IMG/VR virus record: IMGVR_UViG_3300017987_000001
Span: 143,858 to 207,857 of that record
Length of the DNA: 64,000 nucleotides
Direction: 5' to 3' (one strand)
In this document: positions 1 to 64,000 of the stretch, piece after piece
Position numbering within the stretch: the stretch's first letter is position 1
How the letters are laid out: each line of letters opens with the position of its first letter
The notes under the pieces: model-generated
What the model was told of the DNA's origin: nothing
Database searches by the model: none
Seen by the model: only the letters and a program-made list of their open reading frames with translations
Translations under genes and position numbers: made by a program

Positions 1-1959
1 GCTACCGGGGGACTGCGCTGCGGGCGCTCCCCGGAAGTAGCCCATGATACTCGAAATCGTGTCGAGAATGTTGCCCGTATCTCGGATTGACTGCGGCTTC
101 GTGCCGAGCAGCATACTCAGCAGATTCTCTCTGAGACCGAACGGCTTCGCGGGCGCCGGGCCGCCCATCCAATGCGGCTTCGCCGGAGAGCCGCCGCCCA
201 TCCACGCAGGCTTCTGTGGTCCGCCACCGCCGAGCAGCCCACCAAGGAACGCCTGCTTCAGCAGCCCAGCCGATTCGTGGACCTTGTCCCAATCGACCGA
301 AGCTGCATGCTCGAAAATGGATTGTAGTATCGTGATCTTCCCGGTCTTGGGGTTCATGTAGATGTCCCCAGCCTCTGGGTTCTCTGGGTCAAGCGGTCCC
401 AATCGAATCGAATCTTCTTCATCGTCATCAAAGCGATGCGCTCCTGCATCGACTGCGCGTTGATCTTCTTTCCACTGCTCTTCATCCTCGTCGGGTTCCT
501 TCTTAGAGAATGGCCAGAGCGCTTCCTTCAACAGGATGCCTGCGTAGTCGGATGCTTTCCTCATGTCTGGATAGTCCTCGTGAATGGAGATCAGTCCGGG
601 CGCGCGGTACGCCCCACTCGGGAACTGACCCTGTGCCTTGATCCGAGCAATCCGACCAAGGAACTCCTCCGGGTTCTTCAGCATTGCCCGCCGAAGATCC
701 TCGGAGAATCCCGTTCCTACTTTACCAACTGCGGGGCCGTCAGGCGAGAGCGAATACTCGAAGCCGCCCGCTCCGACGCCCTCCAACCGCTTCTCGCCGG
801 GGAAGATGTCCTTCACGAACACGTCGTGCTCGTCGTACAGCTTGACCTTCGCGGGCTTGCCGCCCTTCTTCGGCCACGCTACAATGCCCTCATGAGTAAG
901 CGGATCACGCCCACCCTTGACATCCTCCCACAGAGCACGCTGTTCTTCCGGGGTCTCGGCCATTCGTGGGAGATGGAACTTGCCTTCAGGCAGATGCTTG
1001 AGGATTTCGCGGACCTTATCAAGGCGCTCGGCAATCGGGACGTCCATGCCGATGGGCTTCTTGCCGTACTTCAGGATATTGAAGATTGCATTGCGGAGCT
1101 GAACGCCCTGCTCGCGCTGCTTCTTCAGCGATTTGCGCGTCGAGGAGTTAAGAATCCCACCCAGTTCTTGGGGAGGGATGGCACGATCATCACGCGTACC
1201 GTAGAGTTCCCCACGGAGAATTGATCCCACGAGATGCTTGGGGATGTTGAGGCCAGTAGTTCCTCCAACTCGGTAGGTGTGGACAATAGGTCGGCCAGTC
1301 GTTGTCGGCCGGTATGAGAGAACATCGATCTTATCCGAGAATAGCTTGTAGAGGGCTGCTGCTCCATCGATCTTCTCCATGTGGAGGTACTTCTCGTCGA
1401 AGAGCTTCTCCACGTCCTCGGCCGGAACCTTGGCGTACCGAACCTTCTTGTGCTTGATGACCTCCGTGGGCGTCGTGTTGATCATCAGCCACGAGCCGCC
1501 CTGCGTCTTCTTCGTACGCGGCGAGCCGCCGGTGGGCGGTCCGCTCTTGCGTATCATCGTGTACATCTCTGGGTGCTTCTTGTGCGTGACCACGAAGTTG
1601 ATCTTGTTCGGCTCGACCTTCGTGACCAGCACCGTGCCTTTGTCGTGCGTCTTCACCAGCCCCTTGCCGTAGCCCGACGTTATTTCGCCCTCGAAATTCG
1701 CGTAGGCTCCGGTGTGAAGCGGTTGTTGGAATGCTAAAACTTTCTGCCCCGACTCCTCGGGGAGTTTGCGTGATGCCCAACTGAGAAGTGATGGCTTGCC
1801 GCCTAGGTTTGGTCCGAACCGAATATCGTAGTGCGGCCCAGCTCGGTCAGCTAGGTGGCGCTGGATCACATACAGAAGCTCACGGCCCTTCGGGAGATCC
1901 GTAACGCTCCCGAAGCGCCGTGGGTCTGGTAGGCCCGGCGCGAACTCAGTCTTGGCCAC
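1..1959 (-). CDS. LigD-type 3'-phosphoesterase + ATP-dependent DNA ligase fusion with C-terminal extension (3' end outside window)
   Basis: Hand translation, open from GTG 1959 (AGGAG upstream) to base 1. PE motifs IQRHLADRAGPHYDIRF, SWASRKLP and YANFEGEITSGYGKG. Ligase motifs EKIDG, GELY, EGIV, KVK and OB-fold VGTGFS. Confidence 0.85.
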   Translation of the reverse strand, partial: MAKTEFAPGLPDPRRFGSVTDLPKGRELLYVIQRHLADRAGPHYDIRFGPNLGGKPSLLSWASRKLPEESGQKVLAFQQPLHTGAYANFEGEITSGYGKGLVKTHDKGTVLVTKVEPNKINFVVTHKKHPEMYTMIRKSGPPTGGSPRTKKTQGGSWLMINTTPTEVIKHKKVRYAKVPAEDVEKLFDEKYLHMEKIDGAAALYKLFSDKIDVLSYRPTTTGRPIVHTYRVGGTTGLNIPKHLVGSILRGELYGTRDDRAIPPQELGGILNSSTRKSLKKQREQGVQLRNAIFNILKYGKKPIGMDVPIAERLDKVREILKHLPEGKFHLPRMAETPEEQRALWEDVKGGRDPLTHEGIVAWPKKGGKPAKVKLYDEHDVFVKDIFPGEKRLEGVGAGGFEYSLSPDGPAVGKVGTGFSEDLRRAMLKNPEEFLGRIARIKAQGQFPSGAYRAPGLISIHEDYPDMRKASDYAGILLKEALWPFSKKEPDEDEEQWKEDQRAVDAGAHRFDDDEEDSIRLGPLDPENPEAGDIYMNPKTGKITILQSIFEHAASVDWDKVHESAGLLKQAFLGGLLGGGGPQKPAWMGGGSPAKPHWMGGPAPAKPFGLRENLLSMLLGTKPQSIRDTGNILDTISSIMGYFRGAPAAQSPGS

Positions 1960-1985
1960 TGCAGGCTCCTGTCAAAGCCCGTGCA

Positions 1986-2555
1986 TTATAGACGAGTGCC
2001 GCGAATCAGGCAATATACATCGCGGTTCTTGTCGACGTGGTCGATGTCGCTCCAGATGGGGTTGCCTATCCCGAGATCGGACAGGAATGACTCCTCTCGG
2101 GCCACGGACTCCTTGTTCATCGTGACGATCGTACCTCCGACAGCCGTCACGCGCGCCAGCTCTCGTGAGACGGTCTCCCGGTCCTTCGCCGCATTGATGC
2201 TCTGCATCGTCATGATGTCGACCACGAGATCGAACGTGCCGTCGTCGAAGGGCAGCTGGAATGTGTTCAGCGTGACGGGCGTCACGGTCTTGCGGTTGTT
2301 GGCCGCTCTGCCCACCCAATCGCCGAAGAGATCCGCTGCCCACACGTGCCCGCACTTCGATGCGATCTGCTGCGTGAACCGCCCGTAGCCACAACCGAAG
2401 TCGAGACCGTGCGTGTAGAAGCCCGTGAGCACCTTCGTCAGCTCGGCCCCAATGATGGTGCCCTGCCGCACGTGATCCTCACCCACGTGGCCCACGCACT
2501 TGTCGCCGAAGCGCTTCTTGCGATCGGTCCAGTATTTCAGCGTGTCGGAGAACAT
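1986..2555 (-). CDS. class I SAM-dependent methyltransferase
   Basis: LDFGCGYGR SAM motif; LPFDDGTFDLVV. Confidence 0.85.
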   Translation of the reverse strand: MFSDTLKYWTDRKKRFGDKCVGHVGEDHVRQGTIIGAELTKVLTGFYTHGLDFGCGYGRFTQQIASKCGHVWAADLFGDWVGRAANNRKTVTPVTLNTFQLPFDDGTFDLVVDIMTMQSINAAKDRETVSRELARVTAVGGTIVTMNKESVAREESFLSDLGIGNPIWSDIDHVDKNRDVYCLIRGTRL

Positions 2556-2556
2556 G

Positions 2557-3486
2557 TTAGTCCTCGGAGATCGTAGGATATACGTACCACTGAATGGTCT
2601 TGTGCAGCCCTTCGAGCAACTTCATCTTCGGCTCGAACTTGAGTGCTTCGCGCATCTTCGTCACGTCGAGCACCTTGCGCGCCGCGCCGTTGGGCTTCTC
2701 CGTATCCCAGACGACCTCGCCCTTGTATCCGGTCAGCTTGACGATCTTCTCCGTCAGTTCCTTGACCGTCGTGCCGATACCGGTGCCGATGTTGATCGTA
2801 CCCATCGCCAGCTTCTCGTAGGCGAGGAAGATGGCATCGGCAGCGTCGTCGACGTACATGAACTCACGGATCGGGCTTCCATCTCCCCAGCACTTCACAC
2901 TGGGCTTGTCCTCCTGTACGGCTTCAATGAAGCGCGCGATGAGCGCACCGACGACATGCGAGCGGTAGATCGTGAAGTCGTCGTGCGGGCCGTAGAGATT
3001 CGTGAGGATGGCCTGCCCGCCCATGATGCCGTGCTGCTTGCGATACTGCCGCTGGCAGACCAGATGGATGCGCTTGGTCATGCCATAACCCTCGACGGAC
3101 TCATGGCACGGCCCAGCTTCGAGATTCTCCTCGACGAGGTCTTCCCCCACGTCGCCCGGGTAGGCGCACGCTGAGCCGACAGAGAAGACCTTCTTGATCT
3201 TCATGCGCGCGGCAGCCTCCCACACGTTCAGCGCCATGATCGAGTTGATGTGGAACATATCGGCAGGCTGGTACATGTTGATGCCGATGCCGCCGTAATA
3301 GGCTGCCGAGTGAAGGATACCGTCGACGTGCTCGTGCCGCTGCAGGTAGCGGCAGACACTGTTGAGGTCCATCAGATCCATCTCGGTCGAACGCGGCGCA
3401 AGAACCTCGATGTGCTTCTCCTGTCTGAAGCGACGCACGAGCTTCTGTCCCAGAAAGCCTGACCCGCCAGTGATCAGAATAACCAT
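2557..3486 (-). CDS. fcl: GDP-L-fucose synthase-like epimerase/reductase
   Basis: ITGGSGFLG, HSAAYYGGIG, GSACAYP, YGMTK, NLYGPHD, WGDGSPIREFMYVDD. Confidence 0.85.
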   Translation of the reverse strand: MVILITGGSGFLGQKLVRRFRQEKHIEVLAPRSTEMDLMDLNSVCRYLQRHEHVDGILHSAAYYGGIGINMYQPADMFHINSIMALNVWEAAARMKIKKVFSVGSACAYPGDVGEDLVEENLEAGPCHESVEGYGMTKRIHLVCQRQYRKQHGIMGGQAILTNLYGPHDDFTIYRSHVVGALIARFIEAVQEDKPSVKCWGDGSPIREFMYVDDAADAIFLAYEKLAMGTINIGTGIGTTVKELTEKIVKLTGYKGEVVWDTEKPNGAARKVLDVTKMREALKFEPKMKLLEGLHKTIQWYVYPTISED

Positions 3487-4103
3487 CAGTTCCTCCTCGT
3501 GAAGATCGCATCACCCCAGAAGTCGGGGGTCGACCCCGGCTGGAAGTGACGCAGTGTGAATCCCTGCTCGTTCATGTACTTCTCGATCTCGGGCAGCAGC
3601 TTCGTGCCTTTGTACAGCGGCTTGAGCCACGCCTCACAGATGACCAGCTTGCAGTTCTCCAGCGTCTTGAGCGCTCCAAGCAGCACCTCGTAGTCGTGTC
3701 CCTGCACGTCCGTGACCATGACGTCGATAGGCGGCAAATTCAGCATGTCGATCGCCACTACTGCCACAGGGATCGTCGTATGGGTGCGTATCGACCGAAA
3801 TCGCTTCTTCGCTATGTCCTTGTCCAGCGGGTGAAGCGACGAGCATTCGAGCGGGACCGTCGAGTACCACGGCCGAACGCCTGCCCGATCCGACACGATC
3901 TTCTGCAGGCATACGACATCCGGGTACTTCTCGCCGATCACCTCGGCGTTCGACGAGTCGCCCTCGACGCACACGATCTTCGCGTTCCACTGACGGTACG
4001 CTTCGATCTCCTGCCCGATACCAGCGCCTACGTGAAGAATCGTAGGTTCGTCTTCCGGCTGGATCTCTGCCAGCCGCATCCCGATGTCGATCAACGCTGG
4101 CAC
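3486..4103 (-). CDS. FkbM-family methyltransferase
   Basis: LHVGAGIGQE, VEGD, TDVQGHDYEVLLG; start taken as GTG 4103 after GAGGGAAG. Confidence 0.75.
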   Translation of the reverse strand: MPALIDIGMRLAEIQPEDEPTILHVGAGIGQEIEAYRQWNAKIVCVEGDSSNAEVIGEKYPDVVCLQKIVSDRAGVRPWYSTVPLECSSLHPLDKDIAKKRFRSIRTHTTIPVAVVAIDMLNLPPIDVMVTDVQGHDYEVLLGALKTLENCKLVICEAWLKPLYKGTKLLPEIEKYMNEQGFTLRHFQPGSTPDFWGDAIFTRRN

Positions 4104-4879
4104 AACTTCCCTTCGATCAGATAGTGCCATCCGAAGAGCCTTTCGAGTGCACGGAACAGGTGATGAGGCATCCACCGCCATGGCAATGCCTGCCTGTACT
4201 CGTGCCGGACGTACTCCGGGATGCTCCACGAGAAGATATGTTCCTTGCGTGCGCTCGTCAGCTCGAAGTGCGGTTCGAGCAGCTTGCGTACCCCGCGCTT
4301 CGTGTAGGTGTACGCTACAGGAACGCCGGGCTGGGCCTCGCACGTTACGCTGCTGATGAGCATCTGCAGCGACTTGATCGAGTACTTGGCGTACAGCATG
4401 AGCTTCAGCACGGTGTCAGGACCGGCGAAGTTCGCCAGCTCCTGCATCGCACGATCCGGACTCGGCGTGTGGTGAATCACTCCGAACGAGTAGATGAGAT
4501 CGTACGGATACGGATCGACGGTCCGGCTCAGCTCCTCGCAGTTCGCCTGCTTGAGCACCACACGATCCTCAAGACCGTACGCCTTCACGCGCTTCTCGGT
4601 GAGTTTCAGGCTCTCCGTGGAGAGATCGACGGCAGTCACGTATGCACCGGCTCGCGCGAAGCTGACGGTGTCAGTGCCAATGCCGCAGCCGATCTCCAGT
4701 ACGTAGCGATCCTTCCATCTCGGGAATTCGGCGAACGTGGGAATGTGCGGCTCGACGAAGTACTTGCGCTTCTCGACCTGATCGAAGTACTCACGCGTCC
4801 CGACGGGGGCCGTGCCGTGTCGGATGTTGCACGGGCGCGCGTCCCAGAACTTCTGGACCTCCTCGATGGTTGCGGTCAT
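4091..4879 (-). CDS. class I SAM-dependent methyltransferase
   Basis: VLEIGCGIG, VDLS, YDLIYSFGVIHHTP; ATGA overlap with upstream gene. Confidence 0.85.
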   Translation of the reverse strand: MTATIEEVQKFWDARPCNIRHGTAPVGTREYFDQVEKRKYFVEPHIPTFAEFPRWKDRYVLEIGCGIGTDTVSFARAGAYVTAVDLSTESLKLTEKRVKAYGLEDRVVLKQANCEELSRTVDPYPYDLIYSFGVIHHTPSPDRAMQELANFAGPDTVLKLMLYAKYSIKSLQMLISSVTCEAQPGVPVAYTYTKRGVRKLLEPHFELTSARKEHIFSWSIPEYVRHEYRQALPWRWMPHHLFRALERLFGWHYLIEGKLCQR

Positions 4880-5655
4880 ACGAACTTCCACCTTCCGCCT
4901 GTCGCCCCAGCCTTCTGCTTGCTGGGCTTGTAGATGCCCATGTTGTGCTTCACGGCCGGATGCTCGTAGATCGAGCGCTTTACCTTCGCACCGAGCTGAC
5001 GATACGTGTGAGCGGGGTGCAGGATCTTCGGGTTCTTCAGCGTACAGATCGGCGTGCGCGAGCGGTTGAGCGCTACCCAATGCAGCCAGTTGTCCCACGC
5101 CGCCGCACCCATCACGTAGTCGGGCATGTACTCCAGCATCTGGAGCGCGAACTTCTTGGTGAATGCGAAGTAGTCACTGCCGCCCGTGCGGTGCGCCTTG
5201 ATGTCCTTACGCTGCCACAGCGCCTTGTAGCTCGGCTCGTCTACGGCTGGCCTATCGAGGTTGATGTCGTAGCGAATACCAACGACGAACGGATTGGGGT
5301 TCTTGAACAGCAGCGATCCGAGCTTCGGGTGGAACTTCGGGCATACGATGATGTCGGAGTTGATGAGGCACATGTACTGCGTCGTCGTGTGCTCCGCAGC
5401 GACAGCGATCAGCGAGCGCAGCATCGGATGCGTGGTTTCCAGCCCCTGATCGCACGCGAGCTTGACCTCGGGGATGTACTTGAAGCCGTGCTTCTCGCAG
5501 AACTCCTTCACGCCCTTATCGCGGCCGAGCGCGAGAATCGGGTTCGTATCCATCTTCTCGCGCTTCCACGAGTAGACGGCACTGCGCTGACCAATGTCGT
5601 CGGTCGCATCGCCGATCTCCTTGAAGGTCGTGAAGAAGGTGACGTTACTTTCCAT
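4876..5655 (-). CDS. glycosyltransferase-like protein (GT-A fold, DxD-like)
   Basis: CLINSDII, GGSDYFAF and WDNW segments; cluster context. Confidence 0.5.
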   Translation of the reverse strand: MESNVTFFTTFKEIGDATDDIGQRSAVYSWKREKMDTNPILALGRDKGVKEFCEKHGFKYIPEVKLACDQGLETTHPMLRSLIAVAAEHTTTQYMCLINSDIIVCPKFHPKLGSLLFKNPNPFVVGIRYDINLDRPAVDEPSYKALWQRKDIKAHRTGGSDYFAFTKKFALQMLEYMPDYVMGAAAWDNWLHWVALNRSRTPICTLKNPKILHPAHTYRQLGAKVKRSIYEHPAVKHNMGIYKPSKQKAGATGGRWKFV

Positions 5656-6562
5656 AGACTTCCCTCAGCCTCTCGTCTGCCAGTCGAAGGTAGCGATTGT
5701 TCTGGAGATACTCCGTCAGCTGCTTGCCGAGCTTGTGGCGAGGGAGCACCTTGATGACGGTGGCGTTCGCGGCGCGAGAGCGCTTCTTCTGCGTGTCGCC
5801 GAGAACGTTGGTCTGCTCGAAGAAGAACTTCCACCCATCGGAGAACCGAATGCCGAGCTTGTTGCACAGGTTCTGCAGGAAGGCATCCGGGTCGCGACAG
5901 AAGTGCTCGTAGCGCACGATCGGGATCTTGTGCTGGATGAGCTTGTCGACGTAGACGAGATACGCCTTCGCGTACCGGTTGGCCTTACTGAACTGACGAT
6001 CGGACCAGCCGTGGAATTTCGCAAAAGATAGTGCACAGTCGACCGCGTTGCGTACATAGGCTACTGTACGCGGACCGTTCCCGAGCAGCACGTGTGTGCG
6101 AAGATCCTTGTGGGTTCGCCCACCATTGAAGTCGGTGGTATAGAAGCTGTTGATCGTCCAGTCGCGTACGACTACCGCGCGGTTCTCTCGCTCCGCCCAC
6201 ACGCGATCGAGATGATCGACGCAGGAGAGCCATGGCGTGCCCTTGGGGATATCGACATTGAACCAGTTGCGCGCCTGCCAGTGCGCGGAGTGAATGCCTG
6301 TGTGGATACTCGGATGAACCTCTGAGAGCACGGCATGACCCATCGCAAGCAGGCACCTGTTCAGCACCGTAGCGCCGGTGCGCGCCCACGCGTAGATGAG
6401 CGGCACGTTGACACGAATATGCGGTTCGGGAGCCTTGAGAACGGTAGGCGCTCTCGGCTTGGCCTTTCGCCTGCGCTCGTCGAGCGCACGCTGCCGCGCC
6501 CGCGAAATTGCGGCTGCGCGGGGATTCTGGTTTGCTCTATCGCCTTTGTATGCCCGGCTCAT
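5645..6562 (-). CDS. sulfotransferase-family protein
   Basis: 5'-PSB-like WARTGATVLNRCL, 3'-PB-like YVRNAVDCALS, VRYEHFCRDP...LCNKLGI. Confidence 0.75.
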   Translation of the reverse strand: MSRAYKGDRANQNPRAAAISRARQRALDERRRKAKPRAPTVLKAPEPHIRVNVPLIYAWARTGATVLNRCLLAMGHAVLSEVHPSIHTGIHSAHWQARNWFNVDIPKGTPWLSCVDHLDRVWAERENRAVVVRDWTINSFYTTDFNGGRTHKDLRTHVLLGNGPRTVAYVRNAVDCALSFAKFHGWSDRQFSKANRYAKAYLVYVDKLIQHKIPIVRYEHFCRDPDAFLQNLCNKLGIRFSDGWKFFFEQTNVLGDTQKKRSRAANATVIKVLPRHKLGKQLTEYLQNNRYLRLADERLREVYGK

Positions 6563-6565
6563 GAC

Positions 6566-7216
6566 TCACCGCTTCAGAAGGTAGTTCTCGCCGTCGTAGA
6601 CCTCGGGGTCAGAATAGCCACGTGCGGCCAACCACTTCAGCGCATCCTCGGCACTCTGGCCCCGCTTCCCCAACGCATGATTCAGCTCGACCATGACGTA
6701 GGGATTGAGATGCTCCAGTGTCGACTCGGCGCCCTGCAGCACCTCAAAGTCATATGAATCCACATCGATCTTGATTGCATCAACGTGATGGAGATTCTCG
6801 CGATCAATGAAGTCGTCGATCGTGACGAACGTATACTCTTGGAACTCGGGCGCCTGTCCCCAGACCTTGAAGATGCCATCCTCGATCTTGCCGCTCTTCG
6901 CACCCATCGCGCAGCGCCAGCAGTCGACATTGTCGCCGCACTGATCCTTCGTCTGATTGTGCTTCACGTTCTCCATGAGCATAGCGAACGTCTCGGTCGG
7001 CTCGATGGCCAGCACGTGACCCTTCGGTGCGAGCTGGGAGAAGAGGAGCGTGTAGTAGCCGATGTTCGCACCCACATCGATGATGGTCCAGTCTTCCTTC
7101 ACGTGCTGGACGAACCACTTCTTCGTCTGCATCTCGCAGTTCGGGTAATAGTTCGCGAACTGTGGATAGAATGCGATCAGCTCGATGGGGTCTCTGCCGG
7201 GAATGTTCGTGTGCAT
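6566..7216 (-). CDS. FkbM-family methyltransferase
   Basis: IDVGANIGYY, AIEP, IKIDVDSYDFEVLQGA; TAATG overlap at 7216. Confidence 0.9.
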   Translation of the reverse strand: MHTNIPGRDPIELIAFYPQFANYYPNCEMQTKKWFVQHVKEDWTIIDVGANIGYYTLLFSQLAPKGHVLAIEPTETFAMLMENVKHNQTKDQCGDNVDCWRCAMGAKSGKIEDGIFKVWGQAPEFQEYTFVTIDDFIDRENLHHVDAIKIDVDSYDFEVLQGAESTLEHLNPYVMVELNHALGKRGQSAEDALKWLAARGYSDPEVYDGENYLLKR

Positions 7217-8259
7217 TATGATGGCCTCGATGGTCCGGGTCGGAGGGTGCGAGCAATCGGAGGCGGCTGCGTGCGCTGCCTCTTGGGGCTTGGCTTCAAT
7301 GCACGCTGAGGCGTGGGCGGCTGGATACGCTTGCGCGGCGTCACCGCCTTCGAGACCCCCACAGGGGTCGGATGCTTCGGAAGCGGCGGGATCTCGCGCA
7401 TCTTCGGTGCGGGTACGAGCATGTCGAAGCCCATAACCTTCGTCGTCTGCACGTGTCCCAGCCCCCAGCGTCGCCGATCGTTGGTATACGGCATCCACAG
7501 CTCGGGGTTGTATTCCGGCCCCCACGGTGGATCCTGCGGGAGCCGCTTGTGATTCACATACGACGACTTATGCCACAGATGGTAGCAGCTGCCCGTCGCT
7601 ACGATCTTGCCCTTCAGCTTGATCACCTGAGAGCACAGCCGATGGTCCTTGTGGATTTTCGCCCAGCGGATCGTCTCATCGTAACCGAGCAACGCCTTCC
7701 AGTAGGATACGAGCGCCATCTGGAAGTCCCCCGCGCCCTGCGTGTACGCAGGAGGCACCGACTTCCAGTTCTTCACGACGATGTCCGGACTGGTCAGCTC
7801 CTCCGCGCGCTCGTAGACACGGTCGGACTTGATATCGGTCCGATGCACTGTGCGATAGAGCGTGCGAGGCTGGCAGCCCTGCCATCCGGCAAGCAATTCC
7901 ACGGTATCGGGGCCGAAGAGAATATCAGCGTTCGTGCACAGCGCAACCTTCGCAGTGCTGCGCCTGAGCGCGACGTTCTTGGCGAAGAACTCCATGATGA
8001 CCATCTTCGGATTGTCGCACACCATCGAGTGCCACTCGGGGCCAACGACGTACGCCTTGGAGTTCGGAACCTCGTTGATGTAGCGATGAGCCAGCGTGCC
8101 GAGCTTGTCGTGCGGCGAGTTCCACTCGACGAACGTGAACTGGAAGTCCACGTCCGCCTCAGCGAGTGCTCGCGCATTGAACTGTGAGGCATAGATCAAC
8201 CGACCGCCGAAGTCACCGGTGTGGTTGTCCGCCCGCCCGACAACGATGATCTCAAGCAT
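7216..8259 (-). CDS. glycosyltransferase family 2-like protein with Pro/Lys/Arg-rich tail
   Basis: FVEWNS, NVALRR, CTNADILF, GDFQM...GYDE. Confidence 0.55.
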   Translation of the reverse strand: MLEIIVVGRADNHTGDFGGRLIYASQFNARALAEADVDFQFTFVEWNSPHDKLGTLAHRYINEVPNSKAYVVGPEWHSMVCDNPKMVIMEFFAKNVALRRSTAKVALCTNADILFGPDTVELLAGWQGCQPRTLYRTVHRTDIKSDRVYERAEELTSPDIVVKNWKSVPPAYTQGAGDFQMALVSYWKALLGYDETIRWAKIHKDHRLCSQVIKLKGKIVATGSCYHLWHKSSYVNHKRLPQDPPWGPEYNPELWMPYTNDRRRWGLGHVQTTKVMGFDMLVPAPKMREIPPLPKHPTPVGVSKAVTPRKRIQPPTPQRALKPSPKRQRTQPPPIARTLRPGPSRPS

Positions 8260-8923
8260 CTTTGTTCAGTACCAGTTCCAGCCACTCCATCTCCGCTTCG
8301 GGGAGCGGCATCTGCGTGCCACGGCGCTTCACGAGTGTGATACCGGGGATGCTACGCTTCGGCACGTACTTCATCTTCGGCTGATTCCACTGCGTCCCAA
8401 ACGGATAACGATCAAAGCCCATCACGTCAAACTGATCCGTCGAGCGAATCTCCTCGACAAGCTTACGTACGCCTGCCATCTGCGTGCTGTCGTGCATGAT
8501 CCAGAAGTCGGTCAGCTTCTGCGCTCCCAGCCAGTCAGCCTTCGAGCCTTCGTAGGAGTGATCGCCGTCGATGAAGCACAGTCCGAAGCGGTGGCCATCC
8601 TCCGTAAGCTCCTGCAATGCATTCTGACTGTAGTCATTCATGATGTGAAGAAACTTCTCCGGGGCGTGCTGAACTTCCCAATTCTTCTTTATGTAGGGAA
8701 TACACGCCGGATTCTTCTCGATCGTGACGATGTGCACGTTCTTCGTCGTGTTGGTCGCCGATGCGCCCTTCCAGAGCGACAGCGTGCCCAGCCCCATATT
8801 CGCACCGATCTCAAGGATGCGCTTCGGCCGCAGGAGTGCTGCGATGCCGTAGAGGAAGTAGTACTCCTCGATGAGGCACGACTCCGAGAACGTCAGTCCT
8901 TCACACTTAATGGCTTGCAGCAT
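8252..8923 (-). CDS. class I SAM methyltransferase (Methyltransf_24-like)
   Basis: ILEIGANMGLGT, CFIDGDHSYEG, IMHD. Confidence 0.85.
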   Translation of the reverse strand: MLQAIKCEGLTFSESCLIEEYYFLYGIAALLRPKRILEIGANMGLGTLSLWKGASATNTTKNVHIVTIEKNPACIPYIKKNWEVQHAPEKFLHIMNDYSQNALQELTEDGHRFGLCFIDGDHSYEGSKADWLGAQKLTDFWIMHDSTQMAGVRKLVEEIRSTDQFDVMGFDRYPFGTQWNQPKMKYVPKRSIPGITLVKRRGTQMPLPEAEMEWLELVLNKDA

Positions 8924-10205
8924 GTGTACGCTCCTTCAGCAGGCTGTCGACCTCGTCCCAGAAGTGTTGGTACAGCCAGTGATCGCACCGTTGATTGAAC
9001 CACTGGAGCCCGCGCAGCGCTATCGGCTTGTACTTGTCGAACCGGCGCACGAGTTCGGTGAGCTGCGGTATCAGTCGCTCCTTGACCGGACGAGCGAGCT
9101 GCACGTAGTTGTTGTCGGGTTTCAGCCCAACGAGCTTACACTCAGGCACCGTGGGAGCCACCATCAGTGAGCATGCACTCGGGATCTCCGAGTACTTGTT
9201 CACGAGGTAACCGAACTTGTCCTGCCCGAACACACAGATCTTCGCTTGCGACAGATGCTTCGACCACAGCAGGAGGGGTGGAGCAGCGTACTTCGATGCG
9301 CTGATGTTCTCCTTCCCCACCTTGGGCGCTGGCGTGCCCCACAGCTTCAGCTTGAACGGTACCTTCGTATTGCGCAGCAGGTTCCAGATTGCCGTGCGCT
9401 CGGGGTACACCGGCCCAGCCACGCCGATCACCATCACGTCGTACGGTCGCTTCTTGAACGTCGTATTCTGGTTCGCCCAGAACGGATCGGCGAGGAACGG
9501 CGTGAAGATGACCCTCGTCTGCTTGGCGATGCTGAACGCGCCGTTCCAGATCGATGGATAGGGCGTGAGCACGGCCGCAGGCTTCTTGTCGAAGAGCTGC
9601 TGCGCGCGCTTCTGGATCGCAGGCGGATGATGATCGTGACAGTACAGGAAGATCGGCGGGTTGCCCTTCTGCGTAAGCAGTGGCGTCTGTCCGTGCACCG
9701 TCATGATGATGAAGTCGTAGTCCTTCAGATTGTAGCGGTCGATGTCGCCGAACCCGCAGAAGGTCGTCTGGTACGGACTCATCCGCTTGCGCCAGAGCAT
9801 GAGACCGGTCTTCGGACCGTGACGCACGAGCAGATGCGGCGCTCCGGCCACGAACAGACACTTGCGCCCGGGCAGGTCGGCGTGCTTCCCCAGTGCGAAA
9901 TTGTAGTTGCGACGGAGATGCAGCCACTCGGGCTTCAGTACGTTCGCACACTGCTGCTGCATCTGTGCCTTGTGCGCCGGGTGCCCGCATGAATGCGGCT
10001 TCCACTGATTCCTCCCCGAGATGCGTGACTGCCACTCCATGAGCGTACACAGCTCGCAGTTGGTGATCTCGCGCGGTCCGCCGTAGGTCTCCATATGCTC
10101 GCGCGTGATAGTGCATAGCGCGAGATCGTTCCCCCATGCGACCGTGGAGAACTCCTCGCGCTGGAACCACGCCTTGCGAGCAAGCTGAAAGACCCGGGAC
10201 GCCAT
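8907..10205 (-). CDS. glycosyltransferase-like protein (GT-B, CgeB-like C-terminus)
   Basis: RPYDVMVIG..YPER; LSQAKICVF...KYSEIPSACSLMV. Confidence 0.55.
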   Translation of the reverse strand: MASRVFQLARKAWFQREEFSTVAWGNDLALCTITREHMETYGGPREITNCELCTLMEWQSRISGRNQWKPHSCGHPAHKAQMQQQCANVLKPEWLHLRRNYNFALGKHADLPGRKCLFVAGAPHLLVRHGPKTGLMLWRKRMSPYQTTFCGFGDIDRYNLKDYDFIIMTVHGQTPLLTQKGNPPIFLYCHDHHPPAIQKRAQQLFDKKPAAVLTPYPSIWNGAFSIAKQTRVIFTPFLADPFWANQNTTFKKRPYDVMVIGVAGPVYPERTAIWNLLRNTKVPFKLKLWGTPAPKVGKENISASKYAAPPLLLWSKHLSQAKICVFGQDKFGYLVNKYSEIPSACSLMVAPTVPECKLVGLKPDNNYVQLARPVKERLIPQLTELVRRFDKYKPIALRGLQWFNQRCDHWLYQHFWDEVDSLLKERTHAASH

Positions 10206-11134
10206 CAGTCAATCCTCCACGGGTTGTGAATGACGATGTTCTTGGCAATCTGACCCACTTCGAGCACGCCTTGGTTCAGATCGACGAGCGACTTGAATCC
10301 GGTGTCCGTGAACTTCGAGTAGTCAACCGCATAGTTGCGGCAGTCAGCGTCCTTGCCGATCGACGCCTCGTGAATGTACATCGGGAAGAGCTTGTCGATA
10401 GCATTCGCAGCTTCACGCTTCGTGAGGTTGAGATGATCCGCTCCCACGTTGAAGATGTGCCCGCCTACGCTATCGAACTTGTTGATGGCGTGGAGGTAGC
10501 TATCCGCAGCGTCACGAACGTGGAGGAACGTGCGCCTGTGGCCGCCCTCGTAGATCACGAGATAGCGCTTGCGCACGGCGTGGAACACGAAGTTGTTGAT
10601 CAGCAGGTCGAAGCGCATGCACGGGCTACCGCCGAAGATGGTAGCGAAGCGAAGGCATGCAGCACCCGCGTCCTGACAGATCTTCTCCGCCTCGGCCTTC
10701 GTATGCCCATAGTGGCTGAGCGGGCTGATCGGCGTCGTTTCGTCACACACGCCATCCACCATGCCGTACGTGCTACCGGTGGAGGCATACACGAAGACCT
10801 GATTCTTCGACACGTGCTTGGCCACGTTGCGGCTGCCAACTACGTTGGTCTCAGTAGCAAGCTGCGGGTCAGCGGCGCACGCCGGGAAGCCCACAATCGC
10901 GGCGAGATGAAGCACGACATCGTTCTGACTGACGAGCTTGCCTACCAGCTCCTCGTCACGGACGTCGCCCTTCACGCAGTCGAACACGCGACTGATGGTC
11001 GCATGCCCCAGCAGCGAGTGGAATCCATAGTCTAGCTTGTCGAGTACGGTGACGCGATGTCCCGCATCGAGAAGACGCCCGCAGAGCACTGATCCGACAT
11101 AGCCTGCTCCACCCGTAACGAGAACGTTAGCCAT
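10205..11134 (-). CDS. NAD-dependent sugar epimerase/dehydratase
   Basis: VTGGAGYVG, HLAAIVG, YASTGSTYG, YGHTK, LRFATIFG. Confidence 0.9.
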   Translation of the reverse strand: MANVLVTGGAGYVGSVLCGRLLDAGHRVTVLDKLDYGFHSLLGHATISRVFDCVKGDVRDEELVGKLVSQNDVVLHLAAIVGFPACAADPQLATETNVVGSRNVAKHVSKNQVFVYASTGSTYGMVDGVCDETTPISPLSHYGHTKAEAEKICQDAGAACLRFATIFGGSPCMRFDLLINNFVFHAVRKRYLVIYEGGHRRTFLHVRDAADSYLHAINKFDSVGGHIFNVGADHLNLTKREAANAIDKLFPMYIHEASIGKDADCRNYAVDYSKFTDTGFKSLVDLNQGVLEVGQIAKNIVIHNPWRID

Positions 11135-12440
11135 TGGTATGCAATCCGTTTCTGTAAAGGTCGACTACACGCTTGCCAGAGAGCTTGTAGTCGAGCACCT
11201 TCGCGAAGACCTCGGGCTGCAGCCGCATGTTGACGATGATCGCATCCGAGGTCTCAAGTAGATCATCGACATTCGCCGTAAGATTGTGCATCAGTTCCGC
11301 AGCTTCTGCATCGCCACGAACCATAAGATCGAGCGTGACGTCGTCGGTGTCCGAGAAGATCGGATCCCAGAAATGGATCCCCACGTCATCGCCCTCGGCA
11401 AGCGCGAAGAACTCCACAGCGAGCGAGTGCCGAGCGTCGGGGTATCCGGGGCGATAACCCATGCCGATCATGCCGAGCGTGTTAACGTCATCGTGATCGG
11501 CAGCTTCCCGGTAGATGCGCTGGATGCGGTCGCGGTTGTGGAGATTCGCCAGTGCGAGCGTCGGGCACCGATGCGAGATGAGGTTCTCCAGCAAGATGCC
11601 GCGCAGGATGGCGCTGTCCTTCGGCAAGCACGTGCCACTGAACGGAGGACCGGCCTTCATGTGGGAGAGTGTGAGCAGTCGTCCGGCGCTGCTCTCGCAG
11701 AATGTCAGATGCGTGACGATCGTGGGGTCGACGCCGAAGTGGTCGCACAGATCACCCAGTTCGTTGGCGAAGTTGATCTTGAGACACATGTACGTGTTGT
11801 GCATCAGCTTGACGAACTCGGCCTCTTCGTAGCTACAACGACTCTGCTCCGTCTCATTCCATGTCACCGAGCGAATGAACTTGTCGAGCTTGTCGTTCGG
11901 CCTGCCGATCTCGCGCTGCCACGACTTCAGCGGTCCCATACCGAGCACGATCTTGGGCGGATGCAGGAAGTCGGTCACGCCAGCGCCCGCGCGCAGGAAC
12001 ACGGGCTGATACACGAACTGTGCCTCGCAGTCCTTGAGCGCGGGAAGCACGTGCTTCGCAATCGTGCCCGGAAAGACCGTCGAGCCGAGGATGAGGATCT
12101 GCCCCTTCTTCAGGATGGGCGCCAGATCCTTCAGGAGGCCCGTCAGAGCGCTGAAATCACAGACCTCGTACTCTGACCCCTCGGGAACGATTGAGGGCGT
12201 CTGAACGGCTATGAAGATGATCTCCGCATCAGCGACGTACGCGAGATCATTGGTGATGTAGGCGCGCTTGTAGTCGATGCCATTCCAGCAGCTTTCCTCG
12301 CCCTCGAACAGCTTCCCGCTCTCCCACGCTTCGAGCTTCGTGCGGTCCTTATCGATGACGATCAGGTCATGCCCTGCGAGCAGCGCTGCACCGCCCCAGC
12401 TGATTCCCATGTTGCCCGCACCGATGAGTGCTACCTGCAT
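11127..12440 (-). CDS. ugd: UDP-glucose/GDP-mannose dehydrogenase family
   Basis: LIGAGNMG, IAVQTP, STVFPGT, EFVKLMHN..K.NFANE, catalytic GTCLPKD. Confidence 0.85.
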   Translation of the reverse strand: MQVALIGAGNMGISWGGAALLAGHDLIVIDKDRTKLEAWESGKLFEGEESCWNGIDYKRAYITNDLAYVADAEIIFIAVQTPSIVPEGSEYEVCDFSALTGLLKDLAPILKKGQILILGSTVFPGTIAKHVLPALKDCEAQFVYQPVFLRAGAGVTDFLHPPKIVLGMGPLKSWQREIGRPNDKLDKFIRSVTWNETEQSRCSYEEAEFVKLMHNTYMCLKINFANELGDLCDHFGVDPTIVTHLTFCESSAGRLLTLSHMKAGPPFSGTCLPKDSAILRGILLENLISHRCPTLALANLHNRDRIQRIYREAADHDDVNTLGMIGMGYRPGYPDARHSLAVEFFALAEGDDVGIHFWDPIFSDTDDVTLDLMVRGDAEAAELMHNLTANVDDLLETSDAIIVNMRLQPEVFAKVLDYKLSGKRVVDLYRNGLHTNG

Positions 12441-12441
12441 G

Positions 12442-13128
12442 CTATCTCCTCGCGATCTTGAATGGCTTGCGCTTGCCCTGCAGTACCATGCGCAGGCTCT
12501 GCTTGTAGCCGAGATGGGTGGACATATCGAGTACGCCAAGCCACGGCCTCGGCTTCATCTTCAGGAACTTCTGATCGTAGTACCAGTCGGACATCGACTT
12601 CTGGTCCACGCGCCCGGTGACCTTCGGGATGCCGAACTTCTCAGCGAAGTCACGTCGAACAACCCAGCACGGGCCGTTCGACGTGTTCTTCAACCGCACC
12701 TCATAGTCTCCGATCTGAACGGTGGAGCGCGTGGGGTGCTTGCGCTCCTGCAGTCGATCGGTATGCATCGCTGCAGCTACCACATCCTCGCGCTCGTCGA
12801 GCACGAGCTTGCCCGCCTTCAGCCACTCGGGCTTGAGAATCATGTCGTCATCAACCCACGACACGTACTTCGCGTCGCTCGCTTCTACCTGCTTCCACAT
12901 CTGGCGCAGCGCGTACGACTTCTGCCACTGCGGAACGTTGCGCTGATTCTTGATGATCTGTTGCACGCGTCCAACAGTCTTCAGCCACTTGTACGTGCCG
13001 TCGATCGAGCCGTTGTCGATGACGAGCAGGTGGGCATCTCCGATGTCGGATGCGAGCAGCGACTCCACGCACTGCTTCAGGAAGTCGAGTCGATCACGCG
13101 TGATCACCGTGATGATTGTGTCGGGCAT
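12442..13128 (-). CDS. glycosyltransferase family 2
   Basis: LKQCVESLL, VIDNGSIDGT, WVDDDM. Confidence 0.85.
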   Translation of the reverse strand: MPDTIITVITRDRLDFLKQCVESLLASDIGDAHLLVIDNGSIDGTYKWLKTVGRVQQIIKNQRNVPQWQKSYALRQMWKQVEASDAKYVSWVDDDMILKPEWLKAGKLVLDEREDVVAAAMHTDRLQERKHPTRSTVQIGDYEVRLKNTSNGPCWVVRRDFAEKFGIPKVTGRVDQKSMSDWYYDQKFLKMKPRPWLGVLDMSTHLGYKQSLRMVLQGKRKPFKIARR

Positions 13129-14009
13129 CAGAGTCGATCCTTTTTGTAAACGCTGTAGAGCAGCTTAACGATGGTCCCCGTGATCTGTGCAGGCGGGAGC
13201 ACCACGCCCTTCTTGTGCAGGATCACTTCCACGGGCGTAGCGAACGGATTCCAGTCCTTCTCGTACCGAACTTTGTTGCCGCCGCCGATCAGGCTCTGGA
13301 AGCGGCTCGTCGCCCACACGACGTGAGGCACGCGGCAGAGCGACGCCAGATGCATCGGACCGCTCGACGGGCCGATCACGAGCTGCGAGCTGGCAATGAG
13401 GTTCACCAACTCGTTCAGTGGCATGCCGCGCTTGTCCGTCACGCCTATGGGCAGGAGTGAAGCGTGCTTGGTACCGATCGCCACAATCTCTTCACGCTTT
13501 GCGATCTTCTTCGTGACGATCTGCTCGATCAGTCGGTCCCACATCTTCTGCGGATAGTTATCCCCGGCGAATGGAGCAGCGCATCGACGATTGCGCGCGT
13601 GAATGACGACCTTCCACGGTGTCGGGATCAGGCCGCCATATGGCACGAATGACTGATCGCGGAGCTTTCGTCGAGGAGGACGGCGTACCCAGCTCTCCAG
13701 CCTAATCACTTCGTATCCGAGCTTCTGGTACTTGTGCTCGTAGGCGCTCAGCTCGCCACGAACGCGCGCGACCTCGGCGGGGTTGTCGACCTTGCCCTTA
13801 CGTGGACGGTGCCCGTCACGATCGCAGAGGATGACATGGGGAATGAAGGTGTGACTGAAGTCACGGTAGAGCGGCCAGAGCCCTTCCGTGCTGCAGATGA
13901 TTACGTTTCGGGGATCAATACCCTGAGCCTGCTTGCGTACGAAGCCCTGCCACTCCATCAACTCCCAGCCGAACTCCGATACGCACGGTCCAGCGATAAG
14001 CGCCTTCAT
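13128..14009 (-). CDS. glycosyltransferase family 9-like (heptosyltransferase fold)
   Basis: VIHAR...NYP..MW; LVIGPSSGPMHLASLCRVP. Confidence 0.7.
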   Translation of the reverse strand: MKALIAGPCVSEFGWELMEWQGFVRKQAQGIDPRNVIICSTEGLWPLYRDFSHTFIPHVILCDRDGHRPRKGKVDNPAEVARVRGELSAYEHKYQKLGYEVIRLESWVRRPPRRKLRDQSFVPYGGLIPTPWKVVIHARNRRCAAPFAGDNYPQKMWDRLIEQIVTKKIAKREEIVAIGTKHASLLPIGVTDKRGMPLNELVNLIASSQLVIGPSSGPMHLASLCRVPHVVWATSRFQSLIGGGNKVRYEKDWNPFATPVEVILHKKGVVLPPAQITGTIVKLLYSVYKKDRL

Positions 14010-14045
14010 TGCCCTGCGGTCCCTCCTCGATTAGGGACGGCGGCG

Positions 14046-16820
14046 TCAGCCAGTCTGTGCGCCGGTCATCTGTTGTAGTGCTTGGAACCCTCCCTCAAGC
14101 TTCGCCTGATCCCTTGTCTCGTCCATCTTCTGGATAACGAGCGCGTGAAGCGTCTGATCGGACTTCTTGAGGTCCGTGAGCTGCGACTTGCGGATCTCGT
14201 ACGGCATACCAAGCATCTGCATCGCAATCTGCTCAGCCTGCGATTGCATATCGTCGGGTGTCGTTCCACCCGCCGGAGAGGGCTGTCCAGCAGGAGCAGC
14301 GCCTGCGGGAGCGCCACCAGCAGGAGCGGGCTGACCGGGCATCTGCGGCTGGTCTGCGGCAGCGAAGATCTGCTCGAACTCCTGCTGCTTCGCCTGATCC
14401 TCCTGAAACTTCTTGCTCTCGTCGGCGAACTGCTTCTCTTCCTCGAACATCCGCCGTATTTCCTCGCGCCAGTCGATTCCATACGGTGCGAAGGCAGTCT
14501 GCTTCGAGATCTGCTGCGAGGCGGCGAGCTGAAGCTGGATCTGCTTCTTCTCGATGTCCTCGGCGAGCGTCGTCGGCTGGAGGCGTCCGCTGATCTTCTC
14601 CCAGTTCATCAGGTCGGTAATCGCCTCGAAGAACCAGTTGACCCACCCGTTCATGGCGGAGACGAAATGCGTCCACGTGCGCTCAAACAGACGCAGCGCC
14701 ATCGGAGCTGCCTGCACCTGCAGCGTGCCACGGTACATCTCAGCCGGAACGCCCATAGCATTGAGGAACTCGTCCATGCCTGCATTGATGAGGTCAACGG
14801 GAGCGAGATCCTGCCCCTCGCCACCAAGAGCGCGGTAGTCGATGGGGAACGGGAGTGCATTCCACTGAGTCGGATCCTTGCGATGCTTGCGAATCATGCC
14901 CATCACGCGGCCCATGAACGAACCAGCATTGACGTGATACAGCGGGTCGACCTCGCCAGTGCCCGAGCCCTTGCCCGGCGTGATGATGCGGAATGGAATG
15001 ATGTAGTCGAGACCGATGGCCTCGTTGTAGCGCTTGAGCACCTGCACGTACCACGCCTGCTTGAAGTTGGCGAGGATGCGCGGAATGCCCCATCCGGCAT
15101 TACGCAAACCGGCGACGCACTCCTCTTTGAAGTGGTAGATGATGCCCTTGTTGAACTGGAACCACTTGTCGGTGCGCAAGCACTCGACTATTTCCCACGG
15201 CGTCGACTCAAGGTAGAACGGGTTGCCCTTGCGGACCTCTCGCTTGATGTCCGAAGGCGGGATCCAATAGTACGCAGTCTCGTGAGAAATTGGGTGGTGC
15301 TGGAGACGGACCTCGTGGGGCGACCATCGAATGATTCGTGGCTTATCCTCTTCCACGGAACGGCGATCGACACGTTCGAATACTCCCGTCCACCCACACT
15401 GTGGACACGTCGCGTTGAACTGCCAGTTCTCAAAGGAGTATTCCATCCGACCGAGCGTGCGTTCGTGGAAACACTTACGACAGCGAAGATATCGGCGGAA
15501 TGGAATGTGTACGGAAGTGAATGAATTACCGTAGCACTGCTTCGTCAGAATGCCGTTATCGATAACGAACGTATGCGTCTCCATCTCGACACAGCAGAAT
15601 ACCTCGTCAACAATACCTGTTCCGCGTACTTCCTTGACTCCGATATACTGACCATAGTTCGTGGGCTTGTAGTTCTCCTCGAACTTGGCTCTATGCGCTG
15701 GGATCAGGAAGTCTTGCGGCAACATCGACTGCTTAAGCAACGTGACGTAATAAATGTCACTGTCGTATACGTCGACGTGTCCGTCATCACGAACAAACTC
15801 CGCCGTACGCCGCTGACTTCGGACAGGACCAGCGGACATACCGATACGAGGAAGCTGTCGAACAATTGCCTCCAACGTAGCGGAGGATGCCTGCGTCAGC
15901 ATCGCACAACCGTGCGTGTCCACAGTACCATCAGCAGACAGGAAGCCGCATACGAAGCCGTACCAATACTCCGCACTCATGTCATTCGACGGGAGCGCCT
16001 TGTAGTGCGGCGGCAGACCAAACATCTCGACTTTTCCAGAGTCCGGCGTGTAGTCGTCTACATCCCAGTACGCCAGCATGACCGCGTCCTTCTCCCCGAA
16101 GAACGTAGCCTTTGCCTGCTTGCCCTTGTTGTACAGTGAGCCGTCACCAAACGTGAAGCCGTGGCGAACGCCTTCCTTGAAGTCATCACCCCGCTCGGGG
16201 CGAGGAGCTACGACTCTGGGGATCCTGTATCCCTTCCGCAGTTCAGCTGTAGAAACTTCAACCTCTTTGTCAGAGCAGTTCTTGGCGATCCACCGATGCT
16301 CGGGCGTAGCCAGCACGGTGCGGCCGTCGCTAAACTCAACTTCGAGAAGTTCTTGATGACCAAAGGACTTGAACTCTGCGGGGCGATACACGCCATCTTT
16401 CGATAGCACGTCAACAGTCTTACCCACAAGCTCGCGAAGCTTGAAGACGCCACCGCGCGTGACCGCTTCAGTGTCGCCGTGGAAACACATGTAATCGTCG
16501 CCAATAGTAGCGAGCACGTCGAGGATCTTGATCTGCTTATTTAGGAAGTCTTCGTACTTCTCCTTCTCGTCATCCGATGCATCCTGCAGTTCGATCTTCG
16601 TCAGGAAGTAGCGAACGACACGCTGCGCAGCCATGCGAAACGTGCCGTTGGTTACCCACAGATACTCACACCAGCGCATGACGTCGTAGAGCGAGCGCGG
16701 CATCTGTGTGGATGCGTAGTCAAAGAACGGGTCGGGGAATGCTTGAGAATACCGGTTCGCCGTACTGTTGGCTGAACCGACACCGGTCGTTGGGAACATC
16801 GGGAAGACAGCTTCGGCCAT
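14046..16820 (-). CDS. probable phage portal protein interrupted by an intein
   Basis: About 607-aa extein; YGNSF next to the intein, GWGIPRILA segment, Gln/Pro/Ala-rich tail. Portal call rests on resemblance only. Confidence 0.55.
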   Translation of the reverse strand: MAEAVFPMFPTTGVGSANSTANRYSQAFPDPFFDYASTQMPRSLYDVMRWCEYLWVTNGTFRMAAQRVVRYFLTKIELQDASDDEKEKYEDFLNKQIKILDVLATIGDDYMCFHGDTEAVTRGGVFKLRELVGKTVDVLSKDGVYRPAEFKSFGHQELLEVEFSDGRTVLATPEHRWIAKNCSDKEVEVSTAELRKGYRIPRVVAPRPERGDDFKEGVRHGFTFGDGSLYNKGKQAKATFFGEKDAVMLAYWDVDDYTPDSGKVEMFGLPPHYKALPSNDMSAEYWYGFVCGFLSADGTVDTHGCAMLTQASSATLEAIVRQLPRIGMSAGPVRSQRRTAEFVRDDGHVDVYDSDIYYVTLLKQSMLPQDFLIPAHRAKFEENYKPTNYGQYIGVKEVRGTGIVDEVFCCVEMETHTFVIDNGILTKQCYGNSFTSVHIPFRRYLRCRKCFHERTLGRMEYSFENWQFNATCPQCGWTGVFERVDRRSVEEDKPRIIRWSPHEVRLQHHPISHETAYYWIPPSDIKREVRKGNPFYLESTPWEIVECLRTDKWFQFNKGIIYHFKEECVAGLRNAGWGIPRILANFKQAWYVQVLKRYNEAIGLDYIIPFRIITPGKGSGTGEVDPLYHVNAGSFMGRVMGMIRKHRKDPTQWNALPFPIDYRALGGEGQDLAPVDLINAGMDEFLNAMGVPAEMYRGTLQVQAAPMALRLFERTWTHFVSAMNGWVNWFFEAITDLMNWEKISGRLQPTTLAEDIEKKQIQLQLAASQQISKQTAFAPYGIDWREEIRRMFEEEKQFADESKKFQEDQAKQQEFEQIFAAADQPQMPGQPAPAGGAPAGAAPAGQPSPAGGTTPDDMQSQAEQIAMQMLGMPYEIRKSQLTDLKKSDQTLHALVIQKMDETRDQAKLEGGFQALQQMTGAQTG
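15537..16487 (-). mobile_element. intein (317 aa) with LAGLIDADG homing endonuclease, Gln-terminal
   Basis: Starts C112 (CFHGDT); block B ATPEHRW; LAGLIDADG-like GFTFGDGS and GFLSADG; block F VFCCVEMETHTF; ends ILTKQ|C. Confidence 0.92.
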
Positions 16821-16828
16821 GCCGACCT

Positions 16829-17038
16829 CTACTTCTGTTCGTGTGCATCTTTCAGGTGAAGCGGTACGGCCTTGAGTGGAACGGTGTCAGCTTCGGATGC
16901 GCGCTTGTCCATCTCCTGCTGCGCCTCACGCGCATGACGCAGGCAGAGCACCTTGTCATCCATGATCGTGTACGAAGGAGCCTGACAGTAGTCGCAGCGC
17001 GTCGAGCCGATCACGACCTTGTTTGCTTTATCCATCAT
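16829..17038 (-). CDS. small Cys-containing hypothetical protein
   Basis: MMDKANK...CDYC...CLRH; lies just upstream of the portal-like gene. Confidence 0.6.
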   Translation of the reverse strand: MMDKANKVVIGSTRCDYCQAPSYTIMDDKVLCLRHAREAQQEMDKRASEADTVPLKAVPLHLKDAHEQK

Positions 17039-17735
17039 CCTGCTCCTCTGCGATGAACAGTACCGTAAATGTAACCGAGTCGTCTGGCATTGTAAACTGA
17101 ATTCCAGCCCACACGCACGTGAGCGTCTTCTTGTTGACCTGTACCTCGACGACCATCGCTTCCTCACCCTCGATCTCGGGCAGCTCGTAGGTGGTTCCGA
17201 GTTCGGCGTTCCGAGACATGAGCACCAGCTGATTGCCATCGCGAAACACCGACGAGTACTGCTGGCGCACACGCCCGAATGTCCCCTTGATAGCGACAGG
17301 TACCGTGGTGCGCTTCGGGATGGTTACGTTCGGAACGTCGAGCGTGGCAGGCGGAATCTCGTGCGTCTCGTCGACCTCCACACGTGTGGGGATATCCGTG
17401 TCGACAGGAGGAACAGCGCGTCCGGCCGGTGCTTGCTTCGGCGCTTTGTTGGACGCGTTCAAAAATGTCTGCTCCACATCGGCCTCGTCCGGGCTGGCCT
17501 TCTTCTCCGAGCCTTTGGCCAGTGCTCCCGGCTCGACTACAGCGATGGTACGCATTTCACCACCTTCGCACACCACGATGTTCTGCTCGATCTGAGGGTT
17601 CTGCGCGTCGAAGCCCATGCTGCCACCGACCTCTCCGCCCTTCCGGTGGGAGGGGATGACGGTCGCATGCAGCGCCTCATCACGTGCGTATTCGGTGCGG
17701 TTCTCCGGCCCAAAGTCGCCTTCTGTGGGGGTCAT
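17028..17735 (-). CDS. hypothetical protein
   Basis: ORF with GGAG before the ATG; downstream of a promoter. Confidence 0.7.
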   Translation of the reverse strand: MTPTEGDFGPENRTEYARDEALHATVIPSHRKGGEVGGSMGFDAQNPQIEQNIVVCEGGEMRTIAVVEPGALAKGSEKKASPDEADVEQTFLNASNKAPKQAPAGRAVPPVDTDIPTRVEVDETHEIPPATLDVPNVTIPKRTTVPVAIKGTFGRVRQQYSSVFRDGNQLVLMSRNAELGTTYELPEIEGEEAMVVEVQVNKKTLTCVWAGIQFTMPDDSVTFTVLFIAEEQDDG

Positions 17736-17763
17736 ATAGTTTTGCTCCAAATAATGTGCCTAC

Positions 17764-17792
17764 ATAATAATCCTGCGAAACTACGCGGTCAA
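17764..17792 (-). promoter_or_regulatory. sigma70-like promoter TTGACC-17-TATTAT
   Basis: Spacer counted by hand; precedes the portal/glycan gene run. Confidence 0.65.
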
Positions 17793-17818
17793 GCTGATAG
17801 CTAAAGAAAGGGCGAACC

Positions 17819-17848
17819 CATCCCGCCAGCCTTACGACTGACGGGACG
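17819..17848 (-). terminator. 13-bp hairpin (with GU pairs), GUAA tetraloop
   Basis: CGUCCCGUCAGUC-GUAA-GGCUGGCGGGAUG; U-rich tract about 9 nt downstream. Confidence 0.5.
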
Positions 17849-17859
17849 ATCCACCCCTC

Positions 17860-18018
17860 CTACCATCCGAGGATTGTAGCCACAGCCGCGAAGATGACGA
17901 GCAGTATCACTCCCACACAACCACACGTACAAGCACTCCCGTGATCACACTCAGGGCACAGCTGCGGGTATTGCTTGAGCGTAGGCTTGCCGCACATGCG
18001 ACACGGTCGGTTTGACAT
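17860..18018 (-). CDS. small CxxC-containing membrane protein (52 aa, not in ORF track)
   Basis: MSNRPCRMCGKP...CPEC...GCVGVILLVIFAAVATILGW*. Confidence 0.6.
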   Translation of the reverse strand: MSNRPCRMCGKPTLKQYPQLCPECDHGSACTCGCVGVILLVIFAAVATILGW

Positions 18019-18022
18019 ACTA

Positions 18023-18253
18023 CTACGCCTCCTCGCGCATGTACTTCTCGTCCATGACGCCCAACGCGTAGCTCATCAGCCTGTCCATCTCGGCCAGCGG
18101 CTCACGCACGTAGACCGTATCTGCGTCGTACGGCCCGACCTTGATGCACGTCCCAGCCGAGGGCTTCTCCGGCTCCTTCGCCTGATAAGACACGATCTTG
18201 TGCGCGTTGAGGCGATAGTCCTCGCCATTCAGCATGTGGAGCAGAAGAATCAT
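18023..18253 (-). CDS. small hypothetical protein (weak FlbD-like resemblance)
   Basis: LHMLNGEDYRLN...VYVREPLAEM. Confidence 0.55.
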   Translation of the reverse strand: MILLLHMLNGEDYRLNAHKIVSYQAKEPEKPSAGTCIKVGPYDADTVYVREPLAEMDRLMSYALGVMDEKYMREEA

Positions 18254-18741
18254 CGCTTCCTCCCATTGAGCTGTCGTTGCATGTTCAGGATCCTACCGGC
18301 CTCGCTAGCCGATCTGGGCACGTGCGTACGTGCTCGCTTGCGTAGTGCCTCCTCCTGTGCCCACTCCTTGGCCCTGTAGATGAGCAGCATGGTCGTAACC
18401 GACGACAGAGCGTACAGGATCGCCAGACTGATCGGAATGAGCCGCGTCAGGGTCGACACTGCAAGGGCTATCAGGGAGGCCAAGCAGATCGGAGCTGTAG
18501 CACGCGCGATATCCTTGACCAGCGGAGGATTGTTCGGGGTGCACAGTCTCACGAGGTTGGCCGTCAGGCGGAAGAGCAGATGAGTGAGCAGGAAAGCGAC
18601 GACCCCCACGTAGAGGGTCGGCGCCTTCCCGGTGCGTACGGAGAGCAGGAGTTCGAGAATGGCTGGGATGGCAAGCAGGCAGGCGTTGACGAACAGGATG
18701 GTCGCCGCGCCCATCAACACGCCGTAGATGTGCCTGCGCAT
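18250..18741 (-). CDS. multi-pass membrane protein
   Basis: About four hydrophobic segments. Confidence 0.7.
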   Translation of the reverse strand: MRRHIYGVLMGAATILFVNACLLAIPAILELLLSVRTGKAPTLYVGVVAFLLTHLLFRLTANLVRLCTPNNPPLVKDIARATAPICLASLIALAVSTLTRLIPISLAILYALSSVTTMLLIYRAKEWAQEEALRKRARTHVPRSASEAGRILNMQRQLNGRKR

Positions 18742-19316
18742 GACGCCCTCCTTGGATCGTGCCCGAGCGCCTTGGCGCGATTGATGAACGACATGTTATT
18801 CAGCACCCGCTTGCGCGCCTCGTAGAACAGCGGCATCTGCGAGCGCGCGGCGAACTCCTCACGCAGGCAGAGGTCCGCGATCGCGGCGTCTGCGCTCTTA
18901 TCACGCACCACCTCGGCGAGTGCTACCTGCAGTTGTCCGTCGTACATGGCGTGGTACTTCTCGGCCAGCTCGTCGCCGCGTCGCGGCTTGTCCGAACGCG
19001 CAATGCGCACGACCTCGCCGGTCTGCAGGTAGTACGTGCCATCGTGGTCGAACACGGCCATGATGACCTCCGTGCTCTGGGCGATGACGATCCCGCCGTG
19101 GTTGCTGGGCAGGTAGGGCGCGCAGTCCGCCACGGATTCGATCATGCCCTTGCCGCCCCGCACCTGTGCGAACGCGCCCCACTTGATCCAGCACGTGTAG
19201 CGCTTGCCGAGGTGGAGGAACGGCACATCCTCCTCGTGGCTCGTGTTGAAGCCCGACACCACCCGTCCGACGAGCGAACCGGACGGCCAGCTCTCGCGTG
19301 CTATGTCTACGAGCAT
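18714..19316 (-). CDS. hypothetical protein
   Basis: ORF in operon context. Confidence 0.65.
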   Translation of the reverse strand: MLVDIARESWPSGSLVGRVVSGFNTSHEEDVPFLHLGKRYTCWIKWGAFAQVRGGKGMIESVADCAPYLPSNHGGIVIAQSTEVIMAVFDHDGTYYLQTGEVVRIARSDKPRRGDELAEKYHAMYDGQLQVALAEVVRDKSADAAIADLCLREEFAARSQMPLFYEARKRVLNNMSFINRAKALGHDPRRASCAGTSTAC

Positions 19317-19328
19317 GACAGATTCTTT

Positions 19329-19763
19329 CTAGCGCAGATGATCGCGTACCCAGTCGGCGAAGCTCATGCCTTCGGGGCAGCGTGCGCGAATGTGGTCCTC
19401 TTCCCCGTACTCCTTGGCGTCCTTCTCCCACTTCGGTGCGCACGTGGGGCAGATTGCCCGGCTGTCGAAGAGGATCCCGCCCGACTCCTTGGATTCGGAC
19501 CAGTCCTCGTTGCAGCCGTCGCAGATCACGAAGTCGCCGGGATCGATGACGATGTGCTTCACGGGTCCGAGCATGTGCACATCGAAGCCACGATCCTGCA
19601 TCAGTCCGGCGAGGGCGGAGGCGAAGCTCTTCCCGGGTGGGAGCTTCGCCTTTGCCTCCTCGGCCTCGATCGCTTCCAGCCGATCCTCAGCCTTCTTCAG
19701 CTCGGCGGCCGTGTAGTGCATGGGGTTCTCGAACATCTTCTGCAGGCGCTCTTTCTCGGTCAT
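19329..19763 (-). CDS. hypothetical Zn-finger protein
   Basis: CDGC...CPTC. Confidence 0.65.
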   Translation of the reverse strand: MTEKERLQKMFENPMHYTAAELKKAEDRLEAIEAEEAKAKLPPGKSFASALAGLMQDRGFDVHMLGPVKHIVIDPGDFVICDGCNEDWSESKESGGILFDSRAICPTCAPKWEKDAKEYGEEDHIRARCPEGMSFADWVRDHLR

Positions 19764-19771
19764 GGGAGCAC

Positions 19772-20170
19772 CTAGACGCAGAAGCGGTCGATGTGGATGG
19801 CCTTGGTCTCGCGGTCGGCGACCCGGATGACCCGGAAGGGCGTGTCGTGCAGCGGCTTGTCGAGCTGCGCCGCCATCGCCTGCTTCACCGGCAGCGGGAT
19901 CAGCACGACGTCGACTTCGCCCTGCTCGGCCAGCTGCGTCCACGCGAAGATGAGCGCCGCGCACCCGGTCGACATCTTGAACGTGATGTCGATGTCCGTC
20001 GTACCCTTGATCCCCGGCTGCTCGATCTCCTCCACGTCGAGCTTGCCCAGCACCGCGTCCTCCTGCGAGGCGCGCGGGAGGACCGTCCCATCCACGAAGT
20101 TGAACGGATGCGGCGAGCTGAAGTTGCCCACGCGCAGCCCGTTCGTCAGCGTCACGATACTCTTGTCCAT
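19772..20170 (-). CDS. hypothetical protein
   Basis: Well-formed ORF with SD-like upstream sequence. Confidence 0.7.
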   Translation of the reverse strand: MDKSIVTLTNGLRVGNFSSPHPFNFVDGTVLPRASQEDAVLGKLDVEEIEQPGIKGTTDIDITFKMSTGCAALIFAWTQLAEQGEVDVVLIPLPVKQAMAAQLDKPLHDTPFRVIRVADRETKAIHIDRFCV

Positions 20171-20272
20171 GGTCAGTTCCTTTCATCCCACGGGAGCTAA
20201 TGGGAGAACCATCTCCCATAGAATGGTGACGCGCTGCTGGGCTGGTTTAAGCTGATAGCTAAAAAGGAACAC

Positions 20273-20306
20273 TGACCACCGCCGCCCCCCACGGCGGCGG
20301 TGGTCA
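20273..20306 (-). terminator. perfect 14-bp hairpin after the ParB-like gene
   Basis: TGACCACCGCCGCC / GGCGGCGGTGGTCA; TTCCTTTTT follows on the minus strand. Confidence 0.7.
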
Positions 20307-20321
20307 TTCCGATCGTACCGG

Positions 20322-21605
20322 CTAGCCGGTCTTGCGCTTGCGCTTCGACTTCGCGGGCTTCACCTCGACCTTCGCAGCTTGCTTGAGGTACTCATCCAAG
20401 CGCCGCTTGATCGTGTGCATAGACACTTCGAAGTCTTTGGCAATCGCAGCGTACGAACGTCCGGCTTCACGCATCTTCGCCATGCGCTTGAGCTGCTTCT
20501 CGGTGAAGTCGATGCGCTTACGCGTGTGTGCCTTCGGCTTCTCGGCCTTGGACTTCGGCTTCTTGTCAGACATCGACGTCTTCACGTACTTCCCCATTTT
20601 CTGTACGCGCTCCTTGAGTCCGTAGTCCTTCATTGCGTCGAGGAACTTCTCGGACCCAATCGAATACTGGAACGGGGTACCGGCAACGTTGAGCCGCGAG
20701 TTTACGGCCAAAGCCTCACCGGGAATCTCGATCGCCGACTTGCCTTCATAGTACTGCGTCCACGCCCACGCAACTGCATGAGAGAGTGCGCGCGGAGACG
20801 GCCGCGCTCGCTGATTGAGCGCGTTCCGCGTACGATCCTGTACATCGATCAGGAACTCACGAAGCGCCTGTCGTGGATCATTCGCCTTCATGATGCCGTT
20901 GTGCGCAACACCGTGCCAGAAAAGCTTGGCCTTCCTCGGCTGCCACTGCATGGTGATCAGCGCGACCGACAGGATCGATTGCTGATAGACTGTCGGACGC
21001 CGCAGCGCACCCATCCGCCCTTCGAAGACTCCATTGAGGCTGATCATGGAGTCCACGAAATGCTTGGCGAACTGGCAGTACAGTGCAGGGTAATGCGTCT
21101 GCACCCTCGCGATGCTCTGCGAGAATGAATCAGCGATGAACGTCACGGCACTCATCAGCTTACCAACGCCCCGCTTCCCGAGAATCTCGATGATCTTCTT
21201 GCCGTAATAGGCCACGAACATATCGGCCTTCGTACGGCTGCCCATACCGGTGTCGAATGATATGTACAGACGGTCGACCTGTGCCATATCCTTGCACTTG
21301 TACGTGATCATGACGAAGTACATCGGGATTCCTGTTCGTGCGATGGTCGTGAGCCTGTGGTAGCCGTCAACGATGAATGTCTTGGCCCCGACCGCCGCAA
21401 GCGAGAGTACCGATCCCGGTCGGAAGGCACCCTCGTCCAGCATCATCTCCAGCCCGCCGAGTGTGACGTTCCGCATCGGGCGCTGCTTCGGGTACATCAT
21501 CGTCTTGAGCATCTCGCGCGCCTTGACCGGTGTGATCCGCGTCAGCTTCACGCGGATGCTCAGGATAAACCTGAACAATCCAAACAACGAAGACAGAAAA
21601 GCCAT
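20322..21605 (-). CDS. ParB/Srx (DGxHR)-like domain protein with C-terminal HTH
   Basis: FIVDGYHRLTTI; C-terminal GRSYAAIAKDFEVSMHTIKRRL. Confidence 0.65.
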   Translation of the reverse strand: MAFLSSLFGLFRFILSIRVKLTRITPVKAREMLKTMMYPKQRPMRNVTLGGLEMMLDEGAFRPGSVLSLAAVGAKTFIVDGYHRLTTIARTGIPMYFVMITYKCKDMAQVDRLYISFDTGMGSRTKADMFVAYYGKKIIEILGKRGVGKLMSAVTFIADSFSQSIARVQTHYPALYCQFAKHFVDSMISLNGVFEGRMGALRRPTVYQQSILSVALITMQWQPRKAKLFWHGVAHNGIMKANDPRQALREFLIDVQDRTRNALNQRARPSPRALSHAVAWAWTQYYEGKSAIEIPGEALAVNSRLNVAGTPFQYSIGSEKFLDAMKDYGLKERVQKMGKYVKTSMSDKKPKSKAEKPKAHTRKRIDFTEKQLKRMAKMREAGRSYAAIAKDFEVSMHTIKRRLDEYLKQAAKVEVKPAKSKRKRKTG

Positions 21606-21635
21606 TGTGGTATTCCTTTCACCCACGGGCAGTAG

Positions 21636-21875
21636 CTAGTGCTTCGGGTCGCTCTTGAAGTCGGGCATGAGCGACCGCGCGACGTCGTCGACGATGGTGT
21701 TGCGCGACTGCTCGCACTGCTTGATCTCGGCCTCGACGCTCCTCAACATCTCGCACCACTCCTTGGTGGCGTCGTCGGTCGGATCCTCCAGCAGCGTCTT
21801 GTGCGCCTCACGCAGTACGCGGAGGCGTCGCTCGTTGTCGTTGAACTTGCCCTGCGTCTTGATCTCCAGCGCCAT
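21636..21875 (-). CDS. small coiled-coil hypothetical protein
   Basis: ORF with AAAGGAG RBS. Confidence 0.65.
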   Translation of the reverse strand: MALEIKTQGKFNDNERRLRVLREAHKTLLEDPTDDATKEWCEMLRSVEAEIKQCEQSRNTIVDDVARSLMPDFKSDPKH

Positions 21876-21888
21876 GACGGCGCTCCTT

Positions 21889-22257
21889 TCATTTCGGCCA
21901 CGTGATGTGGCGTTCGATAACTTCGCACTTGCGCCTGATCTCGCGCTGTGCCTTCTCGTCGCTCTTGATCGCCCGCTCCATGCATTCGGGCACGTTCACG
22001 CATAGGTGAATGCGTTGCCGTCCGTCGTAGTAGTACGTCGTGTCGACGACGTTTGGGAAGCAGACGAACGTGCCGGGTGCCGTCATGCCGCAACGCTGGC
22101 AGTACACGGACTTGAGCTTGCGTGTGCACTCGTAGATGCGTGGCAGATCGTACGGGAACAGCAGGATATGTGCGACGGGAAGGGTGTACCGGTCAGGCAA
22201 GATCGTGGCGAGCTTCATCAGCGCGCTCACGTCCGGCATCTCTATATTCCTTTCCAC
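21889..22257 (-). CDS. hypothetical Cys-rich protein
   Basis: CQRC...C..VPEC. Confidence 0.6.
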   Translation of the reverse strand: MERNIEMPDVSALMKLATILPDRYTLPVAHILLFPYDLPRIYECTRKLKSVYCQRCGMTAPGTFVCFPNVVDTTYYYDGRQRIHLCVNVPECMERAIKSDEKAQREIRRKCEVIERHITWPK

Positions 22258-22263
22258 CCACGG

Positions 22264-22452
22264 TCACGTCTTGAGCCTCGTGCGCACCTTGTACCCGCTC
22301 GGCAGCTTCAGCTCAGCGAGAGACTTGGCGCGCATAGCATCTGCGAGACCGAGACCTTCGGCGCCGATGAGGTCGACCACCGTGTTCGTCCGGCGGTCGA
22401 TGATCTCGACGATGTAGCGCAACTGGGTCGGGTCTAGCATGGTGACGTCCAC
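22264..22452 (-). CDS. small hypothetical protein
   Basis: Shares V.(I)IDRRT...VV..(I/V)G with 22732-22923, so a likely paralogue. Confidence 0.55.
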   Translation of the reverse strand: MDVTMLDPTQLRYIVEIIDRRTNTVVDLIGAEGLGLADAMRAKSLAELKLPSGYKVRTRLKT

Positions 22453-22703
22453 TTCGACACTTCGCAGATCGCACAGTCGAGGTAGCCCGAGCCATCATAC
22501 AGGTAGTTGAACAGGTAGATCACCTCGCGGACGATGTAGCGCGTACCGTCTGCGCCACGTCCACCAGCGGTGTCGATTACCCACTCGCCCACGCGCGGCG
22601 GCATCGGCAGCTCCATGACGAAGTCTGCGGAATTGGCATCATCGTCCTTCGTGCGATCGTATGCGAACTGCGACTTCGGGATGATGATGAACTCGATACG
22701 CAT
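22434..22703 (-). CDS. hypothetical protein
   Basis: GGAGGG RBS. Confidence 0.6.
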   Translation of the reverse strand: MRIEFIIIPKSQFAYDRTKDDDANSADFVMELPMPPRVGEWVIDTAGGRGADGTRYIVREVIYLFNYLYDGSGYLDCAICEVSKWTSPC

Positions 22704-22731
22704 GCGCCCTCCAATTGTTGGACGCGTCCAA

Positions 22732-22923
22732 CTATGCGACAACGCACTCGCATTCGCAATCCATCGCGAGTTCGACCTTGAACGACCGGCGGCTGCGATC
22801 CTTCTCCAGAATGGACTTCAGCCGCTGCGCTTCCCGGTACAGCATCTTCGGCCCGACGCACTGCACGATCTCCTTCGTGCGTCGATCGATGACGTGAACC
22901 ATCCACTCTTCGTTCTCGGGCAT
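22732..22923 (-). CDS. small hypothetical protein
   Basis: VHVIDRRTKEIVQCVG; paralogue of 22264-22452. Confidence 0.6.
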   Translation of the reverse strand: MPENEEWMVHVIDRRTKEIVQCVGPKMLYREAQRLKSILEKDRSRRSFKVELAMDCECECVVA

Positions 22924-23048
22924 CGCTCCATGTCCTTTCACAGTTGGCAGGGCTACCCACTGTAGCGCCCTCCAGATTCAAGAAAGTGGGCGTGCGCCGA
23001 CAACCTTCCCGAAGCCGACGCACGCCCGTTCCCGTGGGTGGGGAACTG

Positions 23049-23633
23049 CTACAGTTGACGACAGTTCAGATTGTGAAGGATGGTCATTGCGTCGCTGACA
23101 CGATCCCACGCATGCATGTCGTTGCGTGACGAGAATCGACTCCCGTCGCGTTTGAACGCGCTCTTTGTCAGCGCGTCCTTCACGATCGATATCGGCGCTG
23201 CCGAGAACCAGACCGTGATCTTGTTCTTGTCGTGGTGCTCGCGGAAGATGATGGCCTCGCGAGCGTTCCCGTTCGCCTTGACCACGGCAAGCGCGACTCC
23301 CTCACTGTAGTCGAAATCGTCCCACCAGCAGTCCGCGTCGGACTCGCCGCTCTTGGCGTACACCTCCGACCAGTTGTGCCGAGCGAGTTCGCGAAGCAGC
23401 GGATCGATCGCGTAGGTGGCAATCGGAACCCACCAGTCGCCGGTGGCACTACTGTACTTGAAGCCGCACGTCTTGAGCACCTCGATGATCGCATTGGCCT
23501 TCAGCCAGAAGCGAACGATGATGCGCTCCTTCGTGCGGTAGATCCCACAGTAGTTACCGCAGCGATGCAGCAGCACCGCATTGCTCTGGTTGATCGCGAT
23601 GTTCCAGCTGCTGATGACCTCACCGATGTTCGG
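23049..23633 (-). CDS. hypothetical protein (start uncertain)
   Basis: Protein-like 3' part of track ORF 23049..23933; no clear start codon. Confidence 0.45.
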   Translation of the reverse strand, partial: PNIGEVISSWNIAINQSNAVLLHRCGNYCGIYRTKERIIVRFWLKANAIIEVLKTCGFKYSSATGDWWVPIATYAIDPLLRELARHNWSEVYAKSGESDADCWWDDFDYSEGVALAVVKANGNAREAIIFREHHDKNKITVWFSAAPISIVKDALTKSAFKRDGSRFSSRNDMHAWDRVSDAMTILHNLNCRQL

Positions 23634-23665
23634 GGTCTTCGCTGCAGCCCCAGCCCCGGCTAGGG

Positions 23666-24184
23666 CTAGCGGTCGAAAGGGCGGACGGCGATCTTCTGCT
23701 TGTCGGGGTCGAACCCGCCCTCTTCCTTCGATTCGAGGATCGCCGCGCGGATCACCGCGTCCTCGGGGGTCTTGGCGACGACCTTCTTGGTGGGACCGAC
23801 GGACGTGATGACGTCCTTCTCGCCGATGGTGCGCACTTCGTACTCGAACGTCTGCATGCTCTTCTCCTCCCGCTTTCGCGGAGCGTGGATCTTCGGTGTA
23901 ACCGCAGGGGCCGGTCGTGCCGGATTGACGCACATCGCAGTGACGTCGACTTTGACCTCAATTGGGTAAAGCTTCTTCCCGTCGCTGTACTTCCGCGACG
24001 AGATCGACAAGGTCTTGTCGAAGGGGATGAGTTCGTCACTAGACAGGTGTTGGTACGGATCTTCCTTCAGGCGGATCATGAAGTCGAACGGATCGTAGCC
24101 CGGGAAGAACTTGTGGAATGCCTGAATGAACGTCGTACCCGGCGGGACCATTTCCACACGCGGTTTCTTCTCGTCATGTGGCAT
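23666..24184 (-). CDS. hypothetical protein
   Basis: GGAGG RBS before MPHDEKK. Confidence 0.7.
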   Translation of the reverse strand: MPHDEKKPRVEMVPPGTTFIQAFHKFFPGYDPFDFMIRLKEDPYQHLSSDELIPFDKTLSISSRKYSDGKKLYPIEVKVDVTAMCVNPARPAPAVTPKIHAPRKREEKSMQTFEYEVRTIGEKDVITSVGPTKKVVAKTPEDAVIRAAILESKEEGGFDPDKQKIAVRPFDR

Positions 24185-24262
24185 GAATCCTCCAGCCAAA
24201 GTGGGAGCCTCTGCTGGAGCTTCGCTTACCAACCAGCACCGCGCTGGTTAGGTGGATGGTTT

Positions 24263-25675
24263 TCAGGCGTCGGACGTGCGCTTGGCTTTCTTCCTGCGCT
24301 TCGTCGTCGCCTTCTTGTTCGCCGCACTTCTGGCCTTGGCTTTCGCCGCCTTGCTCTCTTGCTGGCGTTCGACAGCCTGCATGACCAGATGGTGCGCCGC
24401 GTCTACGTACAGGTCGATGGCGTAACCGATGCCCTCCTTCTTCACCAGATTCCGGACGGGCGTGAGGTTGCGGCCGTAGCGCCCACGCCGGTTCTCCGCA
24501 GGACCGGCGATGACGTGGGGGCCAGAATCGACACGTACGCGCACTTCCCCGAGCGACTGCGGCACAACGAACTCGATCGGATAACCGAGCTGTTCGCCGA
24601 TGAGCTGCTTAGCTTGCGTAAGGATGAACCACGACTGCACCTGAGCCAGTGCAAGTTCGAGGTTCCCTCCCAGCTTCGAGACCATCGCGGGGATGTCATT
24701 CGGATTATTGACCCGCTGAACGGGCCAAGGTCCGTAGAGAGCGGTGCCGGGCATGACCTTCTGCCCGGACCGCACGATGGGTTCGACGTATGGCAGGTCG
24801 AACCCCGTCCGCTCGGAAGCGATGCGATTCGCTTCCGCCGGGTCAAACGTGTACGTCTTCTCCTGATTCCCGTCGGTGACGGTCACGTCGAATCCATCCA
24901 CTGACGCAACCGTGCCGACCATGTCGGCAGACATGTTCGGCACACCCGGAATCCCCCACCTGCCGGTGGAGGTGGCGCTGCTGATGCCGATCATCAGGCT
25001 GCGGCGGGAACGCGCGCAGTCTGCGAAGGTCTCGTCACTCGCGCGAAGCGTGAGCTTGCGCTTGGTGACGACGATGAAGTCCATAGGAGGCATCTCGGTG
25101 GTAGCTTCGACCCCGTTCTCCTTGACTTCTTCGAGCATCGCCAGCACCTTCCCGGCGAGCCGTCGCTCATCGTCCGTCGAGTCCTCCCCCGTGACGAGGC
25201 AGTACTTCCCGGACTCACGATCAGCTCGACGGGACATCCCGAGGGGCACTGAGTAGGTGATTTCCGACTGTCGCCTATAGTGCCCGTCTACGACGGTCCC
25301 CTTGAGACGCCGATCGCTCGACGCGCGAACGATCCAAGCGCCGCCGTTGTGCATCGTGCCGTTGCACAGTTTCCCGTCAGCTGAAAGGTGCCATGGATCC
25401 AGCTTGTGACGGGCGAAGTTCCTTCTCGTGGAGTAGTCGAGGTCCACAAGAGTGGTGACGGTCTCCATGGTGTCGACGGGGCGGTACTCCTCGTCTCCAC
25501 GCAAAAGGAACTTGAACACTGCACGGTCTTCGGCCGATAGATCGTGCAAAACGGAGGGTCGCGGCTGGACGATCTCGTTCCAGAGTCCGCCCATGCGCTG
25601 CGATCGATCTCCGCAATTCTCGTCGAGAGGCCCGTGGAGCCTTTCGACAACCTTCATGAAGTCTGCGTGCTTCAA
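24263..25675 (-). CDS. hypothetical protein (470 aa)
   Basis: Long ORF; contains PIVRSGQKVMPGTAL. Confidence 0.75.
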   Translation of the reverse strand: MKHADFMKVVERLHGPLDENCGDRSQRMGGLWNEIVQPRPSVLHDLSAEDRAVFKFLLRGDEEYRPVDTMETVTTLVDLDYSTRRNFARHKLDPWHLSADGKLCNGTMHNGGAWIVRASSDRRLKGTVVDGHYRRQSEITYSVPLGMSRRADRESGKYCLVTGEDSTDDERRLAGKVLAMLEEVKENGVEATTEMPPMDFIVVTKRKLTLRASDETFADCARSRRSLMIGISSATSTGRWGIPGVPNMSADMVGTVASVDGFDVTVTDGNQEKTYTFDPAEANRIASERTGFDLPYVEPIVRSGQKVMPGTALYGPWPVQRVNNPNDIPAMVSKLGGNLELALAQVQSWFILTQAKQLIGEQLGYPIEFVVPQSLGEVRVRVDSGPHVIAGPAENRRGRYGRNLTPVRNLVKKEGIGYAIDLYVDAAHHLVMQAVERQQESKAAKAKARSAANKKATTKRRKKAKRTSDA

Positions 25676-25740
25676 CAGACTCTCCCCTACTATGAAATAG
25701 CAGAGGCTCCCATTAATAGTAACGCGCTGGGAACGCGCAT

Positions 25741-26067
25741 TTAGCCCGTTTTGGGCTTGGGAATGAAGGGTACGAAGTGCCCCGAATCGTTGACCGTCGT
25801 GGCGTCAATTCCGACCTGCACAACCTCGCCATCCACCTCGAATGACCCCACCGGAGCAAGGTTGCCCAGCCGCACGCGGTGGCCACGGAACGCGAAGGCA
25901 TGCAGCTCCTCCGTAGCCTCCAGTACGTTGGACTTCAACGCCCGCTCGAAGGCCGAACGGTCACCGCACTCAAGGCACTGCGGCGGCTTGTCGGCTGCGT
26001 CAGGAATGATGATCAGCCAGAACGGTATCGGCTTCGTCTCCGCCTTCTTATCTGGTTCGTCGCTCAT
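25741..26067 (-). CDS. hypothetical protein
   Basis: Operon context. Confidence 0.65.
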   Translation of the reverse strand: MSDEPDKKAETKPIPFWLIIIPDAADKPPQCLECGDRSAFERALKSNVLEATEELHAFAFRGHRVRLGNLAPVGSFEVDGEVVQVGIDATTVNDSGHFVPFIPKPKTG

Positions 26068-26327
26068 TGCGGCTTACCCTTCTTCGGCGCATCCAACGCA
26101 GGCTGCACGGGACGCGTACGCTGATCGACATCCACGGAGCCGGTCTTGCCGTTCACCGACAGGATGCCACGGAACACGATCGTGCCGTCGTTGCGTGCCA
26201 CCTCGACGATGCCGATAGTCGCCTTGCCCTTCGGCTGGTAGAACGTGGGTTCCAGCACGATCATGTCCTTCTTGATCTCCACATTCTTCGCCTCGATGCT
26301 ACTGGGCGGCTTGATCGCCACTTTCAT
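26064..26327 (-). CDS. hypothetical protein
   Basis: ATGA overlap with next gene. Confidence 0.65.
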   Translation of the reverse strand: MKVAIKPPSSIEAKNVEIKKDMIVLEPTFYQPKGKATIGIVEVARNDGTIVFRGILSVNGKTGSVDVDQRTRPVQPALDAPKKGKPQ

Positions 26328-26949
26328 TGAGTTCTCCCATCTCTATCAGTCGTGCGCGCCCGCGAGCGACGATAGTCGGCTCCGGCGGCTGCACGGTCAG
26401 CGTAATCATCTCTGGTGCCGTCGTTGGATGCGGCAATCGCTTCAGGAATTCTTCACGTTCGAGATCTTCAGCCTCTCCCGGCTTGAAGATCGGATACGGC
26501 AGCATCTCCCGGTGTGTCTCTGCGACGAGCCGGGCAGACATGGTTGAGATGGTCCACACATCGATAACCTCGGGCCGAGGGTTCTCGACACCGACCATCC
26601 GCATAAACGGATCGCCGATCGGTGCCGCCATACGGCGCGGCACACAGAAGCCGCCATGCTTCGGGTGAACCATCTCAACCGACTCCAGCCAGCTACAGAA
26701 TGCCGGATATGCCTGATCGTTCATGACATACAGACGAGACCCGAACGGCTGCGGCAGGTTGATGATCTCGAATCCCTGAAAGTCGTAGTACGTCAGCGTC
26801 ACGTCCATCTTCGTGTCATTGACGAAGCGGCCAACGACGTCGAACGTGATGCCGCCGTAGGTGTAGAGGGCCGCGTGCGTGAACGGCACGAAGCCCTCCT
26901 TCCGAGCCTCCAGCAACGAGCCGAGCAGTTCGAGCTTGTCTGTACTCAC
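26299..26949 (-). CDS. hypothetical protein
   Basis: Overlaps the glutaredoxin stop codon. Confidence 0.65.
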   Translation of the reverse strand: MSTDKLELLGSLLEARKEGFVPFTHAALYTYGGITFDVVGRFVNDTKMDVTLTYYDFQGFEIINLPQPFGSRLYVMNDQAYPAFCSWLESVEMVHPKHGGFCVPRRMAAPIGDPFMRMVGVENPRPEVIDVWTISTMSARLVAETHREMLPYPIFKPGEAEDLEREEFLKRLPHPTTAPEMITLTVQPPEPTIVARGRARLIEMGELNESGDQAAQ

Positions 26950-27215
26950 TAGTGATTCTTTCTAGCTGCCTTTATCACCCTCATTGCAGCAGTGTAGCTG
27001 TACGGCTTTCCGTCAACGACCAGCATGGGGATCTGCTGGTTTATCAAGCAGTGCATCGCCATGACATCAATACTGCGGTCCGTCCGCCACCCCTCGTGCG
27101 GCATACCGTAGTACTCGATGTCGTGCTTCTCGTACTCCAGCTTCATGCGCTTGAGCTTATCCTCAGCCGACGCACAAAGACCACAGTTCTTCTTTCCGTA
27201 CAGGACGATCTGCAT
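26949..27215 (-). CDS. glutaredoxin-like protein
   Basis: YGKKNCGLC (CxxC), IPMLVVDG. Confidence 0.8.
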   Translation of the reverse strand: MQIVLYGKKNCGLCASAEDKLKRMKLEYEKHDIEYYGMPHEGWRTDRSIDVMAMHCLINQQIPMLVVDGKPYSYTAAMRVIKAARKNH

Positions 27216-27257
27216 TTCATTTCCCCTTAACGGCGGAGTCTCACCGCCGCAGTAGTT

Positions 27258-27289
27258 TGGCCGGTGCGGTATATATACCGCACCGGCCA
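27258..27289. repeat. perfect 32-bp palindrome
   Basis: TGGCCGGTGCGGTATATATACCGCACCGGCCA equals its own reverse complement. Confidence 0.95.
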
Positions 27290-27296
27290 GTGCCCC

Positions 27297-27923
27297 CTAC
27301 AGACCGAGACGGGTGCTCAGCGCAAGAGCGAATATGGCCATCTCTTCCGCGTCGTCCTCGTTCGGCACGGGTAAGCCAAAGCGCTTCGCGATCTTGTCGT
27401 ATGGGATCTCGGGAACGTGCGGTCCCCGATACCCACAGATCACACGCGCAGGATCGAAGTAAATCGGGACATCAGGCTGCACCGCAGCCGCCGTGTGCCC
27501 GAACATCCAGTGGAGCGAGTACGGAAGCGAGCCGTTGGCGATCATGTACTCGATGGCCATGATGCGCAGCGTCGCTTCCAGCCTGCAGCCACTGACGATG
27601 ATCCGTGTCACCTTCGAAGGATCCGTGATGACCCCCGACTTGTTGAGGATGTAGTCGACGGCCATACGGCCACAGCCTACGCCCCCTTGCGAGAACGAGT
27701 TCTCTTCGTCGGGTGTGCCATCACGCTTGAGCGTAAGAACGCAGGCCGAGGTGATCGTGCCCGCCAGTGGGTGGGTCACGGTCTCGGCCTGCAGTTCAGC
27801 TTTGCGCTCGGCGATGTACTGCGCGATCTTCGCCGGATCCTTGTAGTTCTTGGGTGCCTTTACGTCTATGTACTCCTCCCAGTCGGGGACTGAGCGGAGC
27901 ACTGCGCCCACGTAGTACCGCAT
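27297..27923 (-). CDS. PolB-type 3'-5' exonuclease-like protein, probably inactive
   Basis: APKNYKDPAKIAQY...PLAGTI signature, but no DxE in the first strand. Confidence 0.45.
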   Translation of the reverse strand: MRYYVGAVLRSVPDWEEYIDVKAPKNYKDPAKIAQYIAERKAELQAETVTHPLAGTITSACVLTLKRDGTPDEENSFSQGGVGCGRMAVDYILNKSGVITDPSKVTRIIVSGCRLEATLRIMAIEYMIANGSLPYSLHWMFGHTAAAVQPDVPIYFDPARVICGYRGPHVPEIPYDKIAKRFGLPVPNEDDAEEMAIFALALSTRLGL

Positions 27924-28273
27924 GCCTTCTCGAATTCCTCCCTAGCCTCCTTCATGTAACGGGGCAGGTAGTAATCCCACCCCATTCGCGGCGTATGGCA
28001 CGGTGCCTTCCCGCGCACCTGCGCATACACATTCAGGTAGGCCGAAATCTGGAAGCGGCGAACGGCAGCCTCAGACTGAACGTACGTGACGTCGTGCCTG
28101 TAGCCGTACTTCGACGGAGAGAGACGATCCACCTCCGCCTGCAGCCGTTCCCGGTCTTCCTTCGTCTTGCGCGGCATACGAAGCGCACGTTTCGCTTCCC
28201 GCTGTATGTCCGCAAGCTCCTTGATCTTCTGCTTCAGCGTCTGAATCCCACGACGATAGTCATCACGGTCCAT
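27866..28273 (-). CDS. hypothetical basic protein
   Basis: Coiled-coil N-terminus. Confidence 0.6.
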   Translation of the reverse strand: MDRDDYRRGIQTLKQKIKELADIQREAKRALRMPRKTKEDRERLQAEVDRLSPSKYGYRHDVTYVQSEAAVRRFQISAYLNVYAQVRGKAPCHTPRMGWDYYLPRYMKEAREEFEKACGTTWAQCSAQSPTGRST

Positions 28274-28401
28274 CTTGAGTCTCCAATCGGTAGTACCTAA
28301 TCAAATGGGTAATGAATTGGGTACTGGCGATCGGCGGACCGCGAGCCTATGGGGGATGTAGCTAGGTGAACTCCATGGCTTTCCTCCTTCCCGTGCCCCC
28401 G

Positions 28402-29070
28402 TTACGACTGATTCTGAACGTCCCCGTCGTCGTCATCCGCGCTCGACCCGGCCGTCCAGTCGATGGACTGCGCACTCGCGCCGCCACGGTATGCGCCGAC
28501 ATTGCTCGACATGCACTTCACGGCATGCGCGTAGTGATGCGCGTTGCCAGCACGGTACTTGACGATCCGGTCCATCGCGATACCCATGCCGCGCGCCTCG
28601 TCGAACGCTTCAGCACCCGCAGCGAGGAAGACGAACTGCCACTGGAACTGATTCGTCTGCGTGTCGATCATCTTCATGAGCTGATCGCGCTTGTACTCGT
28701 GACTGGAGTTCTCCTGCCCGTCGGTGATGATCGCCATCACAACCTTGCTCGGGCGTTCCTCTTCGGGCTTCTCAGCCAGCCGCTTCCCGACCTCGTCGAT
28801 CGTGCGTCCGACCGCATCCAGCAACGCCGTCATGCCGCCGGGCGTGTACGTGCTGGTGCTGAGACGCGGAACTTCCTTGATGGGCGCGCACTTGTGAACG
28901 ATATCATACGCGGTATCGAACAGCGTCAACGTGAGCTGTGCCTCTCCGGGCAGCTTCTTCTGCTCGTCGAGGAACGTGTTGAACGCACCCATCGCATCGT
29001 CGCGAATCGTGGCCATCGATCCGGACTTGTCCATCACTACGATGATCTCCGTCAGATTTGGCTTCGTCAC
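28402..29070 (-). CDS. von Willebrand factor A domain protein
   Basis: MIDAS motif MDKSGSM, GMTALLDA, ITDGQENSS. Confidence 0.9.
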   Translation of the reverse strand: MTKPNLTEIIVVMDKSGSMATIRDDAMGAFNTFLDEQKKLPGEAQLTLTLFDTAYDIVHKCAPIKEVPRLSTSTYTPGGMTALLDAVGRTIDEVGKRLAEKPEEERPSKVVMAIITDGQENSSHEYKRDQLMKMIDTQTNQFQWQFVFLAAGAEAFDEARGMGIAMDRIVKYRAGNAHHYAHAVKCMSSNVGAYRGGASAQSIDWTAGSSADDDDGDVQNQS

Positions 29071-29071
29071 G

Positions 29072-29266
29072 TCACTCTCCTCTTGCCTCAGCCTGTATGT
29101 CACGAAGCTGCTCTTCGAGGCGATGAATAGCTTCGTCTGGGGTCACCCCCATTGCAGAATGGAAGCCCCAGTGCGCCTTCCACGCGCGGGCCTCGTACAC
29201 GAACGTCAGCGACACGTTGTCGCGAAGCTTGTCCGCCAACATCTCGATAGCTATCACGACATTCAT
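29072..29266 (-). CDS. small hypothetical protein
   Basis: AGGAGAG RBS right after the tRNA. Confidence 0.55.
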   Translation of the reverse strand: MNVVIAIEMLADKLRDNVSLTFVYEARAWKAHWGFHSAMGVTPDEAIHRLEEQLRDIQAEARGE

Positions 29267-29278
29267 GATTCTCTCCTT

Positions 29279-29353
29279 TGGAACGTCCGGCGGGGGTCGA
29301 ACCCGCATCTTGCGCCTTTAGAGAGCGCCGCACTCCCATTGTGCTACGGACGT
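29279..29353 (-). tRNA. amber suppressor tRNA (anticodon CUA)
   Basis: Acceptor ACGTCCG/CGGACGT, D stem GCAC/GTGC, anticodon arm GCGCT-CTCTAAA-GGCGC, T arm GCGGG-TTCGACC-CCCGC, U73, encoded CCA. Confidence 0.9.
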
Positions 29354-29493
29354 TCCTCTTGTTTCTCCTCCATCGCGTCGCGCTTGAGCTTCGCGCCCAG
29401 CACAAACGAGCAGGACACGGATCCGAAGACCCCGAGCATGCGCGCGTAGATGTTGCCGGACAGTATTGCTGCGGTCGCACCCATTAGAATCAT
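29344..29493 (-). CDS. small membrane protein (49 aa, not in ORF track)
   Basis: MILMGATAAILSGNIYARMLGVFGSVSCSFVLGAKLKRDAMEEKQEERP*; the stop is nt 8-10 of the suppressor tRNA. Confidence 0.55.
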   Translation of the reverse strand: MILMGATAAILSGNIYARMLGVFGSVSCSFVLGAKLKRDAMEEKQEERP

Positions 29494-29512
29494 CGCAAGC
29501 AGCCAGCTCCTG

Positions 29513-30589
29513 CTATTCATCATCCAGTACCAGCATCTTGTTGAGCTGCGTGACCGGGTAGATGTTGCTGTCGATCTGAACGTTCATTGTCCCGCCCGCA
29601 AGTTGCGAGGGCTTGAAGTCTGCCCATACGTGCGGCCTATCAGTCAGGTACGGAGGGTACAGCTCCTCCGGACGCATGCCTTGTGGCTGGTCGTGCTCCG
29701 TGTTGATCCCGACTACGGTAGCAATCGGATAGTGGAACTGCAGCTGCTGCAGCGTGGCCAGCGATCGCACGAGCCGCGCAGGGCGTGGTTCGATCGTCTG
29801 CTCCTCGGCGATGAGCTGATCGAGATCTTCAATCACGAGCAGGCCAGATGGATTGAACTGGTCGGTAACTGAAGAGCGAAGTACCTCAACCAGCTGTCCG
29901 ACCGTATCACCTTTGCCCCGCCAACCGCTCAGCGCAATCACCTTGCTCGCATGCACGTCTTCCTCGCCCGCCTTGCCCGTGATGGGGTGTCGGTCGTCTT
30001 CGCCAGCATGAAGCACGACGACACGCCCGCCCGCGCGCTCGTATACCTTCGTGAAGAGCGCGAGGATAATGGGGAGTGCGGTCGAATGTGAGAAGATGGG
30101 GAAGATGTCCTCGTGCGTCATCCCGTTCTCGAACTTCCGATCGAGATCGAGCGGCAGCGGGACGGCCTTGCTCTTGATGCGCCCCGTGAGCTTCTTCATC
30201 CGGGCCTTACGCCCCTCGTCGCGCTCCAAAGCGATCTGAGCCTGCGCGTTGAGCCATGGCTGGAGCTTCTGGTTGAACTCGGCCAGCATGGGCGGGAAGT
30301 CGAACATCTTACCCGCCGCGTGCTGCTGTGCCTCGTACAGAATGCCGACCATCATGGCCGATACGTCAGGCATCTCCGACGCGCGCATCGACGCCCAGTT
30401 GACGAGCCTATGTCCGAAGAGGGCTAACGCGGCCAGACGGCGGAGATCCGCGCTTTCCTCCATTGCCTTTTCGAGACGCTCTCCCGCCTCGTCGTGGAGC
30501 TTCATCCGCCGCTCCGCTTCCTTCTGCTGCTGCTCCTTCATCGCTGCCTGCAGCTTCGCGATGTCCACGTTCTGTGGAATCTGGGGCAT
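29513..30589 (-). CDS. hypothetical protein, possible degenerate RecA/DnaB-fold domain
   Basis: Walker B-like LLVIEDLDQL; no Walker A seen. Confidence 0.5.
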   Translation of the reverse strand: MPQIPQNVDIAKLQAAMKEQQQKEAERRMKLHDEAGERLEKAMEESADLRRLAALALFGHRLVNWASMRASEMPDVSAMMVGILYEAQQHAAGKMFDFPPMLAEFNQKLQPWLNAQAQIALERDEGRKARMKKLTGRIKSKAVPLPLDLDRKFENGMTHEDIFPIFSHSTALPIILALFTKVYERAGGRVVVLHAGEDDRHPITGKAGEEDVHASKVIALSGWRGKGDTVGQLVEVLRSSVTDQFNPSGLLVIEDLDQLIAEEQTIEPRPARLVRSLATLQQLQFHYPIATVVGINTEHDQPQGMRPEELYPPYLTDRPHVWADFKPSQLAGGTMNVQIDSNIYPVTQLNKMLVLDDE

Positions 30590-31208
30590 AAAACGCCTCC
30601 AATACTCTAGGGTCGACGGTGTCGAGGAACTGGTCGAACCTGAACCCGACAACCGAATGCTCCGGCAAATGAATCTTGTGCTTCTTCACCTCAACGACGC
30701 GCTCGTCGATGCGGAAGATCATGCTGGGGGATGGGCGGTAGCCGAACATGGTGAACTCGGCCAGTGTAGCCGTAGTGACCCAGCCAAGCAATAGTCCGCG
30801 ATTGCGCTTTGTCACGAGAAATGGCCGCCTCGGGACGGCCATCGCTTCGTCGTAGCATTGCGCCCAAAACTTCATCCAGTCATGATTCGGGTCGACGTTC
30901 TGGAGTACGCCAAGCACGTCGTATGTCTTGTACGACTTGAATTCGAAGCAGAACGCATCCAGCAGCGGCTTGCCAAGCGGGTCGGTATACTTCATGTCAC
31001 CAAACTCGTTGGCCGTGGACTTCCCGCTCCGTCTGCGTCGGGATGTTGCGCGTGAGCCGGACCCGGACGTCCTCCAGTAGATATCGTCACGTTTGCCCTC
31101 AGTCCACCACAGGCTCATCTGTACGCAGCGGTCGCGTTCGAATTGTCCACCTTTCGCCGCACCGCCGCCGGGTCTCATCTTCCTACCCTTCTTCTTTCTC
31201 TTCGCCAC
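30408..31208 (-). CDS. PD-(D/E)XK Holliday junction resolvase-like nuclease
   Basis: KGGQFER, RTSGSG, FGDM, FEFKSY. Confidence 0.65.
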   Translation of the reverse strand: MAKRKKKGRKMRPGGGAAKGGQFERDRCVQMSLWWTEGKRDDIYWRTSGSGSRATSRRRRSGKSTANEFGDMKYTDPLGKPLLDAFCFEFKSYKTYDVLGVLQNVDPNHDWMKFWAQCYDEAMAVPRRPFLVTKRNRGLLLGWVTTATLAEFTMFGYRPSPSMIFRIDERVVEVKKHKIHLPEHSVVGFRFDQFLDTVDPRVLEAFYAPDSTERGHREAAGSDEGAAAEGSGAADEAPRRGGRASRKGNGGKRGSPPSGRVSPLRT

Positions 31209-31410
31209 GGTCGTCTTCCTCATTGAGCGGGACAGGCGGCTTGATCTTGCGGGAGAAGTACTCCTCCCGCGCCTTCAGCTGCTCGTCTGCGGCCTGCTTC
31301 GCCTTCCGCTCCTGATAGGTCCGCGCGTCCCTGCAGCTGGGACACTGGCCGTGATTGCGGCAATGCGGGTCATTCCGCTTGCACTTGTTGATCTTACGCC
31401 ACCGACTCAC
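31183..31410 (-). CDS. small basic Cys/His protein
   Basis: CRNHGQCPSC. Confidence 0.6.
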   Translation of the reverse strand: MSRWRKINKCKRNDPHCRNHGQCPSCRDARTYQERKAKQAADEQLKAREEYFSRKIKPPVPLNEEDDRGEEKEEG

Positions 31411-32089
31411 GGAACCCCTCCAACAGGTAGTGCGTCATGAGACAGTCGAACCCTGCGTCGTGCGCAGCATTGAGATCGAGGTTGTACTTCTTGTCCACCT
31501 CGTACGTCGTTACTGCGAACTCAAGCCGCCACTTCACGCGACTTCGCGTGTGGCGTATCCGATTGAAGTAGCTCTCCAGCGATTCGTGCGGTCCGATCAT
31601 CGACTTCATCTGAGCTGCTTTGAAAATGCAGCCCGTATCGATGATCTCACCCGGCTTAAACGCGAAGTCCATTCCCTGCCGCTCGAACTCGCGGGAGATG
31701 AAAGGACCATCGAAGGATAGAGCGTTGTGCCCGACATACATACAACGACCGCTGCGGTATAGCTGCAGCAGCCTGAGTATGCGGGGGTACAGCTCGTCGG
31801 GTTCTTCGCCTTCCTTTTGGAGGATGTCATCCGTGATCCCCGTCACTTCCATGGCCTGCCCCTTCATCGTCCCACGGGGACGACGAACGTAGTGCGCGGC
31901 GTTCGCTACGACCTTACGCTCGCGCACGGCGGCATAACCAAACTGCACGATTACGTCCGGCTTCTTGCCTTCCGGCGGGTTGTAGTGAAACCCGCTCGTT
32001 TCGATATCGATGACGAGGTAGTCGTCGGGAAGACTGCCGCCCGGGCAGCGGGCCGCAATCCCAGCAATGATCTTCTGTGTGTCATTCAT
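31394..32089 (-). CDS. DEDDh 3'-5' exonuclease (Pol III epsilon-like)
   Basis: IDIETSG, GHNALSFD, AHDAGFD. Confidence 0.9.
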   Translation of the reverse strand: MNDTQKIIAGIAARCPGGSLPDDYLVIDIETSGFHYNPPEGKKPDVIVQFGYAAVRERKVVANAAHYVRRPRGTMKGQAMEVTGITDDILQKEGEEPDELYPRILRLLQLYRSGRCMYVGHNALSFDGPFISREFERQGMDFAFKPGEIIDTGCIFKAAQMKSMIGPHESLESYFNRIRHTRSRVKWRLEFAVTTYEVDKKYNLDLNAAHDAGFDCLMTHYLLEGFRESVA

Positions 32090-32564
32090 CAGATGATCCT
32101 GCTCTACCCAAGCATCGAAGGATCCGGTCGACCTCACTTTGTACGTCCTCCAGCGAGGGCGTTTGGCCCTCCTTCTCCGGCTGTACGGATTCGAACCAGA
32201 TCGGCATCTCGGAGAACATCGCGCACATCAGCAACTCGGAGATGAGCGCACGAACTCCTGCGCGTGGACCGTCCTCGAACAAGTCCCTGAACCAACCCTC
32301 CGGCTCTCGCCGTACCACTGGATCCTCACGCAGCGCATTCAAGAAGCGTGCGAGATCCTTGATGAACGACTCCAGCTCTTCGCGAAGTCGCTCGTCAGGT
32401 ACGTGACAGTCTATGCACCGGTCGATCATCATCCCACGAATGTGGTCCGTGGTGATGTCCTGCCCCAGCATGTGGAGCGCGTTATGAATCAACCGTGGCA
32501 TAGCCCAAATGAGATCCCGATCCGGGTTGTAGAGCCGCTTATCGGCCCCGCGCATTTGAAGCAT
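32082..32564 (-). CDS. hypothetical protein
   Basis: Operon context. Confidence 0.65.
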   Translation of the reverse strand: MLQMRGADKRLYNPDRDLIWAMPRLIHNALHMLGQDITTDHIRGMMIDRCIDCHVPDERLREELESFIKDLARFLNALREDPVVRREPEGWFRDLFEDGPRAGVRALISELLMCAMFSEMPIWFESVQPEKEGQTPSLEDVQSEVDRILRCLGRAGSSDE

Positions 32565-32573
32565 CTGGTTCTC

Positions 32574-33530
32574 CTAGCCCATTCGCTCGCGCGCCCAGTG
32601 CGCGCGAACATCCTTTGTCTGACAAGAGATGCACGCCTTCGCGTTCTTCCGCTCGGGATCGAACGCCGCGTGATCCCTATTACACAGGTCACACCGTTTG
32701 ATGATCCACGTGTACCGATGTGTGCCGAGCATGCACTCCGAGTAGCCGACCGGACACGTGTGACAGCGTTGGTTGTAGTGCCGAACGCACGGACCTGCGC
32801 GCGCCTTCCGTAGACGCTTGTTGTAGCGCTTGTGCTGATCAAGGCAGTGCATCTCGTCGATGTCGAGCGTGCCGTCGTCCTTCTGCACTATGTAGGCGAG
32901 GAACCACATGCCGACCAGCTCGCTGTGGAGCGGTCTCATATCGTTCATGTTCCACGCCAGCTCGTTGGCGAGCATCCACATCACGAGCTTGTAGGAAACG
33001 GACTTCAGCAACTCACGTCCGGACATCGCGCCCGCACTGATCATCACGGTCATGTTGATGCGCGTCCTGTTGTTGATCACCCGACCAAAGCGCATGTCCG
33101 TGATCGTCACAGGGTACCAGCCCGGCTCGCCTAGCGTGCCCGTGATCGGTTTGCCGTCGCGTAGCAATGAGAGACCGCCCGCGAGCTTCGTCGCGATCTG
33201 ATCACCTACACGACCCGTCAGCTCCTGCCCGATGAATTCGAGCAGCGATTGGCGCAGCGCAAGCTCATGATCGTCGTCCTCGTCGTCCAGCTTGAGCATG
33301 CGCATGAAGAGCGCGACCAGCTCGTCGAGCTGGTCTTCGTCTATGATCGTTCCGTAGTAGGACGTGAGTCGCAGCGCGATCTTCTTGCGCCACTGCCTGA
33401 CACGACCGAGGTCGAATGCAGGCACACGCACCGCTTCTTGGCGAATCACCGCTTCCTCCTCGACTTTTACGTTGTACCAGCAGTTAGGGTGCTTGACAAG
33501 ATCAAAACTATGGGGCCGCTCTGCGGGCAA
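32574..33530 (-). CDS. hypothetical protein with C-terminal Cys-rich domain (start uncertain)
   Basis: CHTC, CDLC and CISC motifs. Confidence 0.7.
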   Translation of the reverse strand: MPAERPHSFDLVKHPNCWYNVKVEEEAVIRQEAVRVPAFDLGRVRQWRKKIALRLTSYYGTIIDEDQLDELVALFMRMLKLDDEDDDHELALRQSLLEFIGQELTGRVGDQIATKLAGGLSLLRDGKPITGTLGEPGWYPVTITDMRFGRVINNRTRINMTVMISAGAMSGRELLKSVSYKLVMWMLANELAWNMNDMRPLHSELVGMWFLAYIVQKDDGTLDIDEMHCLDQHKRYNKRLRKARAGPCVRHYNQRCHTCPVGYSECMLGTHRYTWIIKRCDLCNRDHAAFDPERKNAKACISCQTKDVRAHWARERMG

Positions 33531-33567
33531 AAAGAAAGACGGGGCGGTTGCGGAGGCCGCCCCGTCT
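33529..33567 (-). terminator. intrinsic terminator
   Basis: GACGGGGCGG / CCGCCCCGTC followed by TTTCTTTTT. Confidence 0.8.
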
Positions 33568-33608
33568 GCGGAGGAATCGGCGACAGTGGGGGTCGCCTTT
33601 TCGGGAAG

Positions 33609-34124
33609 CTAGGTGGGAGGTACGAAGTCAGTCAGCGAGGCTTTCGCTCCTCGCAGGAATGCCTTGGCGATATCGAGAAGCACCTTGGTCTCCTCACTCG
33701 GCTCGACCTTCGGTAGCTTGATGTCTTGGTCCATCTTCATCAACAAAATCCGCGACAGGCTCTTCGCGCCCGGAAGGAATGCAGCGTCTTCGCCGGTAAG
33801 CCGCTCCTCCAGCTTCGTGTGGACGAGGTCCGTAAGCGAGACGAATCCGCCGTCACCGGGTGAGCCGGTGATGTTCGCTTCGAGCGTTTCGATCGCAGTG
33901 AGATACTTCTGTGCGTTCTTCGCATCGTCCTTGTTCGCTACAAAGTACGTGAAGACCGCAAGGTTGCCCGCCATCTCGGCATTCGAGACCGCCTGTGCGG
34001 GATCGTCGATGTCGATGTTCGGGCAACCAGCTATCGGCAATAGTAAGACCAACGCCAGCAAGCTGGTTAGTATCGCACGCAAAACTCGCCTCCTTTCGCT
34101 TGTAGTGGTACCACGAACCACCAC
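33609..34124 (-). CDS. putative lipoprotein
   Basis: Basic-then-hydrophobic signal peptide with lipobox IAGC. Confidence 0.65.
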   Translation of the reverse strand: MVVRGTTTSERRRVLRAILTSLLALVLLLPIAGCPNIDIDDPAQAVSNAEMAGNLAVFTYFVANKDDAKNAQKYLTAIETLEANITGSPGDGGFVSLTDLVHTKLEERLTGEDAAFLPGAKSLSRILLMKMDQDIKLPKVEPSEETKVLLDIAKAFLRGAKASLTDFVPPT

Positions 34125-34168
34125 AAGATCAAGTGTATTCTGGGTCAGAAAACTAAGTCTAGCGGTAG

Positions 34169-34543
34169 CTAGAACCTATGACTTGGCATCGGCGGCAGGT
34201 CGTCTTCCTCGACGATCTCGGCCACCATGGATTGTGTCTCTGCTTCCAGAGCGGCAGCATCCTGCTCTTCCCGCTCGTATTCCCCACTGGCGCGCTTCTC
34301 TTTCTCGCGCTTGAGTATCTCCGCTACACGGTGCTGGTAGTTGGCAAGCTCTTCTTTGGTAGGTGTGAACAGCTTCCCGCCGATCCATACTGCCGCCCGC
34401 TCATCGTAGTCCTGAATGTCGAGCAGCAGCGAGAGCGCAGCACTCCTGACGGCCTCCGTTCCGCCAGTCATGTACGCCCACAGCACGCGCGCAGCCTTCT
34501 CACCGGTATACGCGAACTCGATGAGCACTGCGTCGTCACTCAC
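34169..34543 (-). CDS. hypothetical protein
   Basis: Operon context. Confidence 0.6.
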   Translation of the reverse strand: MSDDAVLIEFAYTGEKAARVLWAYMTGGTEAVRSAALSLLLDIQDYDERAAVWIGGKLFTPTKEELANYQHRVAEILKREKEKRASGEYEREEQDAAALEAETQSMVAEIVEEDDLPPMPSHRF

Positions 34544-34868
34544 GGGTACCGTTCCCTTTCACAACACGAATCAGCTTCTTCACCGCAGTCAGGATCCTCG
34601 GCTCGCCAGCCTGTTCATCGGCTTCGAACGGCCGATTCTCATCCGACCCGGCGTACTGCACATTGATCTTGTTGGAGGATGGCCACCAGTTCAGGATGTA
34701 CTCACGCGCCCTGAACTGATGGCCTCCTGAGATATCACGACACTCGATCCCGTACTTCTGACAGAGTGCCTGAAGGATTGGCAGCCACTTCTGGAGTCGC
34801 TTCTTCCGCTCACGGCGGCGCTCGCGACGCTCCAGCCTCGCTGTCTTGTATTGATTGGTTGCCTGCAT
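34536..34868 (-). CDS. hypothetical protein
   Basis: Operon context. Confidence 0.6.
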   Translation of the reverse strand: MQATNQYKTARLERRERRRERKKRLQKWLPILQALCQKYGIECRDISGGHQFRAREYILNWWPSSNKINVQYAGSDENRPFEADEQAGEPRILTAVKKLIRVVKGNGTRE

Positions 34869-34903
34869 ATGAGAGTTGTACTGCGTGCAACCAGCGACGT
34901 CAA

Positions 34904-35341
34904 CTACTCACGTTGCGAGCGCGGGACGAGCGAGAACTCCGTCGCTACGAGATCGAACCCCGCAATGAAGTCCTCCACGACGATGTACTTGCGTGGGGTT
35001 CCGTTGCTGGAATTCGTCGGGTCGGGTATCGCATCTCCGCGCATGAGCTGCTCGTACAGCTTCAGCGGATCGTGCCCGAGCGCCTTGGCGAGATTGATGA
35101 ACGACTTCGCGCGCATTGCATCCTTGCGCGAGTAGTTCTCGATCGTCGACCGGCCGACTCCCGCCTTCTTCGCGAACGCGCCCATCGTCATGCCCTTCTT
35201 CGCATTGTGCTGCTTGATGAGCGTAAGAAGTGCGGGCATCAGCTCGCCCATGTACAGATCCACGCCCCAAGGCTGTCGTCCGTGCAGTACCTCTGCCAGC
35301 ACGTGTGCCTCGTGAGCGTACGTCTTGTCCTTCGTCGCCAT
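34904..35341 (-). CDS. XRE-family HTH regulator
   Basis: MTMGAFAKKAGVGRSTIENY...INLAKALG; GAGGAGG RBS. Confidence 0.75.
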   Translation of the reverse strand: MATKDKTYAHEAHVLAEVLHGRQPWGVDLYMGELMPALLTLIKQHNAKKGMTMGAFAKKAGVGRSTIENYSRKDAMRAKSFINLAKALGHDPLKLYEQLMRGDAIPDPTNSSNGTPRKYIVVEDFIAGFDLVATEFSLVPRSQRE

Positions 35342-35366
35342 ACGTCCTCCTCGTTCTGTTGAGCTG

Positions 35367-35849
35367 CTATGCGACCTTGTACTTCGCGAACGCCTTGGTG
35401 ATCGCTGCATCGAGATCTTCCAATGCGAGGATCATTCGGCGGTGCTTCAGAAGCTCGTCCTTCGTAGCATCCGTCTTCAACTGCTTCGAGTTGCGCTTGC
35501 TGTAATCGCGGTTACCCATGCCGTTACGCAGCGAGGACTTGGCGCGACGCAGGCGCTTCTGGATATCGCGACTCACTTCATTGAGCGTCGGCGTCGTCGT
35601 GTAGCCGTGCTTCGTGTGCACGACCACGCCGAGAGAGCGACGGATATCCGTCAGCACCTTGCCCAGCGGCCTGTCGACACTATCACGCGCGAGCGCAGCG
35701 ATGAGCGCCGCCTTCTCGTGATACTGTGCCGTGGCCATGTGGTTTTCGAGCTTCTGGTGCGGCTTGTCCGGGAGTCGGAACGTGCGAGCACGCCCTACGT
35801 ACGTGATTGCTTCCTTCTTCCGCTTCGGCGCTGTTTTCGTCTTCACCAT
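35367..35849 (-). CDS. basic helical hypothetical protein
   Basis: AGGAG RBS. Confidence 0.65.
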   Translation of the reverse strand: MVKTKTAPKRKKEAITYVGRARTFRLPDKPHQKLENHMATAQYHEKAALIAALARDSVDRPLGKVLTDIRRSLGVVVHTKHGYTTTPTLNEVSRDIQKRLRRAKSSLRNGMGNRDYSKRNSKQLKTDATKDELLKHRRMILALEDLDAAITKAFAKYKVA

Positions 35850-35858
35850 TTCTTTCTC

Positions 35859-36593
35859 CTAACGACGGGTGTTCACTTTCGACCCCGCCGGTTTTTCACT
35901 CAGCCCGCGTCGCTTGGCTTTGTTCACTGCCACCCCGTAGTTGAAGGCCGTGAACGGCAGCCCCTGCTGACGGACCGCCTCTCCGAGGAGCGTGTCGCCA
36001 CCATTGTGACTCAGCCGCACGTCGGGCCAGTCGATCTGCTTCATGACATCCGTGCGGAGCCACCAGTAGGCTCCCTGTGCGAATGTGATTCCGGGGGACT
36101 TGATACCGGGCGTTCGGGTCGCACACATCTCCGTGGGCTTCCCTTTGAACCACGTCGCCTGCTTGATGAAGTCCCACTGCCCCGGAAGGTGGTGCACGTA
36201 CCACGACTGCCCAACATACGAGCAGTTCGGGACGCGCGCGATATGTCCTGTTGTCTTCTGCCACCAATCGCTCTTGTCGATATACGAGTCGTCATCGAAC
36301 CAGAGGATCCATGGGGTTTGCGGCTTCCACGTCTCCATCTCGTGGAACATCAGCCGCATGGCCTTGTACTTCGGCTTGTTCTCTTCGCTGAAGAGGTACT
36401 CGAAGTCCGCGCTGCCGTGCTTCTCCTTGAAGCCCATCACAAGCTTCTGCGACGGCTTGCCAATGGTATTGCACCACAGCCTGATCACCGCCTGATCGAG
36501 CGGCGTGTAAGCGAACAGCGAGCGAAGGAGGCGCGTGTGCAGGGCAAGATCGTTGCCGTACAGGAGCGCGTAAATTGTCACGAACTCATTCAT
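35859..36593 (-). CDS. glycosyltransferase-like protein (GT-A)
   Basis: WILWFDDDSY, QGAYWWLR, GGDTLLG. Confidence 0.6.
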   Translation of the reverse strand: MNEFVTIYALLYGNDLALHTRLLRSLFAYTPLDQAVIRLWCNTIGKPSQKLVMGFKEKHGSADFEYLFSEENKPKYKAMRLMFHEMETWKPQTPWILWFDDDSYIDKSDWWQKTTGHIARVPNCSYVGQSWYVHHLPGQWDFIKQATWFKGKPTEMCATRTPGIKSPGITFAQGAYWWLRTDVMKQIDWPDVRLSHNGGDTLLGEAVRQQGLPFTAFNYGVAVNKAKRRGLSEKPAGSKVNTRR

Positions 36594-37117
36594 TGGCGTC
36601 TCAGATCCTTAGACATCATCCTACTGAAGAGCCGCTGCTTCACGTCGAAGATCGCATTCTTGATGCTGTCGATCTTGCGATAGCCCTTCTTCGTGACCGC
36701 ATCCAGCTCTTCGATGGCTTTGGATATCACTCCCGTGAAGTGCGATGCCGTCTCGACTACCTGAGGACCGTTCGCTACCTGCTTGAGCGCAACAGCGAGA
36801 TGGTCCACGAGCGCGGCATTGAACTCCGCAGGCGGCAGCGACTCGATGCCGGATATCATATCCCAATACTTGAGCGGAATGCGCATATCATGCTGATCAT
36901 CGTCGTCCGGGTCAACGCGCTTGCGCACGTCACCGTGCCGGAAGGCAACAGCAACTTCGTTGACGACGATGACCTCGAAGTCACAGCCGGGATACGCAAT
37001 CACGACGCTAGGCAGTGAGTTCTTCCCGCCCTTCACGACCACTGACGAGAAATTACTCCGTCGAGATTTCTTCAAAAGTCTGGGATCCAAGCCAGACCAC
37101 GACTTACGTTTGGCCAT
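36590..37117 (-). CDS. hypothetical protein
   Basis: GAGGGGG RBS. Confidence 0.7.
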   Translation of the reverse strand: MAKRKSWSGLDPRLLKKSRRSNFSSVVVKGGKNSLPSVVIAYPGCDFEVIVVNEVAVAFRHGDVRKRVDPDDDDQHDMRIPLKYWDMISGIESLPPAEFNAALVDHLAVALKQVANGPQVVETASHFTGVISKAIEELDAVTKKGYRKIDSIKNAIFDVKQRLFSRMMSKDLRRQ

Positions 37118-37132
37118 TTCACCCCCTCATCG

Positions 37133-37160
37133 TTGACTTACATCACCCAAGGTGTATCAT
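37133..37160 (+). promoter_or_regulatory. sigma70-like promoter TTGACT-16-TATCAT
   Basis: Counted by hand; points opposite to the flanking genes. Confidence 0.6.
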
Positions 37161-37166
37161 TGCTCT

Positions 37167-37298
37167 GCTTGGCGGAGAGTTCGGGAGGCAGATCACAACT
37201 TCAACCCCCCAGCAAGTGATTTCCGATACAGACAGTGGGGCACTGCTCTGTCCACCAAGCAACAACGGCGACCCAGCCCGGGTCGCCGTTGCTTTTTT
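37167..37298 (+). ncRNA. candidate ~130-nt small RNA
   Basis: Own promoter; 12-bp terminator hairpin (37263-37291) plus T-run; internal stems; no convincing ORF. Confidence 0.5.
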
Positions 37299-37314
37299 GG
37301 ACGCGTCCAACAAT

Positions 37315-37638
37315 CTACTTGGAGTCGGATGCAGAGCTGGACTCCTCCTCGTCAGGCTTCGCCTCACCGGTCGCACGCTTCTTCAGCCCGTCTTCGAGCG
37401 CGGTGCCGCCGATGAACATCGCCGACACAGTAGCGACAACCATGCCGAAGATCTCCGCCATGTTGTTGACGATCTCGGGATCCTCTCCCTCCGGGAGCCG
37501 CCCCAACAACATGAAGTAGCTCGCCACGACCGCCAGTATGGCGAAGACGCCCTTCCGACTCGCGAAGATGTTACCGAGAGACTTGAGTCCTCCGTACTTC
37601 GCAAGCTGCTCCACGGCTTTCGCGACATGGTTCTTCAT
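37315..37638 (-). CDS. two-TM membrane protein (holin-like topology)
   Basis: Two hydrophobic helices, charged C-terminus. Confidence 0.6.
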   Translation of the reverse strand: MKNHVAKAVEQLAKYGGLKSLGNIFASRKGVFAILAVVASYFMLLGRLPEGEDPEIVNNMAEIFGMVVATVSAMFIGGTALEDGLKKRATGEAKPDEEESSSASDSK

Positions 37639-37666
37639 CTCTGCATCCTCCCATTGCGCCGGGGGC

Positions 37667-38395
37667 CTAGATCCCGGCCGCTTTCAGTGCCTTCTCGACG
37701 TCTACCACGAGCTGCTTCGCGATCGGCAGCTGCTCGTGAAGCGCTTCCGCCACCTCTTCCAGCTTATCATCCGGCGTCTTGTCGCGCTTCGCGAACTCGC
37801 GCAGCCGGACCAGCAGGTCGGGCAGCAGCTCGCCGTTGACCTTGGTCAGGACCGTGGTCGCCGTCTTGATCGGGCGTGAGAGGCCGCTCGGGACGCCCTT
37901 GTCGTCGTCCTTCTTCGTCTTCTTCGGATCCTGCTCGCCCTTGTACTCCTTGACGGCCTCGATGAACTCGTCGGAGTTCTTGAACTTGCCCTTCTCCCAC
38001 GCCAGCTGGAACTTCGCGCGGTCGTCGGGATCCTCGATCTTGACGAGATAGAGCATCGCGCGCCACGGCCAGAGGTCGGCAAGCTTCTTCACTTCCGACT
38101 TCTTGAAGAGCCGCGAGAACTTGATCGCCGCGTAGACGAGTGTCTTCTCCTCGCCGAGATACTTGATGATGTCCTCGACGACGTGGGCACCGTAGGTCTT
38201 CTCGTGAAGCTCCTTGCCCTCCTCGTCGGCCATCGTACGAGCGACAATGCCGAGATCGTACTTCCAGACGAGGTCGACCTTGGTCATCTCGTGCTTGCGG
38301 TTCGCCAGCTCGTTGACGTCGTCGCGGAACTTCGACTCCGCAGCCTTCAGCATGGACTTCTTCTGCGTCACAGTGATCGTTGCAGCTTCAGCCAT
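37667..38395 (-). CDS. hypothetical protein, weak DUF1016/YhcG N-terminal resemblance
   Basis: YGAHVVEDI...FSRLF...LWPWRAMLYLVKIEDPDDR. Confidence 0.45.
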   Translation of the reverse strand: MAEAATITVTQKKSMLKAAESKFRDDVNELANRKHEMTKVDLVWKYDLGIVARTMADEEGKELHEKTYGAHVVEDIIKYLGEEKTLVYAAIKFSRLFKKSEVKKLADLWPWRAMLYLVKIEDPDDRAKFQLAWEKGKFKNSDEFIEAVKEYKGEQDPKKTKKDDDKGVPSGLSRPIKTATTVLTKVNGELLPDLLVRLREFAKRDKTPDDKLEEVAEALHEQLPIAKQLVVDVEKALKAAGI

Positions 38396-38429
38396 TACGT
38401 CCTCCAGTTTCCCGATTCCTCCGCAGGAA

Positions 38430-38870
38430 TCACTTGTCGTCCGCTGAATCCTCAGGGACGAGATACCCTCCGTCTGACATTGCGGCCTGTTTGAACAGCC
38501 GCCGCAGTTCCTTCGCCGCACACCACCGCTCGTGCACGTTTAGAAGGCCGTGCGCAGTTTCGCGCACGGAGAGCGCTACCACGTGGAGGTCAAGCTCCAC
38601 AAGCGCGGCATGCTCCTCTGGTGTGAGTCCTTCCGTCAGGATGTTGTACACGGGGCTGTCCTGCATGAGCCGCACGAGCGTCGATAGATTCTCCGCAAGA
38701 CGCTCGTCCGGTCGCATAACAGCCAGCCGCCCGAACAGTACCTTCGCCTGCTCGGAGATGTGCGACTCCGTCATCTCCTCGCCGAGCTTCTTCAGATCGT
38801 CAGCGCTCGGGTAGGATCGTGACTTGAGCTTCTCCGGCGGGAGAAGCGGGCGCTCTTTCATGGTTGCCAT
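38430..38870 (-). CDS. hypothetical protein
   Basis: Operon context. Confidence 0.6.
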   Translation of the reverse strand: MATMKERPLLPPEKLKSRSYPSADDLKKLGEEMTESHISEQAKVLFGRLAVMRPDERLAENLSTLVRLMQDSPVYNILTEGLTPEEHAALVELDLHVVALSVRETAHGLLNVHERWCAAKELRRLFKQAAMSDGGYLVPEDSADDK

Positions 38871-39349
38871 TTCTGTCTCAGCCCAGCGGCAAATGCGTCG
38901 AACGGCAAAACCGTGAGCCGCGAGCCATCGTGGCCGTTCCGAATGATCGCGTTGACGCCCGGGATGACCGAGACGTCGGCATCGTGGATGATCCAGTTGC
39001 TCTTGGCGACCAGCGGGAAGACCACTCCTACTTTCAGTCCTTCTTCGTGCGTCGCGCGGGCTTCGATGAACGCCTGCGCGATCGGATGCTTCATGAAGGA
39101 TTTCAGCAACAGGTCTCCGATGACCTGCCCCTTCAGTTTGGTAACGGTGACATATACGGGTGGGTTGTACGCGTCGTTGAACCACTCGAACCCGAACTCA
39201 TCACCGGCCTCGTGCGCCAGCTCTCGGGCATCCTCATCATCCAACAGGATGGAGAGGAGCCGGTTGAGCATGCGAATGTCATAACGCTGCTCCGATTGCT
39301 GCCGCTTGTCGGCTTCGAACTGGTCGAAGCCGGGAAAGAGATTGTTCAT
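38858..39349 (-). CDS. hypothetical protein
   Basis: Operon context. Confidence 0.65.
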   Translation of the reverse strand: MNNLFPGFDQFEADKRQQSEQRYDIRMLNRLLSILLDDEDARELAHEAGDEFGFEWFNDAYNPPVYVTVTKLKGQVIGDLLLKSFMKHPIAQAFIEARATHEEGLKVGVVFPLVAKSNWIIHDADVSVIPGVNAIIRNGHDGSRLTVLPFDAFAAGLRQKWQP

Positions 39350-39924
39350 ACCGTTCCCTCATCACACAGCGAGTCGGTGAGCTTCCTGATATAGTTGCGC
39401 ACGCGACGGAGCCACTCGCAGTCACGGAAGTTGACGAAGAACATGAAGACGGGGATGTTGAGCACCTGCGCCAGACCACGCACGTACGTACCATTTGGCG
39501 CTGTGTCGTTGCGCTCCCAGTACGAGATAGTGGTCTGTGCGACTGGGATACCCTTGTCAGTCATGAGCTTCGCGAGGCGCCACTGTGGGACGCTCCGCTC
39601 TTCTCTGAACCTCCGTAGATTCTCTCCGAAGTGGTAGTCGTAGTGCGTGGGTGGTTGGGGGAGCGCGGGCAGATCTAAGATCTGCCCGGGCGGGACAGCT
39701 ATGTACGCTTCATCCGATAGCTCATTGTTCTCGGTATCGAACTTCAGGTCTTCGAAGTGGTGCCAGTAGAGCTTGCGACGCCCATTCCACTGTACGGCGA
39801 CCTTGTTGAAGTTCGACACACGAGTCGTTTGCTTGCGTACCGCGATACCCTTACGATCCTTCTTCGCGACCAACAGCTTACCGTTGGCCGCATACAGATC
39901 CGTACGCGCCCACACAACCCCCAT
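39346..39924 (-). CDS. protein with C-terminal XRE-family HTH
   Basis: FGENLRRFRE...QTTISYWER..TAP...LAQVLNI. Confidence 0.75.
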   Translation of the reverse strand: MGVVWARTDLYAANGKLLVAKKDRKGIAVRKQTTRVSNFNKVAVQWNGRRKLYWHHFEDLKFDTENNELSDEAYIAVPPGQILDLPALPQPPTHYDYHFGENLRRFREERSVPQWRLAKLMTDKGIPVAQTTISYWERNDTAPNGTYVRGLAQVLNIPVFMFFVNFRDCEWLRRVRNYIRKLTDSLCDEGTV

Positions 39925-39970
39925 GTAGTAGCTCCCTCCTCAAGCAACCCATATGCTATCTGAAGTGGAA

Positions 39971-41167
39971 CTACGATTCAAGCGGCTCGTCGTCTTCGCA
40001 CGCAACTTCCGGATCCTGAACCGTGGACTCCGGAATGGGCATAGCACCCACCCATTCCTTGTAGTCGTTGATGCCCAACCGCTTACGGAGTTCGACCATA
40101 AGCTCAGGATTCGACTGAACAGCCAGCCCCACATCCTGCCCGGAAACCGCCTTCAGCCCGAGCTGTCGACAGTTGAACGAGCGCGTGAGCGCCGTCATAT
40201 TCTCCGTAGAGGGTGTCACCTCAATGAGATCCTTTACCGCCGCTTTCTGCTGCGACAGCATTTCGGCGGTAGCGTGATTCCAGTCGAAATGCATTCGTGC
40301 GAGCGGGCCAGAATGATCGTAGACGAACAGCGTGTCGATCGAGCGCTTGTGCTCGCCAAACGAGTTCTTCTCCGATCGGAGCCTGAGCTGCGTCAACGTC
40401 TGCTCGGACCCGCGCTGATCCTTGATGCGGCGGATGCTGAGGTACACGGTCGCGTAGAAGTCCTGCGCGATACCGCTCGGCTTCGACTTCTCGTGGCCGG
40501 TACGCCCATCCATCTTCTGCTTCTCGTGGTTCACGTAGATCATCGCCATCGGCCAGCCTGCAAGCTTGCTGGCATACGTCTTCAGCCACTTCGTCCAGAG
40601 CAGCGCTTCGGACGAGTAGTCGCGCTTCGCCGAGCCGTCCTTCGCGATCTGTTCTCCGCGCTCCTCCGTGGCTGCGCCACTCAGGCTGTCCAAACCTACT
40701 GCGATGAGGAAGTCGCGACTCGGCTTCTCCTTCTTCATCCACTCGATAATCCACGTCAACGACTCCTGCGCTGCATCGACGCTGGTAACGGGACGCATGA
40801 GGATGCGCTTCGCCATCTCGCCGCATGTTGACTTCAGCATCGGTGCGCTGATCTTCTCGCCTTCCGTCTCCACGAGCCAGCCGGATCCCGTGAAGCTGCA
40901 GATGTGCCGCATGAAATCAAGCAGGAGCGCCGACTTGAACGACTCGGGCGGCCCAGCGATGCCATACGACTTCCCGAGGATCAGCTTGTCACTACCGAAC
41001 AGGTACTCCAACGCCAGCGACTGGAGCGGCAAGCCGACGTGCCGCTCGTTGATCAGTTCGCTGGCGTAAACGCCCTCCGCGCCGAACTGATTCTGTGCGC
41101 CATGCAGCAGCCCAAGGTGGGCGTCGGCAGGCATTGCTGCAGTGGCTTTCGCTTTTCGCTTTCCCAT
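39971..41167 (-). CDS. RecA/UvsX-like recombinase
   Basis: GPPESFKS Walker A variant, VETE, VGLDSL, YVNHEK. Confidence 0.8.
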   Translation of the reverse strand: MGKRKAKATAAMPADAHLGLLHGAQNQFGAEGVYASELINERHVGLPLQSLALEYLFGSDKLILGKSYGIAGPPESFKSALLLDFMRHICSFTGSGWLVETEGEKISAPMLKSTCGEMAKRILMRPVTSVDAAQESLTWIIEWMKKEKPSRDFLIAVGLDSLSGAATEERGEQIAKDGSAKRDYSSEALLWTKWLKTYASKLAGWPMAMIYVNHEKQKMDGRTGHEKSKPSGIAQDFYATVYLSIRRIKDQRGSEQTLTQLRLRSEKNSFGEHKRSIDTLFVYDHSGPLARMHFDWNHATAEMLSQQKAAVKDLIEVTPSTENMTALTRSFNCRQLGLKAVSGQDVGLAVQSNPELMVELRKRLGINDYKEWVGAMPIPESTVQDPEVACEDDEPLES

Positions 41168-41254
41168 GATTCCTCCAAGGTGGGCGGCCGTAGGTCATCA
41201 CGTGGTGCCCCGTTTTAAATGCACCGCCCACCCACGATTGTTGAACGCGACCAA

Positions 41255-42649
41255 CTATTGACCAGCGTTACCCGGAGTCTCTCCCTTGTTCTTCGCATCG
41301 TTCAGCATGGTGAGAGCCTGAGCGAGGAGCGCCGGGTCGACCGCACCGCCCGTCACCGCCGGACCGGGAGTGTGCGGAGCCGCATTGGGCGACTGAGGCG
41401 TCTGCTGCGTCTGCGGCTGCTGCCCGGCAGGTGCCGAGAACTCAGACGGAGTCGCAGGAACTTCCGGACCGGACGGGGTCTCTTCGTCGCCTCCGTCACC
41501 GGAACCCCAGCCGTCGTCCGCAGGCGGAGCCTGCTGAGTCTGCGGGGGAGCCTGTTGCGTCTGCTGAGTCTGCGGAGGCGCCTGCTGCGTCTGAGACTGC
41601 TGCAGCTGCTGCTGCGCCGCCCCCTGCAGTCCACCACCGCCACCCGTGGCATACGCCTGCCGCACGCCGCCGCGCATGCTGTTCTGCAGCGCCTGCCAAC
41701 TACCGCACGTGCCCTCGGGGAGCATCCCCTCGTACTCGCTGCGACCGAGTGCGAAGTCGAGCAGCTCGACCGGGAACGCCCGCTTCAGGTAGCCGATCTG
41801 CTGCTCTGCCGTGTGATACCGGAAGAGCTGGGGCCACGGGGTCCAGAAGCTGCGCACGCGATTCTGCATCGCCTCGTTGAGCGGCTTCTCGGCGAGCATC
41901 TCGATGTCGTAGTGCGCAATCTCCGTCTCCGTCTTCTCGGCCTGAAAGATCTTCATGATCCGGCCGTGCTCGGGCGAGCACCAGTCCCCGAGCTTGAAGC
42001 CGCGAGCACACAGCTCGTCGAACGCGCGACGTCCCTCTTCCGTATCCGTCGGCGGAAGCTGCGCAGGGAACTCGAAGCCCTCAACTTGCGCATTGCCCAG
42101 TCGCGAGAACGCCATGAGGATCGAGAGCGAACCCATGAAGAGCACCGGGAATCGCGGCTCTTCCTTGCCCGTGACGCGGTTCTTGCAGGGCTTACCCTTG
42201 ATCGCCGTGGCAGCCGCCTGCGCGAACATGTGCGTCTGGACCTTCGATACCTTCGCACCCCGTCCCGGACCGCTCTGGGTCCAGCCGTACCACTCCTTCG
42301 GGATGTCGTGCGGACTGTGCTCTGCCACCGTCAGCAGGGCATTGGTCAGCTTGGTCGTCGGATCCTCACCATCCAGCTCGGGGATCCGCGTGATGTACGT
42401 GAACGACTCGAATGCACCGAGCTTCTTCGCGACAGGCTCGGTCTCAACAGCCGGGCCGAAGTGGTCAAACTCGATGCTGTTACGCATCGGTTCCCAGCCA
42501 CCCTCTCGCGGAGCAGGGAAGATGCGGATCTCCGTGAATGTCTTCCAGTCGGGCAGCTGAGTCGAATGCGGCGTACCGGGCTGCTTGATCATGAACCCCG
42601 GAACGCCATCGAGTCCGCCACCGCCACCAGCACGATCTCTGAACGCCAT
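41255..42649 (-). CDS. putative ssDNA-binding / recombination mediator protein
   Basis: Lies between recA-like and pol genes; Gln/Pro/acidic low-complexity tail. Function inferred from context. Confidence 0.4.
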   Translation of the reverse strand: MAFRDRAGGGGGLDGVPGFMIKQPGTPHSTQLPDWKTFTEIRIFPAPREGGWEPMRNSIEFDHFGPAVETEPVAKKLGAFESFTYITRIPELDGEDPTTKLTNALLTVAEHSPHDIPKEWYGWTQSGPGRGAKVSKVQTHMFAQAAATAIKGKPCKNRVTGKEEPRFPVLFMGSLSILMAFSRLGNAQVEGFEFPAQLPPTDTEEGRRAFDELCARGFKLGDWCSPEHGRIMKIFQAEKTETEIAHYDIEMLAEKPLNEAMQNRVRSFWTPWPQLFRYHTAEQQIGYLKRAFPVELLDFALGRSEYEGMLPEGTCGSWQALQNSMRGGVRQAYATGGGGGLQGAAQQQLQQSQTQQAPPQTQQTQQAPPQTQQAPPADDGWGSGDGGDEETPSGPEVPATPSEFSAPAGQQPQTQQTPQSPNAAPHTPGPAVTGGAVDPALLAQALTMLNDAKNKGETPGNAGQ

Positions 42650-42650
42650 G

Positions 42651-43253
42651 TTAGTTGCTCCCTTCAAGCAATTGATCGATTATTGGTGTGAACATCTTGA
42701 TAAGCGCTTTCTTTTCTCTCTGTACCAATTCGAAGAACGGTTCTCTGTACGTCACCTCACGAAACATATACCGAGGAACGTAGTAGCATGGTTCCGCGTC
42801 GTTCGCCGCATCAATACGTCCGTTGCAAATCCGACCTCCACAAGGATCGTAGCCGACTTTGCTAAGGTCGATATCCGCAACATCGACGACGTGAATTCTG
42901 TCATCGCCGAGCGTGCGTACGATGAACAAGCAATGAGGGATGCTTCCCACATACTTCATCAGTTCATCATACTTATCCACGTCGAGGATATAGGTGGGCC
43001 ACTTCTCCCATCGTCCGCTTCGGCACTTCACTTCAGAAATGAAGCATAACGCGAGCGATGAGGTTCCTACCCGGTAGTGCGCGTACCGCCCAGCCAACGG
43101 TGGTGGAAGCTGCTGTAGATTAAGCACACTCCACGCATCGAGCGGATCGAAACGCTCGAAACGGTAGATCTCCGGATTCCCAAAGGCTTTGGACAGGCAA
43201 TGCAACGCGATGAACTCGTTCTCCATGTGTTCTCTGTTTTCGTAGGTAGGCAT
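42651..43253 (-). CDS. putative PD-(D/E)XK nuclease
   Basis: DPLD...FISEVKCR; more AT-rich than its neighbours. Confidence 0.45.
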   Translation of the reverse strand: MPTYENREHMENEFIALHCLSKAFGNPEIYRFERFDPLDAWSVLNLQQLPPPLAGRYAHYRVGTSSLALCFISEVKCRSGRWEKWPTYILDVDKYDELMKYVGSIPHCLFIVRTLGDDRIHVVDVADIDLSKVGYDPCGGRICNGRIDAANDAEPCYYVPRYMFREVTYREPFFELVQREKKALIKMFTPIIDQLLEGSN

Positions 43254-43268
43254 ACCTACTCCTCGATC

Positions 43269-46166
43269 TTACCAGTACTTTTCAGGCACTCCGATTTGCT
43301 CTAAGCTCTCTTTCTTTGGCTTCTCACCCCATCTCAGCATGATCTCCGGATCGATACCGAAGCTGAAGTTCAGCCGGGGAACCACCGCGTTGTGCACCAT
43401 GCACAGCGGGAGCACGAACTCCACGACATGTTCGATCTGTTCCACCGGCACTTCGAGCATGACTGCATCGTGAATCGCAAGCAGGATCCGATACGCACAC
43501 CACGGATTCTGCTGCTTATAGAGCCACAGGTTGTACAGCGCCGTCGACAGCGTGTCGGCGACGACGGACTGAATCGGGAAGTTGACTGCCTCCCGCTCCT
43601 GCGCTGCCATCACGGACTCGTCGGGCGACACGAAGAAGTGTCGTCGCCGTCCGTACGGGTTCTCGATCCAGTGCGGGTGATTGCGTACACAACTCTTGCA
43701 CCAGTTCACGTAGTCGCGAACCTTGCTATAGCGTTCGTACCACGCATCGATAATCCGTTGAGCCTTGTCGGCATCCATGTTGGCCGCGCCCTTGGTTTCA
43801 CGATTGACTTGACGGGCGATAGCCTTCGCTCCGCGCTGATACGGGATGCCGAAGTTGATATTCTTCGCAGCGACGTACAGGTGCGGGAAGGCTTTCGATA
43901 CCTCCTCGTAGCTGCACGGTGCGCGAAGGATGTCAACGGCAACCTTAGCGTGGAGCTTAATGGGGCCAAGAGCATCAGCGATGAGATTCTTGTCGCCGCT
44001 GATGTAGGCAAGCCCACAGACCTCGGCCGACTTGTAGTCAGCTTCGATGAGGACGTAGCCATCAGGCGCAATCACACACGATCTGAGCGACTGAACATCC
44101 TCGCCCATGATCATCTTGTACTTGCTCTCCTGACGCTTACTCCAGTTCTGCAGGTTGGGTCTGCTCGATCCGTACCGGCCCGTCTCCTTCGTCTGGGAGA
44201 TCATGGTACGAATACGCCCGTCGGGATCGATATGCCCGAGGAGACCTTCGATGTACATGTTCGGATCGTAGGTCATGTCCTCAGGAACTTCGGTCATTCC
44301 GGCGGGGGGACGAAGGAAGTTCTTCGTCATCTGGTCGATCGTCTGGAAGTTGCTGATCATCTCGACGACCGGCTGCACCTTCTCTGGAGCGTCGGCTGAG
44401 AGCAGCTCCAGTACTTCGGAATCAACGGCAGGCTTGACACGCGCACGCTCCTTCTCGGGCAGCGACATCACGCGATCCCACGTCATGGCGGGCTTACCGG
44501 TAGACTTCACCGGCATCAGCCCGAAGCCACCGTCTTCAGGCGACCCGAACAGCAACTCCGCCTTCTGCTTGTACGAGCGCGGGTTGAAGTCCGGATTACC
44601 GACGCCCTTGCGTACGTCTTCGAGAAGCTCCTGCTTCTTCTGAACGTAACGCCAGAGCATCGACACCATACGATCTGCGTCGATGAGGATACCGTTCTGC
44701 TCCATCTCGAAGATGGGCAGATTCGCGGGCATGACGACGTTGTAGAACAGATCACGCACGCTCTCGTTGCCCGGCTGATCGAGCAAGCCGGTCAGTGTGA
44801 GGAAGCAGCGGAACGTGCAGTCGGCATCTTTCGCGCCATACGGAATGATCAGTTCGGCCGGAATGCCCATATACCCGGACGTCTTGGTTACGATCGCCGG
44901 ATGCGCCTTGATCCAGTTCTCCAGATCGTAGTCGTATCGTCCGAGCGGGGTGTAACGAACCGACAGCCCGGTGAGGGAGTGGTCCGCGCTCTCGTTCAGA
45001 AGGTGATCTGCAAGCATCGTGTCGAAGTACAGATACTTCATGAACGGAACGCCAATGTCCTCCAGCCACGGGGCGTCAGCGCGAGCGAAGTGACCGATCA
45101 ACCGCACGCCGGGCCGATCGATCAGCCGCTTCAGCTCGTGAGCCACGCCGATGAGTTCGGTGGATTCGGATGAGTTGTTGAAGACCCACTCGCCGTTCTC
45201 CTCGCGCAGCACGATAACCGCCGCGAAGCCTGCTGCCCACGAGAACTGAATCGTGCGCAGCTTGCCACCCGACTGAGGGGACTGACCACCCCACTCGCAG
45301 TCGAACGCGAAGTACTTCACATCGGACTCGATGAGCAGATCGACCAACTTGATCAGCTGCGACTGCGTCTCGATGGTGAAGTAGTTCTCGGCTTCTCCCG
45401 GCGCCGTACCCGGGGCGTCGGCCATCAGTCCTATGAACCGACGGATGTCCTCTTCCAGTCCGGGTGTGAGCGACGGCTCCCGCAGCGACTGCGCGGGATT
45501 AACCGTCCCGATAACCGAGACCTTCGTGGGGTCGTCATTGCGCCCCGTCTCCGTCGGTATCTTGCCCATCTCTTGCGGGTCGAACACGATGTTCGCACCA
45601 CGCACCGACTTCAGTGTCGCCTTCCTGCCGAAGAACGCTTTCACGGCGTCCGTGCCGAGCAGGAGCATGTACTTGGGCCGCACGATGCGGAACTCGTACA
45701 TGAGCAGCGGCAGGCAGTCCTTGATGTGGTCTGCCCTGAGATTTCTCCCGCCGTCTGGCGGGATGAAGCGACACACGTTCGTCACGTATGCCGAGTTGAG
45801 ATTCACGTTCAGGTTGGTGAGAATGCGAGTCAGCTCTTCCCCGGCGTTACCGCACAGGTTCCTGCCGTACTCGACCTCTTCGGTACCCGGACGCTTGCCG
45901 ACGATCATCACGTCGGACTTGACCGGACCATACTGACCGCTTCCCCAAACGTGACCGGGGATCATCGTTACGGGCGCGTAGGTGTGCGGCACGTCGCCCT
46001 TGCCCTTCACATCGACCACGTGAAACGTCATGACGTTATGCAGTGCGCGATCGAAGAGTCTGGACGAGGGCGTACCCAGCACGCGCGAGTTGTAATCCCA
46101 CGTGTCAGTGAACGCCAAGTCGTCGAGGCCGATCTCGGCCAACGAGACTTCGACTTCTTCACTCAT
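43269..46166 (-). CDS. polA: family A DNA polymerase with N-terminal UDG-like and 3'-5' exonuclease domains
   Basis: UDG-like VMIVGKRPG and YVTNVCRF; exonuclease FDCE, DTM, YGAKDA; polymerase TGRYGSSRPNLQN, ADYKSAE, AKNINFGIPY, VNFPIQS, IHDA. Confidence 0.93.
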   Translation of the reverse strand: MSEEVEVSLAEIGLDDLAFTDTWDYNSRVLGTPSSRLFDRALHNVMTFHVVDVKGKGDVPHTYAPVTMIPGHVWGSGQYGPVKSDVMIVGKRPGTEEVEYGRNLCGNAGEELTRILTNLNVNLNSAYVTNVCRFIPPDGGRNLRADHIKDCLPLLMYEFRIVRPKYMLLLGTDAVKAFFGRKATLKSVRGANIVFDPQEMGKIPTETGRNDDPTKVSVIGTVNPAQSLREPSLTPGLEEDIRRFIGLMADAPGTAPGEAENYFTIETQSQLIKLVDLLIESDVKYFAFDCEWGGQSPQSGGKLRTIQFSWAAGFAAVIVLREENGEWVFNNSSESTELIGVAHELKRLIDRPGVRLIGHFARADAPWLEDIGVPFMKYLYFDTMLADHLLNESADHSLTGLSVRYTPLGRYDYDLENWIKAHPAIVTKTSGYMGIPAELIIPYGAKDADCTFRCFLTLTGLLDQPGNESVRDLFYNVVMPANLPIFEMEQNGILIDADRMVSMLWRYVQKKQELLEDVRKGVGNPDFNPRSYKQKAELLFGSPEDGGFGLMPVKSTGKPAMTWDRVMSLPEKERARVKPAVDSEVLELLSADAPEKVQPVVEMISNFQTIDQMTKNFLRPPAGMTEVPEDMTYDPNMYIEGLLGHIDPDGRIRTMISQTKETGRYGSSRPNLQNWSKRQESKYKMIMGEDVQSLRSCVIAPDGYVLIEADYKSAEVCGLAYISGDKNLIADALGPIKLHAKVAVDILRAPCSYEEVSKAFPHLYVAAKNINFGIPYQRGAKAIARQVNRETKGAANMDADKAQRIIDAWYERYSKVRDYVNWCKSCVRNHPHWIENPYGRRRHFFVSPDESVMAAQEREAVNFPIQSVVADTLSTALYNLWLYKQQNPWCAYRILLAIHDAVMLEVPVEQIEHVVEFVLPLCMVHNAVVPRLNFSFGIDPEIMLRWGEKPKKESLEQIGVPEKYW

Positions 46167-47286
46167 ACGACCTCCTATGGCAGGCGAGCTGGAACGCTCC
46201 CGTGTCGAAGATCGGGTGCTTATAGCCTGCGCGGTCGGCGTACTTGAGGACATAGACCCACAAGTCCTCCGACCAGTAGCTGCCGGGATCCTTCTCCGGC
46301 AGGCGTACCTCCAGCATGCCCCATCGACAAAGCGAGGTGAGCGAGTCACGAAGCTTCGTGTACTTCTTTCGCTTGTCCTCTGTATCCATCACGTCAGCAT
46401 CGGACATCAGGATGATCCCTGTCTCGCCCCACGCTGCGTGAATCAGTTGACGCTGACGGTCCCCGGCGCTATCTCCGAAGATGTTCACGCCCTGACCGCC
46501 TACCGACCACACGTCGGTAATGCCCTCCATGATCACGCCGACCGGATACTGGCTGGCCCAATCATAGTTGTAGAGCACCTGCGTCTTGCGCATGCCCGGC
46601 ATCGTGAAGTACTTCGGCAGGTTCTCGGGGACATTGTCACCGATGTACCGTGCCTGATACCCCATGAGTCTCGACGATTGCCGGATCGGGAGAATGATCC
46701 TGTCATCTACGAGCGGATGAGGATCATTCGGACAGTACGCCACCTGATGAATCTCCACGAGCCGCTGCACGTTGAAACCCCGTGTCGTTTCGAGGTAGTA
46801 CCGTGCAGGGTGATGCGGATCGAGCTGCGTAATGGGAACCAGCTTCTCGGGGAGCGTCGGGACGACAGGCTTGGGAGCCTCGCCCAGATGAACCGGCAGC
46901 GACACAGTATGTCGCAGCAGCGGACTGATCAGCTTACGCAGATCCTCCTGCCGCACGCGCTTGTCGTATCTGTCTGCTGCCCGGTTCAGGTCGCAACCGT
47001 CGTTGAAGCAGTTCGCCAGTCCGAGTCCGAACTTCACCTTCGTAGCCGGATCTTCGGTATCCCAGCGATGATTGATCCAGAGTCGGAACCGCGTGTCTCC
47101 GCAAAATGGACAACACACGCGGTACTCTTCGCCGTGATAGTCCTTATCGATCACGATCGTCTCACGCTGCGTGATGAAGTCAGGCCGTACCGTGTAGCGC
47201 ATCGCTTCACCCTCCTTGGCGATCTTCACGCCGGAGGGGAATGCAAGCTTGAGCGCATTGAAGAGCTGTGGATTCAGCGGCATCAC
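46159..47286 (-). CDS. DNA primase (Zn finger + TOPRIM)
   Basis: CPFC, MEGITDVW, DAD. Confidence 0.88.
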   Translation of the reverse strand: MMPLNPQLFNALKLAFPSGVKIAKEGEAMRYTVRPDFITQRETIVIDKDYHGEEYRVCCPFCGDTRFRLWINHRWDTEDPATKVKFGLGLANCFNDGCDLNRAADRYDKRVRQEDLRKLISPLLRHTVSLPVHLGEAPKPVVPTLPEKLVPITQLDPHHPARYYLETTRGFNVQRLVEIHQVAYCPNDPHPLVDDRIILPIRQSSRLMGYQARYIGDNVPENLPKYFTMPGMRKTQVLYNYDWASQYPVGVIMEGITDVWSVGGQGVNIFGDSAGDRQRQLIHAAWGETGIILMSDADVMDTEDKRKKYTKLRDSLTSLCRWGMLEVRLPEKDPGSYWSEDLWVYVLKYADRAGYKHPIFDTGAFQLACHRRSYE

Positions 47287-48749
47287 GCAAAATCCTTGCT
47301 CTGCTCGTAGTTGCTTCTCACCTTATCCTCCGCTGATGTGTCCTCCTCTCCGGAATCACCGTCTTCGTTGAAACTATGAACCTTGTCGGACTCAACGAAG
47401 CCGCGTCCCTTCTGGTAGGTCATGTCCTTGTCGACGATATCAAATCTATTGAACTCACCCACCATGCGCGCCACGATATCCTGCTTCTTGGCGTGGCGAG
47501 CCTTCGAACCGACAATCCAGCAACGACCGCTCTCGTCAGCGGTTCCGATGGCGAAGCAGTACGAGAGCAACCACGCGAAGCTGCCAGCCTCGGCGCTGTT
47601 GAACCACTGCGGCTTGCGCCCCGGCGACTTCTTCGACTGCTCGGTACTCAGCTGCTGGAGTATTAAGAAGTTGATCTTGTACTTCGTTGCCATCCCTTTG
47701 TACGCATCAAGTAGATCATTTGCGAACTGCCGTTCAGGCTTGCCACGCTTATCCGACTCGGAGGCAGCGCGCGACACAGGAATCCACATCCAGTCGATGA
47801 CGACCAGTCGTGGTTTCTGCCCAGCGGCAATGCTCTGCCTGATGCGCTCTTCAATTTCGATCGGCGCCCAACCATCGGACGAACGATCGATTAGCGACAC
47901 GTACTGCTTGCAAGCGAAAGAAGCCCTCTTAACAGCATCACGCGTCTGCTCGTCCAAATCACCAACACGCTTGCCTTCCAGCTTCTCACGCGCAATACGA
48001 CCAACGCACGAAATCAGGCGTGGACGCAGCTCGTCCGGCGAGGTCTCGTACGTGAAGTACAGCACATATTGCTTGCGCGCCGCACACCCACCGGCGAGCT
48101 GGAGCGCCAGCGTAGTCTTGCCTCCGCCCGTCGGGCCGAGGATTCCGAGTACGTCTGACGGGAACGTCCCGCCGTTCATCAGCAGGTCGATCACGGCAGT
48201 ACCGAGCGGCTCACGCTCTTCACCGAATACTGTGTCGTCATCGACATCGAACGGATCGATCTCATACATGTCGCTGACGTGCCGCTTGCGGTATTCGCCT
48301 TCGATCAGCTCGTGAACCTTCGCCGCGTCTCCGTGCGTCGTGCTGAACTGGCCAACTGCATTGAGGTACAGCCGACCGAGGAACGCCTTGATAAGCTCCT
48401 TTCCGTACTTCGGTGTCAGTGTCGCCACGTCCACCGCATAGATCTCATGAATGAGGTTGGTCGCACGCTCGTACAGTACCGGCTCGACAATCCCCTGCGC
48501 CCGCATGATCGCGGGGCAGATGTCGGCGAGGTACTGCGCGGGCGGCTGCTCGTTGTACTTCTCCCAGTACGCCTTGGCGGCGATCCAGACGATCTGGAAC
48601 TCGCCTTCGGTAGCCGGGTCGAAGTCCTGTGGATGCAGCTTGAGCAACGCTGTCGGCGATACCTCGTGACAGCGAATCGCGTAGGTGAGCAGTCGGACCA
48701 GAGCTTCGCGCCCTTTGAACTCGCGAACGAGATCGGGCAACAGACCCAT
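47283..48749 (-). CDS. DnaB-like replicative helicase
   Basis: GPTGGGKTT, FTYE, VVIDW, LQQLS. Confidence 0.88.
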   Translation of the reverse strand: MGLLPDLVREFKGREALVRLLTYAIRCHEVSPTALLKLHPQDFDPATEGEFQIVWIAAKAYWEKYNEQPPAQYLADICPAIMRAQGIVEPVLYERATNLIHEIYAVDVATLTPKYGKELIKAFLGRLYLNAVGQFSTTHGDAAKVHELIEGEYRKRHVSDMYEIDPFDVDDDTVFGEEREPLGTAVIDLLMNGGTFPSDVLGILGPTGGGKTTLALQLAGGCAARKQYVLYFTYETSPDELRPRLISCVGRIAREKLEGKRVGDLDEQTRDAVKRASFACKQYVSLIDRSSDGWAPIEIEERIRQSIAAGQKPRLVVIDWMWIPVSRAASESDKRGKPERQFANDLLDAYKGMATKYKINFLILQQLSTEQSKKSPGRKPQWFNSAEAGSFAWLLSYCFAIGTADESGRCWIVGSKARHAKKQDIVARMVGEFNRFDIVDKDMTYQKGRGFVESDKVHSFNEDGDSGEEDTSAEDKVRSNYEQSKDFA

Positions 48750-48751
48750 AG

Positions 48752-49294
48752 CTAGCCCCCTTCGAGCGGCAGCATGTCTCCGAGTATCGCTTTGTAGAGA
48801 GGTTCGTCACCAATCGCACGCTCCGCGTCAGCGCGGAGTCCGCTCGCGAGATCGGTCAATCCTCCATGGTGCGCAAGAACATAGCGCACCACCGTCCCAA
48901 TTTCAAGGGTGGGATCTGCCAAAATGGAATCGAGAGACCAGCCGAGAGATGTCCGCTGGCGCACGATACCCAACTGGATATCGAGCTTAACCTGCAGCTG
49001 TCTACGCCGATCCTCCGCTTTGTGGGTCGCGTTCTGCAGGTAGATCTGTACCGACTTCGGCGAGGCGATCTGCCTCGGATACGCGGTAGGCCGCGTGGTC
49101 GTGTAGAAGTCGTAGATCCAACGAACGTAATGTGCGCCGTCCAGCCCCTTGTCGATGAGCGACTTGGCGAGCTGGGTCCAATACTTCTCGTCGTTTGGAT
49201 TCACCCGATACTTGGGGCGAGTCAATCGGCACGTTGACGTATATATGTCGCGCATCCTCGTGGCGAGGCGCTCGACTTCTTCAATTGTCGGCAT
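48752..49294 (-). CDS. hypothetical protein in the replication module
   Basis: Lies between the two helicases. Confidence 0.7.
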   Translation of the reverse strand: MPTIEEVERLATRMRDIYTSTCRLTRPKYRVNPNDEKYWTQLAKSLIDKGLDGAHYVRWIYDFYTTTRPTAYPRQIASPKSVQIYLQNATHKAEDRRRQLQVKLDIQLGIVRQRTSLGWSLDSILADPTLEIGTVVRYVLAHHGGLTDLASGLRADAERAIGDEPLYKAILGDMLPLEGG

Positions 49295-49296
49295 CG

Positions 49297-50742
49297 CTAT
49301 CTTCCAAAGCGCTTCGGAGGTACGTGTACTTCCCAGCCGCGTTTCTTGTACGCGCGTACACGATCCTTCGCTCTACGGTTCAACGTCTTGTCCCAATCAT
49401 CCATGTAGTCGATCAGCAAGCCGTGGCTCTTGTCGCTGTGCGTTCGTGACAGTCGTCCGGGCACCTGCATGTTCTGGATGTCCGACGAGATTCCATCGCC
49501 GCGAATGAGCACCGTCAGCTGCCGAAAGTCGACGCCCTGATTCCAGCACGTCGCTATCGCGCGCCGCAGCTTGCCCTGCTCGAACAGTTCCTGCAGCTCT
49601 TCCTGCTGGTGCTTGCTGATCGGGTGAACCCCCGGTTCGATCACGCCCTCCTTCTCGTACTTGTCACGCAAGTCCTTCCGCATCGTGCTGTAGACAAATA
49701 CGAAGTCGGGGAGATACCGGAGAAGCTCAAGCCCGTGCTCGACGGTCGTAACCCGAATCAACAGCTGCTCGCCGTTCTTCGAGTGCTCCCGCGCGTCAGC
49801 GGCGATCTGCTGGTTGCGAATCTTGTTACGCCACAGTCCGTGTCGGTTCTTCGCCGTCGTGGTCTTCTGATGAAGCGTCGGACCCTGCGGGACCGTCTTC
49901 ATGATGACCCTGATCGGCGTGACGTTGCCTTTCTCTACGGACTCGTCGTAGTCGGATTCGTGGATGATGGGACCGAACAGCATCTCGACAGCCAGATCGG
50001 CGCTGTCGGATCGCATGTTCGCCGTAGCAGTGAAGCCGAACATCTTCGGACCAGCGGCGGACAGGAAGCCGAGCATGTAGCCCGTCTGCGGACCACCGGC
50101 CGTATGGACCTCGTCGTAGAGGATGAGCTTTGGCTTGGTGGTCGCCGCGCTCGCCGCCATGAGGGAGTTGCGAATACAGACAGTGATACGGCGGTTCAGC
50201 TGCTTCTTGCCGCCGCCAACCTGTCCTACCTCATGTAACGGGAACAGACCGACCAAGCGGTCCCTGATGTTCTTGGCTTCGAAGCGCCCCGCGACGACGA
50301 TGAGGATCTTCGTGTTCGGGTACATGCGACATACCTGACAGATGACCCATGACTTGCCGTCGCCGGTAGGTGCGACAATTTGACCGCGCTCCGCAACCGC
50401 GATCTTGGCGAGGATCTCGTCTTGGCCGGGCCGGGGCTTGCCGATGAACTCGAACTTCGGCTGCTCAATCTCCAGCGGCTTGAGATCCTCAATTGTATAC
50501 GGGATGTTGTAGCTGATGAACGCGTTCACGATGCGCGGTACGAGTCCGGCATGCGTGATCATGAAGCGACGTCCGTGTTCATCCTCCCGTATGTCGTAGG
50601 ACTGTAGATCTACGTATACAGCCTTACTGGCGTTTCCTCCGACCTGTTGTCGGCGGGTGCATTTCAGCACCGACTGCAAGATTTCCTCGTGAGGCGGGAT
50701 GACCTGTACTACGCCGCCCGCCTTTCTGATGACTGCCCCCAC
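49297..50742 (-). CDS. SF2 helicase (UvsW-like)
   Basis: APTGDGKS, YDEVH, GFTAT, QGVD, QVPGRLSR. Confidence 0.88.
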   Translation of the reverse strand: MGAVIRKAGGVVQVIPPHEEILQSVLKCTRRQQVGGNASKAVYVDLQSYDIREDEHGRRFMITHAGLVPRIVNAFISYNIPYTIEDLKPLEIEQPKFEFIGKPRPGQDEILAKIAVAERGQIVAPTGDGKSWVICQVCRMYPNTKILIVVAGRFEAKNIRDRLVGLFPLHEVGQVGGGKKQLNRRITVCIRNSLMAASAATTKPKLILYDEVHTAGGPQTGYMLGFLSAAGPKMFGFTATANMRSDSADLAVEMLFGPIIHESDYDESVEKGNVTPIRVIMKTVPQGPTLHQKTTTAKNRHGLWRNKIRNQQIAADAREHSKNGEQLLIRVTTVEHGLELLRYLPDFVFVYSTMRKDLRDKYEKEGVIEPGVHPISKHQQEELQELFEQGKLRRAIATCWNQGVDFRQLTVLIRGDGISSDIQNMQVPGRLSRTHSDKSHGLLIDYMDDWDKTLNRRAKDRVRAYKKRGWEVHVPPKRFGR

Positions 50743-51178
50743 GGGGACTTACCTCCAACACTTTGAAGTGGCCAAACGAGCCCAGCTTCCAACCATAGGG
50801 ACTGATGCCTATGTAGTCACCAATCGCCTCCAGCAGCTCGACGAACTGGCGGACATGCATCTTCCCCGGAATAGCGAACTTGACTTTGATGGTAGCGCCT
50901 GCATCGAAGCCTTCGTGGGTTTTGCAGTCGTCATCGCCCTTACCGTAACGCCGCTCGATCTTCGTGATCGCTCCTTCCACTGGCGGCGCAGCGCGAATCT
51001 GGTCTACGTACTGGTAGTATCGACTGATGGCATTAGCCGCTTGCGCAAAAGCGGCCCTCCACCACGAAGGCAGGAAGATGACTCGACCGCTGTCGTCTCT
51101 CAACATGCGATCGAAGTCATCGCGTCTCACGTTCCCGAGACACGGGGTCGTGAACTTCAGCTTGACTACGAGTTCCAT
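50624..51178 (-). CDS. stand-alone RAMP (Cas7/Csm3-like) protein
   Basis: N-terminal LKFTTPCLG and C-terminal Gly-rich loop IGISPYGWKLGSFGHFKV. Confidence 0.55.
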   Translation of the reverse strand: MELVVKLKFTTPCLGNVRRDDFDRMLRDDSGRVIFLPSWWRAAFAQAANAISRYYQYVDQIRAAPPVEGAITKIERRYGKGDDDCKTHEGFDAGATIKVKFAIPGKMHVRQFVELLEAIGDYIGISPYGWKLGSFGHFKVLEVSPRGGSHQKGGRRSTGHPASRGNLAVGAEMHPPTTGRRKRQ

Positions 51179-51455
51179 TGGGTTGCTCCGCAGCCTTGAG
51201 CTTAGCTTGTTCGACGGCGTTCTGCAAGCTGATAGCAAGAGATTTAGCTTCGTCGAGGGACAGCATCACCATATCAGTGTACGGTGTGCCGTCCCTCAAG
51301 ATTTTGAGGATGTGTCGAATACGGAATGCAAGATCACGTCTTCGTGAATGACCCTGTTGCCAGAAGGCCAGCTGGACGAAGCCGTCTTCGTCTGGTTCGA
51401 CCGCTACACCTTCTCCATAACAGGCGCAGCGTATGACTTCCACATTTTCAGGCAT
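51117..51455 (-). CDS. hypothetical protein
   Basis: AAAGGA RBS after tRNA-Leu. Confidence 0.6.
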   Translation of the reverse strand: MPENVEVIRCACYGEGVAVEPDEDGFVQLAFWQQGHSRRRDLAFRIRHILKILRDGTPYTDMVMLSLDEAKSLAISLQNAVEQAKLKAAEQPNGTRSQAEVHDPVSRERETR

Positions 51456-51467
51456 GTGGATCCTTTC

Positions 51468-51544
51468 TGGTGCCGGGAGCGGGATTCGAACCCGCAACAC
51501 GCTGGGTTTAAGCCAGCTGCATCTGCCGATTGTGCTACCCCGGC
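51468..51544 (-). tRNA. tRNA-Leu(UAA), short variable loop
   Basis: GCTGG-CTTAAAC-CCAGC; CCA. Confidence 0.88.
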
Positions 51545-51545
51545 T

Positions 51546-51623
51546 TGGTACCAAGGACAGGATTCGAACCTGCACTGAGTGGCTCTTGAAACCACCGCCT
51601 CTGCCAGATTGGGCTACCTTGGC
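51546..51623 (-). tRNA. tRNA-Leu(CAA), short variable loop
   Basis: GTGGT-TTCAAGA-GCCAC; CCA. Confidence 0.88.
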
Positions 51624-51660
51624 ACATAGTTGCACGCGTCCAACTATCCCACCTGCTCAT

Positions 51661-51719
51661 AGATTATTCGCGAAGTTCTCAAAGTCAAGGTTGCCATCGC
51701 GACCCATGTGCGCTAGTCT
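51661..51719. promoter_or_regulatory. back-to-back promoters (minus TTGACT-16-TAATCT; plus TTGCCA-17-TAGTCT)
   Basis: Spacers counted by hand; next to the palindrome at 51630. Confidence 0.55.
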
Positions 51720-51756
51720 GACTGACCGGTCACTCTTTGGGGGCAAAGGGGGATTC

Positions 51757-52110
51757 ATGGACTGCAGGGGATTCTACCGTCGTGTCGTCGATCATCCTGA
51801 ACTCGAATGGCTTGGCTCCGTCGAGGGGCGCACACCGGAAAAGGACGCAGTGCTTGTTCGCTGTGCGCCTACCGGCTACGCGTTCAGCGTAACGATCCCG
51901 GCAATCGCGGACAACGACTGGCAGGTACTCGAAGACGTTCTGTTCAGTCGACGTTCCGCGCGGATCATGACACACGTTACGCGCATCGTCGGCTACTACA
52001 GCCAGATCCAGAACTGGAACCACTCCAAGGTGGCTGAGCTGCGCGACCGGCACAAGGGCAACTATGGTGTGCCGGACGAGTCGCAGCAGCTGCCTATTGC
52101 TGCCGACTAG
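51757..52110 (+). CDS. small protein with NrdD-like C-terminal glycyl-radical motif
   Basis: TRIVGYYSQIQNWNHSKVAELRDR; the only convincing plus-strand CDS. Confidence 0.75.
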   Translation: MDCRGFYRRVVDHPELEWLGSVEGRTPEKDAVLVRCAPTGYAFSVTIPAIADNDWQVLEDVLFSRRSARIMTHVTRIVGYYSQIQNWNHSKVAELRDRHKGNYGVPDESQQLPIAAD

Positions 52111-52113
52111 GGG

Positions 52114-52192
52114 TGGTCGGGGTGACTGGATTCGAACCAGCGAACCTCTCGGACCCGAACCGAGCGCTCTGTCCAAGCTGAGCTACACCCCG
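52114..52192 (-). tRNA. tRNA-Pro(CGG)
   Basis: CTCGG-TTCGGGT-CCGAG; CCA. Confidence 0.92.
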
Positions 52193-52743
52193 TCCCTTGT
52201 CGACAACTCCAGCCAGCGCATCATCGGGATGCGCAGGCCGCTACCGTGCTCCGAAGTCCATTCGAGCGCACGCTCGTGGGTCATTCGCTCAAGCGCCCAC
52301 GCGAAGCTGGCGTGGAAGCGTCTATCTGCGATGAAGCCACAGTCAAGCTCAAGAAACCAGTTGAGCGAGCTTCCCGACACCGGATACGAAGGACTACCAC
52401 TCCGCAGGAAGTACCGCCATACCGCCTCACGTACTGCCTCATAGTCCGGCCGCTCGTACCAGCGCTTCCAACGCTGCTTTGCGTCTCCGTTCCGAGATGT
52501 GATATGGGCGTTGAGAAGCAACCCATCACGGTATGCGCGGGTGAGCACTCCTCCGAACTCCGTCCTCGACACGTAGTGATGGTACTGATCGTGCAGCGCA
52601 ACGAGCAGCGCTTCTGTGGAGTAGAGCTTCTTGGGATCCTCGTCGAGAATGCGGAGGATCAGATCCAGTGTGCGTCTTCGCTTCTTCGTGTTCGTCTTCT
52701 GCTTCGCTCCCGTCGAACGACGGCGCGGGGCAGTCGACCTCAT
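52183..52743 (-). CDS. hypothetical protein
   Basis: Stop codon is nt 8-10 of tRNA-Pro(CGG). Confidence 0.6.
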   Translation of the reverse strand: MRSTAPRRRSTGAKQKTNTKKRRRTLDLILRILDEDPKKLYSTEALLVALHDQYHHYVSRTEFGGVLTRAYRDGLLLNAHITSRNGDAKQRWKRWYERPDYEAVREAVWRYFLRSGSPSYPVSGSSLNWFLELDCGFIADRRFHASFAWALERMTHERALEWTSEHGSGLRIPMMRWLELSTRDGV

Positions 52744-52762
52744 AAGTTCCCTTTCATGAGAA

Positions 52763-52838
52763 TGGCGCACCCAGCAGGACTCGAACCTGCAAGCTCTTGG
52801 TCCGCAACCAAGTGTCCTATCCATTAGACGATGGGTGC
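52763..52838 (-). tRNA. tRNA-Arg(GCG)
   Basis: CTTGG-TTGCGGA-CCAAG; CCA. Confidence 0.9.
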
Positions 52839-52846
52839 GCCGACTC

Positions 52847-53362
52847 CTACGCCCGACCGAAGTACGGCGTCCAATCCGCGTAGCCAAGGCGTACGGCTCG
52901 CTCACGGATCAGTAGTGCGCGGGTTGGTACCCACGGCTCGCGAAGGAGCTTCATTCCAGCCTCCTTCGGCGTGCGGTCATCCTTGGTGTTGTTGCACGGC
53001 TTGCATGCAGCAACAACGTTCTTCCACGAATGCTTCCCGTCACGACAGAGCGGGAGGACGTGGTCGATGGTGGCCGAGTTGTCCGACAGGTGCCGCCCGC
53101 AGTACTGGCACGTGAATCCGTCACGGGCAAGAACGTTCTTCTTGTTCAGCCCAATGCGCCGACTGCCCGGGATCACCACGTACTTGACCAGCGCGATGAC
53201 GCTCGGCAGCGGGAAGCTCTGCGTCGCCGAATGCACCTCATCGCTCCAGTACTCGTACACATCAACCTTCTGCTTGAGCATCAGCCCAAGCGCCCGCGTC
53301 CAGTGAATCATAGATAACGGCTCACCGTTCGCGTTCAGAAGCAGCACCTTTCTCTGCTGCAT
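52847..53362 (-). CDS. HNH endonuclease (McrA-like)
   Basis: CQYCG, TIDHVLP, ACKPCNNTK. Confidence 0.92.
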   Translation of the reverse strand: MQQRKVLLLNANGEPLSMIHWTRALGLMLKQKVDVYEYWSDEVHSATQSFPLPSVIALVKYVVIPGSRRIGLNKKNVLARDGFTCQYCGRHLSDNSATIDHVLPLCRDGKHSWKNVVAACKPCNNTKDDRTPKEAGMKLLREPWVPTRALLIRERAVRLGYADWTPYFGRA

Positions 53363-53383
53363 GACGTCCTCCTTCCAAAGTAG

Positions 53384-53461
53384 TGGTCGGGACGAGAGGA
53401 TTCGAACCTCCGACCTCCTGCTCCCAAAGCAGGCGCTCTAGCCAAGCTGAGCTACGTCCCG
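53384..53461 (-). tRNA. tRNA-Pro(UGG)
   Basis: CCTGC-TTTGGGA-GCAGG; CCA. Confidence 0.93.
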
Positions 53462-53868
53462 TCCTTTCCATGTAGCCGACGCTCTCTCTTCCACACCGTG
53501 GTGAACGTACCATGGTACGGATCCAGCTCCTGCATGCACTTGTCGATGAATGGTTTAATCGTGTTCATCATCGGCTGTGCCTGAATCAGGTCCATGATGT
53601 CCGGGAACTTGCGTGCCCCTCCCTCAACGTGATCCATCTGCAGGCAGCGCTGGCACTGCTCGATGCGCACATCAGGCTCTTCTCCGGTCATGACCTTCCA
53701 TCGGTGTCCGAATACCAAGCATATGATCTTGTGAAGAAAGCGCCAGCGCGAACCCCAGTAGAGTCGCTCACGCGTGACTGGCTTGCCAATCGTTGGAAAG
53801 CAGAACTTCTCGAATGGGTTCACCGTTACTTTCGGCGTAGACTTGAATACCTCAAGTGGTGGACTCAT
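53452..53868 (-). CDS. hypothetical protein
   Basis: CLVFGHRW...CQRC; stop inside tRNA-Pro(UGG). Confidence 0.6.
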   Translation of the reverse strand: MSPPLEVFKSTPKVTVNPFEKFCFPTIGKPVTRERLYWGSRWRFLHKIICLVFGHRWKVMTGEEPDVRIEQCQRCLQMDHVEGGARKFPDIMDLIQAQPMMNTIKPFIDKCMQELDPYHGTFTTVWKRERRLHGKDGT

Positions 53869-53878
53869 GATACCTTTC

Positions 53879-53952
53879 TGGAGCCGAGAGCGGGAGTCGA
53901 ACCCGCATCTGCCGATTACGAATCGGCTGCTCTTCCGTTGAGCTACCCCGGC
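53879..53952 (-). tRNA. tRNA-Thr(CGU)
   Basis: GCCGA-TTCGTAA-TCGGC; CCA. Confidence 0.92.
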
Positions 53953-54311
53953 TCCCTCTTACCCATCTTGTGCGCACACATGTCGCAGTCTGGGTTATCG
54001 CAACCGCTGCAAGGCTCCGTATGGCTGCTGACGTATAGGTCGCAGAAGGTTTCTCTGTACAACCCATGCCGTGGGCAGTCAGTGTTATCGCAACTGACGC
54101 AGTTACGTACTGACGTCTGCGCCAGTAGCGCTTCGACCTCCTTGACACGCGACTCCGCTGCCTCAGCGCGTGCGACGGCCTTTAGCTCGGCGGCTCTTGC
54201 TTCGCGCATCGCCGTGATGCAGCGGGCTGTGGCTTCGTTCTCTGCGCGTCGCAGCCGCTCGCTTTCGGCGAGCTGCGCGCGGACCTCGTCGATAGAGTTC
54301 TGCTCGCTCAC
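53943..54311 (-). CDS. coiled-coil + Cys-rich hypothetical protein
   Basis: CVSCDNTDC, CSGCDNPDC; stop inside tRNA-Thr(CGU). Confidence 0.6.
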   Translation of the reverse strand: MSEQNSIDEVRAQLAESERLRRAENEATARCITAMREARAAELKAVARAEAAESRVKEVEALLAQTSVRNCVSCDNTDCPRHGLYRETFCDLYVSSHTEPCSGCDNPDCDMCAHKMGKREPG

Positions 54312-54507
54312 TTGCTGTCCTTATCGGGATCCCGTATCGCTTCGAGGCTCTCCATCCATGAATCGCACAGTAGAGCTTCGTCGGAAACGATCCGTTGTGC
54401 GAGTACGAGAACAGCACCTCTGCGATATTGTTACACAGATCACACCGACGTGTCGAGATGTCGAGCATCCATGTCAACTCGCGAACCTCACGAAATCTCA
54501 GGTTCAT
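54163..54507 (-). CDS. hypothetical protein (3' part overlaps the next gene)
   Basis: CDLC...YCAIH. Confidence 0.4.
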   Translation of the reverse strand: MNLRFREVRELTWMLDISTRRCDLCNNIAEVLFSYSHNGSFPTKLYCAIHGWRASKRYGIPIRTASERAELYRRGPRAARRKRAAATRRERSHSPLHHGDARSKSRRAKGRRTR

Positions 54508-55333
54508 CGGGGATCTTCATTCCCTTCTGCTTCATGTATCCGCGAATGATCTCGTACTCCGAGGAGAGTACGCCATTCACGAAGTAGTTCCAGCTGTTCG
54601 CAGTCGTCAGGATGGTGCGCCAGAGCGAAACACGCATCCCGTAGATCGAATAGATCGGTGCGGTTTCGTACTCGTCGAGCTTCGTGAAGCTCGCGTCGAT
54701 CTCCTTCGCCAGCTTCTCGAACTCGTCCTGTGCCGGCTTCCAGTCACGACGGCGTGTGATCGTGCTGACACGTCGAAGCTGTACGTACCGGACGTTCCTG
54801 AACTGGCTGATGTACTGGATCAGGTCCAGCACCTCGGGCGCGTTGTTCTGCGTCACAACGATAGCCATGCGCAGTGGCACGGTGATCTTCGGAATGAGCT
54901 TCTCCCATTCGGGCATGCTACGGCGGCCAGTAAGGAAGAAGAAGCGATCCGGGTCACGCGTAAGCATCGTCAGCCCGACCGCGTCCTCCGTGCACGTTGT
55001 ACACGCGTTGAAGAGGGCAAGATCGGGGATCATGCCATTGCTGCGCACGCCGACGTAGAAGCCCTGCTCTTTCAAGTAGTCCACGAGTTCGTGAATGTAC
55101 TTGTAGCAGGTCGGGTCGGTGTTCTGCCCCGTGATGTACAGCTGCTTCACGAGGCCGTTGCGGCACCACCCGAGGAATTCCTCGAATCGTGACCACGCAT
55201 CGAAGTGGACCTTGTTGAAATCGTACTTCGAGAACTCCTTCTCCAGATCCTTGCCCAAGCAGAAGTTGCAGTCGAGCGTGCACTTCCCGAGCAAGTTGAT
55301 ATTGGCGAATGTCGCAGCGCTCCTACGCTGCAT
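54488..55333 (-). CDS. radical SAM protein
   Basis: CTLDCNFC (CxxxCxxC), YITGQNTDP, VRSNG. Confidence 0.85.
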   Translation of the reverse strand: MQRRSAATFANINLLGKCTLDCNFCLGKDLEKEFSKYDFNKVHFDAWSRFEEFLGWCRNGLVKQLYITGQNTDPTCYKYIHELVDYLKEQGFYVGVRSNGMIPDLALFNACTTCTEDAVGLTMLTRDPDRFFFLTGRRSMPEWEKLIPKITVPLRMAIVVTQNNAPEVLDLIQYISQFRNVRYVQLRRVSTITRRRDWKPAQDEFEKLAKEIDASFTKLDEYETAPIYSIYGMRVSLWRTILTTANSWNYFVNGVLSSEYEIIRGYMKQKGMKIPDEPEIS

Positions 55334-55880
55334 CGTCGCCTTCCACTTCCGACATTCGGATCCTGCGCCCTATGCCGCCACGTCCGGGCTGAAAGCGTTC
55401 CGCCTTCGCGTTGAGCGTCAGCTCTACCTCATGCACGCCTGAGAATAGTTCGGTGATCAGCCGGGCCGCCAGCATAACGTCAGCGACCTCTTCCAGCATG
55501 CGCGCTCTGCCGATGCGCCCGCGCCGGTAGTGATTCATGGCCGTCAGCAGTTCGCCCATCTCTTCGGACGCGATATGGAACGCATGCTCCATGGCCTCTT
55601 CGCCATAGCCCTCTCGGTGGCGAACCAGTGCCTTGCGCACGTGCACGCTGTTCACGTCGAGGCGAGGCATGCAAAACTCGCGAGCGGTCTCACCCTCAGC
55701 CAGCTCGTACGTCAATGCGCCGCAATGCGGGCACTGACCTGACGGTACTACGCCGTTCGGCGTGAGCCGCTCCTGTATGTCGCTGATCATTTCGAGGCTG
55801 CCGCCCCAGATCAACTCGCCACAGTCATCGCACATGTGCTGTGCGTGAGAGTTGGCTTCCTGTATGTAGCACTCCGTCAT
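55323..55880 (-). CDS. Zn-ribbon + MazG-like NTP pyrophosphohydrolase
   Basis: CDDC/CPHC; SEEMGELL...EEVADV. Confidence 0.75.
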   Translation of the reverse strand: MTECYIQEANSHAQHMCDDCGELIWGGSLEMISDIQERLTPNGVVPSGQCPHCGALTYELAEGETAREFCMPRLDVNSVHVRKALVRHREGYGEEAMEHAFHIASEEMGELLTAMNHYRRGRIGRARMLEEVADVMLAARLITELFSGVHEVELTLNAKAERFQPGRGGIGRRIRMSEVEGDDAA

Positions 55881-55895
55881 GGAGTTCCTTTCGTG

Positions 55896-55969
55896 TGGAG
55901 CCGGGACCGAGAATCGAACTCGGGTGCCTACCTTACCAAGGTAGTGCTTTACCACTAAGCTATCCCAGC
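55896..55969 (-). tRNA. tRNA-Thr(GGU)
   Basis: CTACC-TTGGTAA-GGTAG; CCA. Confidence 0.92.
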
Positions 55970-55975
55970 TCCGTG

Positions 55976-56242
55976 TTACGGAACGACGGTGAACTCTTCC
56001 ATGTGATGCGTGTCACAGAACGCTTCAACGATCAGCAGCATGTCCGCTAGATCGAGGTTGCTGTCGTAGTAGAGTCCTTCGTCGGCTTCGTGCTGAAGCA
56101 TCTCCAGATCCACATGAATGCTGGAGACTTCGTATTCCGGACGGAAGCCTTCGAGAAGCGCGAAGGCGTCCGGCTCGGAAAACCCCAGTTCCTCAGCGAA
56201 CCGGATCAACTCATGAAACTCTACGGTAACGGTAGCCCGCAT
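55976..56242 (-). CDS. acidic hypothetical protein
   Basis: AGGAG RBS. Confidence 0.65.
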   Translation of the reverse strand: MRATVTVEFHELIRFAEELGFSEPDAFALLEGFRPEYEVSSIHVDLEMLQHEADEGLYYDSNLDLADMLLIVEAFCDTHHMEEFTVVP

Positions 56243-56258
56243 GCGGGTCTCCTGTGAT

Positions 56259-56336
56259 TGGCACCCCCGGTAGGACTCGAACCCACAGGTTGTCCGGATA
56301 GAAGCCGGATGCCTTATCCAGTTTGGCTACGGGGGC
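56259..56336 (-). tRNA. tRNA-Arg(UCU)
   Basis: TCCGG-CTTCTAT-CCGGA; CCA. Confidence 0.9.
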
Positions 56337-56800
56337 TAGAAGGTACGCTTGAACCACGTCGAGATCTTGTCGGCGGTGATGTGCAGCAGTGCACTCGCCT
56401 CAAGTCCGGCAAGCGCAGAAACGAGCGACCACTTGTGTGTGATCGCCCACTCCTGCAGCTCAGGTAGCGACGTCTTCTCCAGTAGAACGAACGGAGTGAG
56501 CACCAGCGCCACGAGGGGGCTGATGTAGATGAGCCGCGCCAGCGTGCCAATGATCGGCGTGTGGCTGAGCAAGCCGCGATGAGGCACGTACTTCTGGTAC
56601 AACCGCCAGTACCATGAAAGCCAGCCCCAGTGCTTGTATGGCTCCGATTCGAGATCGAGGTCAGGATTGAAAGCCAGAGCCGCGAACAGAAAAGCTGAAA
56701 TGCCGGGCAGTGCCAGCACGTCAAAGAAGTAGATCGCCACAGGTGCAGCGATAAGTACCATCATGACGTTCAGCTTGTTGTGTCCGCGATCATCTGGCAT
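56336..56800 (-). CDS. DUF2227-like metal-binding membrane protein
   Basis: NPDLD, PHRGLLSHTP, LHITAD. Confidence 0.75.
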   Translation of the reverse strand: MPDDRGHNKLNVMMVLIAAPVAIYFFDVLALPGISAFLFAALAFNPDLDLESEPYKHWGWLSWYWRLYQKYVPHRGLLSHTPIIGTLARLIYISPLVALVLTPFVLLEKTSLPELQEWAITHKWSLVSALAGLEASALLHITADKISTWFKRTF

Positions 56801-56802
56801 TG

Positions 56803-57261
56803 CTACTCCTCGAAACCGTCGACCAAATCGGACTCCTCATAGCCATCAAGGATGTCCGGTCGCGTCGGAACCTCGATGATGTTGTCGCTTGCTGCCAAGT
56901 GATGCGCAGCAGCCCAATCCTCAACCAGCTGTCGACGCTCCGGATCCCATTGTTTGATGATGTCAATTGGCACGTCGTAACTGACACACAACAGTAGATC
57001 GCGCAGCACCTCAAAAGAGTTGGCACCCTCGGAGGGATTTGAACCCCCAACCTCAGGTTCGAAGCCTGAGATGATATCCGTTTCACCACGAGGGTATCTC
57101 TTATCCAACTGCTCCAATAGAAGATCTTCCTCGACATAATACGGGTCGTATCCGCCGGGAAACGCATTGCCGAGAAGCTGCATGAGCCGCAGATCCGGAT
57201 TGTTCAGCCAGATCCTGCGAATCTTCGATAAGACCTTGTTGATTCTTCCAGCGGGTCTCAC
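56803..57261 (-). CDS. hypothetical ORF reading through tRNA-Arg(UCG); may be two genes
   Basis: RINKVL...IWLNNPDLRLMQLL...YYVEED; no stop before or within the tRNA. Confidence 0.5.
   Translation of the reverse strand: MRPAGRINKVLSKIRRIWLNNPDLRLMQLLGNAFPGGYDPYYVEEDLLLEQLDKRYPRGETDIISGFEPEVGGSNPSEGANSFEVLRDLLLCVSYDVPIDIIKQWDPERRQLVEDWAAAHHLAASDNIIEVPTRPDILDGYEESDLVDGFEE
57021..57095 (-). tRNA. tRNA-Arg(UCG)
   Basis: TCAGG-CTTCGAA-CCTGA; CCA. Confidence 0.88.
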
Positions 57262-57274
57262 GCTGTTCCTTTCA

Positions 57275-57352
57275 TGGTCGGGATGAGAGGATTTGAACCT
57301 CCGACCTCCTGACCCCCAGTCAGGCGCGCTAACCAAACTGCGCTACATCCCG
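57275..57352 (-). tRNA. tRNA-Pro(GGG)
   Basis: CCTGA-CTGGGGG-TCAGG; CCA. Confidence 0.93.
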
Positions 57353-57355
57353 AAG

Positions 57356-57429
57356 TGGTGTGGTAACGGAGAATCGAACTCCGGCCTCGACGTTGGCAAC
57401 GTCGTGTACTGCCACTATACGATTACCAC
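57356..57429 (-). tRNA. tRNA-Gly(GCC)
   Basis: CGACG-TTGCCAA-CGTCG; CCA. Confidence 0.88.
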
Positions 57430-57674
57430 TACCTTTGTTCAGCGCCGACGTGGTCTTCGTGCGGCGTGTCCACCCAGAAGACCTTCTCCATCGGTATCCG
57501 TCTGACGATCGGGCGTCCCCATTCATCCTTGTCGGGTAGCTCGATGCAGAAGCATCCTGCCTTCACGTAGAAGCGCCGCACGTCCGGGTACCGTTTCGGC
57601 GTACTCGCTGGGTCGAATACGAACTCCACCCAGTACGGCGCCTTCTTCTTCGCTTTCATATCCCAAACGTCCAT
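57429..57674 (-). CDS. hypothetical protein
   Basis: Last base of the TAG is G1 of tRNA-Gly. Confidence 0.55.
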   Translation of the reverse strand: MDVWDMKAKKKAPYWVEFVFDPASTPKRYPDVRRFYVKAGCFCIELPDKDEWGRPIVRRIPMEKVFWVDTPHEDHVGAEQR

Positions 57675-58798
57675 TTCGCCACGTCTATCGCCTTTGGATC
57701 ACCGATGGCCTTCTTCGGGTCGTCCGAAAGCTTGACCACCGGGACGTTGTCGATCTCGACCAGCTTGATGACGATGTTGGCTGATATGGTGCCGGGCACG
57801 TCGTTCGTCAGATTCGTACCGATCCCGAATGCGACCTTGGTCTGCTGAGCGAACTCGCGCTGAAGGCTGATGCACTTCGGCACGTCCAGCGAGTCGCTGA
57901 AGATGATGGTCTTCGACATCGGATCGACGCGTAGCCACTTGTAGTGATTGATCATCCGCCGCGCGAACTCCTTCGAGTTACCGGAATCCTGACGGACACC
58001 GTCGAACAGCCGAGCAAGCTTGCCGTCGAAGTCCTGCAGGAATGCGCTGGTGCCGAACGTGTCGGGGAGCGCGATGCCGAGATCGCCCTCATAGACGTCG
58101 TTCCATGCCTCCAATGCGAACTTGTTGGCGTGTCGCAAACCTACCAGCGCGGAAATCGCTTGGATCCACTCGTGCGCCATCGTACCGATGGGCTTGACCC
58201 CGTGCTTCATGGCGAAGTGTACGTTGCTCGTTCCGATGAAGTTCGGGAACTTCTTCAGCGCTCCTACGACCATGTCCTGCATGTGGTACGAGTAGCGCCG
58301 CCGCGTTCCGAACTCGGCGAACCGGCAGTCTTCGGCAAGCAGCATGCCCGCCTTCTTCAGCGCCTGCTCCTTCTGCTCGTCCCAGTTGGGGCGAGGCTGC
58401 TGCTGCGCCATGATTTGCTCGGTGACGATCGCGAGCAGTGGCACCTCCCAGTAGATAGTTTCGGCCCACAGGCCACTGATCTCGATCTCCGTACCAGCGT
58501 CGGTCGGGGTGATCTTCACGAGGTGCGGATTCGGCTGAAAGTGCTCCAGCCAGTCGATGTACCAGCCTTCCAAGAAGGGGCACTTCTCACGGAGGAACAG
58601 CGACTCCTTGTCGGTCAGCTTCGCGCGGCTGTAGCCCCACATGTGAGAGCTGACGTACTTCGCCATCACCTTCGTGACGGGCTGATGAGCATTTCGGTTG
58701 ACGAACCTGTACGTAGCCTGCGCCTTGGGGAACTTCTTGAGGACAGCTTGCCCCATCGTAAGCTTGTACAGGTCGGTATCAAGGATCGAAGGTTCCAC
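57656..58798 (-). CDS. pncB: nicotinate phosphoribosyltransferase
   Basis: LDTDLYKLTM, EFGTRRR, GTSN, GTMAHEW, VRQDSG, FSDSL, FGIGT, KLSD. Confidence 0.93.
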   Translation of the reverse strand: MEPSILDTDLYKLTMGQAVLKKFPKAQATYRFVNRNAHQPVTKVMAKYVSSHMWGYSRAKLTDKESLFLREKCPFLEGWYIDWLEHFQPNPHLVKITPTDAGTEIEISGLWAETIYWEVPLLAIVTEQIMAQQQPRPNWDEQKEQALKKAGMLLAEDCRFAEFGTRRRYSYHMQDMVVGALKKFPNFIGTSNVHFAMKHGVKPIGTMAHEWIQAISALVGLRHANKFALEAWNDVYEGDLGIALPDTFGTSAFLQDFDGKLARLFDGVRQDSGNSKEFARRMINHYKWLRVDPMSKTIIFSDSLDVPKCISLQREFAQQTKVAFGIGTNLTNDVPGTISANIVIKLVEIDNVPVVKLSDDPKKAIGDPKAIDVAKWTFGI

Positions 58799-59421
58799 TA
58801 CAGCTGCAGCCGTGCGGTGTGCTCGATGAGCACGCCCGCCTTGGCCATCTCCTCGATCGCTTCGACCGTCGTCTTCGGATCCACGCCCTTGCACGCGTCC
58901 AACAGGACGCTTGCGACGTAGCCCCTCTTGACGGCGTCGAGCGCGGTCGCCTTGACGCAGTAGTCCGTGGCAAGGCCGCAGATGATGAGGTTGTCATGCG
59001 GAGGCGTACCGGCGTGCGCCAACGTCTGCAGCATGGCCGTCGGATTCCTGCCCGCGTCCTCGAAGCCGGAATAGCTGTCGAACTGCGGGTTGGTACCCTT
59101 CTCGACGATGAGCTTGCCCTCAACGACCAGCAGCTGACTGTGCAGCTCGTTGCCGGGAGTCTCGACCACGCAGTGATCGGGCCAGAACATCTGTGGCTGC
59201 CCGTTCAGCACGCCCATCGTGAATGGCTCCGTGCCCTGCATCGACGCGAAGCTCTTGTGCATCGGCGGGTGCATGTCCTTCGTGTAGATGATGGGCAATC
59301 GCGAGAAGGCGAACTTGTTGATGACCCGATTGACGACCGGGAGTATGTGGACGGCATCCGGTACGGCAAGGCTGCCGCCGATGAAGTCGTTCTGCATGTC
59401 GACGACTATGAGCGTCGGCAT
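58798..59421 (-). CDS. pncA: nicotinamidase
   Basis: VDMQNDF..GSLAV, DMHP, WPDHCV, YSGF, GLATDYCV. Confidence 0.95.
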   Translation of the reverse strand: MPTLIVVDMQNDFIGGSLAVPDAVHILPVVNRVINKFAFSRLPIIYTKDMHPPMHKSFASMQGTEPFTMGVLNGQPQMFWPDHCVVETPGNELHSQLLVVEGKLIVEKGTNPQFDSYSGFEDAGRNPTAMLQTLAHAGTPPHDNLIICGLATDYCVKATALDAVKRGYVASVLLDACKGVDPKTTVEAIEEMAKAGVLIEHTARLQL

Positions 59422-60203
59422 TATGTTCCTCTCTGGAAGACGAGCAGACCCGCGCCCGACGGCGGGATCTCGCGCTTGTGCTGCGTGCGCTGATAAATGT
59501 CCAATACCTTCTTGTGGAGATCTTCGAGACCCTCGGGGATCGTGTCGCCCTCACTAATGGCGTACACGATCTTGTCGAGGTCGTCGTAGGACGCACCGAG
59601 TTCCTCTTCGTCCGTCTGGCCTTCCCACAGCCCCGCGCTCGGAGCCTTGGTGATGATTGCTTCGGGAACGCCCTTAACGCGCGCGAGCTGCCGCACTTCG
59701 CCCTTCAGCAGCCCCATGATCGGCTCGATGTCGATGCCGCCATCGCCGTACTTCGTGAAGTAGCCCAGCACGTCCTCGGTGAGGTTGGTCGTGCCGACGA
59801 CAAGCAGGTTGTGCGCGTTCGCCACGGCGTAGAGCGCCACCATACGAAGCCGCGACTTCGTGTTCGCGCGGGCCATCTTGCTGCTTCGCAAGTGCCCCGA
59901 AAGCGCACCCAGCTCCAGCGTCTTGAACGTCGGGAACAGGTCGATCTGCTCGGTCGCGATACCGAACGTCTTCGCGACCTCCCGCGCGTGCTCGGCGCCG
60001 ATCTTCGAGCTTTCACAGTCGAGGATCAGCCCGCGTACGCGATTCGCGCCGAGCGCGCCTACGCACAGCGCTGCGACGAGCGACGAGTCCACACCGCCGC
60101 TCAAGCCGACGACGACGCCGCTCGCGCCGACGCCCGCGATGTAGTTCCTGATCCAGTCCTGAATGGCCTCGATCGTCTTCTGTTCGTCGAGTCTCTCAAT
60201 CAC
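59421..60203 (-). CDS. nadE: NH3-dependent NAD+ synthetase
   Basis: GLSGGVDS, NTKSRLRM, GYFTKYGDGG, KAPSAGLWEGQTDE. Confidence 0.95.
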   Translation of the reverse strand: MIERLDEQKTIEAIQDWIRNYIAGVGASGVVVGLSGGVDSSLVAALCVGALGANRVRGLILDCESSKIGAEHAREVAKTFGIATEQIDLFPTFKTLELGALSGHLRSSKMARANTKSRLRMVALYAVANAHNLLVVGTTNLTEDVLGYFTKYGDGGIDIEPIMGLLKGEVRQLARVKGVPEAIITKAPSAGLWEGQTDEEELGASYDDLDKIVYAISEGDTIPEGLEDLHKKVLDIYQRTQHKREIPPSGAGLLVFQRGT

Positions 60204-60220
60204 AACTTCCCCTATCTTGT

Positions 60221-60295
60221 TGGAGCCAGCGAAGGGAATCGAACCCCCATTTTCGGATTACAAAACCGACGTAATGGCCGTTATACGACGCTGGC
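60221..60295 (-). tRNA. tRNA-Thr(UGU)
   Basis: TCGGT-TTTGTAA-TCCGA; CCA. Confidence 0.88.
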
Positions 60296-60300
60296 TCAGT

Positions 60301-60888
60301 CTACTCCAGTTCGTCTTCGCGGATGCCGCCGCTCGTCGGGACTTCCGCTGTACCCGAACGCCCGCCTATGTAGGCGCGGTTGGACATGGCCCACTCGTCC
60401 CGCCATCGCCACTTGCCGAGGACGAGCTGTGCGTAGTCGTCCTGATCGAGTTCGATCTTGTCGTCGACCGACATCTCCAGCATCTGAATCGCGACGGCGA
60501 AGTCTTCGTCGTGCGACTTCGGCACCTCGATGCTGTTGCGCAGCGCACGCGGGAACTTCGCGAGCTTCGGACCCTTGTCCATCAGTTCGCGGCCCAACGC
60601 CATCATGCGCGAGCGCCAGCCCTCCATCGCCGCCTTGTACTCCTCGGCGTGGACGGCGCGTTGCTTCTTCACGGCTTCGATGAGATCCGCCTTCATGACG
60701 GGGAACTTGATACTCAGCATTCGGTCTCCTGATTCGCGACGCAGCGCTCGCACGTTTGCGATCGCTACGCCGAGCTTCTCATAGCACTTGAACCGCAGCG
60801 GCTTGCCGCGAATGTAGCGCGGTACGCGGATGCTGCGGAACGGTACCGCCAGCTCAGGCGGTACCCGTATTCCGCCTTCGTCGGTCAT
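60301..60888 (-). CDS. hypothetical protein (start uncertain)
   Basis: Helical ORF between tRNAs. Confidence 0.6.
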   Translation of the reverse strand: MTDEGGIRVPPELAVPFRSIRVPRYIRGKPLRFKCYEKLGVAIANVRALRRESGDRMLSIKFPVMKADLIEAVKKQRAVHAEEYKAAMEGWRSRMMALGRELMDKGPKLAKFPRALRNSIEVPKSHDEDFAVAIQMLEMSVDDKIELDQDDYAQLVLGKWRWRDEWAMSNRAYIGGRSGTAEVPTSGGIREDELE

Positions 60889-60907
60889 TGAGTTGTCCTT
60901 GAAAGAG

Positions 60908-60984
60908 TGGAGCACGCAGCGGGATTCGAACCCGCACCTTGAGCTTGGAAGGCTCGTATGCTAGCCGTTAAACACCATGCGTGC
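60908..60984 (-). tRNA. tRNA-Gly(UCC)
   Basis: GAGC-CTTCCAA-GCTC; CCA. Confidence 0.9.
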
Positions 60985-60987
60985 GAT

Positions 60988-61118
60988 CCGGAGGTGCGTG
61001 CCGTGGGTTTTCGGGTTATCCCTTGGCATCCTTACGGTAACCGTGGCTTCCCATTGGTGGCCCGACTCGCGTGGCTTTCAGCCCCTCGGGCCAACAGGGC
61101 ATTGTGCCGATCCTCCGG
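60988..61118 (-). ncRNA. candidate multi-stem structured RNA
   Basis: Closing stem CCGGAGG/CCUCCGG, GGCCCGA/UCGGGCC, GAAA and GUAA tetraloops. Confidence 0.4.
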
Positions 61119-61126
61119 GATAAACG

Positions 61127-61202
61127 TGGTAGCGGGACCAGCGAGTCGAACGCTGATTGCCCTAGGTTATGAGCCTAAGTCCGATACCGACCGGCCTCCC
61201 GC
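61127..61202 (-). tRNA. tRNA with CAU anticodon (Met or Ile2), atypical D arm
   Basis: TTAGG-CTCATAA-CCTAG; T arm CAGCG/CGCTG; CCA. Confidence 0.75.
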
Positions 61203-61212
61203 ATCGTCTGTT

Positions 61213-61299
61213 TGGTGCTCAGGAGAGGATTTGAACCTCCACGTCCTTGCGGACACCAGCCCCTCAGACTGGCGCGTCTACCAGTTCCACCACCTGAGC
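61213..61299 (-). tRNA. tRNA-Leu(GAG), long variable arm
   Basis: CCAGT-CTGAGGG-GCTGG; CCA. Confidence 0.93.
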
Positions 61300-61449
61300 A
61301 TGTGGGAGGGCCGTGCGCGCGACCGGCCCTCCAACCATAGCAAGCCCCGGGTAGGGGCGTACAAAGACTGGCAGGTATACCACCCATCACCGGGTTGAGG
61401 TTTCCCTGCCAAAACCAGAAGAGGACGCAGCACCGTCCTCGCCGAACGC

Positions 61450-61536
61450 TGGTGCCGCCGAGAGGATTTGAACCTCCACGGGATTTCTCCCACTAGCTCC
61501 TGAAGCTAGCGCGTATGCCAGTTTCACCACGGCGGC
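61450..61536 (-). tRNA. tRNA-Leu(CAG), long variable arm
   Basis: CTAGC-TTCAGGA-GCTAG; CCA. Confidence 0.93.
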
Positions 61537-61548
61537 AGTAAATGTCAA

Positions 61549-61626
61549 TGGTACTGGGGACAGGATTCGAACCTGCAACATCCTGCTCCTAAGGCAGGCG
61601 CCTCTGCCAGATTGGGCTACCCCAGC
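61549..61626 (-). tRNA. tRNA-Leu(UAG), short variable loop
   Basis: CCTGC-CTTAGGA-GCAGG; CCA. Confidence 0.88.
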
Positions 61627-61628
61627 AC

Positions 61629-61704
61629 TGGGGCGAGCGGCGGGAATTGAACCCGCATCCCCACGGTCACAACGTGGTGTCTTTGCCACTGGACCACGCC
61701 CGCC
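61629..61704 (-). tRNA. tRNA-His(GUG)
   Basis: CCACG-TTGTGAC-CGTGG; G-1:C73; CCA. Confidence 0.92.
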
Positions 61705-61738
61705 ATCAGAAAGTTGAACGCGTGCAACAATGTGAGAA

Positions 61739-61817
61739 TGGCGCCCCCGACAGGATTCGAACCTGCGGCCCCCTGATCGACAATCAGGTGCTCTAAACCG
61801 GGCTGAGCTACGAGGGC
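61739..61817 (-). tRNA. tRNA-Asp(GUC)
   Basis: CCTGA-TTGTCGA-TCAGG; CCA. Confidence 0.9.
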
Positions 61818-61827
61818 GCGTATCTTG

Positions 61828-61904
61828 TGGTACCTCCGAGGGGACTCGAACCCCTACTCTCCACAGTGAGAGTGTGGTGACTTGGCCAGTTCGTCTACGG
61901 AGGC
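61828..61904 (-). tRNA. tRNA-Glu(CUC)
   Basis: CCACA-CTCTCAC-TGTGG; CCA. Confidence 0.9.
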
Positions 61905-61916
61905 TACTGGATGAAA

Positions 61917-61992
61917 TGGAACCCGCGACCGGATTCGAACCGGCACTCTCTAGGGTGAAAACCTAGTGACTTAACCATTCGTCTACGCGGGC
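61917..61992 (-). tRNA. tRNA-Glu(UUC)
   Basis: CTAGG-TTTTCAC-CCTAG; CCA. Confidence 0.9.
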
Positions 61993-62291
61993 TTCTCATC
62001 CGTGGCTTCGGCGAGCATCTGCAGGTACAGCTTCTTCCTGTCCTCGGAGGACAGCGGATGCTCGCCACGCATGCCGCACACCATCAGCTCGTTGAGCAGC
62101 GTCTTGGTGCCCATCGAACGGATGCGCAGCAGGCTGTTGGTTGCGGCACGAAGATGATTGATGTCGCCGGTTCGCAAGTAGCTGAGAAGCTGAAGGCTCA
62201 TATGCCCCGCCTCGTCCGCCGTCGCGAACACCGTATCGACCATCGTCTTCGGTACGTCAGGACTCGTCACGATCGTCACATCTTCAGACAT
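61983..62291 (-). CDS. hypothetical protein
   Basis: AAGGAG RBS; stop is nt 8-10 of tRNA-Glu(UUC). Confidence 0.65.
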   Translation of the reverse strand: MSEDVTIVTSPDVPKTMVDTVFATADEAGHMSLQLLSYLRTGDINHLRAATNSLLRIRSMGTKTLLNELMVCGMRGEHPLSSEDRKKLYLQMLAEATDEKPA

Positions 62292-62302
62292 GTCGCTCCT
62301 TC

Positions 62303-62376
62303 TGGATGCCCCACCGGGACTCGAACCCGGAACCCTCTGCTTCAAAGGCAGATGCTCTGCTTTGAGCTATGGGGCA
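62303..62376 (-). tRNA. tRNA-Gln(UUG)
   Basis: TCTGC-CTTTGAA-GCAGA; CCA. Confidence 0.88.
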
Positions 62377-62387
62377 CCCTTCGTTGG

Positions 62388-62462
62388 TGGCTCCACGGGG
62401 AGGACTTGAACCTCCAACCCTCCGGTTAACAGCCGGATGCACTACCGTTGTGCTACCGTGGA
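62388..62462 (-). tRNA. tRNA-Asn(GUU)
   Basis: TCCGG-CTGTTAA-CCGGA; CCA. Confidence 0.92.
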
Positions 62463-62464
62463 AA

Positions 62465-62538
62465 TGGTGGACCGACCGGGACTCGAACCCGGATCTCCTG
62501 CTTGCAAAACAGGGGTTCTCCCTTTGAACTATCAGCCC
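62465..62538 (-). tRNA. tRNA-Ala(UGC)
   Basis: CCTGT-TTTGCAA-GCAGG; CCA. Confidence 0.9.
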
Positions 62539-62541
62539 AGA

Positions 62542-62617
62542 TGGTTGCCCCGGGAGGACTTGAACCTCCAACTTCCTGATCCAGAATCAGGCGTTCTGCC
62601 AATTGAACTACGGGGCA
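62542..62617 (-). tRNA. tRNA-Gln(CUG)
   Basis: CCTGA-TTCTGGA-TCAGG; CCA. Confidence 0.92.
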
Positions 62618-62618
62618 A

Positions 62619-62695
62619 TGGTGGCCGCACTGGGAATCGAACCCAGAACCTCCCGATTAAGAGTCGGGGACTCTACGCAATTGAGTTACACGGCC
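62619..62695 (-). tRNA. tRNA-Lys(CUU)
   Basis: CCCGA-CTCTTAA-TCGGG; CCA. Confidence 0.92.
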
Positions 62696-62703
62696 GGTAT
62701 ATA

Positions 62704-62779
62704 GAGAAGGCGACGAAGAGGTGTAGAGATCCGTTTACATGGCAATTGTATGTAATCCCTACGGGCATTCGCCTTACTC
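62704..62779 (-). ncRNA. Y-RNA-like element 1 (short)
   Basis: AAGGCGA-AUG...GUAGGGAUU/GAUCUCUAC...UUCG-UCGCCUU. Confidence 0.65.
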
Positions 62780-62784
62780 ACAGA

Positions 62785-62862
62785 TGGTGGGAACGACCGG
62801 ATTTGAACCGGTAACACCGAGTGCTTCAAACTCGTGCTCTACCTGAGTTGAGCTACGTTCCC
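62785..62862 (-). tRNA. tRNA-Phe(GAA)
   Basis: CGAGT-TTGAAGC-ACTCG; CCA. Confidence 0.9.
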
Positions 62863-62889
62863 AAATTCGTTTTCCCGCTCCGCAAGAGA

Positions 62890-62965
62890 TGGTAGGCGCG
62901 GCAGGATTCGAACCTGCGATACCCAGTTTGTAAGACTGGTGTCTTAGCCGCTAGACTACGCGCCT
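62890..62965 (-). tRNA. tRNA-Val(UAC)
   Basis: CCAGT-CTTACAA-ACTGG; CCA. Confidence 0.92.
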
Positions 62966-62975
62966 GCCCAAGTAT

Positions 62976-63085
62976 GTGAACAGCGACAAGAAGTGGAGAG
63001 TGATAGCCTCCATAGGCTTCCCCCGGTAATCGGGGGATCAGGAATTGAACTTGATGTACACCCTACCGGGCATTCGCTGTATCAC
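62976..63085 (-). ncRNA. Y-RNA-like element 2
   Basis: ACAGCGA-AUG...GGGUGUACAU...CUUG-UCGCUGU. Confidence 0.65.
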
Positions 63086-63088
63086 GCG

Positions 63089-63176
63089 TGGTGGGGGCAG
63101 ACGGAGTCGAACCGCCAAAGCCTTTCGGCGGGAGATTTACAGTCTCTTGGGATCGCCACGTTCCCTGTGTACCCCC
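63089..63176 (-). tRNA. tRNA-Tyr(GUA), atypical acceptor/D-arm junction
   Basis: GAGA-CTGTAAA-TCTC; long variable arm; CCA. Confidence 0.82.
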
Positions 63177-63184
63177 AGTGAAGC

Positions 63185-63320
63185 TGCGTCGACTAGAAAT
63201 GGAAGAGTCGTTTTTGCGCTCTACCCACTGAGCTACCGCCGCATCAAGAGCGGCGGGCTGGACTCGAACCAGCGACCTCATCCTCCGTATGGATGTAGAC
63301 CCGTCCGGGCATTCGACGCA
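63185..63320 (-). ncRNA. Y-RNA-like element 3 with circularly permuted tRNA module (YrlA-like)
   Basis: UGCGUCGA-AUG...; T arm GCUGG-UUCGAGU-CCAGC; acceptor CCGCCGC/GCGGCGG closed by UCUUGAU; then D arm; ...CUAG-UCGACGCA. Confidence 0.75.
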
Positions 63321-63328
63321 ACATTTAT

Positions 63329-63397
63329 GTGAACGGACGACGAATAGGTAGGAGTCACCTTTATAATGTAGACCCCAAGGACATTCGTCCGTGTCAC
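63329..63397 (-). ncRNA. Y-RNA-like element 4 (short)
   Basis: ACGGACGA-AUG...GGGGUCUACAU...ACUCC...UUCG-UCGUCCGU. Confidence 0.65.
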
Positions 63398-63402
63398 GCT
63401 TG

Positions 63403-63482
63403 TGGTGGTGCGAGCTGGAGTCGAACCAGCGACCTCCTGTGTATCAGACAGGTGCTCTAACCAAGGGCTGAGCTACCGCACC
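63403..63482 (-). tRNA. tRNA-Ile(GAU)
   Basis: CCTGT-CTGATAC-ACAGG; CCA. Confidence 0.92.
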
Positions 63483-63524
63483 ACTTACGTTTGTGCATTC
63501 CGTATTCGATTTTCAAAGAGCAGC

Positions 63525-63596
63525 GTCGGCGACGAGTTGGGTTGTAGAGATCTGGTATGCTTAAATGGCATGTAATCCCTACGTTCATTCGCCGAC
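63525..63596 (-). ncRNA. Y-RNA-like element 5 (short)
   Basis: GUCGGCGA-AUG...GUAGGGAUU/GAUCUCUAC...CUCG-UCGCCGAC. Confidence 0.65.
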
Positions 63597-63607
63597 ACAC
63601 TTCTAGA

Positions 63608-63757
63608 GTGAAGCAGGCACGACAAGAATTGACGAGTCAACCCCGTCAGGGTCAGCTGCTCTGCCACTGAGCTATACGCCCATCAATGGGCGCAGAAGGA
63701 TTCGAACCCCCGACCCGCTGATTATGATGTAGACCCGATCAGCATTCGTACCTACAC
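63608..63757 (-). ncRNA. Y-RNA-like element 6 with circularly permuted tRNA module (YrlA-like)
   Basis: AGGUACGA-AUG...; UCAGC; T arm with UUCGAAU; acceptor UGCGCCC/GGGCGUA closed by AUUGAU; D arm; GCUGA; ...CUUG-UCGUGCCU. Confidence 0.75.
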
Positions 63758-63773
63758 TCGATTGTCAAAGAGC

Positions 63774-63850
63774 TGGTGGATCCGCTCGGACTCGAACCGA
63801 GGACCGTCCGCTTATGAGGCGGATGCTCTAACCGACTGAGCTACGGATCC
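63774..63850 (-). tRNA. tRNA with CAU anticodon (Ile2 or elongator Met)
   Basis: TCCGC-CTCATAA-GCGGA; CCA. Confidence 0.9.
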
Positions 63851-63852
63851 AC

Positions 63853-63927
63853 TGGAGGGCCGGACTGGATTCAAACGAGCATAAGCACGATCTGCAGTCG
63901 TGCGCCTAGTCGTTCGGCCACCGACCC
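63853..63927 (-). tRNA. tRNA-Cys(GCA), weak T stem
   Basis: CACGA-CTGCAGA-TCGTG; U73; T stem GCTCG/CCAGT mispaired; CCA. Confidence 0.72.
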
Positions 63928-64000
63928 TCTTGAATCTCCTTCCAGTCCTTCTCGGACTGTTCCATGTCGATGATCTCGCGGAGGAAGAACTTCCCCATCC
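63906..64000 (-). CDS. 3' end of a CDS overlapping tRNA-Cys (partial)
   Basis: ...MGKFFLREIIDMEQSEKDWKEIQEGRWPND*; TAG inside the tRNA D arm. Confidence 0.4.
   Translation of the reverse strand, partial: MGKFFLREIIDMEQSEKDWKEIQEGRWPND

What the first reader, a model, noticed from the sequence alone, without database searches (positions are those of the whole stretch)
12961..61727. Dispersed palindromic site TTGNACGCGTNCAA, parS-like in distribution
Seen: 7 exact copies (12961, 17449, 22718, 37297, 51630, 58889, 61714) and TTGAACGCGACCAA at 41241. About 0.004 copies are expected by chance in 64 kb for 12 fixed bases at equal frequencies. Flanks often extend the symmetry (ATTGTTG...CAAC(A/T)AT). 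Five copies are intergenic or at gene boundaries (including upstream of the recA-like gene and near the divergent promoters) and three lie inside CDSs. That pattern suits a genome-organising site as much as an operator. Inference: candidate binder is the ParB-like HTH protein at 20322-21605, or one of the XRE proteins.
Basis: partly seen in the sequence, partly recalled or inferred. Interest (0 to 1): 0.72.

Follow-up and report, generated by a model that had tools for sequence, protein, structure and literature searches.

The report
Dispersed 22-bp palindrome in jumbo phage
An uncultured 208-kb phage that carries its own RNA polymerase holds 17 near-identical copies of a 22-bp palindrome, spread evenly over the genome and mostly at gene junctions; it is most likely the docking site of a phage DNA-binding protein dimer, not a classical ParB/parS system, and its function is still untested.

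Summary
All 7 exact copies are present where about 0.004 are expected. The whole 207,857-bp virus genome has 16 exact copies against 0.01-0.02 expected. The "one-mismatch" copy at 41241 reads as an exact copy in the contigs of three public runs.

The true unit is a 22-bp palindrome, ATTGTTGRACG|CGTYCAACAAT. A weight-matrix scan is sharply bimodal: 17 sites score 31-39 bits and the background scores 11 or less.

Sites are enriched in non-coding DNA (8 of 16, P = 1e-5), yet 5 lie deep inside genes in two different reading frames. Spacing is more even than random (P = 0.004). The RNA hairpin is weak (0 to -7 kcal/mol), so sequence is conserved, not structure.

Relatives keep a CGCG-centred palindrome at the same spot upstream of uvsX, with lineage-specific arms. 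Two relatives show a second copy of their own variant.

The phage encodes a beta/beta' RNA polymerase and a sigma-like factor. It has no integrase, no ParA and no Pfam ParB_N match.

ORF 20322-21626 does have a ParB/Srx-like fold, but its HTH-like tail is not conserved in its family. The best binder candidate is a fast-evolving XRE protein at 34904-35341.

My best reading is a dispersed operator or roadblock network. Function and binder remain unproven.

The parts
12957..12978 (.). Palindrome copy inside a glycosyltransferase-like CDS (12442-13128, minus strand). It is read as ..VGRVQQ..
   Evidence: (31.0 bits). GC3 coding signal runs through the site.
17445..17466 (.). Palindrome copy inside a CDS (17028-17735, minus strand), read in another frame (..FLNASN..)
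   Evidence: (33.8 bits)
22714..22735 (.). Intergenic copy. The TAG stop of the upstream ORF is part of its 5' flank. The SD GGAGGG and the ATG of ORF 22434-22703 follow within 10 nt.
   Evidence: 37.7 bits
37293..37314 (.). Intergenic copy, 4 nt after a stop codon and directly before a GC-rich hairpin
   Evidence: 36.4 bits; next 50 nt fold at -30.6 kcal/mol
37263..37291 (.). GC-rich hairpin abutting the copy at 37293. The hairpin is conserved in relatives L060 and L064, which lack the palindrome here.
41237..41258 (.). Copy between the SSB-like ORF (41255-42667) and uvsX. The window has A at 41250, but three runs read T, which makes it an exact copy. This position is kept in 10 of 12 relatives, each with lineage-specific arms.
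41178..41233 (-). Leader hairpin (GTGGG...CCCAC) between the palindrome and the uvsX SD. It is present in all 12 relatives.
   Evidence: -26.4 kcal/mol
51626..51647 (.). Copy whose 22-bp unit ends 2 nt before the 5' end of tRNA-Leu(CAA) (51546-51623, minus strand)
   Evidence: (35.1 bits)
58885..58906 (.). Weak copy: the 14-mer is exact but the flanks are not conserved. It lies inside a CDS (58798-59421).
   Evidence: (17.6 bits)
61710..61731 (.). Copy between tRNA-Asp (61739-61817) and tRNA-His (61629-61703)
   Evidence: 31.0 bits
34904..35341 (-). XRE-2, a weak HTH_3 protein of 145 aa counted from MATKDK. It is fast-evolving and is the best, still unproven, binder candidate.
20322..21626 (-). 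ORF434: a ParB/Srx-like N-terminal domain (DGYHR) plus a lineage-specific C-terminal HTH_7-like tail.
39346..39924 (-). XRE-1, an HTH_3 protein encoded just after uvsX. Its recognition helix is invariant across relatives.
39971..41167 (-). UvsX/RecA-like recombinase, the gene downstream of the positionally conserved copy

Best explanation
The 22-bp palindrome ATTGTTGRACG|CGTYCAACAAT is the recognition site of a phage-encoded homodimeric DNA-binding protein. The most likely binder is the fast-evolving XRE-type protein at 34904-35341.

The 17 copies form a genome-wide operator network on a genome that is transcribed almost entirely in one direction by the phage's own beta/beta'/sigma RNA polymerase. 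Bound dimers at cistron and operon junctions would gate transcription passing or starting there, as roadblocks or insulators in the manner of stoperators or KorB.

**Shown**
- The sites exist, with strict sequence conservation and symmetry.
- They are placed at gene junctions.
- Relatives carry lineage-specific variants.
- The phage RNAP and the HTH genes are present.

**Inferred**
- That a protein binds the sites.
- Which protein it is.
- That the effect is on transcription.
For: **1. Sequence is conserved, not structure.**
- 12 positions are invariant and the flanks are conserved.
- The half-site is TTGRACG on both arms. The 'N' positions are purine/pyrimidine-symmetric but not complementary in 7 of 17 copies.
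- The RNA hairpin of the 22-mer is only 0 to -7.2 kcal/mol, and weaker than -1 in four copies.
- Copies inside genes use two different reading frames, LDAFxN and VGRVQQ. Selection therefore acts on the DNA, not on a peptide.

**2. Placement at gene junctions.**
- 8 of 16 strong copies lie in the 7.8% of the genome that is non-coding, P = 1e-5.
- In five copies the stop codon of the upstream gene lies in or within 4 nt of the 5' flank.
- An SD sequence, a hairpin or a tRNA begins right after the 3' flank.

**3. No flanking promoter signal.**
- No position outside the 22 bp carries more than about 0.45 bits. The site is self-contained.

**4. Relatives keep the habit but change the arms.**
- Upstream of uvsX, 10 of 12 relatives have a CGCG-centred palindrome at the same place with different arms, for example TTAACCGCGGTTAA, TACGCACGCGTTCGTA, CTACGGCGCGGCGTAG and TTCCCGCGCGCGGGAA.
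- L075 and L078 each carry a second copy of their own variant.
- This is the pattern expected when a binding protein and its site change together.

**5. Few candidate binders, all close to a site.**
- The only recognisable non-sigma HTH genes in the genome are XRE-1, XRE-2 and ORF434.
- Each lies 1.1-1.9 kb downstream of a copy.
- XRE-2's recognition helix differs in every lineage, whereas XRE-1's is invariant.
- L078's second palindrome lies inside its XRE-2-like gene.

**6. The phage has its own transcription machinery.**
- It encodes a multisubunit RNAP and a sigma-like factor.
Against: - No binding was tested. The one complex prediction was not folded.
- No RNA data exist for this phage; none was listed.
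- Five copies lie deep inside genes, where a transcriptional role is not obvious.
- The even spacing (P = 0.004) fits an architectural role at least as well.
- Two relatives (L067, L073) lack the uvsX palindrome but keep uvsX, its leader hairpin and XRE-1. The site is therefore dispensable there.
- A more distant relative showed no comparable repeat over 41 kb.
- XRE-2 matches HTH_3 only weakly, at 19.9-21.1 bits against a cut-off of 23. Its homologues in relatives are marginal hits, E 0.002-0.003 before profile building.
- The centre (CGCG) is the part conserved across lineages, while the arms vary. For classical HTH operators the reverse is usual.
Confidence: 0.42

Rival explanations
1. The 22-mer is itself the promoter, or the core of a promoter class, for the phage's own sigma-RNAP holoenzyme. 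Transcription would start at or just after its 3' flank.
For: - The phage encodes a beta-beta'N fusion, a beta'C subunit and a sigma-like factor.
- In jumbo phages with their own RNAPs, the one conserved motif found by sequence analysis is typically the early promoter (PMC7598289).
- A distant cultured relative, phage Arash, packages beta, beta' and sigma in its virions (PMC10585845).
- This palindrome is the top repeated word in intergenic DNA.
- An SD, a 5' hairpin or a tRNA begins right after the motif.
- At G46264 the order is terminator, then 150 nt, then the motif, then 230 nt, then the gene.
- In L061 the same spot carries TGATATAAT.
- Lineage-specific variation resembles the promoter/RNAP specificity seen among T7, T3 and SP6 (from my own knowledge).
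Against: - The element is a near-perfect palindrome, with no asymmetry that would set direction apart from a G/A preference at one position (Fisher P = 0.015).
- Nearly all genes are on one strand, so a symmetric promoter would also fire antisense.
- At 37297 the order is stop, motif, hairpin.
- L073 and L067 express the same uvsX arrangement without the element.
- At 22718 and G16558 a start about 7 nt after a -10-like AACAAT would remove the SD.
Confidence: 0.18
2. A genome-organising site, like parS, KorB OB, N15 sopC, Noc or SlmA sites. ORF434 (ParB/Srx fold plus an HTH-like tail) or another protein would bind it to compact, segregate, replicate or package the 208-kb chromosome.
For: - Copies occur over the whole genome.
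- Spacing is more even than random: CV 0.51, P = 0.004.
- Copies are kept inside coding sequence in two frames.
- It is a 14-22-bp palindrome, as in ParB-family sites.
- ORF434 has a ParB/Srx-like fold and lies 1.1 kb downstream of a copy.
Against: - No Pfam ParB_N match.
- ORF434 has DGYHR where a ParB CTP-binding motif would be expected.
- No ParA, no integrase, no HU or type II topoisomerase.
- ORF434's HTH tail is absent from its homologues, while relatives still have CGCG palindromes.
- The strong bias to gene junctions and the positional conservation upstream of uvsX point to gene expression.
Confidence: 0.17
3. An RNA-level element: a hairpin in the polycistronic transcripts that serves as a processing, stability or translational-control site for a phage or host RNA-binding protein or nuclease.
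For: - All copies lie on the transcribed strand, between or within cistrons.
- Many sit directly after stop codons and before an SD, a tRNA or a hairpin.
- Across relatives the arms change but stay self-complementary, and the central CGCG (a possible loop) is constant.
- G-T combinations, which would be G.U pairs in sense RNA, are the commonest state at the variable pair.
Against: - The hairpin is weak, 0 to -7.2 kcal/mol.
- 7 of 17 copies cannot pair at the variable position.
- There is no covariation within the genome. Mismatches in relatives are not wobble-compatible.
- No Rfam family matches.
Confidence: 0.08
4. A binding site for a host protein, or a recombination or mobile-cassette boundary in the manner of PeSLs in T4-like phages or REP elements, with no dedicated phage binder.
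For: - The outer TTG-N8-CAA resembles FNR/FixK-type boxes (from my own knowledge, untested).
- The motif-plus-hairpin pairs recall the composite PeSL motifs (PMC4122927).
- The copy at 37297 is absent from the same intergenic spot in relatives, so copies are gained and lost.
Against: - Arms differ between related phages while the core stays the same. A host factor does not explain this easily.
- No transposase or RAYT-type gene was seen.
- Copies inside conserved coding sequence are not cassette borders.
- Viral contigs with the motif each hold a single copy and show almost no protein similarity to this phage.
- The host is unknown, so the host genome could not be scanned.
Confidence: 0.07

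Closest known systems
17-bp dyad repeat TGTTCGGNNNCCGAACA of Cluster O mycobacteriophages (Corndog and relatives; PMC4351075)
   Same: - Invariant inverted-repeat arms.
- Tens of copies spread through the genome: 14 between ORFs, 10 near gene 5' ends and 10 inside ORFs.
- No meaningful orientation.
- Function and binder unknown.
   Different: - Unrelated sequence.
- The Cluster O repeat has a variable 3-bp centre. Here the centre (CGCG) is the most conserved part across lineages.
- Those are 70-kb siphoviruses that use host SigA promoters. This is a 208-kb phage with its own RNAP.
- Density here is lower: 1 copy per 12 kb against about 1 per 2 kb.
Stoperators of Cluster A mycobacteriophages (L5, Bxb1; PMC9283540, PMC6550527)
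   Same: - Many repressor sites across the genome, mostly in short intergenic gaps near stop and start codons.
- They block elongating RNAP.
- Site and repressor specificities co-evolve between lineages.
   Different: - Stoperators are 13-14 bp, asymmetric, orientation-dependent and bound by a monomeric immunity repressor of a temperate phage.
- Here the site is a 22-bp palindrome.
- No integrase or other sign of lysogeny was found.
ParB-family sites that act both as centromere and operator: KorB OB sites of plasmid RK2, the dispersed sopC sites of phage N15, and ParB parS or Noc NBS (from my own knowledge)
   Same: - 13-16-bp palindromes.
- Several copies dispersed over a replicon, some at promoters and some inside genes.
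- A ParB/Srx-fold protein is encoded in the window.
   Different: - No ParB_N Pfam match, no CTP-binding motif and no ParA.
- There is no plasmid-prophage lifestyle evidence.
- The candidate's HTH tail is not conserved in its family.
Phage-specific promoter motifs of phages that encode an RNAP (T7-type promoters; early promoter motifs of phiKZ and AR9; PMC7598289)
   Same: - A phage-encoded RNAP.
- One conserved motif dominating intergenic DNA, with about 17 copies.
- Lineage-specific sequence.
- Some copies lie inside upstream genes.
   Different: - Known examples are asymmetric and mostly AT-rich, centred near -10.
- This element is a GC-cored palindrome with no directional information.
Dyad-symmetric regulator sites of phage gene classes: P1 C1 operators and Lpa boxes, P2 Ogr and Mu C/Mor sites (from my own knowledge)
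   Same: A conserved dyad element recurs at many dispersed operons of one phage and is read by one phage-encoded factor.
   Different: - Those sites sit at a fixed distance from a recognisable -10 element.
- Here nothing outside the 22 bp is conserved.
- No Ogr-, Mor- or C1-like protein was identified.

Membership tests
ParABS partition system / parS | ParB with an N-terminal CTP-binding ParB_N domain (GERRxR-type motif) | tested here: not met
   PF02195 finds nothing in six frames of the genome at E up to 1. ORF434 has DGYHR at that position. Its fold resembles ParB/Srx only weakly: Foldseek E at least 0.008, TM at most 0.39.
ParABS partition system / parS | A partner ParA-type ATPase | tested here: not met
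   PF13614 (AAA_31) gives no match at E up to 1, while the control genomes all give matches. Only this one ParA model was tried.
ParABS partition system / parS | Palindromic sites of about 16 bp clustered near the par operon or origin | tested here: inconclusive
   The site is palindromic (met). The 17 copies are spread over all 208 kb at about 12-kb intervals, not clustered. Dispersed centromere sites are known for N15 (from my own knowledge).
ParABS partition system / parS | ParB binds the site and spreads or slides with CTP | not testable with these tools
   The complex-prediction job with DNA was not folded. EMSA or ChIP is needed.
Stoperators (Cluster A mycobacteriophages) | Asymmetric 13-14-bp site, orientation tied to the direction of transcription | tested here: not met
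   The site is a 22-bp palindrome. The only asymmetry is a G versus A preference at one position, P = 0.015.
Stoperators (Cluster A mycobacteriophages) | Temperate phage with an immunity repressor and an integration system | tested here: not met
   No tyrosine integrase was found: PF00589, no candidates. Serine integrases were not searched.
Stoperators (Cluster A mycobacteriophages) | Sites mostly in short intergenic gaps near stop and start codons | tested here: met
   8 of 16 copies are intergenic against 7.8% non-coding DNA, P = 1e-5. Five copies are within 0-4 nt of a stop codon.
Promoter of a phage-encoded RNAP | The phage encodes its own RNAP and specificity factor | tested here: met
   A 1832-aa protein with Rpb2_3, Rpb2_6, Rpb1_1 and Rpb1_2 domains; a 620-aa protein with Rpb1_4 and Rpb1_5; a 260-aa protein with sigma70 regions 3 and 4 (weak).
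Promoter of a phage-encoded RNAP | A directional (asymmetric) motif at a fixed distance upstream of transcript 5' ends | tested here: inconclusive
   The motif is symmetric. 5' ends could not be examined, as no RNA run was listed.
Structured RNA repeat (REP-like, terminator, nut or processing hairpin) | A stable hairpin whose pairing is kept by covariation | tested here: not met
   The minimum free energy is 0 to -7.2 kcal/mol. 7 of 17 copies are unpaired at the variable position. There is no covariation within the genome and no Rfam match.
Dispersed dyad repeats of phage genomes (Cluster O type; a descriptive class) | An invariant inverted repeat in many copies, both between and within genes, with no orientation | tested here: met
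   compared with PMC4351075. This is membership by description only. There is no homology, and no function is known for either.

The most novel reading that the evidence does not exclude
A whole clade of uncultured phages of about 200 kb that carry their own RNA polymerase uses a lineage-specific, CGCG-centred palindrome as a private address code. A fast-evolving XRE-type dimer reads it at regularly spaced points along a one-directional chromosome. This would partition the genome into transcriptional or topological domains for the phage's own polymerase. It would be a viral insulator and organiser network that co-evolves like an immunity system, but in a lytic phage.
Probability: 0.15. Interest if true: 0.75.

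Novelty: new member of a known kind. Interest (0 to 1): 0.5.

Why it matters
Genome-wide palindromic repeats in phages have been described, for example in Cluster O mycobacteriophages, but they remain almost entirely without a mechanism.

Here the repeat sits in a large, uncultured clade that brings its own beta/beta'/sigma transcription machinery. More than 1,000 RNAP homologues were found, many on contigs of about 200 kb.

The repeat shows a clear grammar: a constant CGCG core, lineage-specific arms and AT-rich flanks. Only three candidate binders were recognised.

This makes a concrete question testable: how does a phage that transcribes 200 kb in one direction with its own polymerase punctuate or organise its chromosome?

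If the XRE-2/arm co-variation holds, it would also supply a set of orthogonal protein-operator pairs.

If the repeat turns out to be an ordinary operator or promoter class, it is still useful as an annotation landmark for this clade.

Tried and rejected
**Searches for relatives**
1. Close relatives in INPHARED and IMG/VR, by DNA and by DNA polymerase: none.
2. The motif pattern in viral contigs gave 56 single hits on contigs with almost no protein similarity to this phage. This is consistent with chance.
3. RNAP-based search of genome contigs returned only an archaeal fragment.
4. The genome search by locus handle on L068/L069: those records are not held.
5. 41 kb of a 210-kb relative with 64% RNAP identity showed no dominant palindrome; CGACGCGTCG occurs only twice.

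**Promoter readings**
6. Sigma-70, sigma-54, ECF and LexA-box readings were rejected by inspection of spacing. The information profile shows no conserved -10 or -35 at fixed distance.
7. No T7-type RNAP was found, though that search's controls were uninformative.

**Other families searched in the genome**
8. RHH_1, HTH_17, AbrB/MazE, HU, type II topoisomerase, integrase, DUF6551 and ParA: all absent.

**Genes next to the sites**
9. Small genes next to the sites have no DNA-binding domains.

**Experimental-type evidence**
10. No RNA-seq run was listed.
11. Complex prediction of the ORF434 dimer with the site was not folded. It is no evidence either way.

**False leads**
12. In phage Arash, the repeated TCTTCGAAGA is a coding (LFEE) word, not an analogue.
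13. Sense-strand terminator-like hairpins show no consistent relation to the copies.
14. Pfam finds nothing in ORF434's homologues.
15. A profile search of solved structures with ORF434's family found nothing.
Full report
**What the window is.** The window is the last 64 kb of G000, an IMG/VR virus record of 207,857 bp. It has 59.7% G+C and a 123-bp terminal overlap. A simple codon-usage gene caller finds 247 genes covering 92% of the genome, 238 of them on the minus strand. The right end carries at least 31 tRNA genes that encode their CCA ends. No close relative exists in INPHARED or IMG/VR. The same genome occurs in four sediment and seawater DNA runs.

**The observation.**
Shuffles give none.
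- Genome-wide there are 16 exact copies against 0.01-0.02 expected under Markov orders 0-4.
- The eighth, "mismatched" copy at 41241 is an exact copy in the main contigs of three public runs. The single difference between those contigs and the window over 5.9 kb is 41250 A>T, the mismatch itself.
- The conserved unit is 22 bp. On the gene-sense strand it reads ATWG-TTGGACGCGTNCAA-MAAT.
- The half-site is TTGRACG on both arms. The two "N" positions are purine/pyrimidine-symmetric but often not complementary.
- A weight-matrix scan is bimodal: 17 sites score 31-39 bits, the copy at 58889 scores 17.6 because its flanks are lost, and everything else scores 11 or less.
- The core hexamer ACGCGT is not enriched by itself (70 against about 67 expected).
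- It is the most repeated word in intergenic DNA. No second strong motif emerges.

**Where the copies sit.**
- Eight of the 16 strong, exactly matching copies are fully intergenic, although only 7.8% of the genome is non-coding (P = 1e-5).
- One more overlaps a gene end, and two lie within 20 nt of a predicted start.
- In five copies the stop codon of the upstream gene is inside or within 4 nt of the 5' flank (TAG in ATAG, or TGA in TGATTG).
- Directly after the 3' flank come an SD plus ATG (22718, G16558), a strong hairpin (37297, 41241 and three others; 4 of 17 fall at or below the 2nd percentile of folding energy, P = 3e-4), or a tRNA 5' end (51630, 61714).
- Five copies are deep inside genes. 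The GC3 coding signal runs through them. They are read in two different frames, LDAFxN and VGRVQQ, so the DNA sequence is what is kept, not a peptide.
- Spacing around the genome is more even than random: CV 0.51 against 0.92 for random placement, P = 0.004.

**DNA site or RNA structure.**
- The 22-mer folds weakly as RNA, at 0 to -7.2 kcal/mol, and four copies are weaker than -1.
- Seven of 17 copies cannot pair at the variable position, and there is no covariation within the genome.
- No Rfam family matches.
- No position outside the 22 bp is conserved (at most about 0.45 bits). There is therefore no fixed-distance -10 or -35 partner.
- Sigma-70-like sites are no more frequent than in shuffles.
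- This is what a self-contained, sequence-specific site for a symmetric protein dimer looks like.

**Relatives.**
- UvsX homologues at 41-72% identity lie on syntenic metagenomic contigs.
- Between the SSB-like gene and uvsX, 10 of 12 lineages carry a palindrome at the same place. It is always centred on CGCG (mostly ACGCGT), with T-rich and A-rich outer flanks, and is followed by a GTGGG... hairpin, an SD and the ATG.
- The arms are lineage-specific: TTAACCGCGGTTAA, TACGCACGCGTTCGTA, ACGACGCGTCGT, CTACGGCGCGGCGTAG, TTCCCGCGCGCGGGAA and others.
- Two lineages lack it but keep the hairpin.
- L075 and L078 each have a second copy of their own variant, both inside genes. The dispersed habit is therefore not unique to this genome.
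- The copy at 37297 has no counterpart in relatives that keep the adjacent hairpin, so copies are gained and lost.
- A more distant relative (64% RNAP identity) showed no dominant palindrome over 41 kb.

**The phage's transcription machinery.**
- G135427-140925 encodes a 1832-aa fusion of beta with the N-terminal part of beta' (Rpb2_6 at 197 bits, Rpb1_2 at 90 bits).
- G127628-129490 encodes the rest of beta'.
- G69920-70702 encodes a sigma-like protein with regions 3 and 4.
- More than 1,000 homologues exist, many on contigs of 175-211 kb.
- The nearest cultured phages, at 30% identity, are Vibrio phage D181 and Salmonella phage Arash. Arash packages beta, beta' and sigma in its virions (PMC10585845).
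- No integrase, ParA, RHH, HU, type II topoisomerase, HTH_17 or AbrB family member was found.

**Candidate binders.** Apart from sigma, only three HTH-type genes were recognised. All are in the window, and each lies 1.1-1.9 kb downstream of a copy.
- ORF434 (20322-21626):
  - It has no Pfam ParB_N match.
  - It does carry DGYHR. Its ESM Atlas look-alikes are DGQHR, DUF6551 and ParB_N proteins.
  - A confident model (pLDDT 87) has ParB, Noc, KorB, PadC or sulfiredoxin as all its top PDB matches, though weak ones.
  - Its family of about 300-aa proteins lacks the C-terminal HTH_7-like tail.
- XRE-1 (39346-39924): it is conserved next to uvsX in all relatives, but its recognition helix (VAQTTISYWER) does not change while the arms do.
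- XRE-2 (34904-35341):
  - It is a weak HTH_3 match.
  - Marginal but syntenic homologues exist in L067, L078, L064 and L061.
  - The recognition helix differs in every lineage.
  - L078's second palindrome lies inside that gene.
  - L067 has three TA-N-CGCG-N-TA copies about 1 kb upstream of its homologue.
  - XRE-2 is therefore my preferred candidate, on circumstantial evidence only.

**Interpretation.**
- I favour a dispersed operator or roadblock network read by a phage dimer (confidence 0.42).
- A promoter class for the phage RNAP (0.18) fits the presence of the polymerase and the way SDs, hairpins and tRNAs begin right after the motif. It does not fit the symmetry, the stop-motif-hairpin order at 37297, or the relatives that do without the element.
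- A ParB-like organiser (0.17) fits the even spacing and the copies inside genes, but fails the ParB and ParA tests.
- RNA-level and host-factor or cassette readings are less likely.
- The operator and organiser readings are not exclusive. KorB, for example, does both.

**Limits.**
- No binding or transcript data could be obtained.
- Gene calls are my own and approximate.
- The host is unknown.
- Whole genomes of relatives could not be scanned.

Noticed in passing
G000 135427-140925, 127628-129490 and 69920-70702 (outside the window): The phage encodes a cellular-type multisubunit RNAP. One gene is a 1832-aa fusion of beta with the N-terminal part of beta', and a second encodes a 620-aa beta' C-terminal part. 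There is also a 260-aa sigma-like factor. It belongs to a large uncultured clade with many contigs of about 200 kb.
   Followed up: partly
window 41250: The window reads A here. The main contigs of three public runs, at 11-12x depth, read T. It is the only difference over 5.9 kb and it restores a perfect palindrome. This is an assembly error or a minor variant in the deposited record.
   Followed up: yes
window 37205-37219 (minus strand) and G000 about 2290-2305: A second repeated element, TCACTTGYTGGGGGGTT, occurs twice in the genome. It is conserved at the same intergenic spot in relatives L060 and L064, downstream of the hairpin. It may be a promoter or an RNA element.
   Followed up: partly
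window 18754-18792 and 35067-35105: A 39-nt repeat, 97% identical, encodes the shared helix SFINxAKALGHDP. It links XRE-2 to an otherwise divergent 200-aa protein (18714-19316), which suggests recent gene conversion or a domain copy.
   Followed up: partly
window 29279-29353 (minus strand): A lone tRNA with anticodon CTA, which reads the amber codon. ARAGORN calls it tRNA-Pyl, and Rfam scores it as tRNA at 63 bits. It lies 22 kb from the main tRNA array and may be a suppressor tRNA.
   Followed up: no
window 41178-41233 (minus strand), and the same place in loci L060-L078: A GC-rich hairpin beginning GTGGG lies between the palindrome and the uvsX SD. It is present in all 12 relatives, including the two that lack the palindrome. 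It could be a leader or attenuator structure, or a second operator.
   Followed up: partly
window 43269-46349 (minus strand) and 14046-16820 (minus strand): The family A DNA polymerase has an N-terminal UDG-like domain. Separately, a 924-aa ORF gives a weak intein-splicing match. Relatives carry inteins in their RNAP genes (LAGLIDADG and Hint domains).
   Followed up: no
window 41386-41612: A 9-nt periodic, low-complexity repeat (GCTGCGTCTGC-like) lies inside the 470-aa ORF between the DNA polymerase gene and uvsX. From its position and acidic tail in relatives, this ORF looks like an SSB.
   Followed up: no
L067 11203-11660: This relative lacks the uvsX palindrome. It has three copies of GTACCGCGMTAT (pattern TA-N-CGCG-N-TA) within 450 bp of coding DNA, about 1 kb upstream of its XRE-2-like gene.
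   Followed up: partly

What the first reader, a model, noticed from the sequence alone, without database searches (positions are those of the whole stretch)
50624..51178. Stand-alone RAMP (Cas7/Csm3-like) gene coupled to an SF2 helicase, with no CRISPR array
Seen: the two RAMP hallmarks, an N-terminal strand LKFTTPCLG and a C-terminal Gly-rich loop GISPYGWKLGSFGHFKV. The fold ends exactly where the helicase start codon begins in another frame, and a 39-codon tail overlaps the helicase. No cas genes or array are in the window. Inference: a solo viral RAMP acting as an anti-CRISPR decoy, or an RNA-guided effector working with the helicase and an unrecognised guide RNA.
Basis: partly seen in the sequence, partly recalled or inferred. 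Interest (0 to 1): 0.7.

Follow-up and report, generated by a model that had tools for sequence, protein, structure and literature searches.

The report
Guide-less minimal RAMP beside phage helicase
A small jumbo-phage gene really does encode a CRISPR-type (RAMP/Cas7-like) RNA-binding fold whose closest known relatives are the recently described viral Vipr guide-RNA proteins. Here it has no guide-RNA array and sits fixed inside the phage's DNA replication genes, so it may show what such proteins do without guides.

Summary
Minus-strand ORF 50624-51178 encodes a 146-aa core plus a 38-aa non-conserved tail that overlaps the GTG start (50742) of an XPB/UvsW-like SF2 helicase.

- **Sequence:** the only detectable link is to Vipr proteins, over helix 2, the G-loop and the last strand (hhalign 94%). 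No Pfam RAMP model matches.
- **Not a canonical VIPR:** it lacks the alpha-bundle, and the Asp that reads the guide's first G is an invariant Pro. The complete 207,857-bp phage genome has no 5-nt-period guide array, CRISPR array or cas gene, while the same scans find arrays in four control loci.
- **Context:** the family (334 clusters, seen only in metagenomes and viral contigs) lies next to or just upstream of the helicase in 20 of 20 X-bearing loci examined, within a replication block: SbcC-like gene, X, helicase, gp59-like gene, DnaB, primase, PolA.

My best reading is a guide-less nucleic-acid-binding RAMP that works in replication or recombination. An RNA-guided role is not excluded, because two relatives carry vrRNA-like arrays just upstream of X.

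The parts
50741..51178 (-). Core of gene X (residues 1-146): a minimal RAMP (Cas7/Vipr-like) domain. Elements: beta1 2-9, helix-1 37-51, hairpin 72-91, strand 96-102, helix-2 109-123, G-loop 124-137, beta4 138-145.
50624..50740 (-). 38-codon basic, low-complexity tail of X plus its stop codon, lying inside the helicase ORF in another frame.
   Evidence: Tail length is 0-55 aa in homologues with no conserved columns. The overlap with the helicase varies from -119 to +978 nt between loci. No indels were seen in four DNA runs.
51185..51188 (-). GGAG Shine-Dalgarno site 6 nt upstream of the ATG of X.
   Evidence: Read directly from the sequence.
50752..50756 (-). GGAGG Shine-Dalgarno site 9 nt upstream of the helicase GTG, inside the last core codons of X.
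   Evidence: Read directly from the sequence.
49297..50742 (-). SF2 helicase, XPB/Rad25-like and more distantly UvsW-like (ResIII domain).
   Evidence: Pfam ResIII 2.6e-10 and PHROG 16 'DNA helicase' 3.6e-35. PDB XPBII 6p4f E 1.4e-13 and T4 UvsW 2oca E 4e-4. The N-terminus is conserved from the GTG.
48752..49294 (-). 180-aa protein between the SF2 helicase and DnaB; possible gp59-like helicase loader (a lead only).
   Evidence: Nearest ESM Atlas cluster carries PF08993 T4_Gp59_N, score 0.93. It is syntenic in L002 and L004-L006.
47283..48749 (-). DnaB-like replicative helicase.
   Evidence: Pfam DnaB_C 2.1e-14 and PHROG 19.
46159..47286 (-). DNA primase.
   Evidence: PHROG 47, E 4.2e-33.
51117..51455 (-). 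Small upstream ORF (112 aa, function unknown) whose end overlaps the start of X by 62 nt.
   Evidence: ORF list. It is 46% identical to an ORF in L002 with the same 62-nt overlap.
51468..63927 (-). Block of 31 tRNA genes with interspersed small ORFs. It lies between X and the SbcC-like gene, which sits across the circular junction at genome 2945-5044.
   Evidence: ARAGORN and Rfam; SbcC-like match.

Best explanation
Gene X encodes a previously undescribed, very small (about 145 aa) RAMP protein. By fold and by its G-loop sequence it is closest to the phage Vipr proteins and, beyond them, to CRISPR Cas7 (Csm3/Cmr4). It is a single-copy, conserved member of the replication and recombination gene block of a lineage of roughly 170-210 kb jumbo phages. 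The gene order there is SbcC-like, X, XPB/UvsW-like SF2 helicase, gp59-like gene, DnaB, primase, UDG-PolA.

Shown here: the fold, the family, the synteny, the absence of any guide-type repeat array or cas gene in the complete genome, and the loss of Vipr features needed for guided DNA recognition (the alpha-bundle and the G-reading Asp).

Inferred: X binds single-stranded nucleic acid (RNA or ssDNA). Binding would use the same surfaces that Cas7 and Vipr use, namely the start of helix-1 (WWR 39-41), the G-loop (G124, S126, P127, Y128, G136) and the short hairpin (R76, Y78, H88, E89). X may assemble head-to-tail as those proteins do. It would act without a dedicated repeat-coded guide, together with the downstream helicase, in phage DNA replication or recombination, for example by coating or stabilising displaced strands, R-loops or primers. 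The 38-aa tail is a by-product of the overlapping gene arrangement.
For: - **Calibration:** a bona fide Vipr model hits the same Cas7 set, but more weakly.
- **Sequence:** hhalign of X against SUSP1-type Vipr gives 94.2% probability, E 1.1e-7, over helix-2, G-loop and beta4.
- **Conserved positions:** the invariant or nearly invariant residues fall in the elements that the Vipr structures identify as RNA-binding. The family is basic, with median pI 9.4.
- **Context:** in 17 loci checked by tblastn or hmmsearch, X lies upstream of the helicase, down to 24% identity in X. Four further gene tables show the same order. SbcC-like genes lie upstream in L001, L010, L011, L012 and L099. X is single-copy in complete genomes.
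- **No guide array:** the own complete genome has no (YNNGG) run of four or more units, no period-5 GG enrichment and no generic period 4-8 array. The same scans detect SUSP1, L010, L069 and L084. Six other X-bearing genomes that are 88-100% complete also have none.
- **No recognisable SSB:** no Pfam SSB, gp32 or gp2.5-type protein is found in the genome.
Against: - There is no direct evidence of nucleic-acid binding, oligomerisation or contact with the helicase. The complex prediction gave no answer, with score 0.00.
- One related jumbo-phage record (L020, 79% complete) has SbcC directly followed by the helicase with no X, and no X was found in it or in L021 (52% complete). X is therefore not indispensable to this module.
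- Two of 18 X loci with DNA carry vrRNA-like arrays within 1 kb upstream of X on the same strand. L010 has one together with a canonical Vipr; L002 has three with no Vipr in view. This keeps a guided role alive.
- X is basic, unlike classical acidic-tailed SSBs.
- The missing SSB may simply be another unrecognised protein.
Confidence: 0.42

Rival explanations
1. X is the effector of a divergent VIPR-type RNA-guided system, with the downstream SF2 helicase as its accessory (Vap) protein. The guide would be supplied in trans, be non-canonical, or have been lost in this particular phage.
For: - Vipr is the closest sequence relative.
- VIPR types with helicase accessory genes are published.
- Canonical Vipr genes with long YNNGG arrays sit beside ResIII/Helicase_C helicases in L084 and L069.
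- L002/L003, whose X is 64% identical and whose tRNA order matches the window, has three vrRNA-like arrays. They score 30-33 of 36, like the canonical controls, and each directly follows a tRNA within 900 nt upstream of X. No canonical Vipr is present in the 12.5 kb held.
- The aromatic residue that stacks on the second G of the guide (W178 or Y176 in Vipr) is kept as invariant Y128.
Against: - No array exists in the complete own genome or in six other X-bearing genomes.
- The alpha-bundle that holds the target strand is absent (DSSP comparison).
- The Asp that reads G1, essential in SUSP1, is an invariant Pro; the position aligned with H17 is not conserved; the position aligned with R179 is Gly.
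- L010-type Vipr homologues occur elsewhere without X or this helicase, so the L010 adjacency looks like a cassette insertion.
- The helicase is embedded in a replisome block.
- No targets for the L002 or L010 arrays were found in the held sequences.
Confidence: 0.25
2. X is a counter-defence decoy. As a Cas7/Vipr mimic it would co-assemble into, or soak up the guide RNAs of, host type I/III CRISPR complexes or rival phages' VIPR filaments and so poison them.
For: It is a bare RAMP protomer without catalytic or target-binding additions. Phages are known to fight over VIPR components, for example with solo vrRNAs that redirect Vipr (10.64898/2026.10.15.759431). X is dispensable in at least one related record.
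Against: X holds a fixed single-copy position in the replication block, with deep synteny down to 24% identity. That is unlike the patchy, island-borne distribution typical of anti-defence genes, a contrast drawn from general knowledge. There is no PADLOC or Acr-type association. The GGY-reading Asp is lost.
Confidence: 0.08
3. X is a Cas6-like, metal-independent endoribonuclease that processes a phage RNA, for example the adjacent tRNA-rich transcript or RNA primers.
Against: The best matches are Cas7, not Cas6. tRNA adjacency is not conserved: L001, L006, L011, L012 and L099 have none nearby. No catalytic geometry could be tested.
Confidence: 0.07

Closest known systems
Vipr proteins of VIPR (Viral Interference Programmable Repeat) systems, e.g. 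Escherichia phage SUSP1 Vipr (PDB 36pp); bioRxiv 10.64898/2026.04.26.720920 and 10.64898/2026.04.26.720927
   Same: Both are phage-encoded, stand-alone minimal RAMPs with an RRM core, G-loop and hairpin and no cas genes. X and Vipr share the sequence pattern of helix-2, G-loop and beta4 (hhalign 94%) and a T-x-P-x-L motif after beta1. The aromatic G-loop residue is kept. Some VIPR types also have helicase neighbours.
   Different: X is about 50 aa shorter and lacks the alpha-bundle. Homology is detectable only over the C-terminal 41 columns, whereas two Vipr clades align over their full length. The Asp that reads the first G is an invariant Pro. No vrRNA array exists in this genome or in six other X-bearing genomes. 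The gene is fixed in a replication block rather than in a small two-gene locus flanked by long intergenic regions.
Cas7-family RAMPs of class 1 CRISPR effectors (Cmr4, Csm3, type VII Cas7, Cas7-11 domains)
   Different: There is no Pfam RAMP signal in any of 114 family members. X is much smaller, with no lid and only a short thumb. No family-wide conserved Asp exists in the beta1-helix1 loop. No cas genes or CRISPR array are present.
Archaeal XPB-Bax1 and T4 UvsW/gp59-type helicase modules
   Same: The partner helicase is XPB/Rad25-like and more weakly UvsW-like. As with bax1-xpb, a small partner gene sits immediately upstream. The block resembles a T4-style recombination-dependent replication set (SbcCD-like, SF2 helicase, possible gp59-like loader, DnaB-type helicase, primase).
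   Different: Bax1 is a nuclease with a Cas2-like domain, not a Cas7-like RAMP, and it did not appear among the fold matches. No interaction could be shown.

Membership tests
RAMP superfamily (structural) | RRM/ferredoxin-like beta-alpha-beta-beta-alpha-beta core | tested here: met
   DSSP of the AF2 model. The top Foldseek and VIA matches are RAMPs.
RAMP superfamily (structural) | Glycine-rich loop between helix-2 and the last strand | tested here: met
   Residues 124-137, with G124, S126, P127 and G136 invariant or nearly so across 114 members.
RAMP superfamily (structural) | Thumb beta-hairpin | tested here: inconclusive
   Only a short hairpin (72-77 / 85-91) carrying R76, Y78, H88 and E89. 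The model coordinates could not be superposed on a thumb here.
RAMP superfamily (sequence, Pfam PF03787) | Match to the Pfam RAMPs model | tested here: not met
   None of 114 members matches at E<=10. No match in the genome.
CRISPR-Cas class 1 effector (Cas7/Csm3) | Neighbouring cas genes and a CRISPR array | tested here: not met
   None in the window or in the complete 207,857-bp genome. The regularly spaced repeats found are coding 30-nt tandem repeats.
CRISPR-Cas class 1 effector (Cas7/Csm3) | Conserved catalytic Asp in the loop after beta1 | tested here: not met
   D23 and D28 are conserved only among close relatives. Neither is among the >=90% conserved columns of the 114-member alignment.
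VIPR system | Vipr-type RAMP protein | tested here: inconclusive
   At fold level X matches all five published AFDB seeds (TM by query 0.60-0.67). Profile homology is confined to the C-terminal 41 columns, whereas two true Vipr clades align over 166 columns.
VIPR system | vrRNA: tandem 5-nt repeats (GGY/NN or another fixed trinucleotide) in the locus | tested here: not met
   None in the whole genome by exact, relaxed or motif-free period-5 scans. Positive controls SUSP1, L010, L069 and L084 were all detected.
VIPR system | Alpha-helical bundle that holds the target strand | tested here: not met
   X has one long helix and one 4-residue helix between beta1 and the next sheet strands. The L010-type Vipr model has a multi-helix segment (35-38, 52-60, 67-71, 77-87).
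VIPR system | GGY-reading residues (SUSP1 H17, R138, D177, W178, R179) | tested here: not met
   By the hhalign register, D177 aligns with invariant P127, R179 with G129, and W178 with Y128 (kept). H17 aligns by eye with the non-conserved N16.
VIPR system | Adjacent accessory (vap) gene such as a helicase or nuclease; phage-encoded | tested here: inconclusive
   An SF2 helicase is adjacent and the element is a phage. However, the helicase belongs to a conserved replisome block.
Single-stranded DNA-binding proteins (SSB, gp32, gp2.5) | OB fold or a match to PF00436, PF08804 or PF10991 | tested here: not met
   X has an RRM fold. None of these families is found anywhere in the genome.

The most novel reading that the evidence does not exclude
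X represents a guide-independent state of the RAMP fold. In this reading it is a roughly 145-aa protomer that coats RNA or ssDNA in the phage replication and recombination machinery and hands it to an XPB-like helicase. That would make a phage replisome accessory protein the kind of ancestor from which repeat-coded Vipr and then CRISPR Cas7 backbones evolved. The tRNA-flanked vrRNA-like arrays next to X in L002 would then be an intermediate or re-acquired guided state.
Probability: 0.2. Interest if true: 0.85.

Novelty: new variant of a known kind. Interest (0 to 1): 0.65.

Why it matters
VIPR systems were proposed in 2026 as the viral ancestors of CRISPR RAMPs. This family is smaller still and usually has no guide array. 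It is also wired into DNA replication genes rather than a conflict locus.

If it binds nucleic acid without a code, it gives a concrete and testable candidate for what RAMPs did before they became RNA-guided. If it is guided after all, it defines a new VIPR type with an XPB-like helicase, and in one relative with tRNA-flanked guide arrays. In that relative the tRNA-processing enzymes might mature the guides.

In either case it is an abundant, unannotated jumbo-phage protein family: 334 clusters, seen only in metagenomes and viral contigs, with no family model in Pfam, PHROGs or PADLOC.

Tried and rejected
- **Sequence libraries:** Pfam, PHROGs and PADLOC gave nothing for X. tblastn against 50,697 GenBank phages found no match.
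- **Helicase complex:** the prediction of X with the helicase, using matched 11-row alignments, scored 0.00. The verdict was 'no answer', so it counts neither for nor against binding.
- **Frameshift fusion of X and the helicase:** rejected. The helicase has its own GGAGG-GTG start and a conserved N-terminus, five loci separate the two genes by 1-978 nt, and the tails are not conserved. The constant +1 frame relation in six overlapping loci is explained by shared ancestry.
- **Assembly error at the junction:** rejected. There are no differences and no gaps in the contigs of four DNA runs.
- **CRISPR array elsewhere in the genome:** rejected. The spaced repeats at 105-106, 127 and 133 kb are coding tandem repeats.
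- **Other RNA families:** Rfam finds only tRNAs in the window and nothing in L010 6000-7600.
- **Targets of the relatives' arrays:** applying the published one-skipped-base pairing rule to the L002 and L010 arrays, against the own genome and all held loci, found nothing above order-shuffled controls.
- **Expression evidence:** no RNA sequencing run was listed.
- **Cellular genomes:** a scan of 185,579 species genomes gave one 35-residue hit in a Nitrosomonas MAG, which the family HMM does not confirm.
- **Canonical Vipr in the own genome:** the best tblastn hit (E 0.2) falls in an HNH endonuclease ORF and is spurious.
Full report
**1. What is in the sequence**

The finding's coordinates coincide with a minus-strand ORF, 50624-51178. 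It has an ATG at 51178 preceded by GGAG, and encodes 184 aa.

The next gene downstream on the same strand is a 481-aa SF2 helicase, 49297-50742. Its GTG is preceded by GGAGG (50752-50756). Its N-terminal 35 residues are conserved even in a relative whose helicase is only 36% identical overall, so the GTG start is credible.

Residue 146 of X ends at 50741, one base from that GTG. The last 38 codons of X therefore run inside the helicase gene in another frame. Across 33 close homologues this tail is 0-55 aa long, low in complexity and unalignable, whereas residues 1-146 are well conserved. The junction shows no substitution and no indel in Logan contigs of four public sediment and seawater DNA runs, some of which may be the source sample.

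The window is the last 64 kb of a complete 207,857-bp, 59.7% GC virus record with terminal repeats. It carries 32 tRNA genes.

**2. The fold**

No Pfam, PHROG or PADLOC model matches X. An AlphaFold2 model built on 32 homologues is confident, with pLDDT 93.3 and pTM 0.87. Its order of elements is strand 2-9, helix 37-51, hairpin 72-77/85-91, strand 96-102, helix 109-123, a 14-residue Gly-rich loop, and strand 138-145.

- Foldseek against the PDB gives 160 hits at E<=1e-3. The top 50 are all Cas7-type RAMPs (type VII Cas7, Csm3, Cmr4, Cas7-11), with best E 6e-7 and TM about 0.6.
- AFDB clusters, BFVD and the ESM Atlas agree.

The structural observation stands.

**3. The closest known relatives are Vipr proteins**

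A profile of 114 family members searched against all PDB sequences picked out a single relevant chain, 36pp_D 'SUSP1 Vipr protein' (E 0.05), aligned over helix-2, the G-loop and the last strand.

Three 2026 preprints describe VIPR systems. These are phage-encoded minimal RAMPs (Vipr) that polymerise on vrRNAs made of 9-16 YNNGG units and silence DNA targets. Their accessory genes include predicted helicases.

All five AlphaFold entries from which VIPR was discovered (X1U2U4, A0A0F9A1L0, A0A661D0E2, A0A1F4YLN4, A0A2D6XG06) are among my top 26 AFDB hits, with TM by query 0.60-0.67.

Profile-profile comparison gives these results:

| Comparison | Probability | E-value | Aligned columns |
|---|---|---|---|
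| X family vs SUSP1-type Vipr | 94.2% | 1.1e-7 | 41 (C-terminal only) |
| X family vs L010-type Vipr | 56% | 1e-4 | 39 (C-terminal only) |
| SUSP1-type vs L010-type Vipr (control) | 96.9% | 1.9e-10 | 166 (full length) |

A model of the L010-type Vipr hits the same Cas7 structures as X, but more weakly, with best E 9e-5. X is therefore a RAMP at least as Cas7-like as a true Vipr. It is linked to Vipr by its G-loop module, but it is a separate and smaller family.

**4. How X differs from Vipr**

- **Size and domains.** X is about 50 residues shorter. Where the Vipr model has a multi-helix segment, the alpha-bundle that cradles the skipped target base in the cryo-EM structures, X has one helix plus a short meander.
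- **Guide-reading residues.** In the hhalign register, SUSP1 D177 is an invariant Pro (P127) in X. D177 hydrogen-bonds the first G of GGY and is essential. R179 aligns with Gly, while the stacking aromatic W178 (Y176 in P. fulva) is kept as invariant Y128.
- **No guide array.** The complete genome contains no run of four or more YNNGG units on either strand and no excess of GG at 5-nt phase. It also has no window with two or more fixed columns at periods 4, 5, 7 or 8. The period-6 hits are coding repeats. Its best relaxed score is 25 of 36, below the shuffle maxima of 26-27.
- **The scans work on controls.** The same scripts find the arrays of SUSP1 (12 units upstream of vipr, more downstream), L010, L069 and L084, with relaxed scores of 31-36. 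In 627 kb of unrelated helicase loci, the only other run of four or more units is one 4-unit run.
- **Other X-bearing genomes.** Six further X-bearing jumbo-phage genomes, 88-100% complete, have no (YNNGG)6 run even allowing one mismatch.

There are no CRISPR arrays and no RAMP Pfam matches in the genome.

**5. Family and context**

A profile search of 1.84 billion representative proteins finds 334 clusters at E<=1e-3. Those listed are small stand-alone proteins of about 110-260 aa. All members whose source was checked come from JGI, ENA or Logan metagenomes; none is from NCBI or UniProt. No GenBank phage and none of 185,579 representative prokaryotic genomes gave a confirmed match. The family was therefore probably outside the NR-based VIPR census, which is my inference.

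I examined 20 X-bearing loci other than the window. Each has the same layout:

- An SbcC-like ATPase lies upstream where the sequence reaches that far.
- X comes next, and the ResIII helicase follows within -119 to +978 nt.
- After that come a roughly 180-aa protein, DnaB, primase and a UDG-PolA fusion.

Seventeen loci were checked by tblastn or hmmsearch on DNA: L001-L012 (counting the L002/L003 pair once), L018, L019, L022-L024 and L098. L099 and two DNA-less places were checked from their called genes. The layout holds down to 24-29% identity in X.

In the window's phage, the tRNA block (51468-63927) is inserted between X and the SbcC-like gene, which lies across the circular junction. The helicase is closest to archaeal XPB/Rad25 (E 1e-13) and more weakly to T4 UvsW. 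The 180-aa protein has a gp59-like lead.

No OB-fold SSB, gp32 or gp2.5-type protein is detectable in the genome. X is basic, with median pI 9.4, like Vipr.

X is not universal. In L020 (record 79% complete) SbcC is followed directly by the helicase, and no X was found in that record or in L021 (52% complete).

**6. Two exceptions that keep a guided role open**

- **L010.** This is a complete 169-kb phage. A 194-aa canonical Vipr (BLASTP against SUSP1 Vipr, E 3e-8), a six-unit YNNGG run and a hairpin lie immediately upstream of X and the helicase. Homologues of that Vipr occur in unrelated phage contexts without X, so this looks like a VIPR cassette that landed in the variable region upstream of X.
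- **L002/L003.** Here X is 64% identical to the window's, and the local tRNA order is the same. Three period-5 arrays of 12-15 units each sit directly after tRNA-Pro(cgg), between the two tRNA-Leu genes, and after tRNA-Leu(taa). All are on X's strand within 900 nt of its start, and no canonical Vipr lies in the 12.5 kb held. In the window the two tRNA-Leu genes abut, with no array between them.

No targets for these arrays were found in the sequences I hold.

**7. Interpretation**

- **Shown:** a real, conserved, Vipr-like minimal RAMP; strict linkage to a replication and recombination block and its XPB-like helicase; absence of guide arrays and of key Vipr target-recognition features in this and most related genomes.
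- **Inferred:** X binds single-stranded nucleic acid through the conserved helix-1, G-loop and hairpin surface, and serves the replication or recombination machinery without a repeat-coded guide (confidence about 0.4).
- **Rivals:** a divergent VIPR type with the helicase as accessory and guides supplied in trans or lost (0.25); a Cas7/Vipr decoy (0.08); a Cas6-like RNA endonuclease (0.07).

The helicase complex prediction returned no answer and no RNA data were available, so none of these is tested functionally.

**8. Verdict**

The functional guesses are partly supported: 'an effector with an unrecognised guide' describes the sister family, but the evidence in this genome points away from it.

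X is best classed as a new variant of a known kind, a guide-less minimal Vipr-like RAMP. I score interest at 0.65 because it bears directly on the recently raised question of where RNA-guided RAMPs came from.

Noticed in passing
L002 5131-5190, 5476-5545, 5641-5715 (same in L003): Three vrRNA-like 5-nt-period arrays (YNNGG with some degenerate units). Each is placed directly after a tRNA gene (Pro-cgg, Leu-caa, Leu-taa), on the strand of X and within 900 nt upstream of it. A tRNA-interspersed layout was not among the array architectures I read about in the VIPR preprints. It suggests, as an inference, maturation by tRNA-processing enzymes.
   Followed up: partly
L010 6282-6866 and 6889-6918; second array at G004:C1:8131-8165: A canonical Vipr gene with a six-unit YNNGG array and a hairpin lies immediately upstream of X in a complete 169-kb jumbo phage. 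That phage therefore carries both RAMP types side by side.
   Followed up: yes
L084 3736-3945 (arrays), about 3974-4549 (vipr), 4989-7541 (helicase); L069 1708-3309 (helicase), 3408-3512 (arrays), about 3565-4152 (vipr): Canonical VIPR loci with 13-15-unit (L084) and 4-8-unit (L069) arrays lie directly beside ResIII/Helicase_C helicases that are distantly related to the window's helicase (22-27% identity). In L084 the arrays are on the strand opposite to vipr.
   Followed up: partly
window 29279-29353 (-); also L004 4642-4716: A tRNA with a CTA anticodon (an amber suppressor, labelled 'Pyl' by ARAGORN) occurs in this and a related jumbo phage. This hints at possible TAG read-through or recoding. 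Separately, one TAA was reported inside the SbcC-like match.
   Followed up: no
window 51468-63927 (-): A block of 31 tRNA genes covering most amino acids is interspersed with small ORFs. These include an HNH endonuclease (52847-53362) and a radical-SAM-like protein (54488-55333, below the Pfam cut-off).
   Followed up: partly
window 48752-49294 (-): The 180-aa protein between the SF2 helicase and DnaB has a T4 gp59-like helicase-loader cluster as its nearest ESM Atlas neighbour (score 0.93, a lead only).
   Followed up: no
genome G000:C1 about 105,025-106,286 (outside the window): About 40 tandem 30-nt coding repeats are present, encoding a decapeptide repeat (PTGDPSVITG) on the minus strand. 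Further coding repeats lie at 127.1 kb and 133.1 kb. None is a CRISPR array.
   Followed up: partly
window 51117-51455 (-): A small ORF of unknown function overlaps the start of X by 62 nt, with the same overlap in L002. As a result, three consecutive genes (this ORF, X and the helicase) overlap out of frame.
   Followed up: no
window 40325-40618 (genome 184182-184475, -): A weak RecA-family match (E 3.9e-5, below the cut-off) lies within a 407-aa open frame. It could be a UvsX/RecA-like recombinase of the same module.
   Followed up: no

What the first reader, a model, noticed from the sequence alone, without database searches (positions are those of the whole stretch)
57656..60203. Phage pncA-pncB-nadE operon: a deamidating NAD+ rebuilding route
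Seen: three stop/start-overlapping genes with intact catalytic motifs, inside the tRNA array. Known: they make up the Preiss-Handler salvage route (Nam to Na to NaMN, then NaAD to NAD), lacking only NadD/NadM here. NAD-depleting defences (Thoeris, DSR, SIR2-HerA) release nicotinamide, and the described phage NARP1 (Adps+Namat) and NARP2 (Nampt+Nmnat) pathways use other enzymes. Inference: a third, nicotinate-based NAD reconstitution pathway.
Basis: partly seen in the sequence, partly recalled or inferred. Interest (0 to 1): 0.75.

Follow-up and report, generated by a model that had tools for sequence, protein, structure and literature searches.

The report
Phage nicotinamide-to-NAD salvage operon
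A 208-kb jumbo phage from marine and sediment metagenomes carries three tightly coupled genes (nadE, pncA, pncB) that, together with one host enzyme, should turn nicotinamide back into NAD+; the find is real, but this kind of gene set has already been noted in large phages and its role against NAD-depleting defences is untested.

Summary
Three minus-strand genes encode an ammonia-dependent NAD synthetase (nadE, 59421-60203), a nicotinamidase (pncA, 58798-59421) and a nicotinate phosphoribosyltransferase (pncB, 57656-58798). Their stop and start codons share one base (TAATG, TAGTG). They lie between tRNA-Thr(UGU) and tRNA-Gly(GCC), inside a 37-tRNA array.

The replicon is a complete 207.9-kb tailed phage. 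No NadD, NadM, NadR, Prs/Adps, Nampt, PnuC or Nudix gene was found in it, so the NaMN-to-NaAD step must come from the host.

Relatives show the module is old in this phage lineage. One keeps the same order and the same tRNA flanks. Two others carry a NadD-type gene between nadE and pncA.

- "NARP3" already names a PnuC-NadR pathway (2026).
- pncB-nadD-nadE clusters in jumbo phages were described computationally in 2024.
- No experiment links this route to defence escape.

Three results here appear to go beyond those reports:
- nadE sits directly upstream of pncA in 23 of 92 viral loci but in 1 of 80 cellular loci.
- The set without NadD recurs in other complete phage genomes.
- None of 49 PncB-carrying viral records has a Nampt-type gene.

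Verdict: a new variant of a known kind, of moderate interest.

The parts
59421..60203 (-). nadE: single-domain, ammonia-dependent NAD synthetase, 260 aa, GTG start
   Evidence: PF02540 E 1.8e-74 over profile positions 2-242 of 242; TIGR00552 259 bits. Best solved relative is 2e18 at 164 bits, and the SGGVDS loop is present. Matches phrog_11189 'NAD synthetase'. At 260 aa there is no room for a glutaminase domain.
58798..59421 (-). pncA: nicotinamidase, 207 aa; its ATG overlaps the nadE stop (TAATG)
   Evidence: NF008623 at 194 bits, above the 174-bit cut-off. Aligns to nicotinamidases 2wt9 and 1im5 with the D-K-C triad and D/H/H metal site kept.
57656..58798 (-). pncB: nicotinate phosphoribosyltransferase, 380 aa; its GTG overlaps the pncA stop (TAGTG)
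   Evidence: PF17767 plus PF04095; TIGR01514 401 bits; NF003704 454 bits. Best solved relative is 2im5, E 1e-79. All 55 columns conserved in cellular PncBs are kept. It is the only PF04095 gene in the genome.
60221..60295 (-). tRNA-Thr(UGU), 17 nt upstream of nadE; the same flank occurs in relative L016
   Evidence: ARAGORN. No terminator-like site lies between it and nadE.
57429..57674 (-). orf81: small ORF overlapping the pncB 3' end by 19 nt; function unknown, not found in relatives
   Evidence: GC3 of 0.77. No Pfam or PHROG hit. No homologue in any fetched locus. Small beta-rich predicted fold with no nucleotidyltransferase lead.
57275..57429 (-). tRNA-Gly(GCC) and tRNA-Pro(GGG), the downstream flank; tRNA-Gly(GCC) also follows pncB in L016
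   Evidence: ARAGORN.
60301..60720 (-). Conserved upstream neighbour of about 139 aa (listed as a 204-aa ORF up to 60915); viral family of unknown function
   Evidence: phrog_34511, E 5e-17. 43% identical to the ORF directly upstream of tRNA-Thr and nadE in L016. Atlas hits are viral hypotheticals only.
51468..63927 (-). tRNA array: 31 tRNAs in the window, continuing over the genome ends to 37 in all; interspersed with HNH, radical-SAM, MazG-like and DUF2227 genes

Best explanation
The three genes form a translationally coupled phage operon, probably transcribed together with the tRNA array.

Proposed pathway:
1. PncA deamidates nicotinamide to nicotinate and ammonia.
2. PncB joins nicotinate to PRPP, with ATP-driven coupling, to give NaMN.
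3. The host's own essential NadD adenylylates NaMN to NaAD. The phage has no enzyme for this step.
4. The phage NadE amidates NaAD with ammonia and ATP to give NAD+.

The net effect is that nicotinamide is pulled back into NAD+ during infection. Nicotinamide is the base released whenever NAD+ is cleaved. The most likely benefit is keeping the NAD+ pool up when host NADase defences, or infection itself, drain it. The route needs only nicotinamide, PRPP and ATP, and not intact ADP-ribose.

Shown here: the enzyme families, intact catalytic residues, operon structure, phage origin, absence of NadD and conservation in relatives. Inferred: actual substrates, flux, dependence on host NadD, and any defence escape.
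For: - Enzyme identity: equivalog-level HMM scores above curated cut-offs, and intact active sites.
- Coupling: one-base stop/start overlaps.
- Phage origin: single 207,857-bp record with 124-bp terminal repeats, rated 100% complete. It carries tail sheath, tail fibre, baseplate wedge, DNA polymerase, DnaB, UvsX and a phage RNA polymerase beta-like gene.
- Not a chimera: contigs from 4 runs in 3 studies span 57279-61900 with no mismatch and even depth.
- Missing partners: no NadD/NadM/NadR, Prs/Adps, Nudix, PnuC or second phosphoribosyltransferase.
- Lineage conservation: relative L016 keeps nadE-pncA-pncB between the same two tRNAs. L015 and L018 have a NadD-type gene (TIGR00482) between nadE and pncA, which argues that NaAD is NadE's substrate in this lineage. 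The PncB sits in a viral-only clade of 6 sequences (SH-aLRT 98-99). The closest cellular PncB is 49% identical, against 65-72% for viral or metagenomic ones.
- Viral signature: nadE directly upstream of pncA in 23 of 92 viral loci against 1 of 80 cellular loci.
- Recurrence: the trio without any PF01467 gene recurs in complete terminal-repeat genomes of 341 and 405 kb.
- Alternative to Nampt: none of 49 PncB-carrying viral records has a NAMPT_N gene, whereas NadV is reported in about a third of jumbo phages (PMC9503650). This fits alternative solutions to one task.
- Precedent: NARP2, which also starts from nicotinamide and PRPP, abolishes Thoeris and DSR2 defence (10.1101/2024.02.11.579819).
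Against: - No expression, enzymology or infection data exist. No RNA run was listed for the gene.
- The route costs three ATP-using steps plus PRPP, and depends on a host enzyme that could limit flux.
- Most bacteria already have NadE and many have PncA and PncB, so the gain over host enzymes is unproven.
- The phage encodes three NAD-dependent sugar-nucleotide enzymes. A plain cofactor-supply role would explain the operon as well.
- The host is unknown, so whether it carries NADase defences cannot be checked.
- The locus counts include related and duplicate contigs and are not independent samples.
Confidence: 0.55

Rival explanations
1. General auxiliary metabolic module. The operon simply raises NAD+ supply for phage replication and for the phage's own NAD-dependent enzymes, for example in hosts or habitats poor in niacin salvage. 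It has no specific link to NADase defences.
For: The phage encodes two NAD-dependent epimerase/dehydratases and a UDP-glucose/GDP-mannose dehydrogenase. Li et al. 2024 interpret such clusters as NAD+ supply complementary to the host (PMC11662467). NARP2 raises NAD+ even without a defence system (10.1101/2024.02.11.579819). NadE alone is common in marine cyanophages and pelagiphages.
Against: Redox enzymes do not consume NAD+. No NAD-consuming gene was found: no NAD-dependent ligase, Sir2 or Macro domain. Starting the route at nicotinamide with PncA only pays if NAD+ is being cleaved. The absence of Nampt-type genes from PncB-carrying records suggests the same selective task as NARP2. The two readings are not mutually exclusive.
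Confidence: 0.3
2. The NadE homologue is an NMN synthetase, as in Francisella. NaMN is amidated to NMN, and a host NMN adenylyltransferase (NadR, NadM or a promiscuous NadD) finishes NAD+.
For: NadE is of the short form. Its second-best solved relative is the Francisella enzyme 3fiu at 134 bits, and that organism's NadE homologue works as an NMN synthetase (PMC3376133). The phage lacks NadD.
Against: The best solved relative is the short archaeal-type enzyme 2e18 at 164 bits. A characterised archaeal single-domain NadE has NAD synthetase activity and no NMN synthetase activity (PMC3376133). In Francisella the switch goes with replacement of NadD by NadM, whereas this phage's relatives pair nadE with a NadD-type gene (TIGR00482). 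This route would still need a host adenylyltransferase, so it does not explain the missing gene.
Confidence: 0.07
3. Shifted specificity makes the trio self-sufficient. For example, the PncB-like enzyme would put nicotinate onto an ADP-ribosyl donor to give NaAD directly, by analogy with Namat in NARP1, so that NadD is not needed.
For: In NARP1, genes annotated as Prs and Nampt turned out to use ADP-ribose-derived substrates (10.1101/2024.02.11.579819). The trio without NadD recurs in complete phage genomes.
Against: No Prs/Adps-like gene is present to make the activated donor. PncB keeps every one of 55 columns conserved in cellular PncBs and nests among them. Relatives do carry NadD.
Confidence: 0.03
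4. The genes are cellular: host contamination, a provirus flank or a chimeric assembly.
For: The enzymes are typical bacterial housekeeping families. IMG/VR holds some proviruses with host flanks (searches list several).
Against: The record has terminal repeats and is rated 100% complete. Phage structural and replication genes are present. Independent contigs of up to 72 kb in three studies carry the operon with the tRNA array at even depth. A collinear relative exists. The nearest cellular PncB is only 49% identical.
Confidence: 0.01

Closest known systems
Bacterial Preiss-Handler / pyridine nucleotide cycle (PncA, PncB, NadD, NadE)
   Same: The same enzyme families and the same chemistry. 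All catalytic residues are kept.
   Different: It is encoded by a phage. The NadD step is missing. nadE and pncA are fused into a translationally coupled pair, an order rare in cellular loci (1 of 80 against 23 of 92 viral).
'NAD-jumbo phage' Preiss-Handler clusters (pncB-nadD-nadE, e.g. Kuafu_71; Li et al. 2024, PMC11662467)
   Same: Large phages carrying nicotinate-branch NAD+ genes in a cluster. The evidence there is computational only.
   Different: Here pncA is part of the operon, so the entry substrate is nicotinamide, and nadD is absent. That paper defined its phages by complete pathways and framed them as NAD+ supply, not as reconstitution from NADase products.
NARP2 (Nampt + Nmnat, Vibrio phage KVP40; Osterman et al.)
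   Same: Rebuilds NAD+ from nicotinamide, PRPP and ATP by classical salvage chemistry. It is independent of ADP-ribose.
   Different: NARP2 uses the amidated branch (NMN), two enzymes, and its own adenylyltransferase. Here the route is the deamidated branch with three phage enzymes plus host NadD. No Nampt-type gene occurs in any of 49 PncB-carrying viral records.
NARP1 (Adps + Namat) and its phosphatase extension against aRES
   Same: A phage operon aimed at the NAD+ pool.
   Different: NARP1 needs ADP-ribose and uses previously undescribed reactions. Neither a Prs-like nor a Namat-like gene is present here. A nicotinamide-only route would not be blocked by ADPR-1''-phosphate formation, the property of aRES reported in 10.64898/2026.01.28.702374; this last point is my inference.
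NARP3 (PnuC-like transporter + NadR-like enzyme; PMC13464706)
   Same: A phage-encoded NAD+ restoring pathway, and already the 'third' one named.
   Different: NARP3 imports nicotinamide riboside. Neither PnuC nor a NadR/HIGH nucleotidyltransferase is present here.
Sinorhizobium phage Phosso (PV764938) and the 735-kb metagenomic phage LR756501
   Same: Deposited phage genomes that hold PncA-like, PncB and NadE genes within a few kb of each other.
   Different: Phosso adds its own NadM-like adenylyltransferase and a MutT/Nudix gene. Its PncB is only 33% identical, and its PncA-like gene is only weakly similar (26%).

Membership tests
Nicotinamidase (PncA, isochorismatase-like hydrolases) | Score above the curated equivalog cut-off for nicotinamidase/pyrazinamidase | tested here: met
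   NF008623 at 194.1 bits against a cut-off of 174.
Nicotinamidase (PncA, isochorismatase-like hydrolases) | Asp-Lys-Cys catalytic triad and Asp/His/His metal site | tested here: met
   D8, K108 and C155 plus D49, H51 and H83 align to 1im5 and 2wt9 and to 69 homologues.
Nicotinamidase (PncA, isochorismatase-like hydrolases) | Hydrolysis of nicotinamide to nicotinate | not testable with these tools
   Needs an enzyme assay.
Nicotinate phosphoribosyltransferase (PncB, type II PRTase) | N-terminal NAPRTase_N domain plus catalytic barrel, with scores above equivalog cut-offs | tested here: met
   PF17767 plus PF04095; TIGR01514 401.5 against 269.55; NF003704 454.2 against 379.
Nicotinate phosphoribosyltransferase (PncB, type II PRTase) | Conserved histidine of the GT(M/Q)AHEW motif (the site of ATP-coupled phosphorylation, from my own knowledge of PncB) and the other conserved active-site columns | tested here: met
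   GTMAHEW is present. No deviation in any of the 55 columns that are at least 95% conserved in 80 cellular PncBs.
NH3-dependent NAD synthetase (NadE, single-domain) | Full-length NAD_synthase domain with the SGGxDS ATP pyrophosphatase loop and no glutaminase domain | tested here: met
   PF02540 positions 2-242 of 242; TIGR00552 259 bits; SGGVDS present; 260 aa in total.
NH3-dependent NAD synthetase (NadE, single-domain) | Substrate is NaAD rather than NaMN | tested here: inconclusive
   Sequence is closer to 2e18 than to the Francisella enzyme 3fiu, and relatives pair it with a NadD-type gene. No specificity signature could be checked, because the key paper is not held.
Complete Preiss-Handler pathway / 'NAD-jumbo phage' as defined by Li et al. 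2024 | All steps encoded by the phage, including NaMN adenylyltransferase (NadD/NadM) | tested here: not met
   No PF01467 match at E up to 1, no tblastn hit to three phage adenylyltransferases, and no HxGH/ISSTxxR motif in any six-frame ORF.
Phage NAD+ reconstitution pathways (NARP class) | Encoded by a phage | tested here: met
Phage NAD+ reconstitution pathways (NARP class) | Restores NAD+ and overcomes NAD-depleting defence | not testable with these tools
   Needs infection assays and NAD+ measurement.
NARP1 | Adps (Prs-like) plus Namat (Nampt-like) | tested here: not met
   No PF13793 or PF14572 match. The only PF04095 gene is PncB, which has a NAPRTase_N domain.
NARP2 | Nampt plus Nmnat | tested here: not met
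   NAMPT_N is absent from all 49 related records as well.
NARP3 | PnuC-like transporter plus NadR-like enzyme | tested here: not met
   No PF04973 match and no PF01467 match.

The most novel reading that the evidence does not exclude
The NadD-less trio is a self-contained reconstitution device rather than three-quarters of a textbook pathway. One enzyme would have an unannotated activity that removes the need for NadD, as happened with 'Prs' and 'Nampt' in NARP1. Alternatively, PncA and NadE would work as a coupled pair in which the amide nitrogen freed from nicotinamide is handed to the ammonia-dependent NadE. The second idea would explain why nadE-pncA adjacency is typical of viruses.
Probability: 0.06. 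Interest if true: 0.8.

Novelty: new variant of a known kind. Interest (0 to 1): 0.45.

Why it matters
NAD+ depletion is a common endpoint of bacterial immunity (Thoeris, DSR, SIR2-HerA, aRES). Three phage pathways that rebuild NAD+ have been demonstrated.

A deamidating route starting from nicotinamide would be a fourth chemical solution. It needs no intact ADP-ribose, so defences that spoil ADP-ribose should not block it. It would also show phages borrowing one essential host enzyme (NadD) instead of carrying it.

The viral nadE-pncA module and its apparent exclusivity with Nampt-type genes give a simple marker for surveying such phages. Isolated phages with related gene sets, such as Phosso, make the idea directly testable.

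If the operon only boosts cofactor supply, it is an ordinary auxiliary metabolic module.

Tried and rejected
- DNA similarity of the operon to 50,697 GenBank phage records: no match.
- DNA polymerase search: no isolated relative, at most 26% identity, so no host could be assigned.
- Cellular PncB relatives are at most 49% identical and taxonomically scattered, from Bacteriovoracaceae to Methanosarcina and Obscuribacter.
- Promoter and terminator scan of 56-61.5 kb: nothing above shuffled expectation.
- RNA runs: none was listed, so there is no expression evidence.
- Hidden adenylyltransferase: the two unknown neighbours (orf81 and the 139-aa upstream ORF) gave only viral or hypothetical leads, and the motif scan was empty.
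- NadE-PncA complex prediction: score 0.00. The tool's verdict was 'no answer', and the controls were not run, so this is neither support nor evidence against.
- The Francisella NMN synthetase paper could not be read, so no residue-level specificity test was possible.
- TAG recoding was considered, because pncA ends in TAG and the phage has a tRNA with a CUA anticodon. It was rejected because TAG is the commonest stop (92 of 237).
- A search for 'NARP4' found no phage pathway under that name.
Full report
WHAT IS THERE. On the minus strand of the window lie three genes in the order nadE (59421-60203, 260 aa), pncA (58798-59421, 207 aa) and pncB (57656-58798, 380 aa). Their profile matches are strong:
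- NadE covers the whole NAD_synthase profile (PF02540, E 1.8e-74) and scores 259 bits on TIGR00552.
- PncA passes the curated equivalog cut-off for nicotinamidase (NF008623, 194 against 174 bits).
- PncB has both NAPRTase domains and passes TIGR01514 (401 against 270 bits) and NF003704 (454 against 379 bits).

Alignments to solved structures show intact active sites:
- PncA keeps the Asp-Lys-Cys triad and the Asp/His/His metal site. Comparison with 69 homologues confirms this.
- PncB keeps the histidine of GTMAHEW and every one of the 55 columns that are at least 95% conserved in 80 cellular PncBs.
- NadE keeps the SGGVDS loop. At 260 aa it has no glutaminase domain, so it is the ammonia-dependent form.

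OPERON ANATOMY. I read the junctions directly.
- The nadE stop and pncA start form TAATG, preceded by AGAGGA.
- The pncA stop and pncB start form TAGTG.
- This places the pncB start at the GTG at 58798. That start keeps the N-terminal SILDTDLYKL motif present in all close homologues. The longer 412-aa ORF would overlap pncA by 97 nt, and the database start drops conserved residues.
- nadE begins 17 nt after tRNA-Thr(UGU), behind a GGGGAAG site.
- A small unknown ORF (orf81) overlaps the pncB end and is followed by tRNA-Gly(GCC) and tRNA-Pro(GGG).
- No promoter-like or terminator-like signal exceeds chance in 56-61.5 kb. Co-transcription with the tRNA array is therefore the simplest reading, but it is an inference.

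IS IT A PHAGE? Yes.
- The window is the last 64 kb of a single 207,857-bp record with 59.7% G+C. Its first 124 bases recur at the end. IMG/VR classes it as having direct terminal repeats, and CheckV rates it 100% complete.
- It encodes tail sheath, tail fibre, baseplate wedge, a family A DNA polymerase, DnaB-like helicase, a UvsX-like recombinase, an SbcC-like protein and a phage multisubunit RNA polymerase beta-like protein.
- It has 38 tRNAs. Of these, 37 form one array that runs across the genome ends.
- Contigs from four public runs in three studies (sediment and seawater metagenomes) hold the operon. Pieces of 6-72 kb cover 57279-61900 without a mismatch, at an even depth of 11-14. They break only at tRNA-Pro, where other organisms' tRNAs cross-map. 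The operon is therefore not an assembly chimera.
- No isolated phage is close; the DNA polymerase is at most 26% identical to any. The host is unknown.

WHAT IS MISSING. The phage has no NaMN or NMN adenylyltransferase:
- no PF01467 match even at E = 1;
- no tblastn hit to three phage adenylyltransferases;
- no HxGH/ISSTxxR motif in any open frame.

It also lacks Prs/Adps, Nudix, PnuC and any second phosphoribosyltransferase. The pathway needs one host enzyme, most plausibly NadD. From general knowledge, NadD is near-universal and essential in bacteria. The two unknown neighbouring ORFs give no hint of a nucleotidyltransferase.

RELATIVES.
- The nearest PncB homologues (57-72% identity) are metagenomic.
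- Their contigs are phage-like. L016/L020 (65%) has nadE-pncA-pncB in the same order, between the same tRNA-Thr(UGU) and tRNA-Gly(GCC). It also has homologues of the upstream ORF, DUF2227 and the MazG-like gene in the same order.
- L015 (59%) and L018 (57%) have nadE, then a NadD-type gene (TIGR00482), then pncA, with pncB 2-6 kb downstream.
- In a tree of 159 PncBs, the window groups with these and L025 in a viral-only clade of six (SH-aLRT 98-99), nested among mixed viral and cellular sequences. The best cellular match is 49% identical, and the matches are taxonomically scattered.
- Three of the six carry a NadD-type gene (L015 and L018 by family match; L025 by a 31% tblastn match). The complete window genome does not. 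Loss of nadD in the window's branch is the most economical history, but this is an inference: the L019 and L020 contigs are short fragments.

HOW COMMON IS THE SET?
- In GenBank phages it is rare. PncB and PncA each hit 13 of 50,697 records, and NadE hits 53.
- All three occur together in Sinorhizobium phage Phosso (which has its own NadM-like gene and a MutT gene; its PncA-like gene is only weakly similar, 26%), in the 735-kb metagenomic phage LR756501, and in a few gut contigs of uncertain purity.
- In IMG/VR, 473 stretches encode a PncB relative.
- Within 6 kb of PncB, 27 of 92 retrieved viral loci have both PncA and NadE. In 23 of these, nadE lies directly upstream of pncA on the same strand. 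Among the 80 best cellular loci the figures are 11 and 1.
- Among 12 PncB-carrying viral records rated at least 90% complete, 9 have NadE, 5 have PncA (4 of them strongly) and 9 have some PF01467 gene. Two complete terminal-repeat genomes (341 kb and 405 kb) have the trio without PF01467, like the window.
- None of 49 PncB-carrying records has a NAMPT_N gene, although NadV is reported in about a third of jumbo phages (PMC9503650).
- These counts include related contigs and are not independent samples. PF01467 also matches other cytidylyltransferases.

WHAT IT MOST LIKELY DOES. The chemistry follows from the families:
1. Nicotinamide is deamidated to nicotinate (PncA).
2. Nicotinate is converted to NaMN (PncB, using PRPP and ATP).
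3. NaMN is adenylylated to NaAD (host NadD).
4. NaAD is amidated to NAD+ (NadE, using ammonia and ATP).

Starting at nicotinamide makes sense mainly when NAD+ is being cleaved. NARP2, which also starts from nicotinamide and PRPP, abolishes Thoeris and DSR2 defence (10.1101/2024.02.11.579819). A nicotinamide-only route should also be indifferent to what a defence does to the ADP-ribose half, which is the weakness of NARP1 exploited by aRES (10.64898/2026.01.28.702374). The second point is my inference.

I therefore favour NAD+ pool maintenance with defence escape as the main benefit, at about 0.55. The main rival, at about 0.3, is plain cofactor supply. The phage has two NAD-dependent epimerase/dehydratases and a UDP-glucose/GDP-mannose dehydrogenase. 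Li et al. read similar clusters as supply complementary to the host (PMC11662467). No NAD-consuming gene was found: no NAD-dependent ligase, Sir2 or Macro domain.

A Francisella-like NMN synthetase role for NadE is possible but less likely. The best solved relative is a short archaeal-type enzyme. A characterised archaeal NadE has no NMN synthetase activity (PMC3376133). Relatives pair nadE with a NadD-type gene, not a NadM-type one. A NadD bypass through altered PncB specificity has no support.

COMPARISON WITH WHAT IS KNOWN.
- The enzymes are ordinary members of their families.
- As a phage system it is not NARP1, NARP2 or NARP3, because each of their defining genes was searched for and not found.
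- It is also not a 'complete' Preiss-Handler phage in the sense of Li et al. 2024, because nadD is missing.
- Two earlier surveys of phage NAD+ systems that I searched describe only NadV, NadM and NadR as phage NAD+ synthesis enzymes (PMC7824862, PMC9503650).
- In the papers I searched, I found no experiment on a PncA-PncB-NadE route in phages.
- What appears new here is the inclusion of pncA as the entry step, the virus-typical nadE-pncA pairing, the recurrent NadD-less form, and the lack of overlap with Nampt-type systems.

VERDICT. This is a new variant of a known kind, of moderate interest (0.45), and directly testable with standard phage-defence assays.

Noticed in passing
window 29279-29353 (-): A tRNA with a CUA anticodon (called tRNA-Pyl by ARAGORN), i.e. 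a potential amber suppressor, lying far from the main array. TAG is nevertheless the commonest stop in my gene set (92 of 237), so genome-wide recoding is unlikely and its role is unexplained.
   Followed up: partly
window 2557-12539 (-): Sugar-nucleotide modification cluster: two NAD-dependent epimerase/dehydratases, a UDP-glucose/GDP-mannose dehydrogenase, two FkbM-type methyltransferases, a SAM methyltransferase and a sulfotransferase-like gene. These might serve DNA or surface glycan modification (my speculation), and they are the phage's own NAD-using enzymes.
   Followed up: partly
window 14046-16820 (-): A 924-aa ORF with no PHROG hit and a weak intein-splicing-domain match (23 bits, below the cut-off).
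   Followed up: no
window 52847-56800 (-): Other genes scattered through the tRNA array: an HNH endonuclease, a radical-SAM protein, a zinc-ribbon plus MazG-like pyrophosphohydrolase, and a DUF2227 membrane metal-binding protein. DUF2227 is 66% identical in relative L016, more than any of the NAD genes.
   Followed up: partly
L015:2284-4354 and L018:5997-8029: Related phage contigs carry nadE, a NadD-type gene and pncA back to back. A full four-gene nicotinamide-to-NAD set therefore exists in the same viral clade, with pncB 2-6 kb downstream.
   Followed up: yes
viral records G010, G011, G025, G028 (behind loci L022, L023, L045, L053): In-frame TAG or TGA codons lie inside otherwise good NadD or PncA matches. 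This suggests stop-codon recoding or broken genes in those phages.
   Followed up: no
genome G000:C1:127628-129490 (outside the window): A phage multisubunit RNA polymerase beta-like gene (phrog_3015 and phrog_25354), as in phiKZ-like jumbo phages. Whether this phage also has a nucleus shell protein was not checked.
   Followed up: no
window 57182-57378 and 60925-61121: Contig depth spikes 5- to 80-fold over tRNA-Pro(GGG) and tRNA-Gly(UCC) in all four runs, and contigs break there. This is cross-mapping of other organisms' tRNA genes, not a copy-number change.
   Followed up: yes
genome ends, G000:C1:1-124 and 207734-207857: A 124-bp terminal direct repeat. The tRNA array continues across it, with six more tRNAs at genome 327-2155.
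   Followed up: yes
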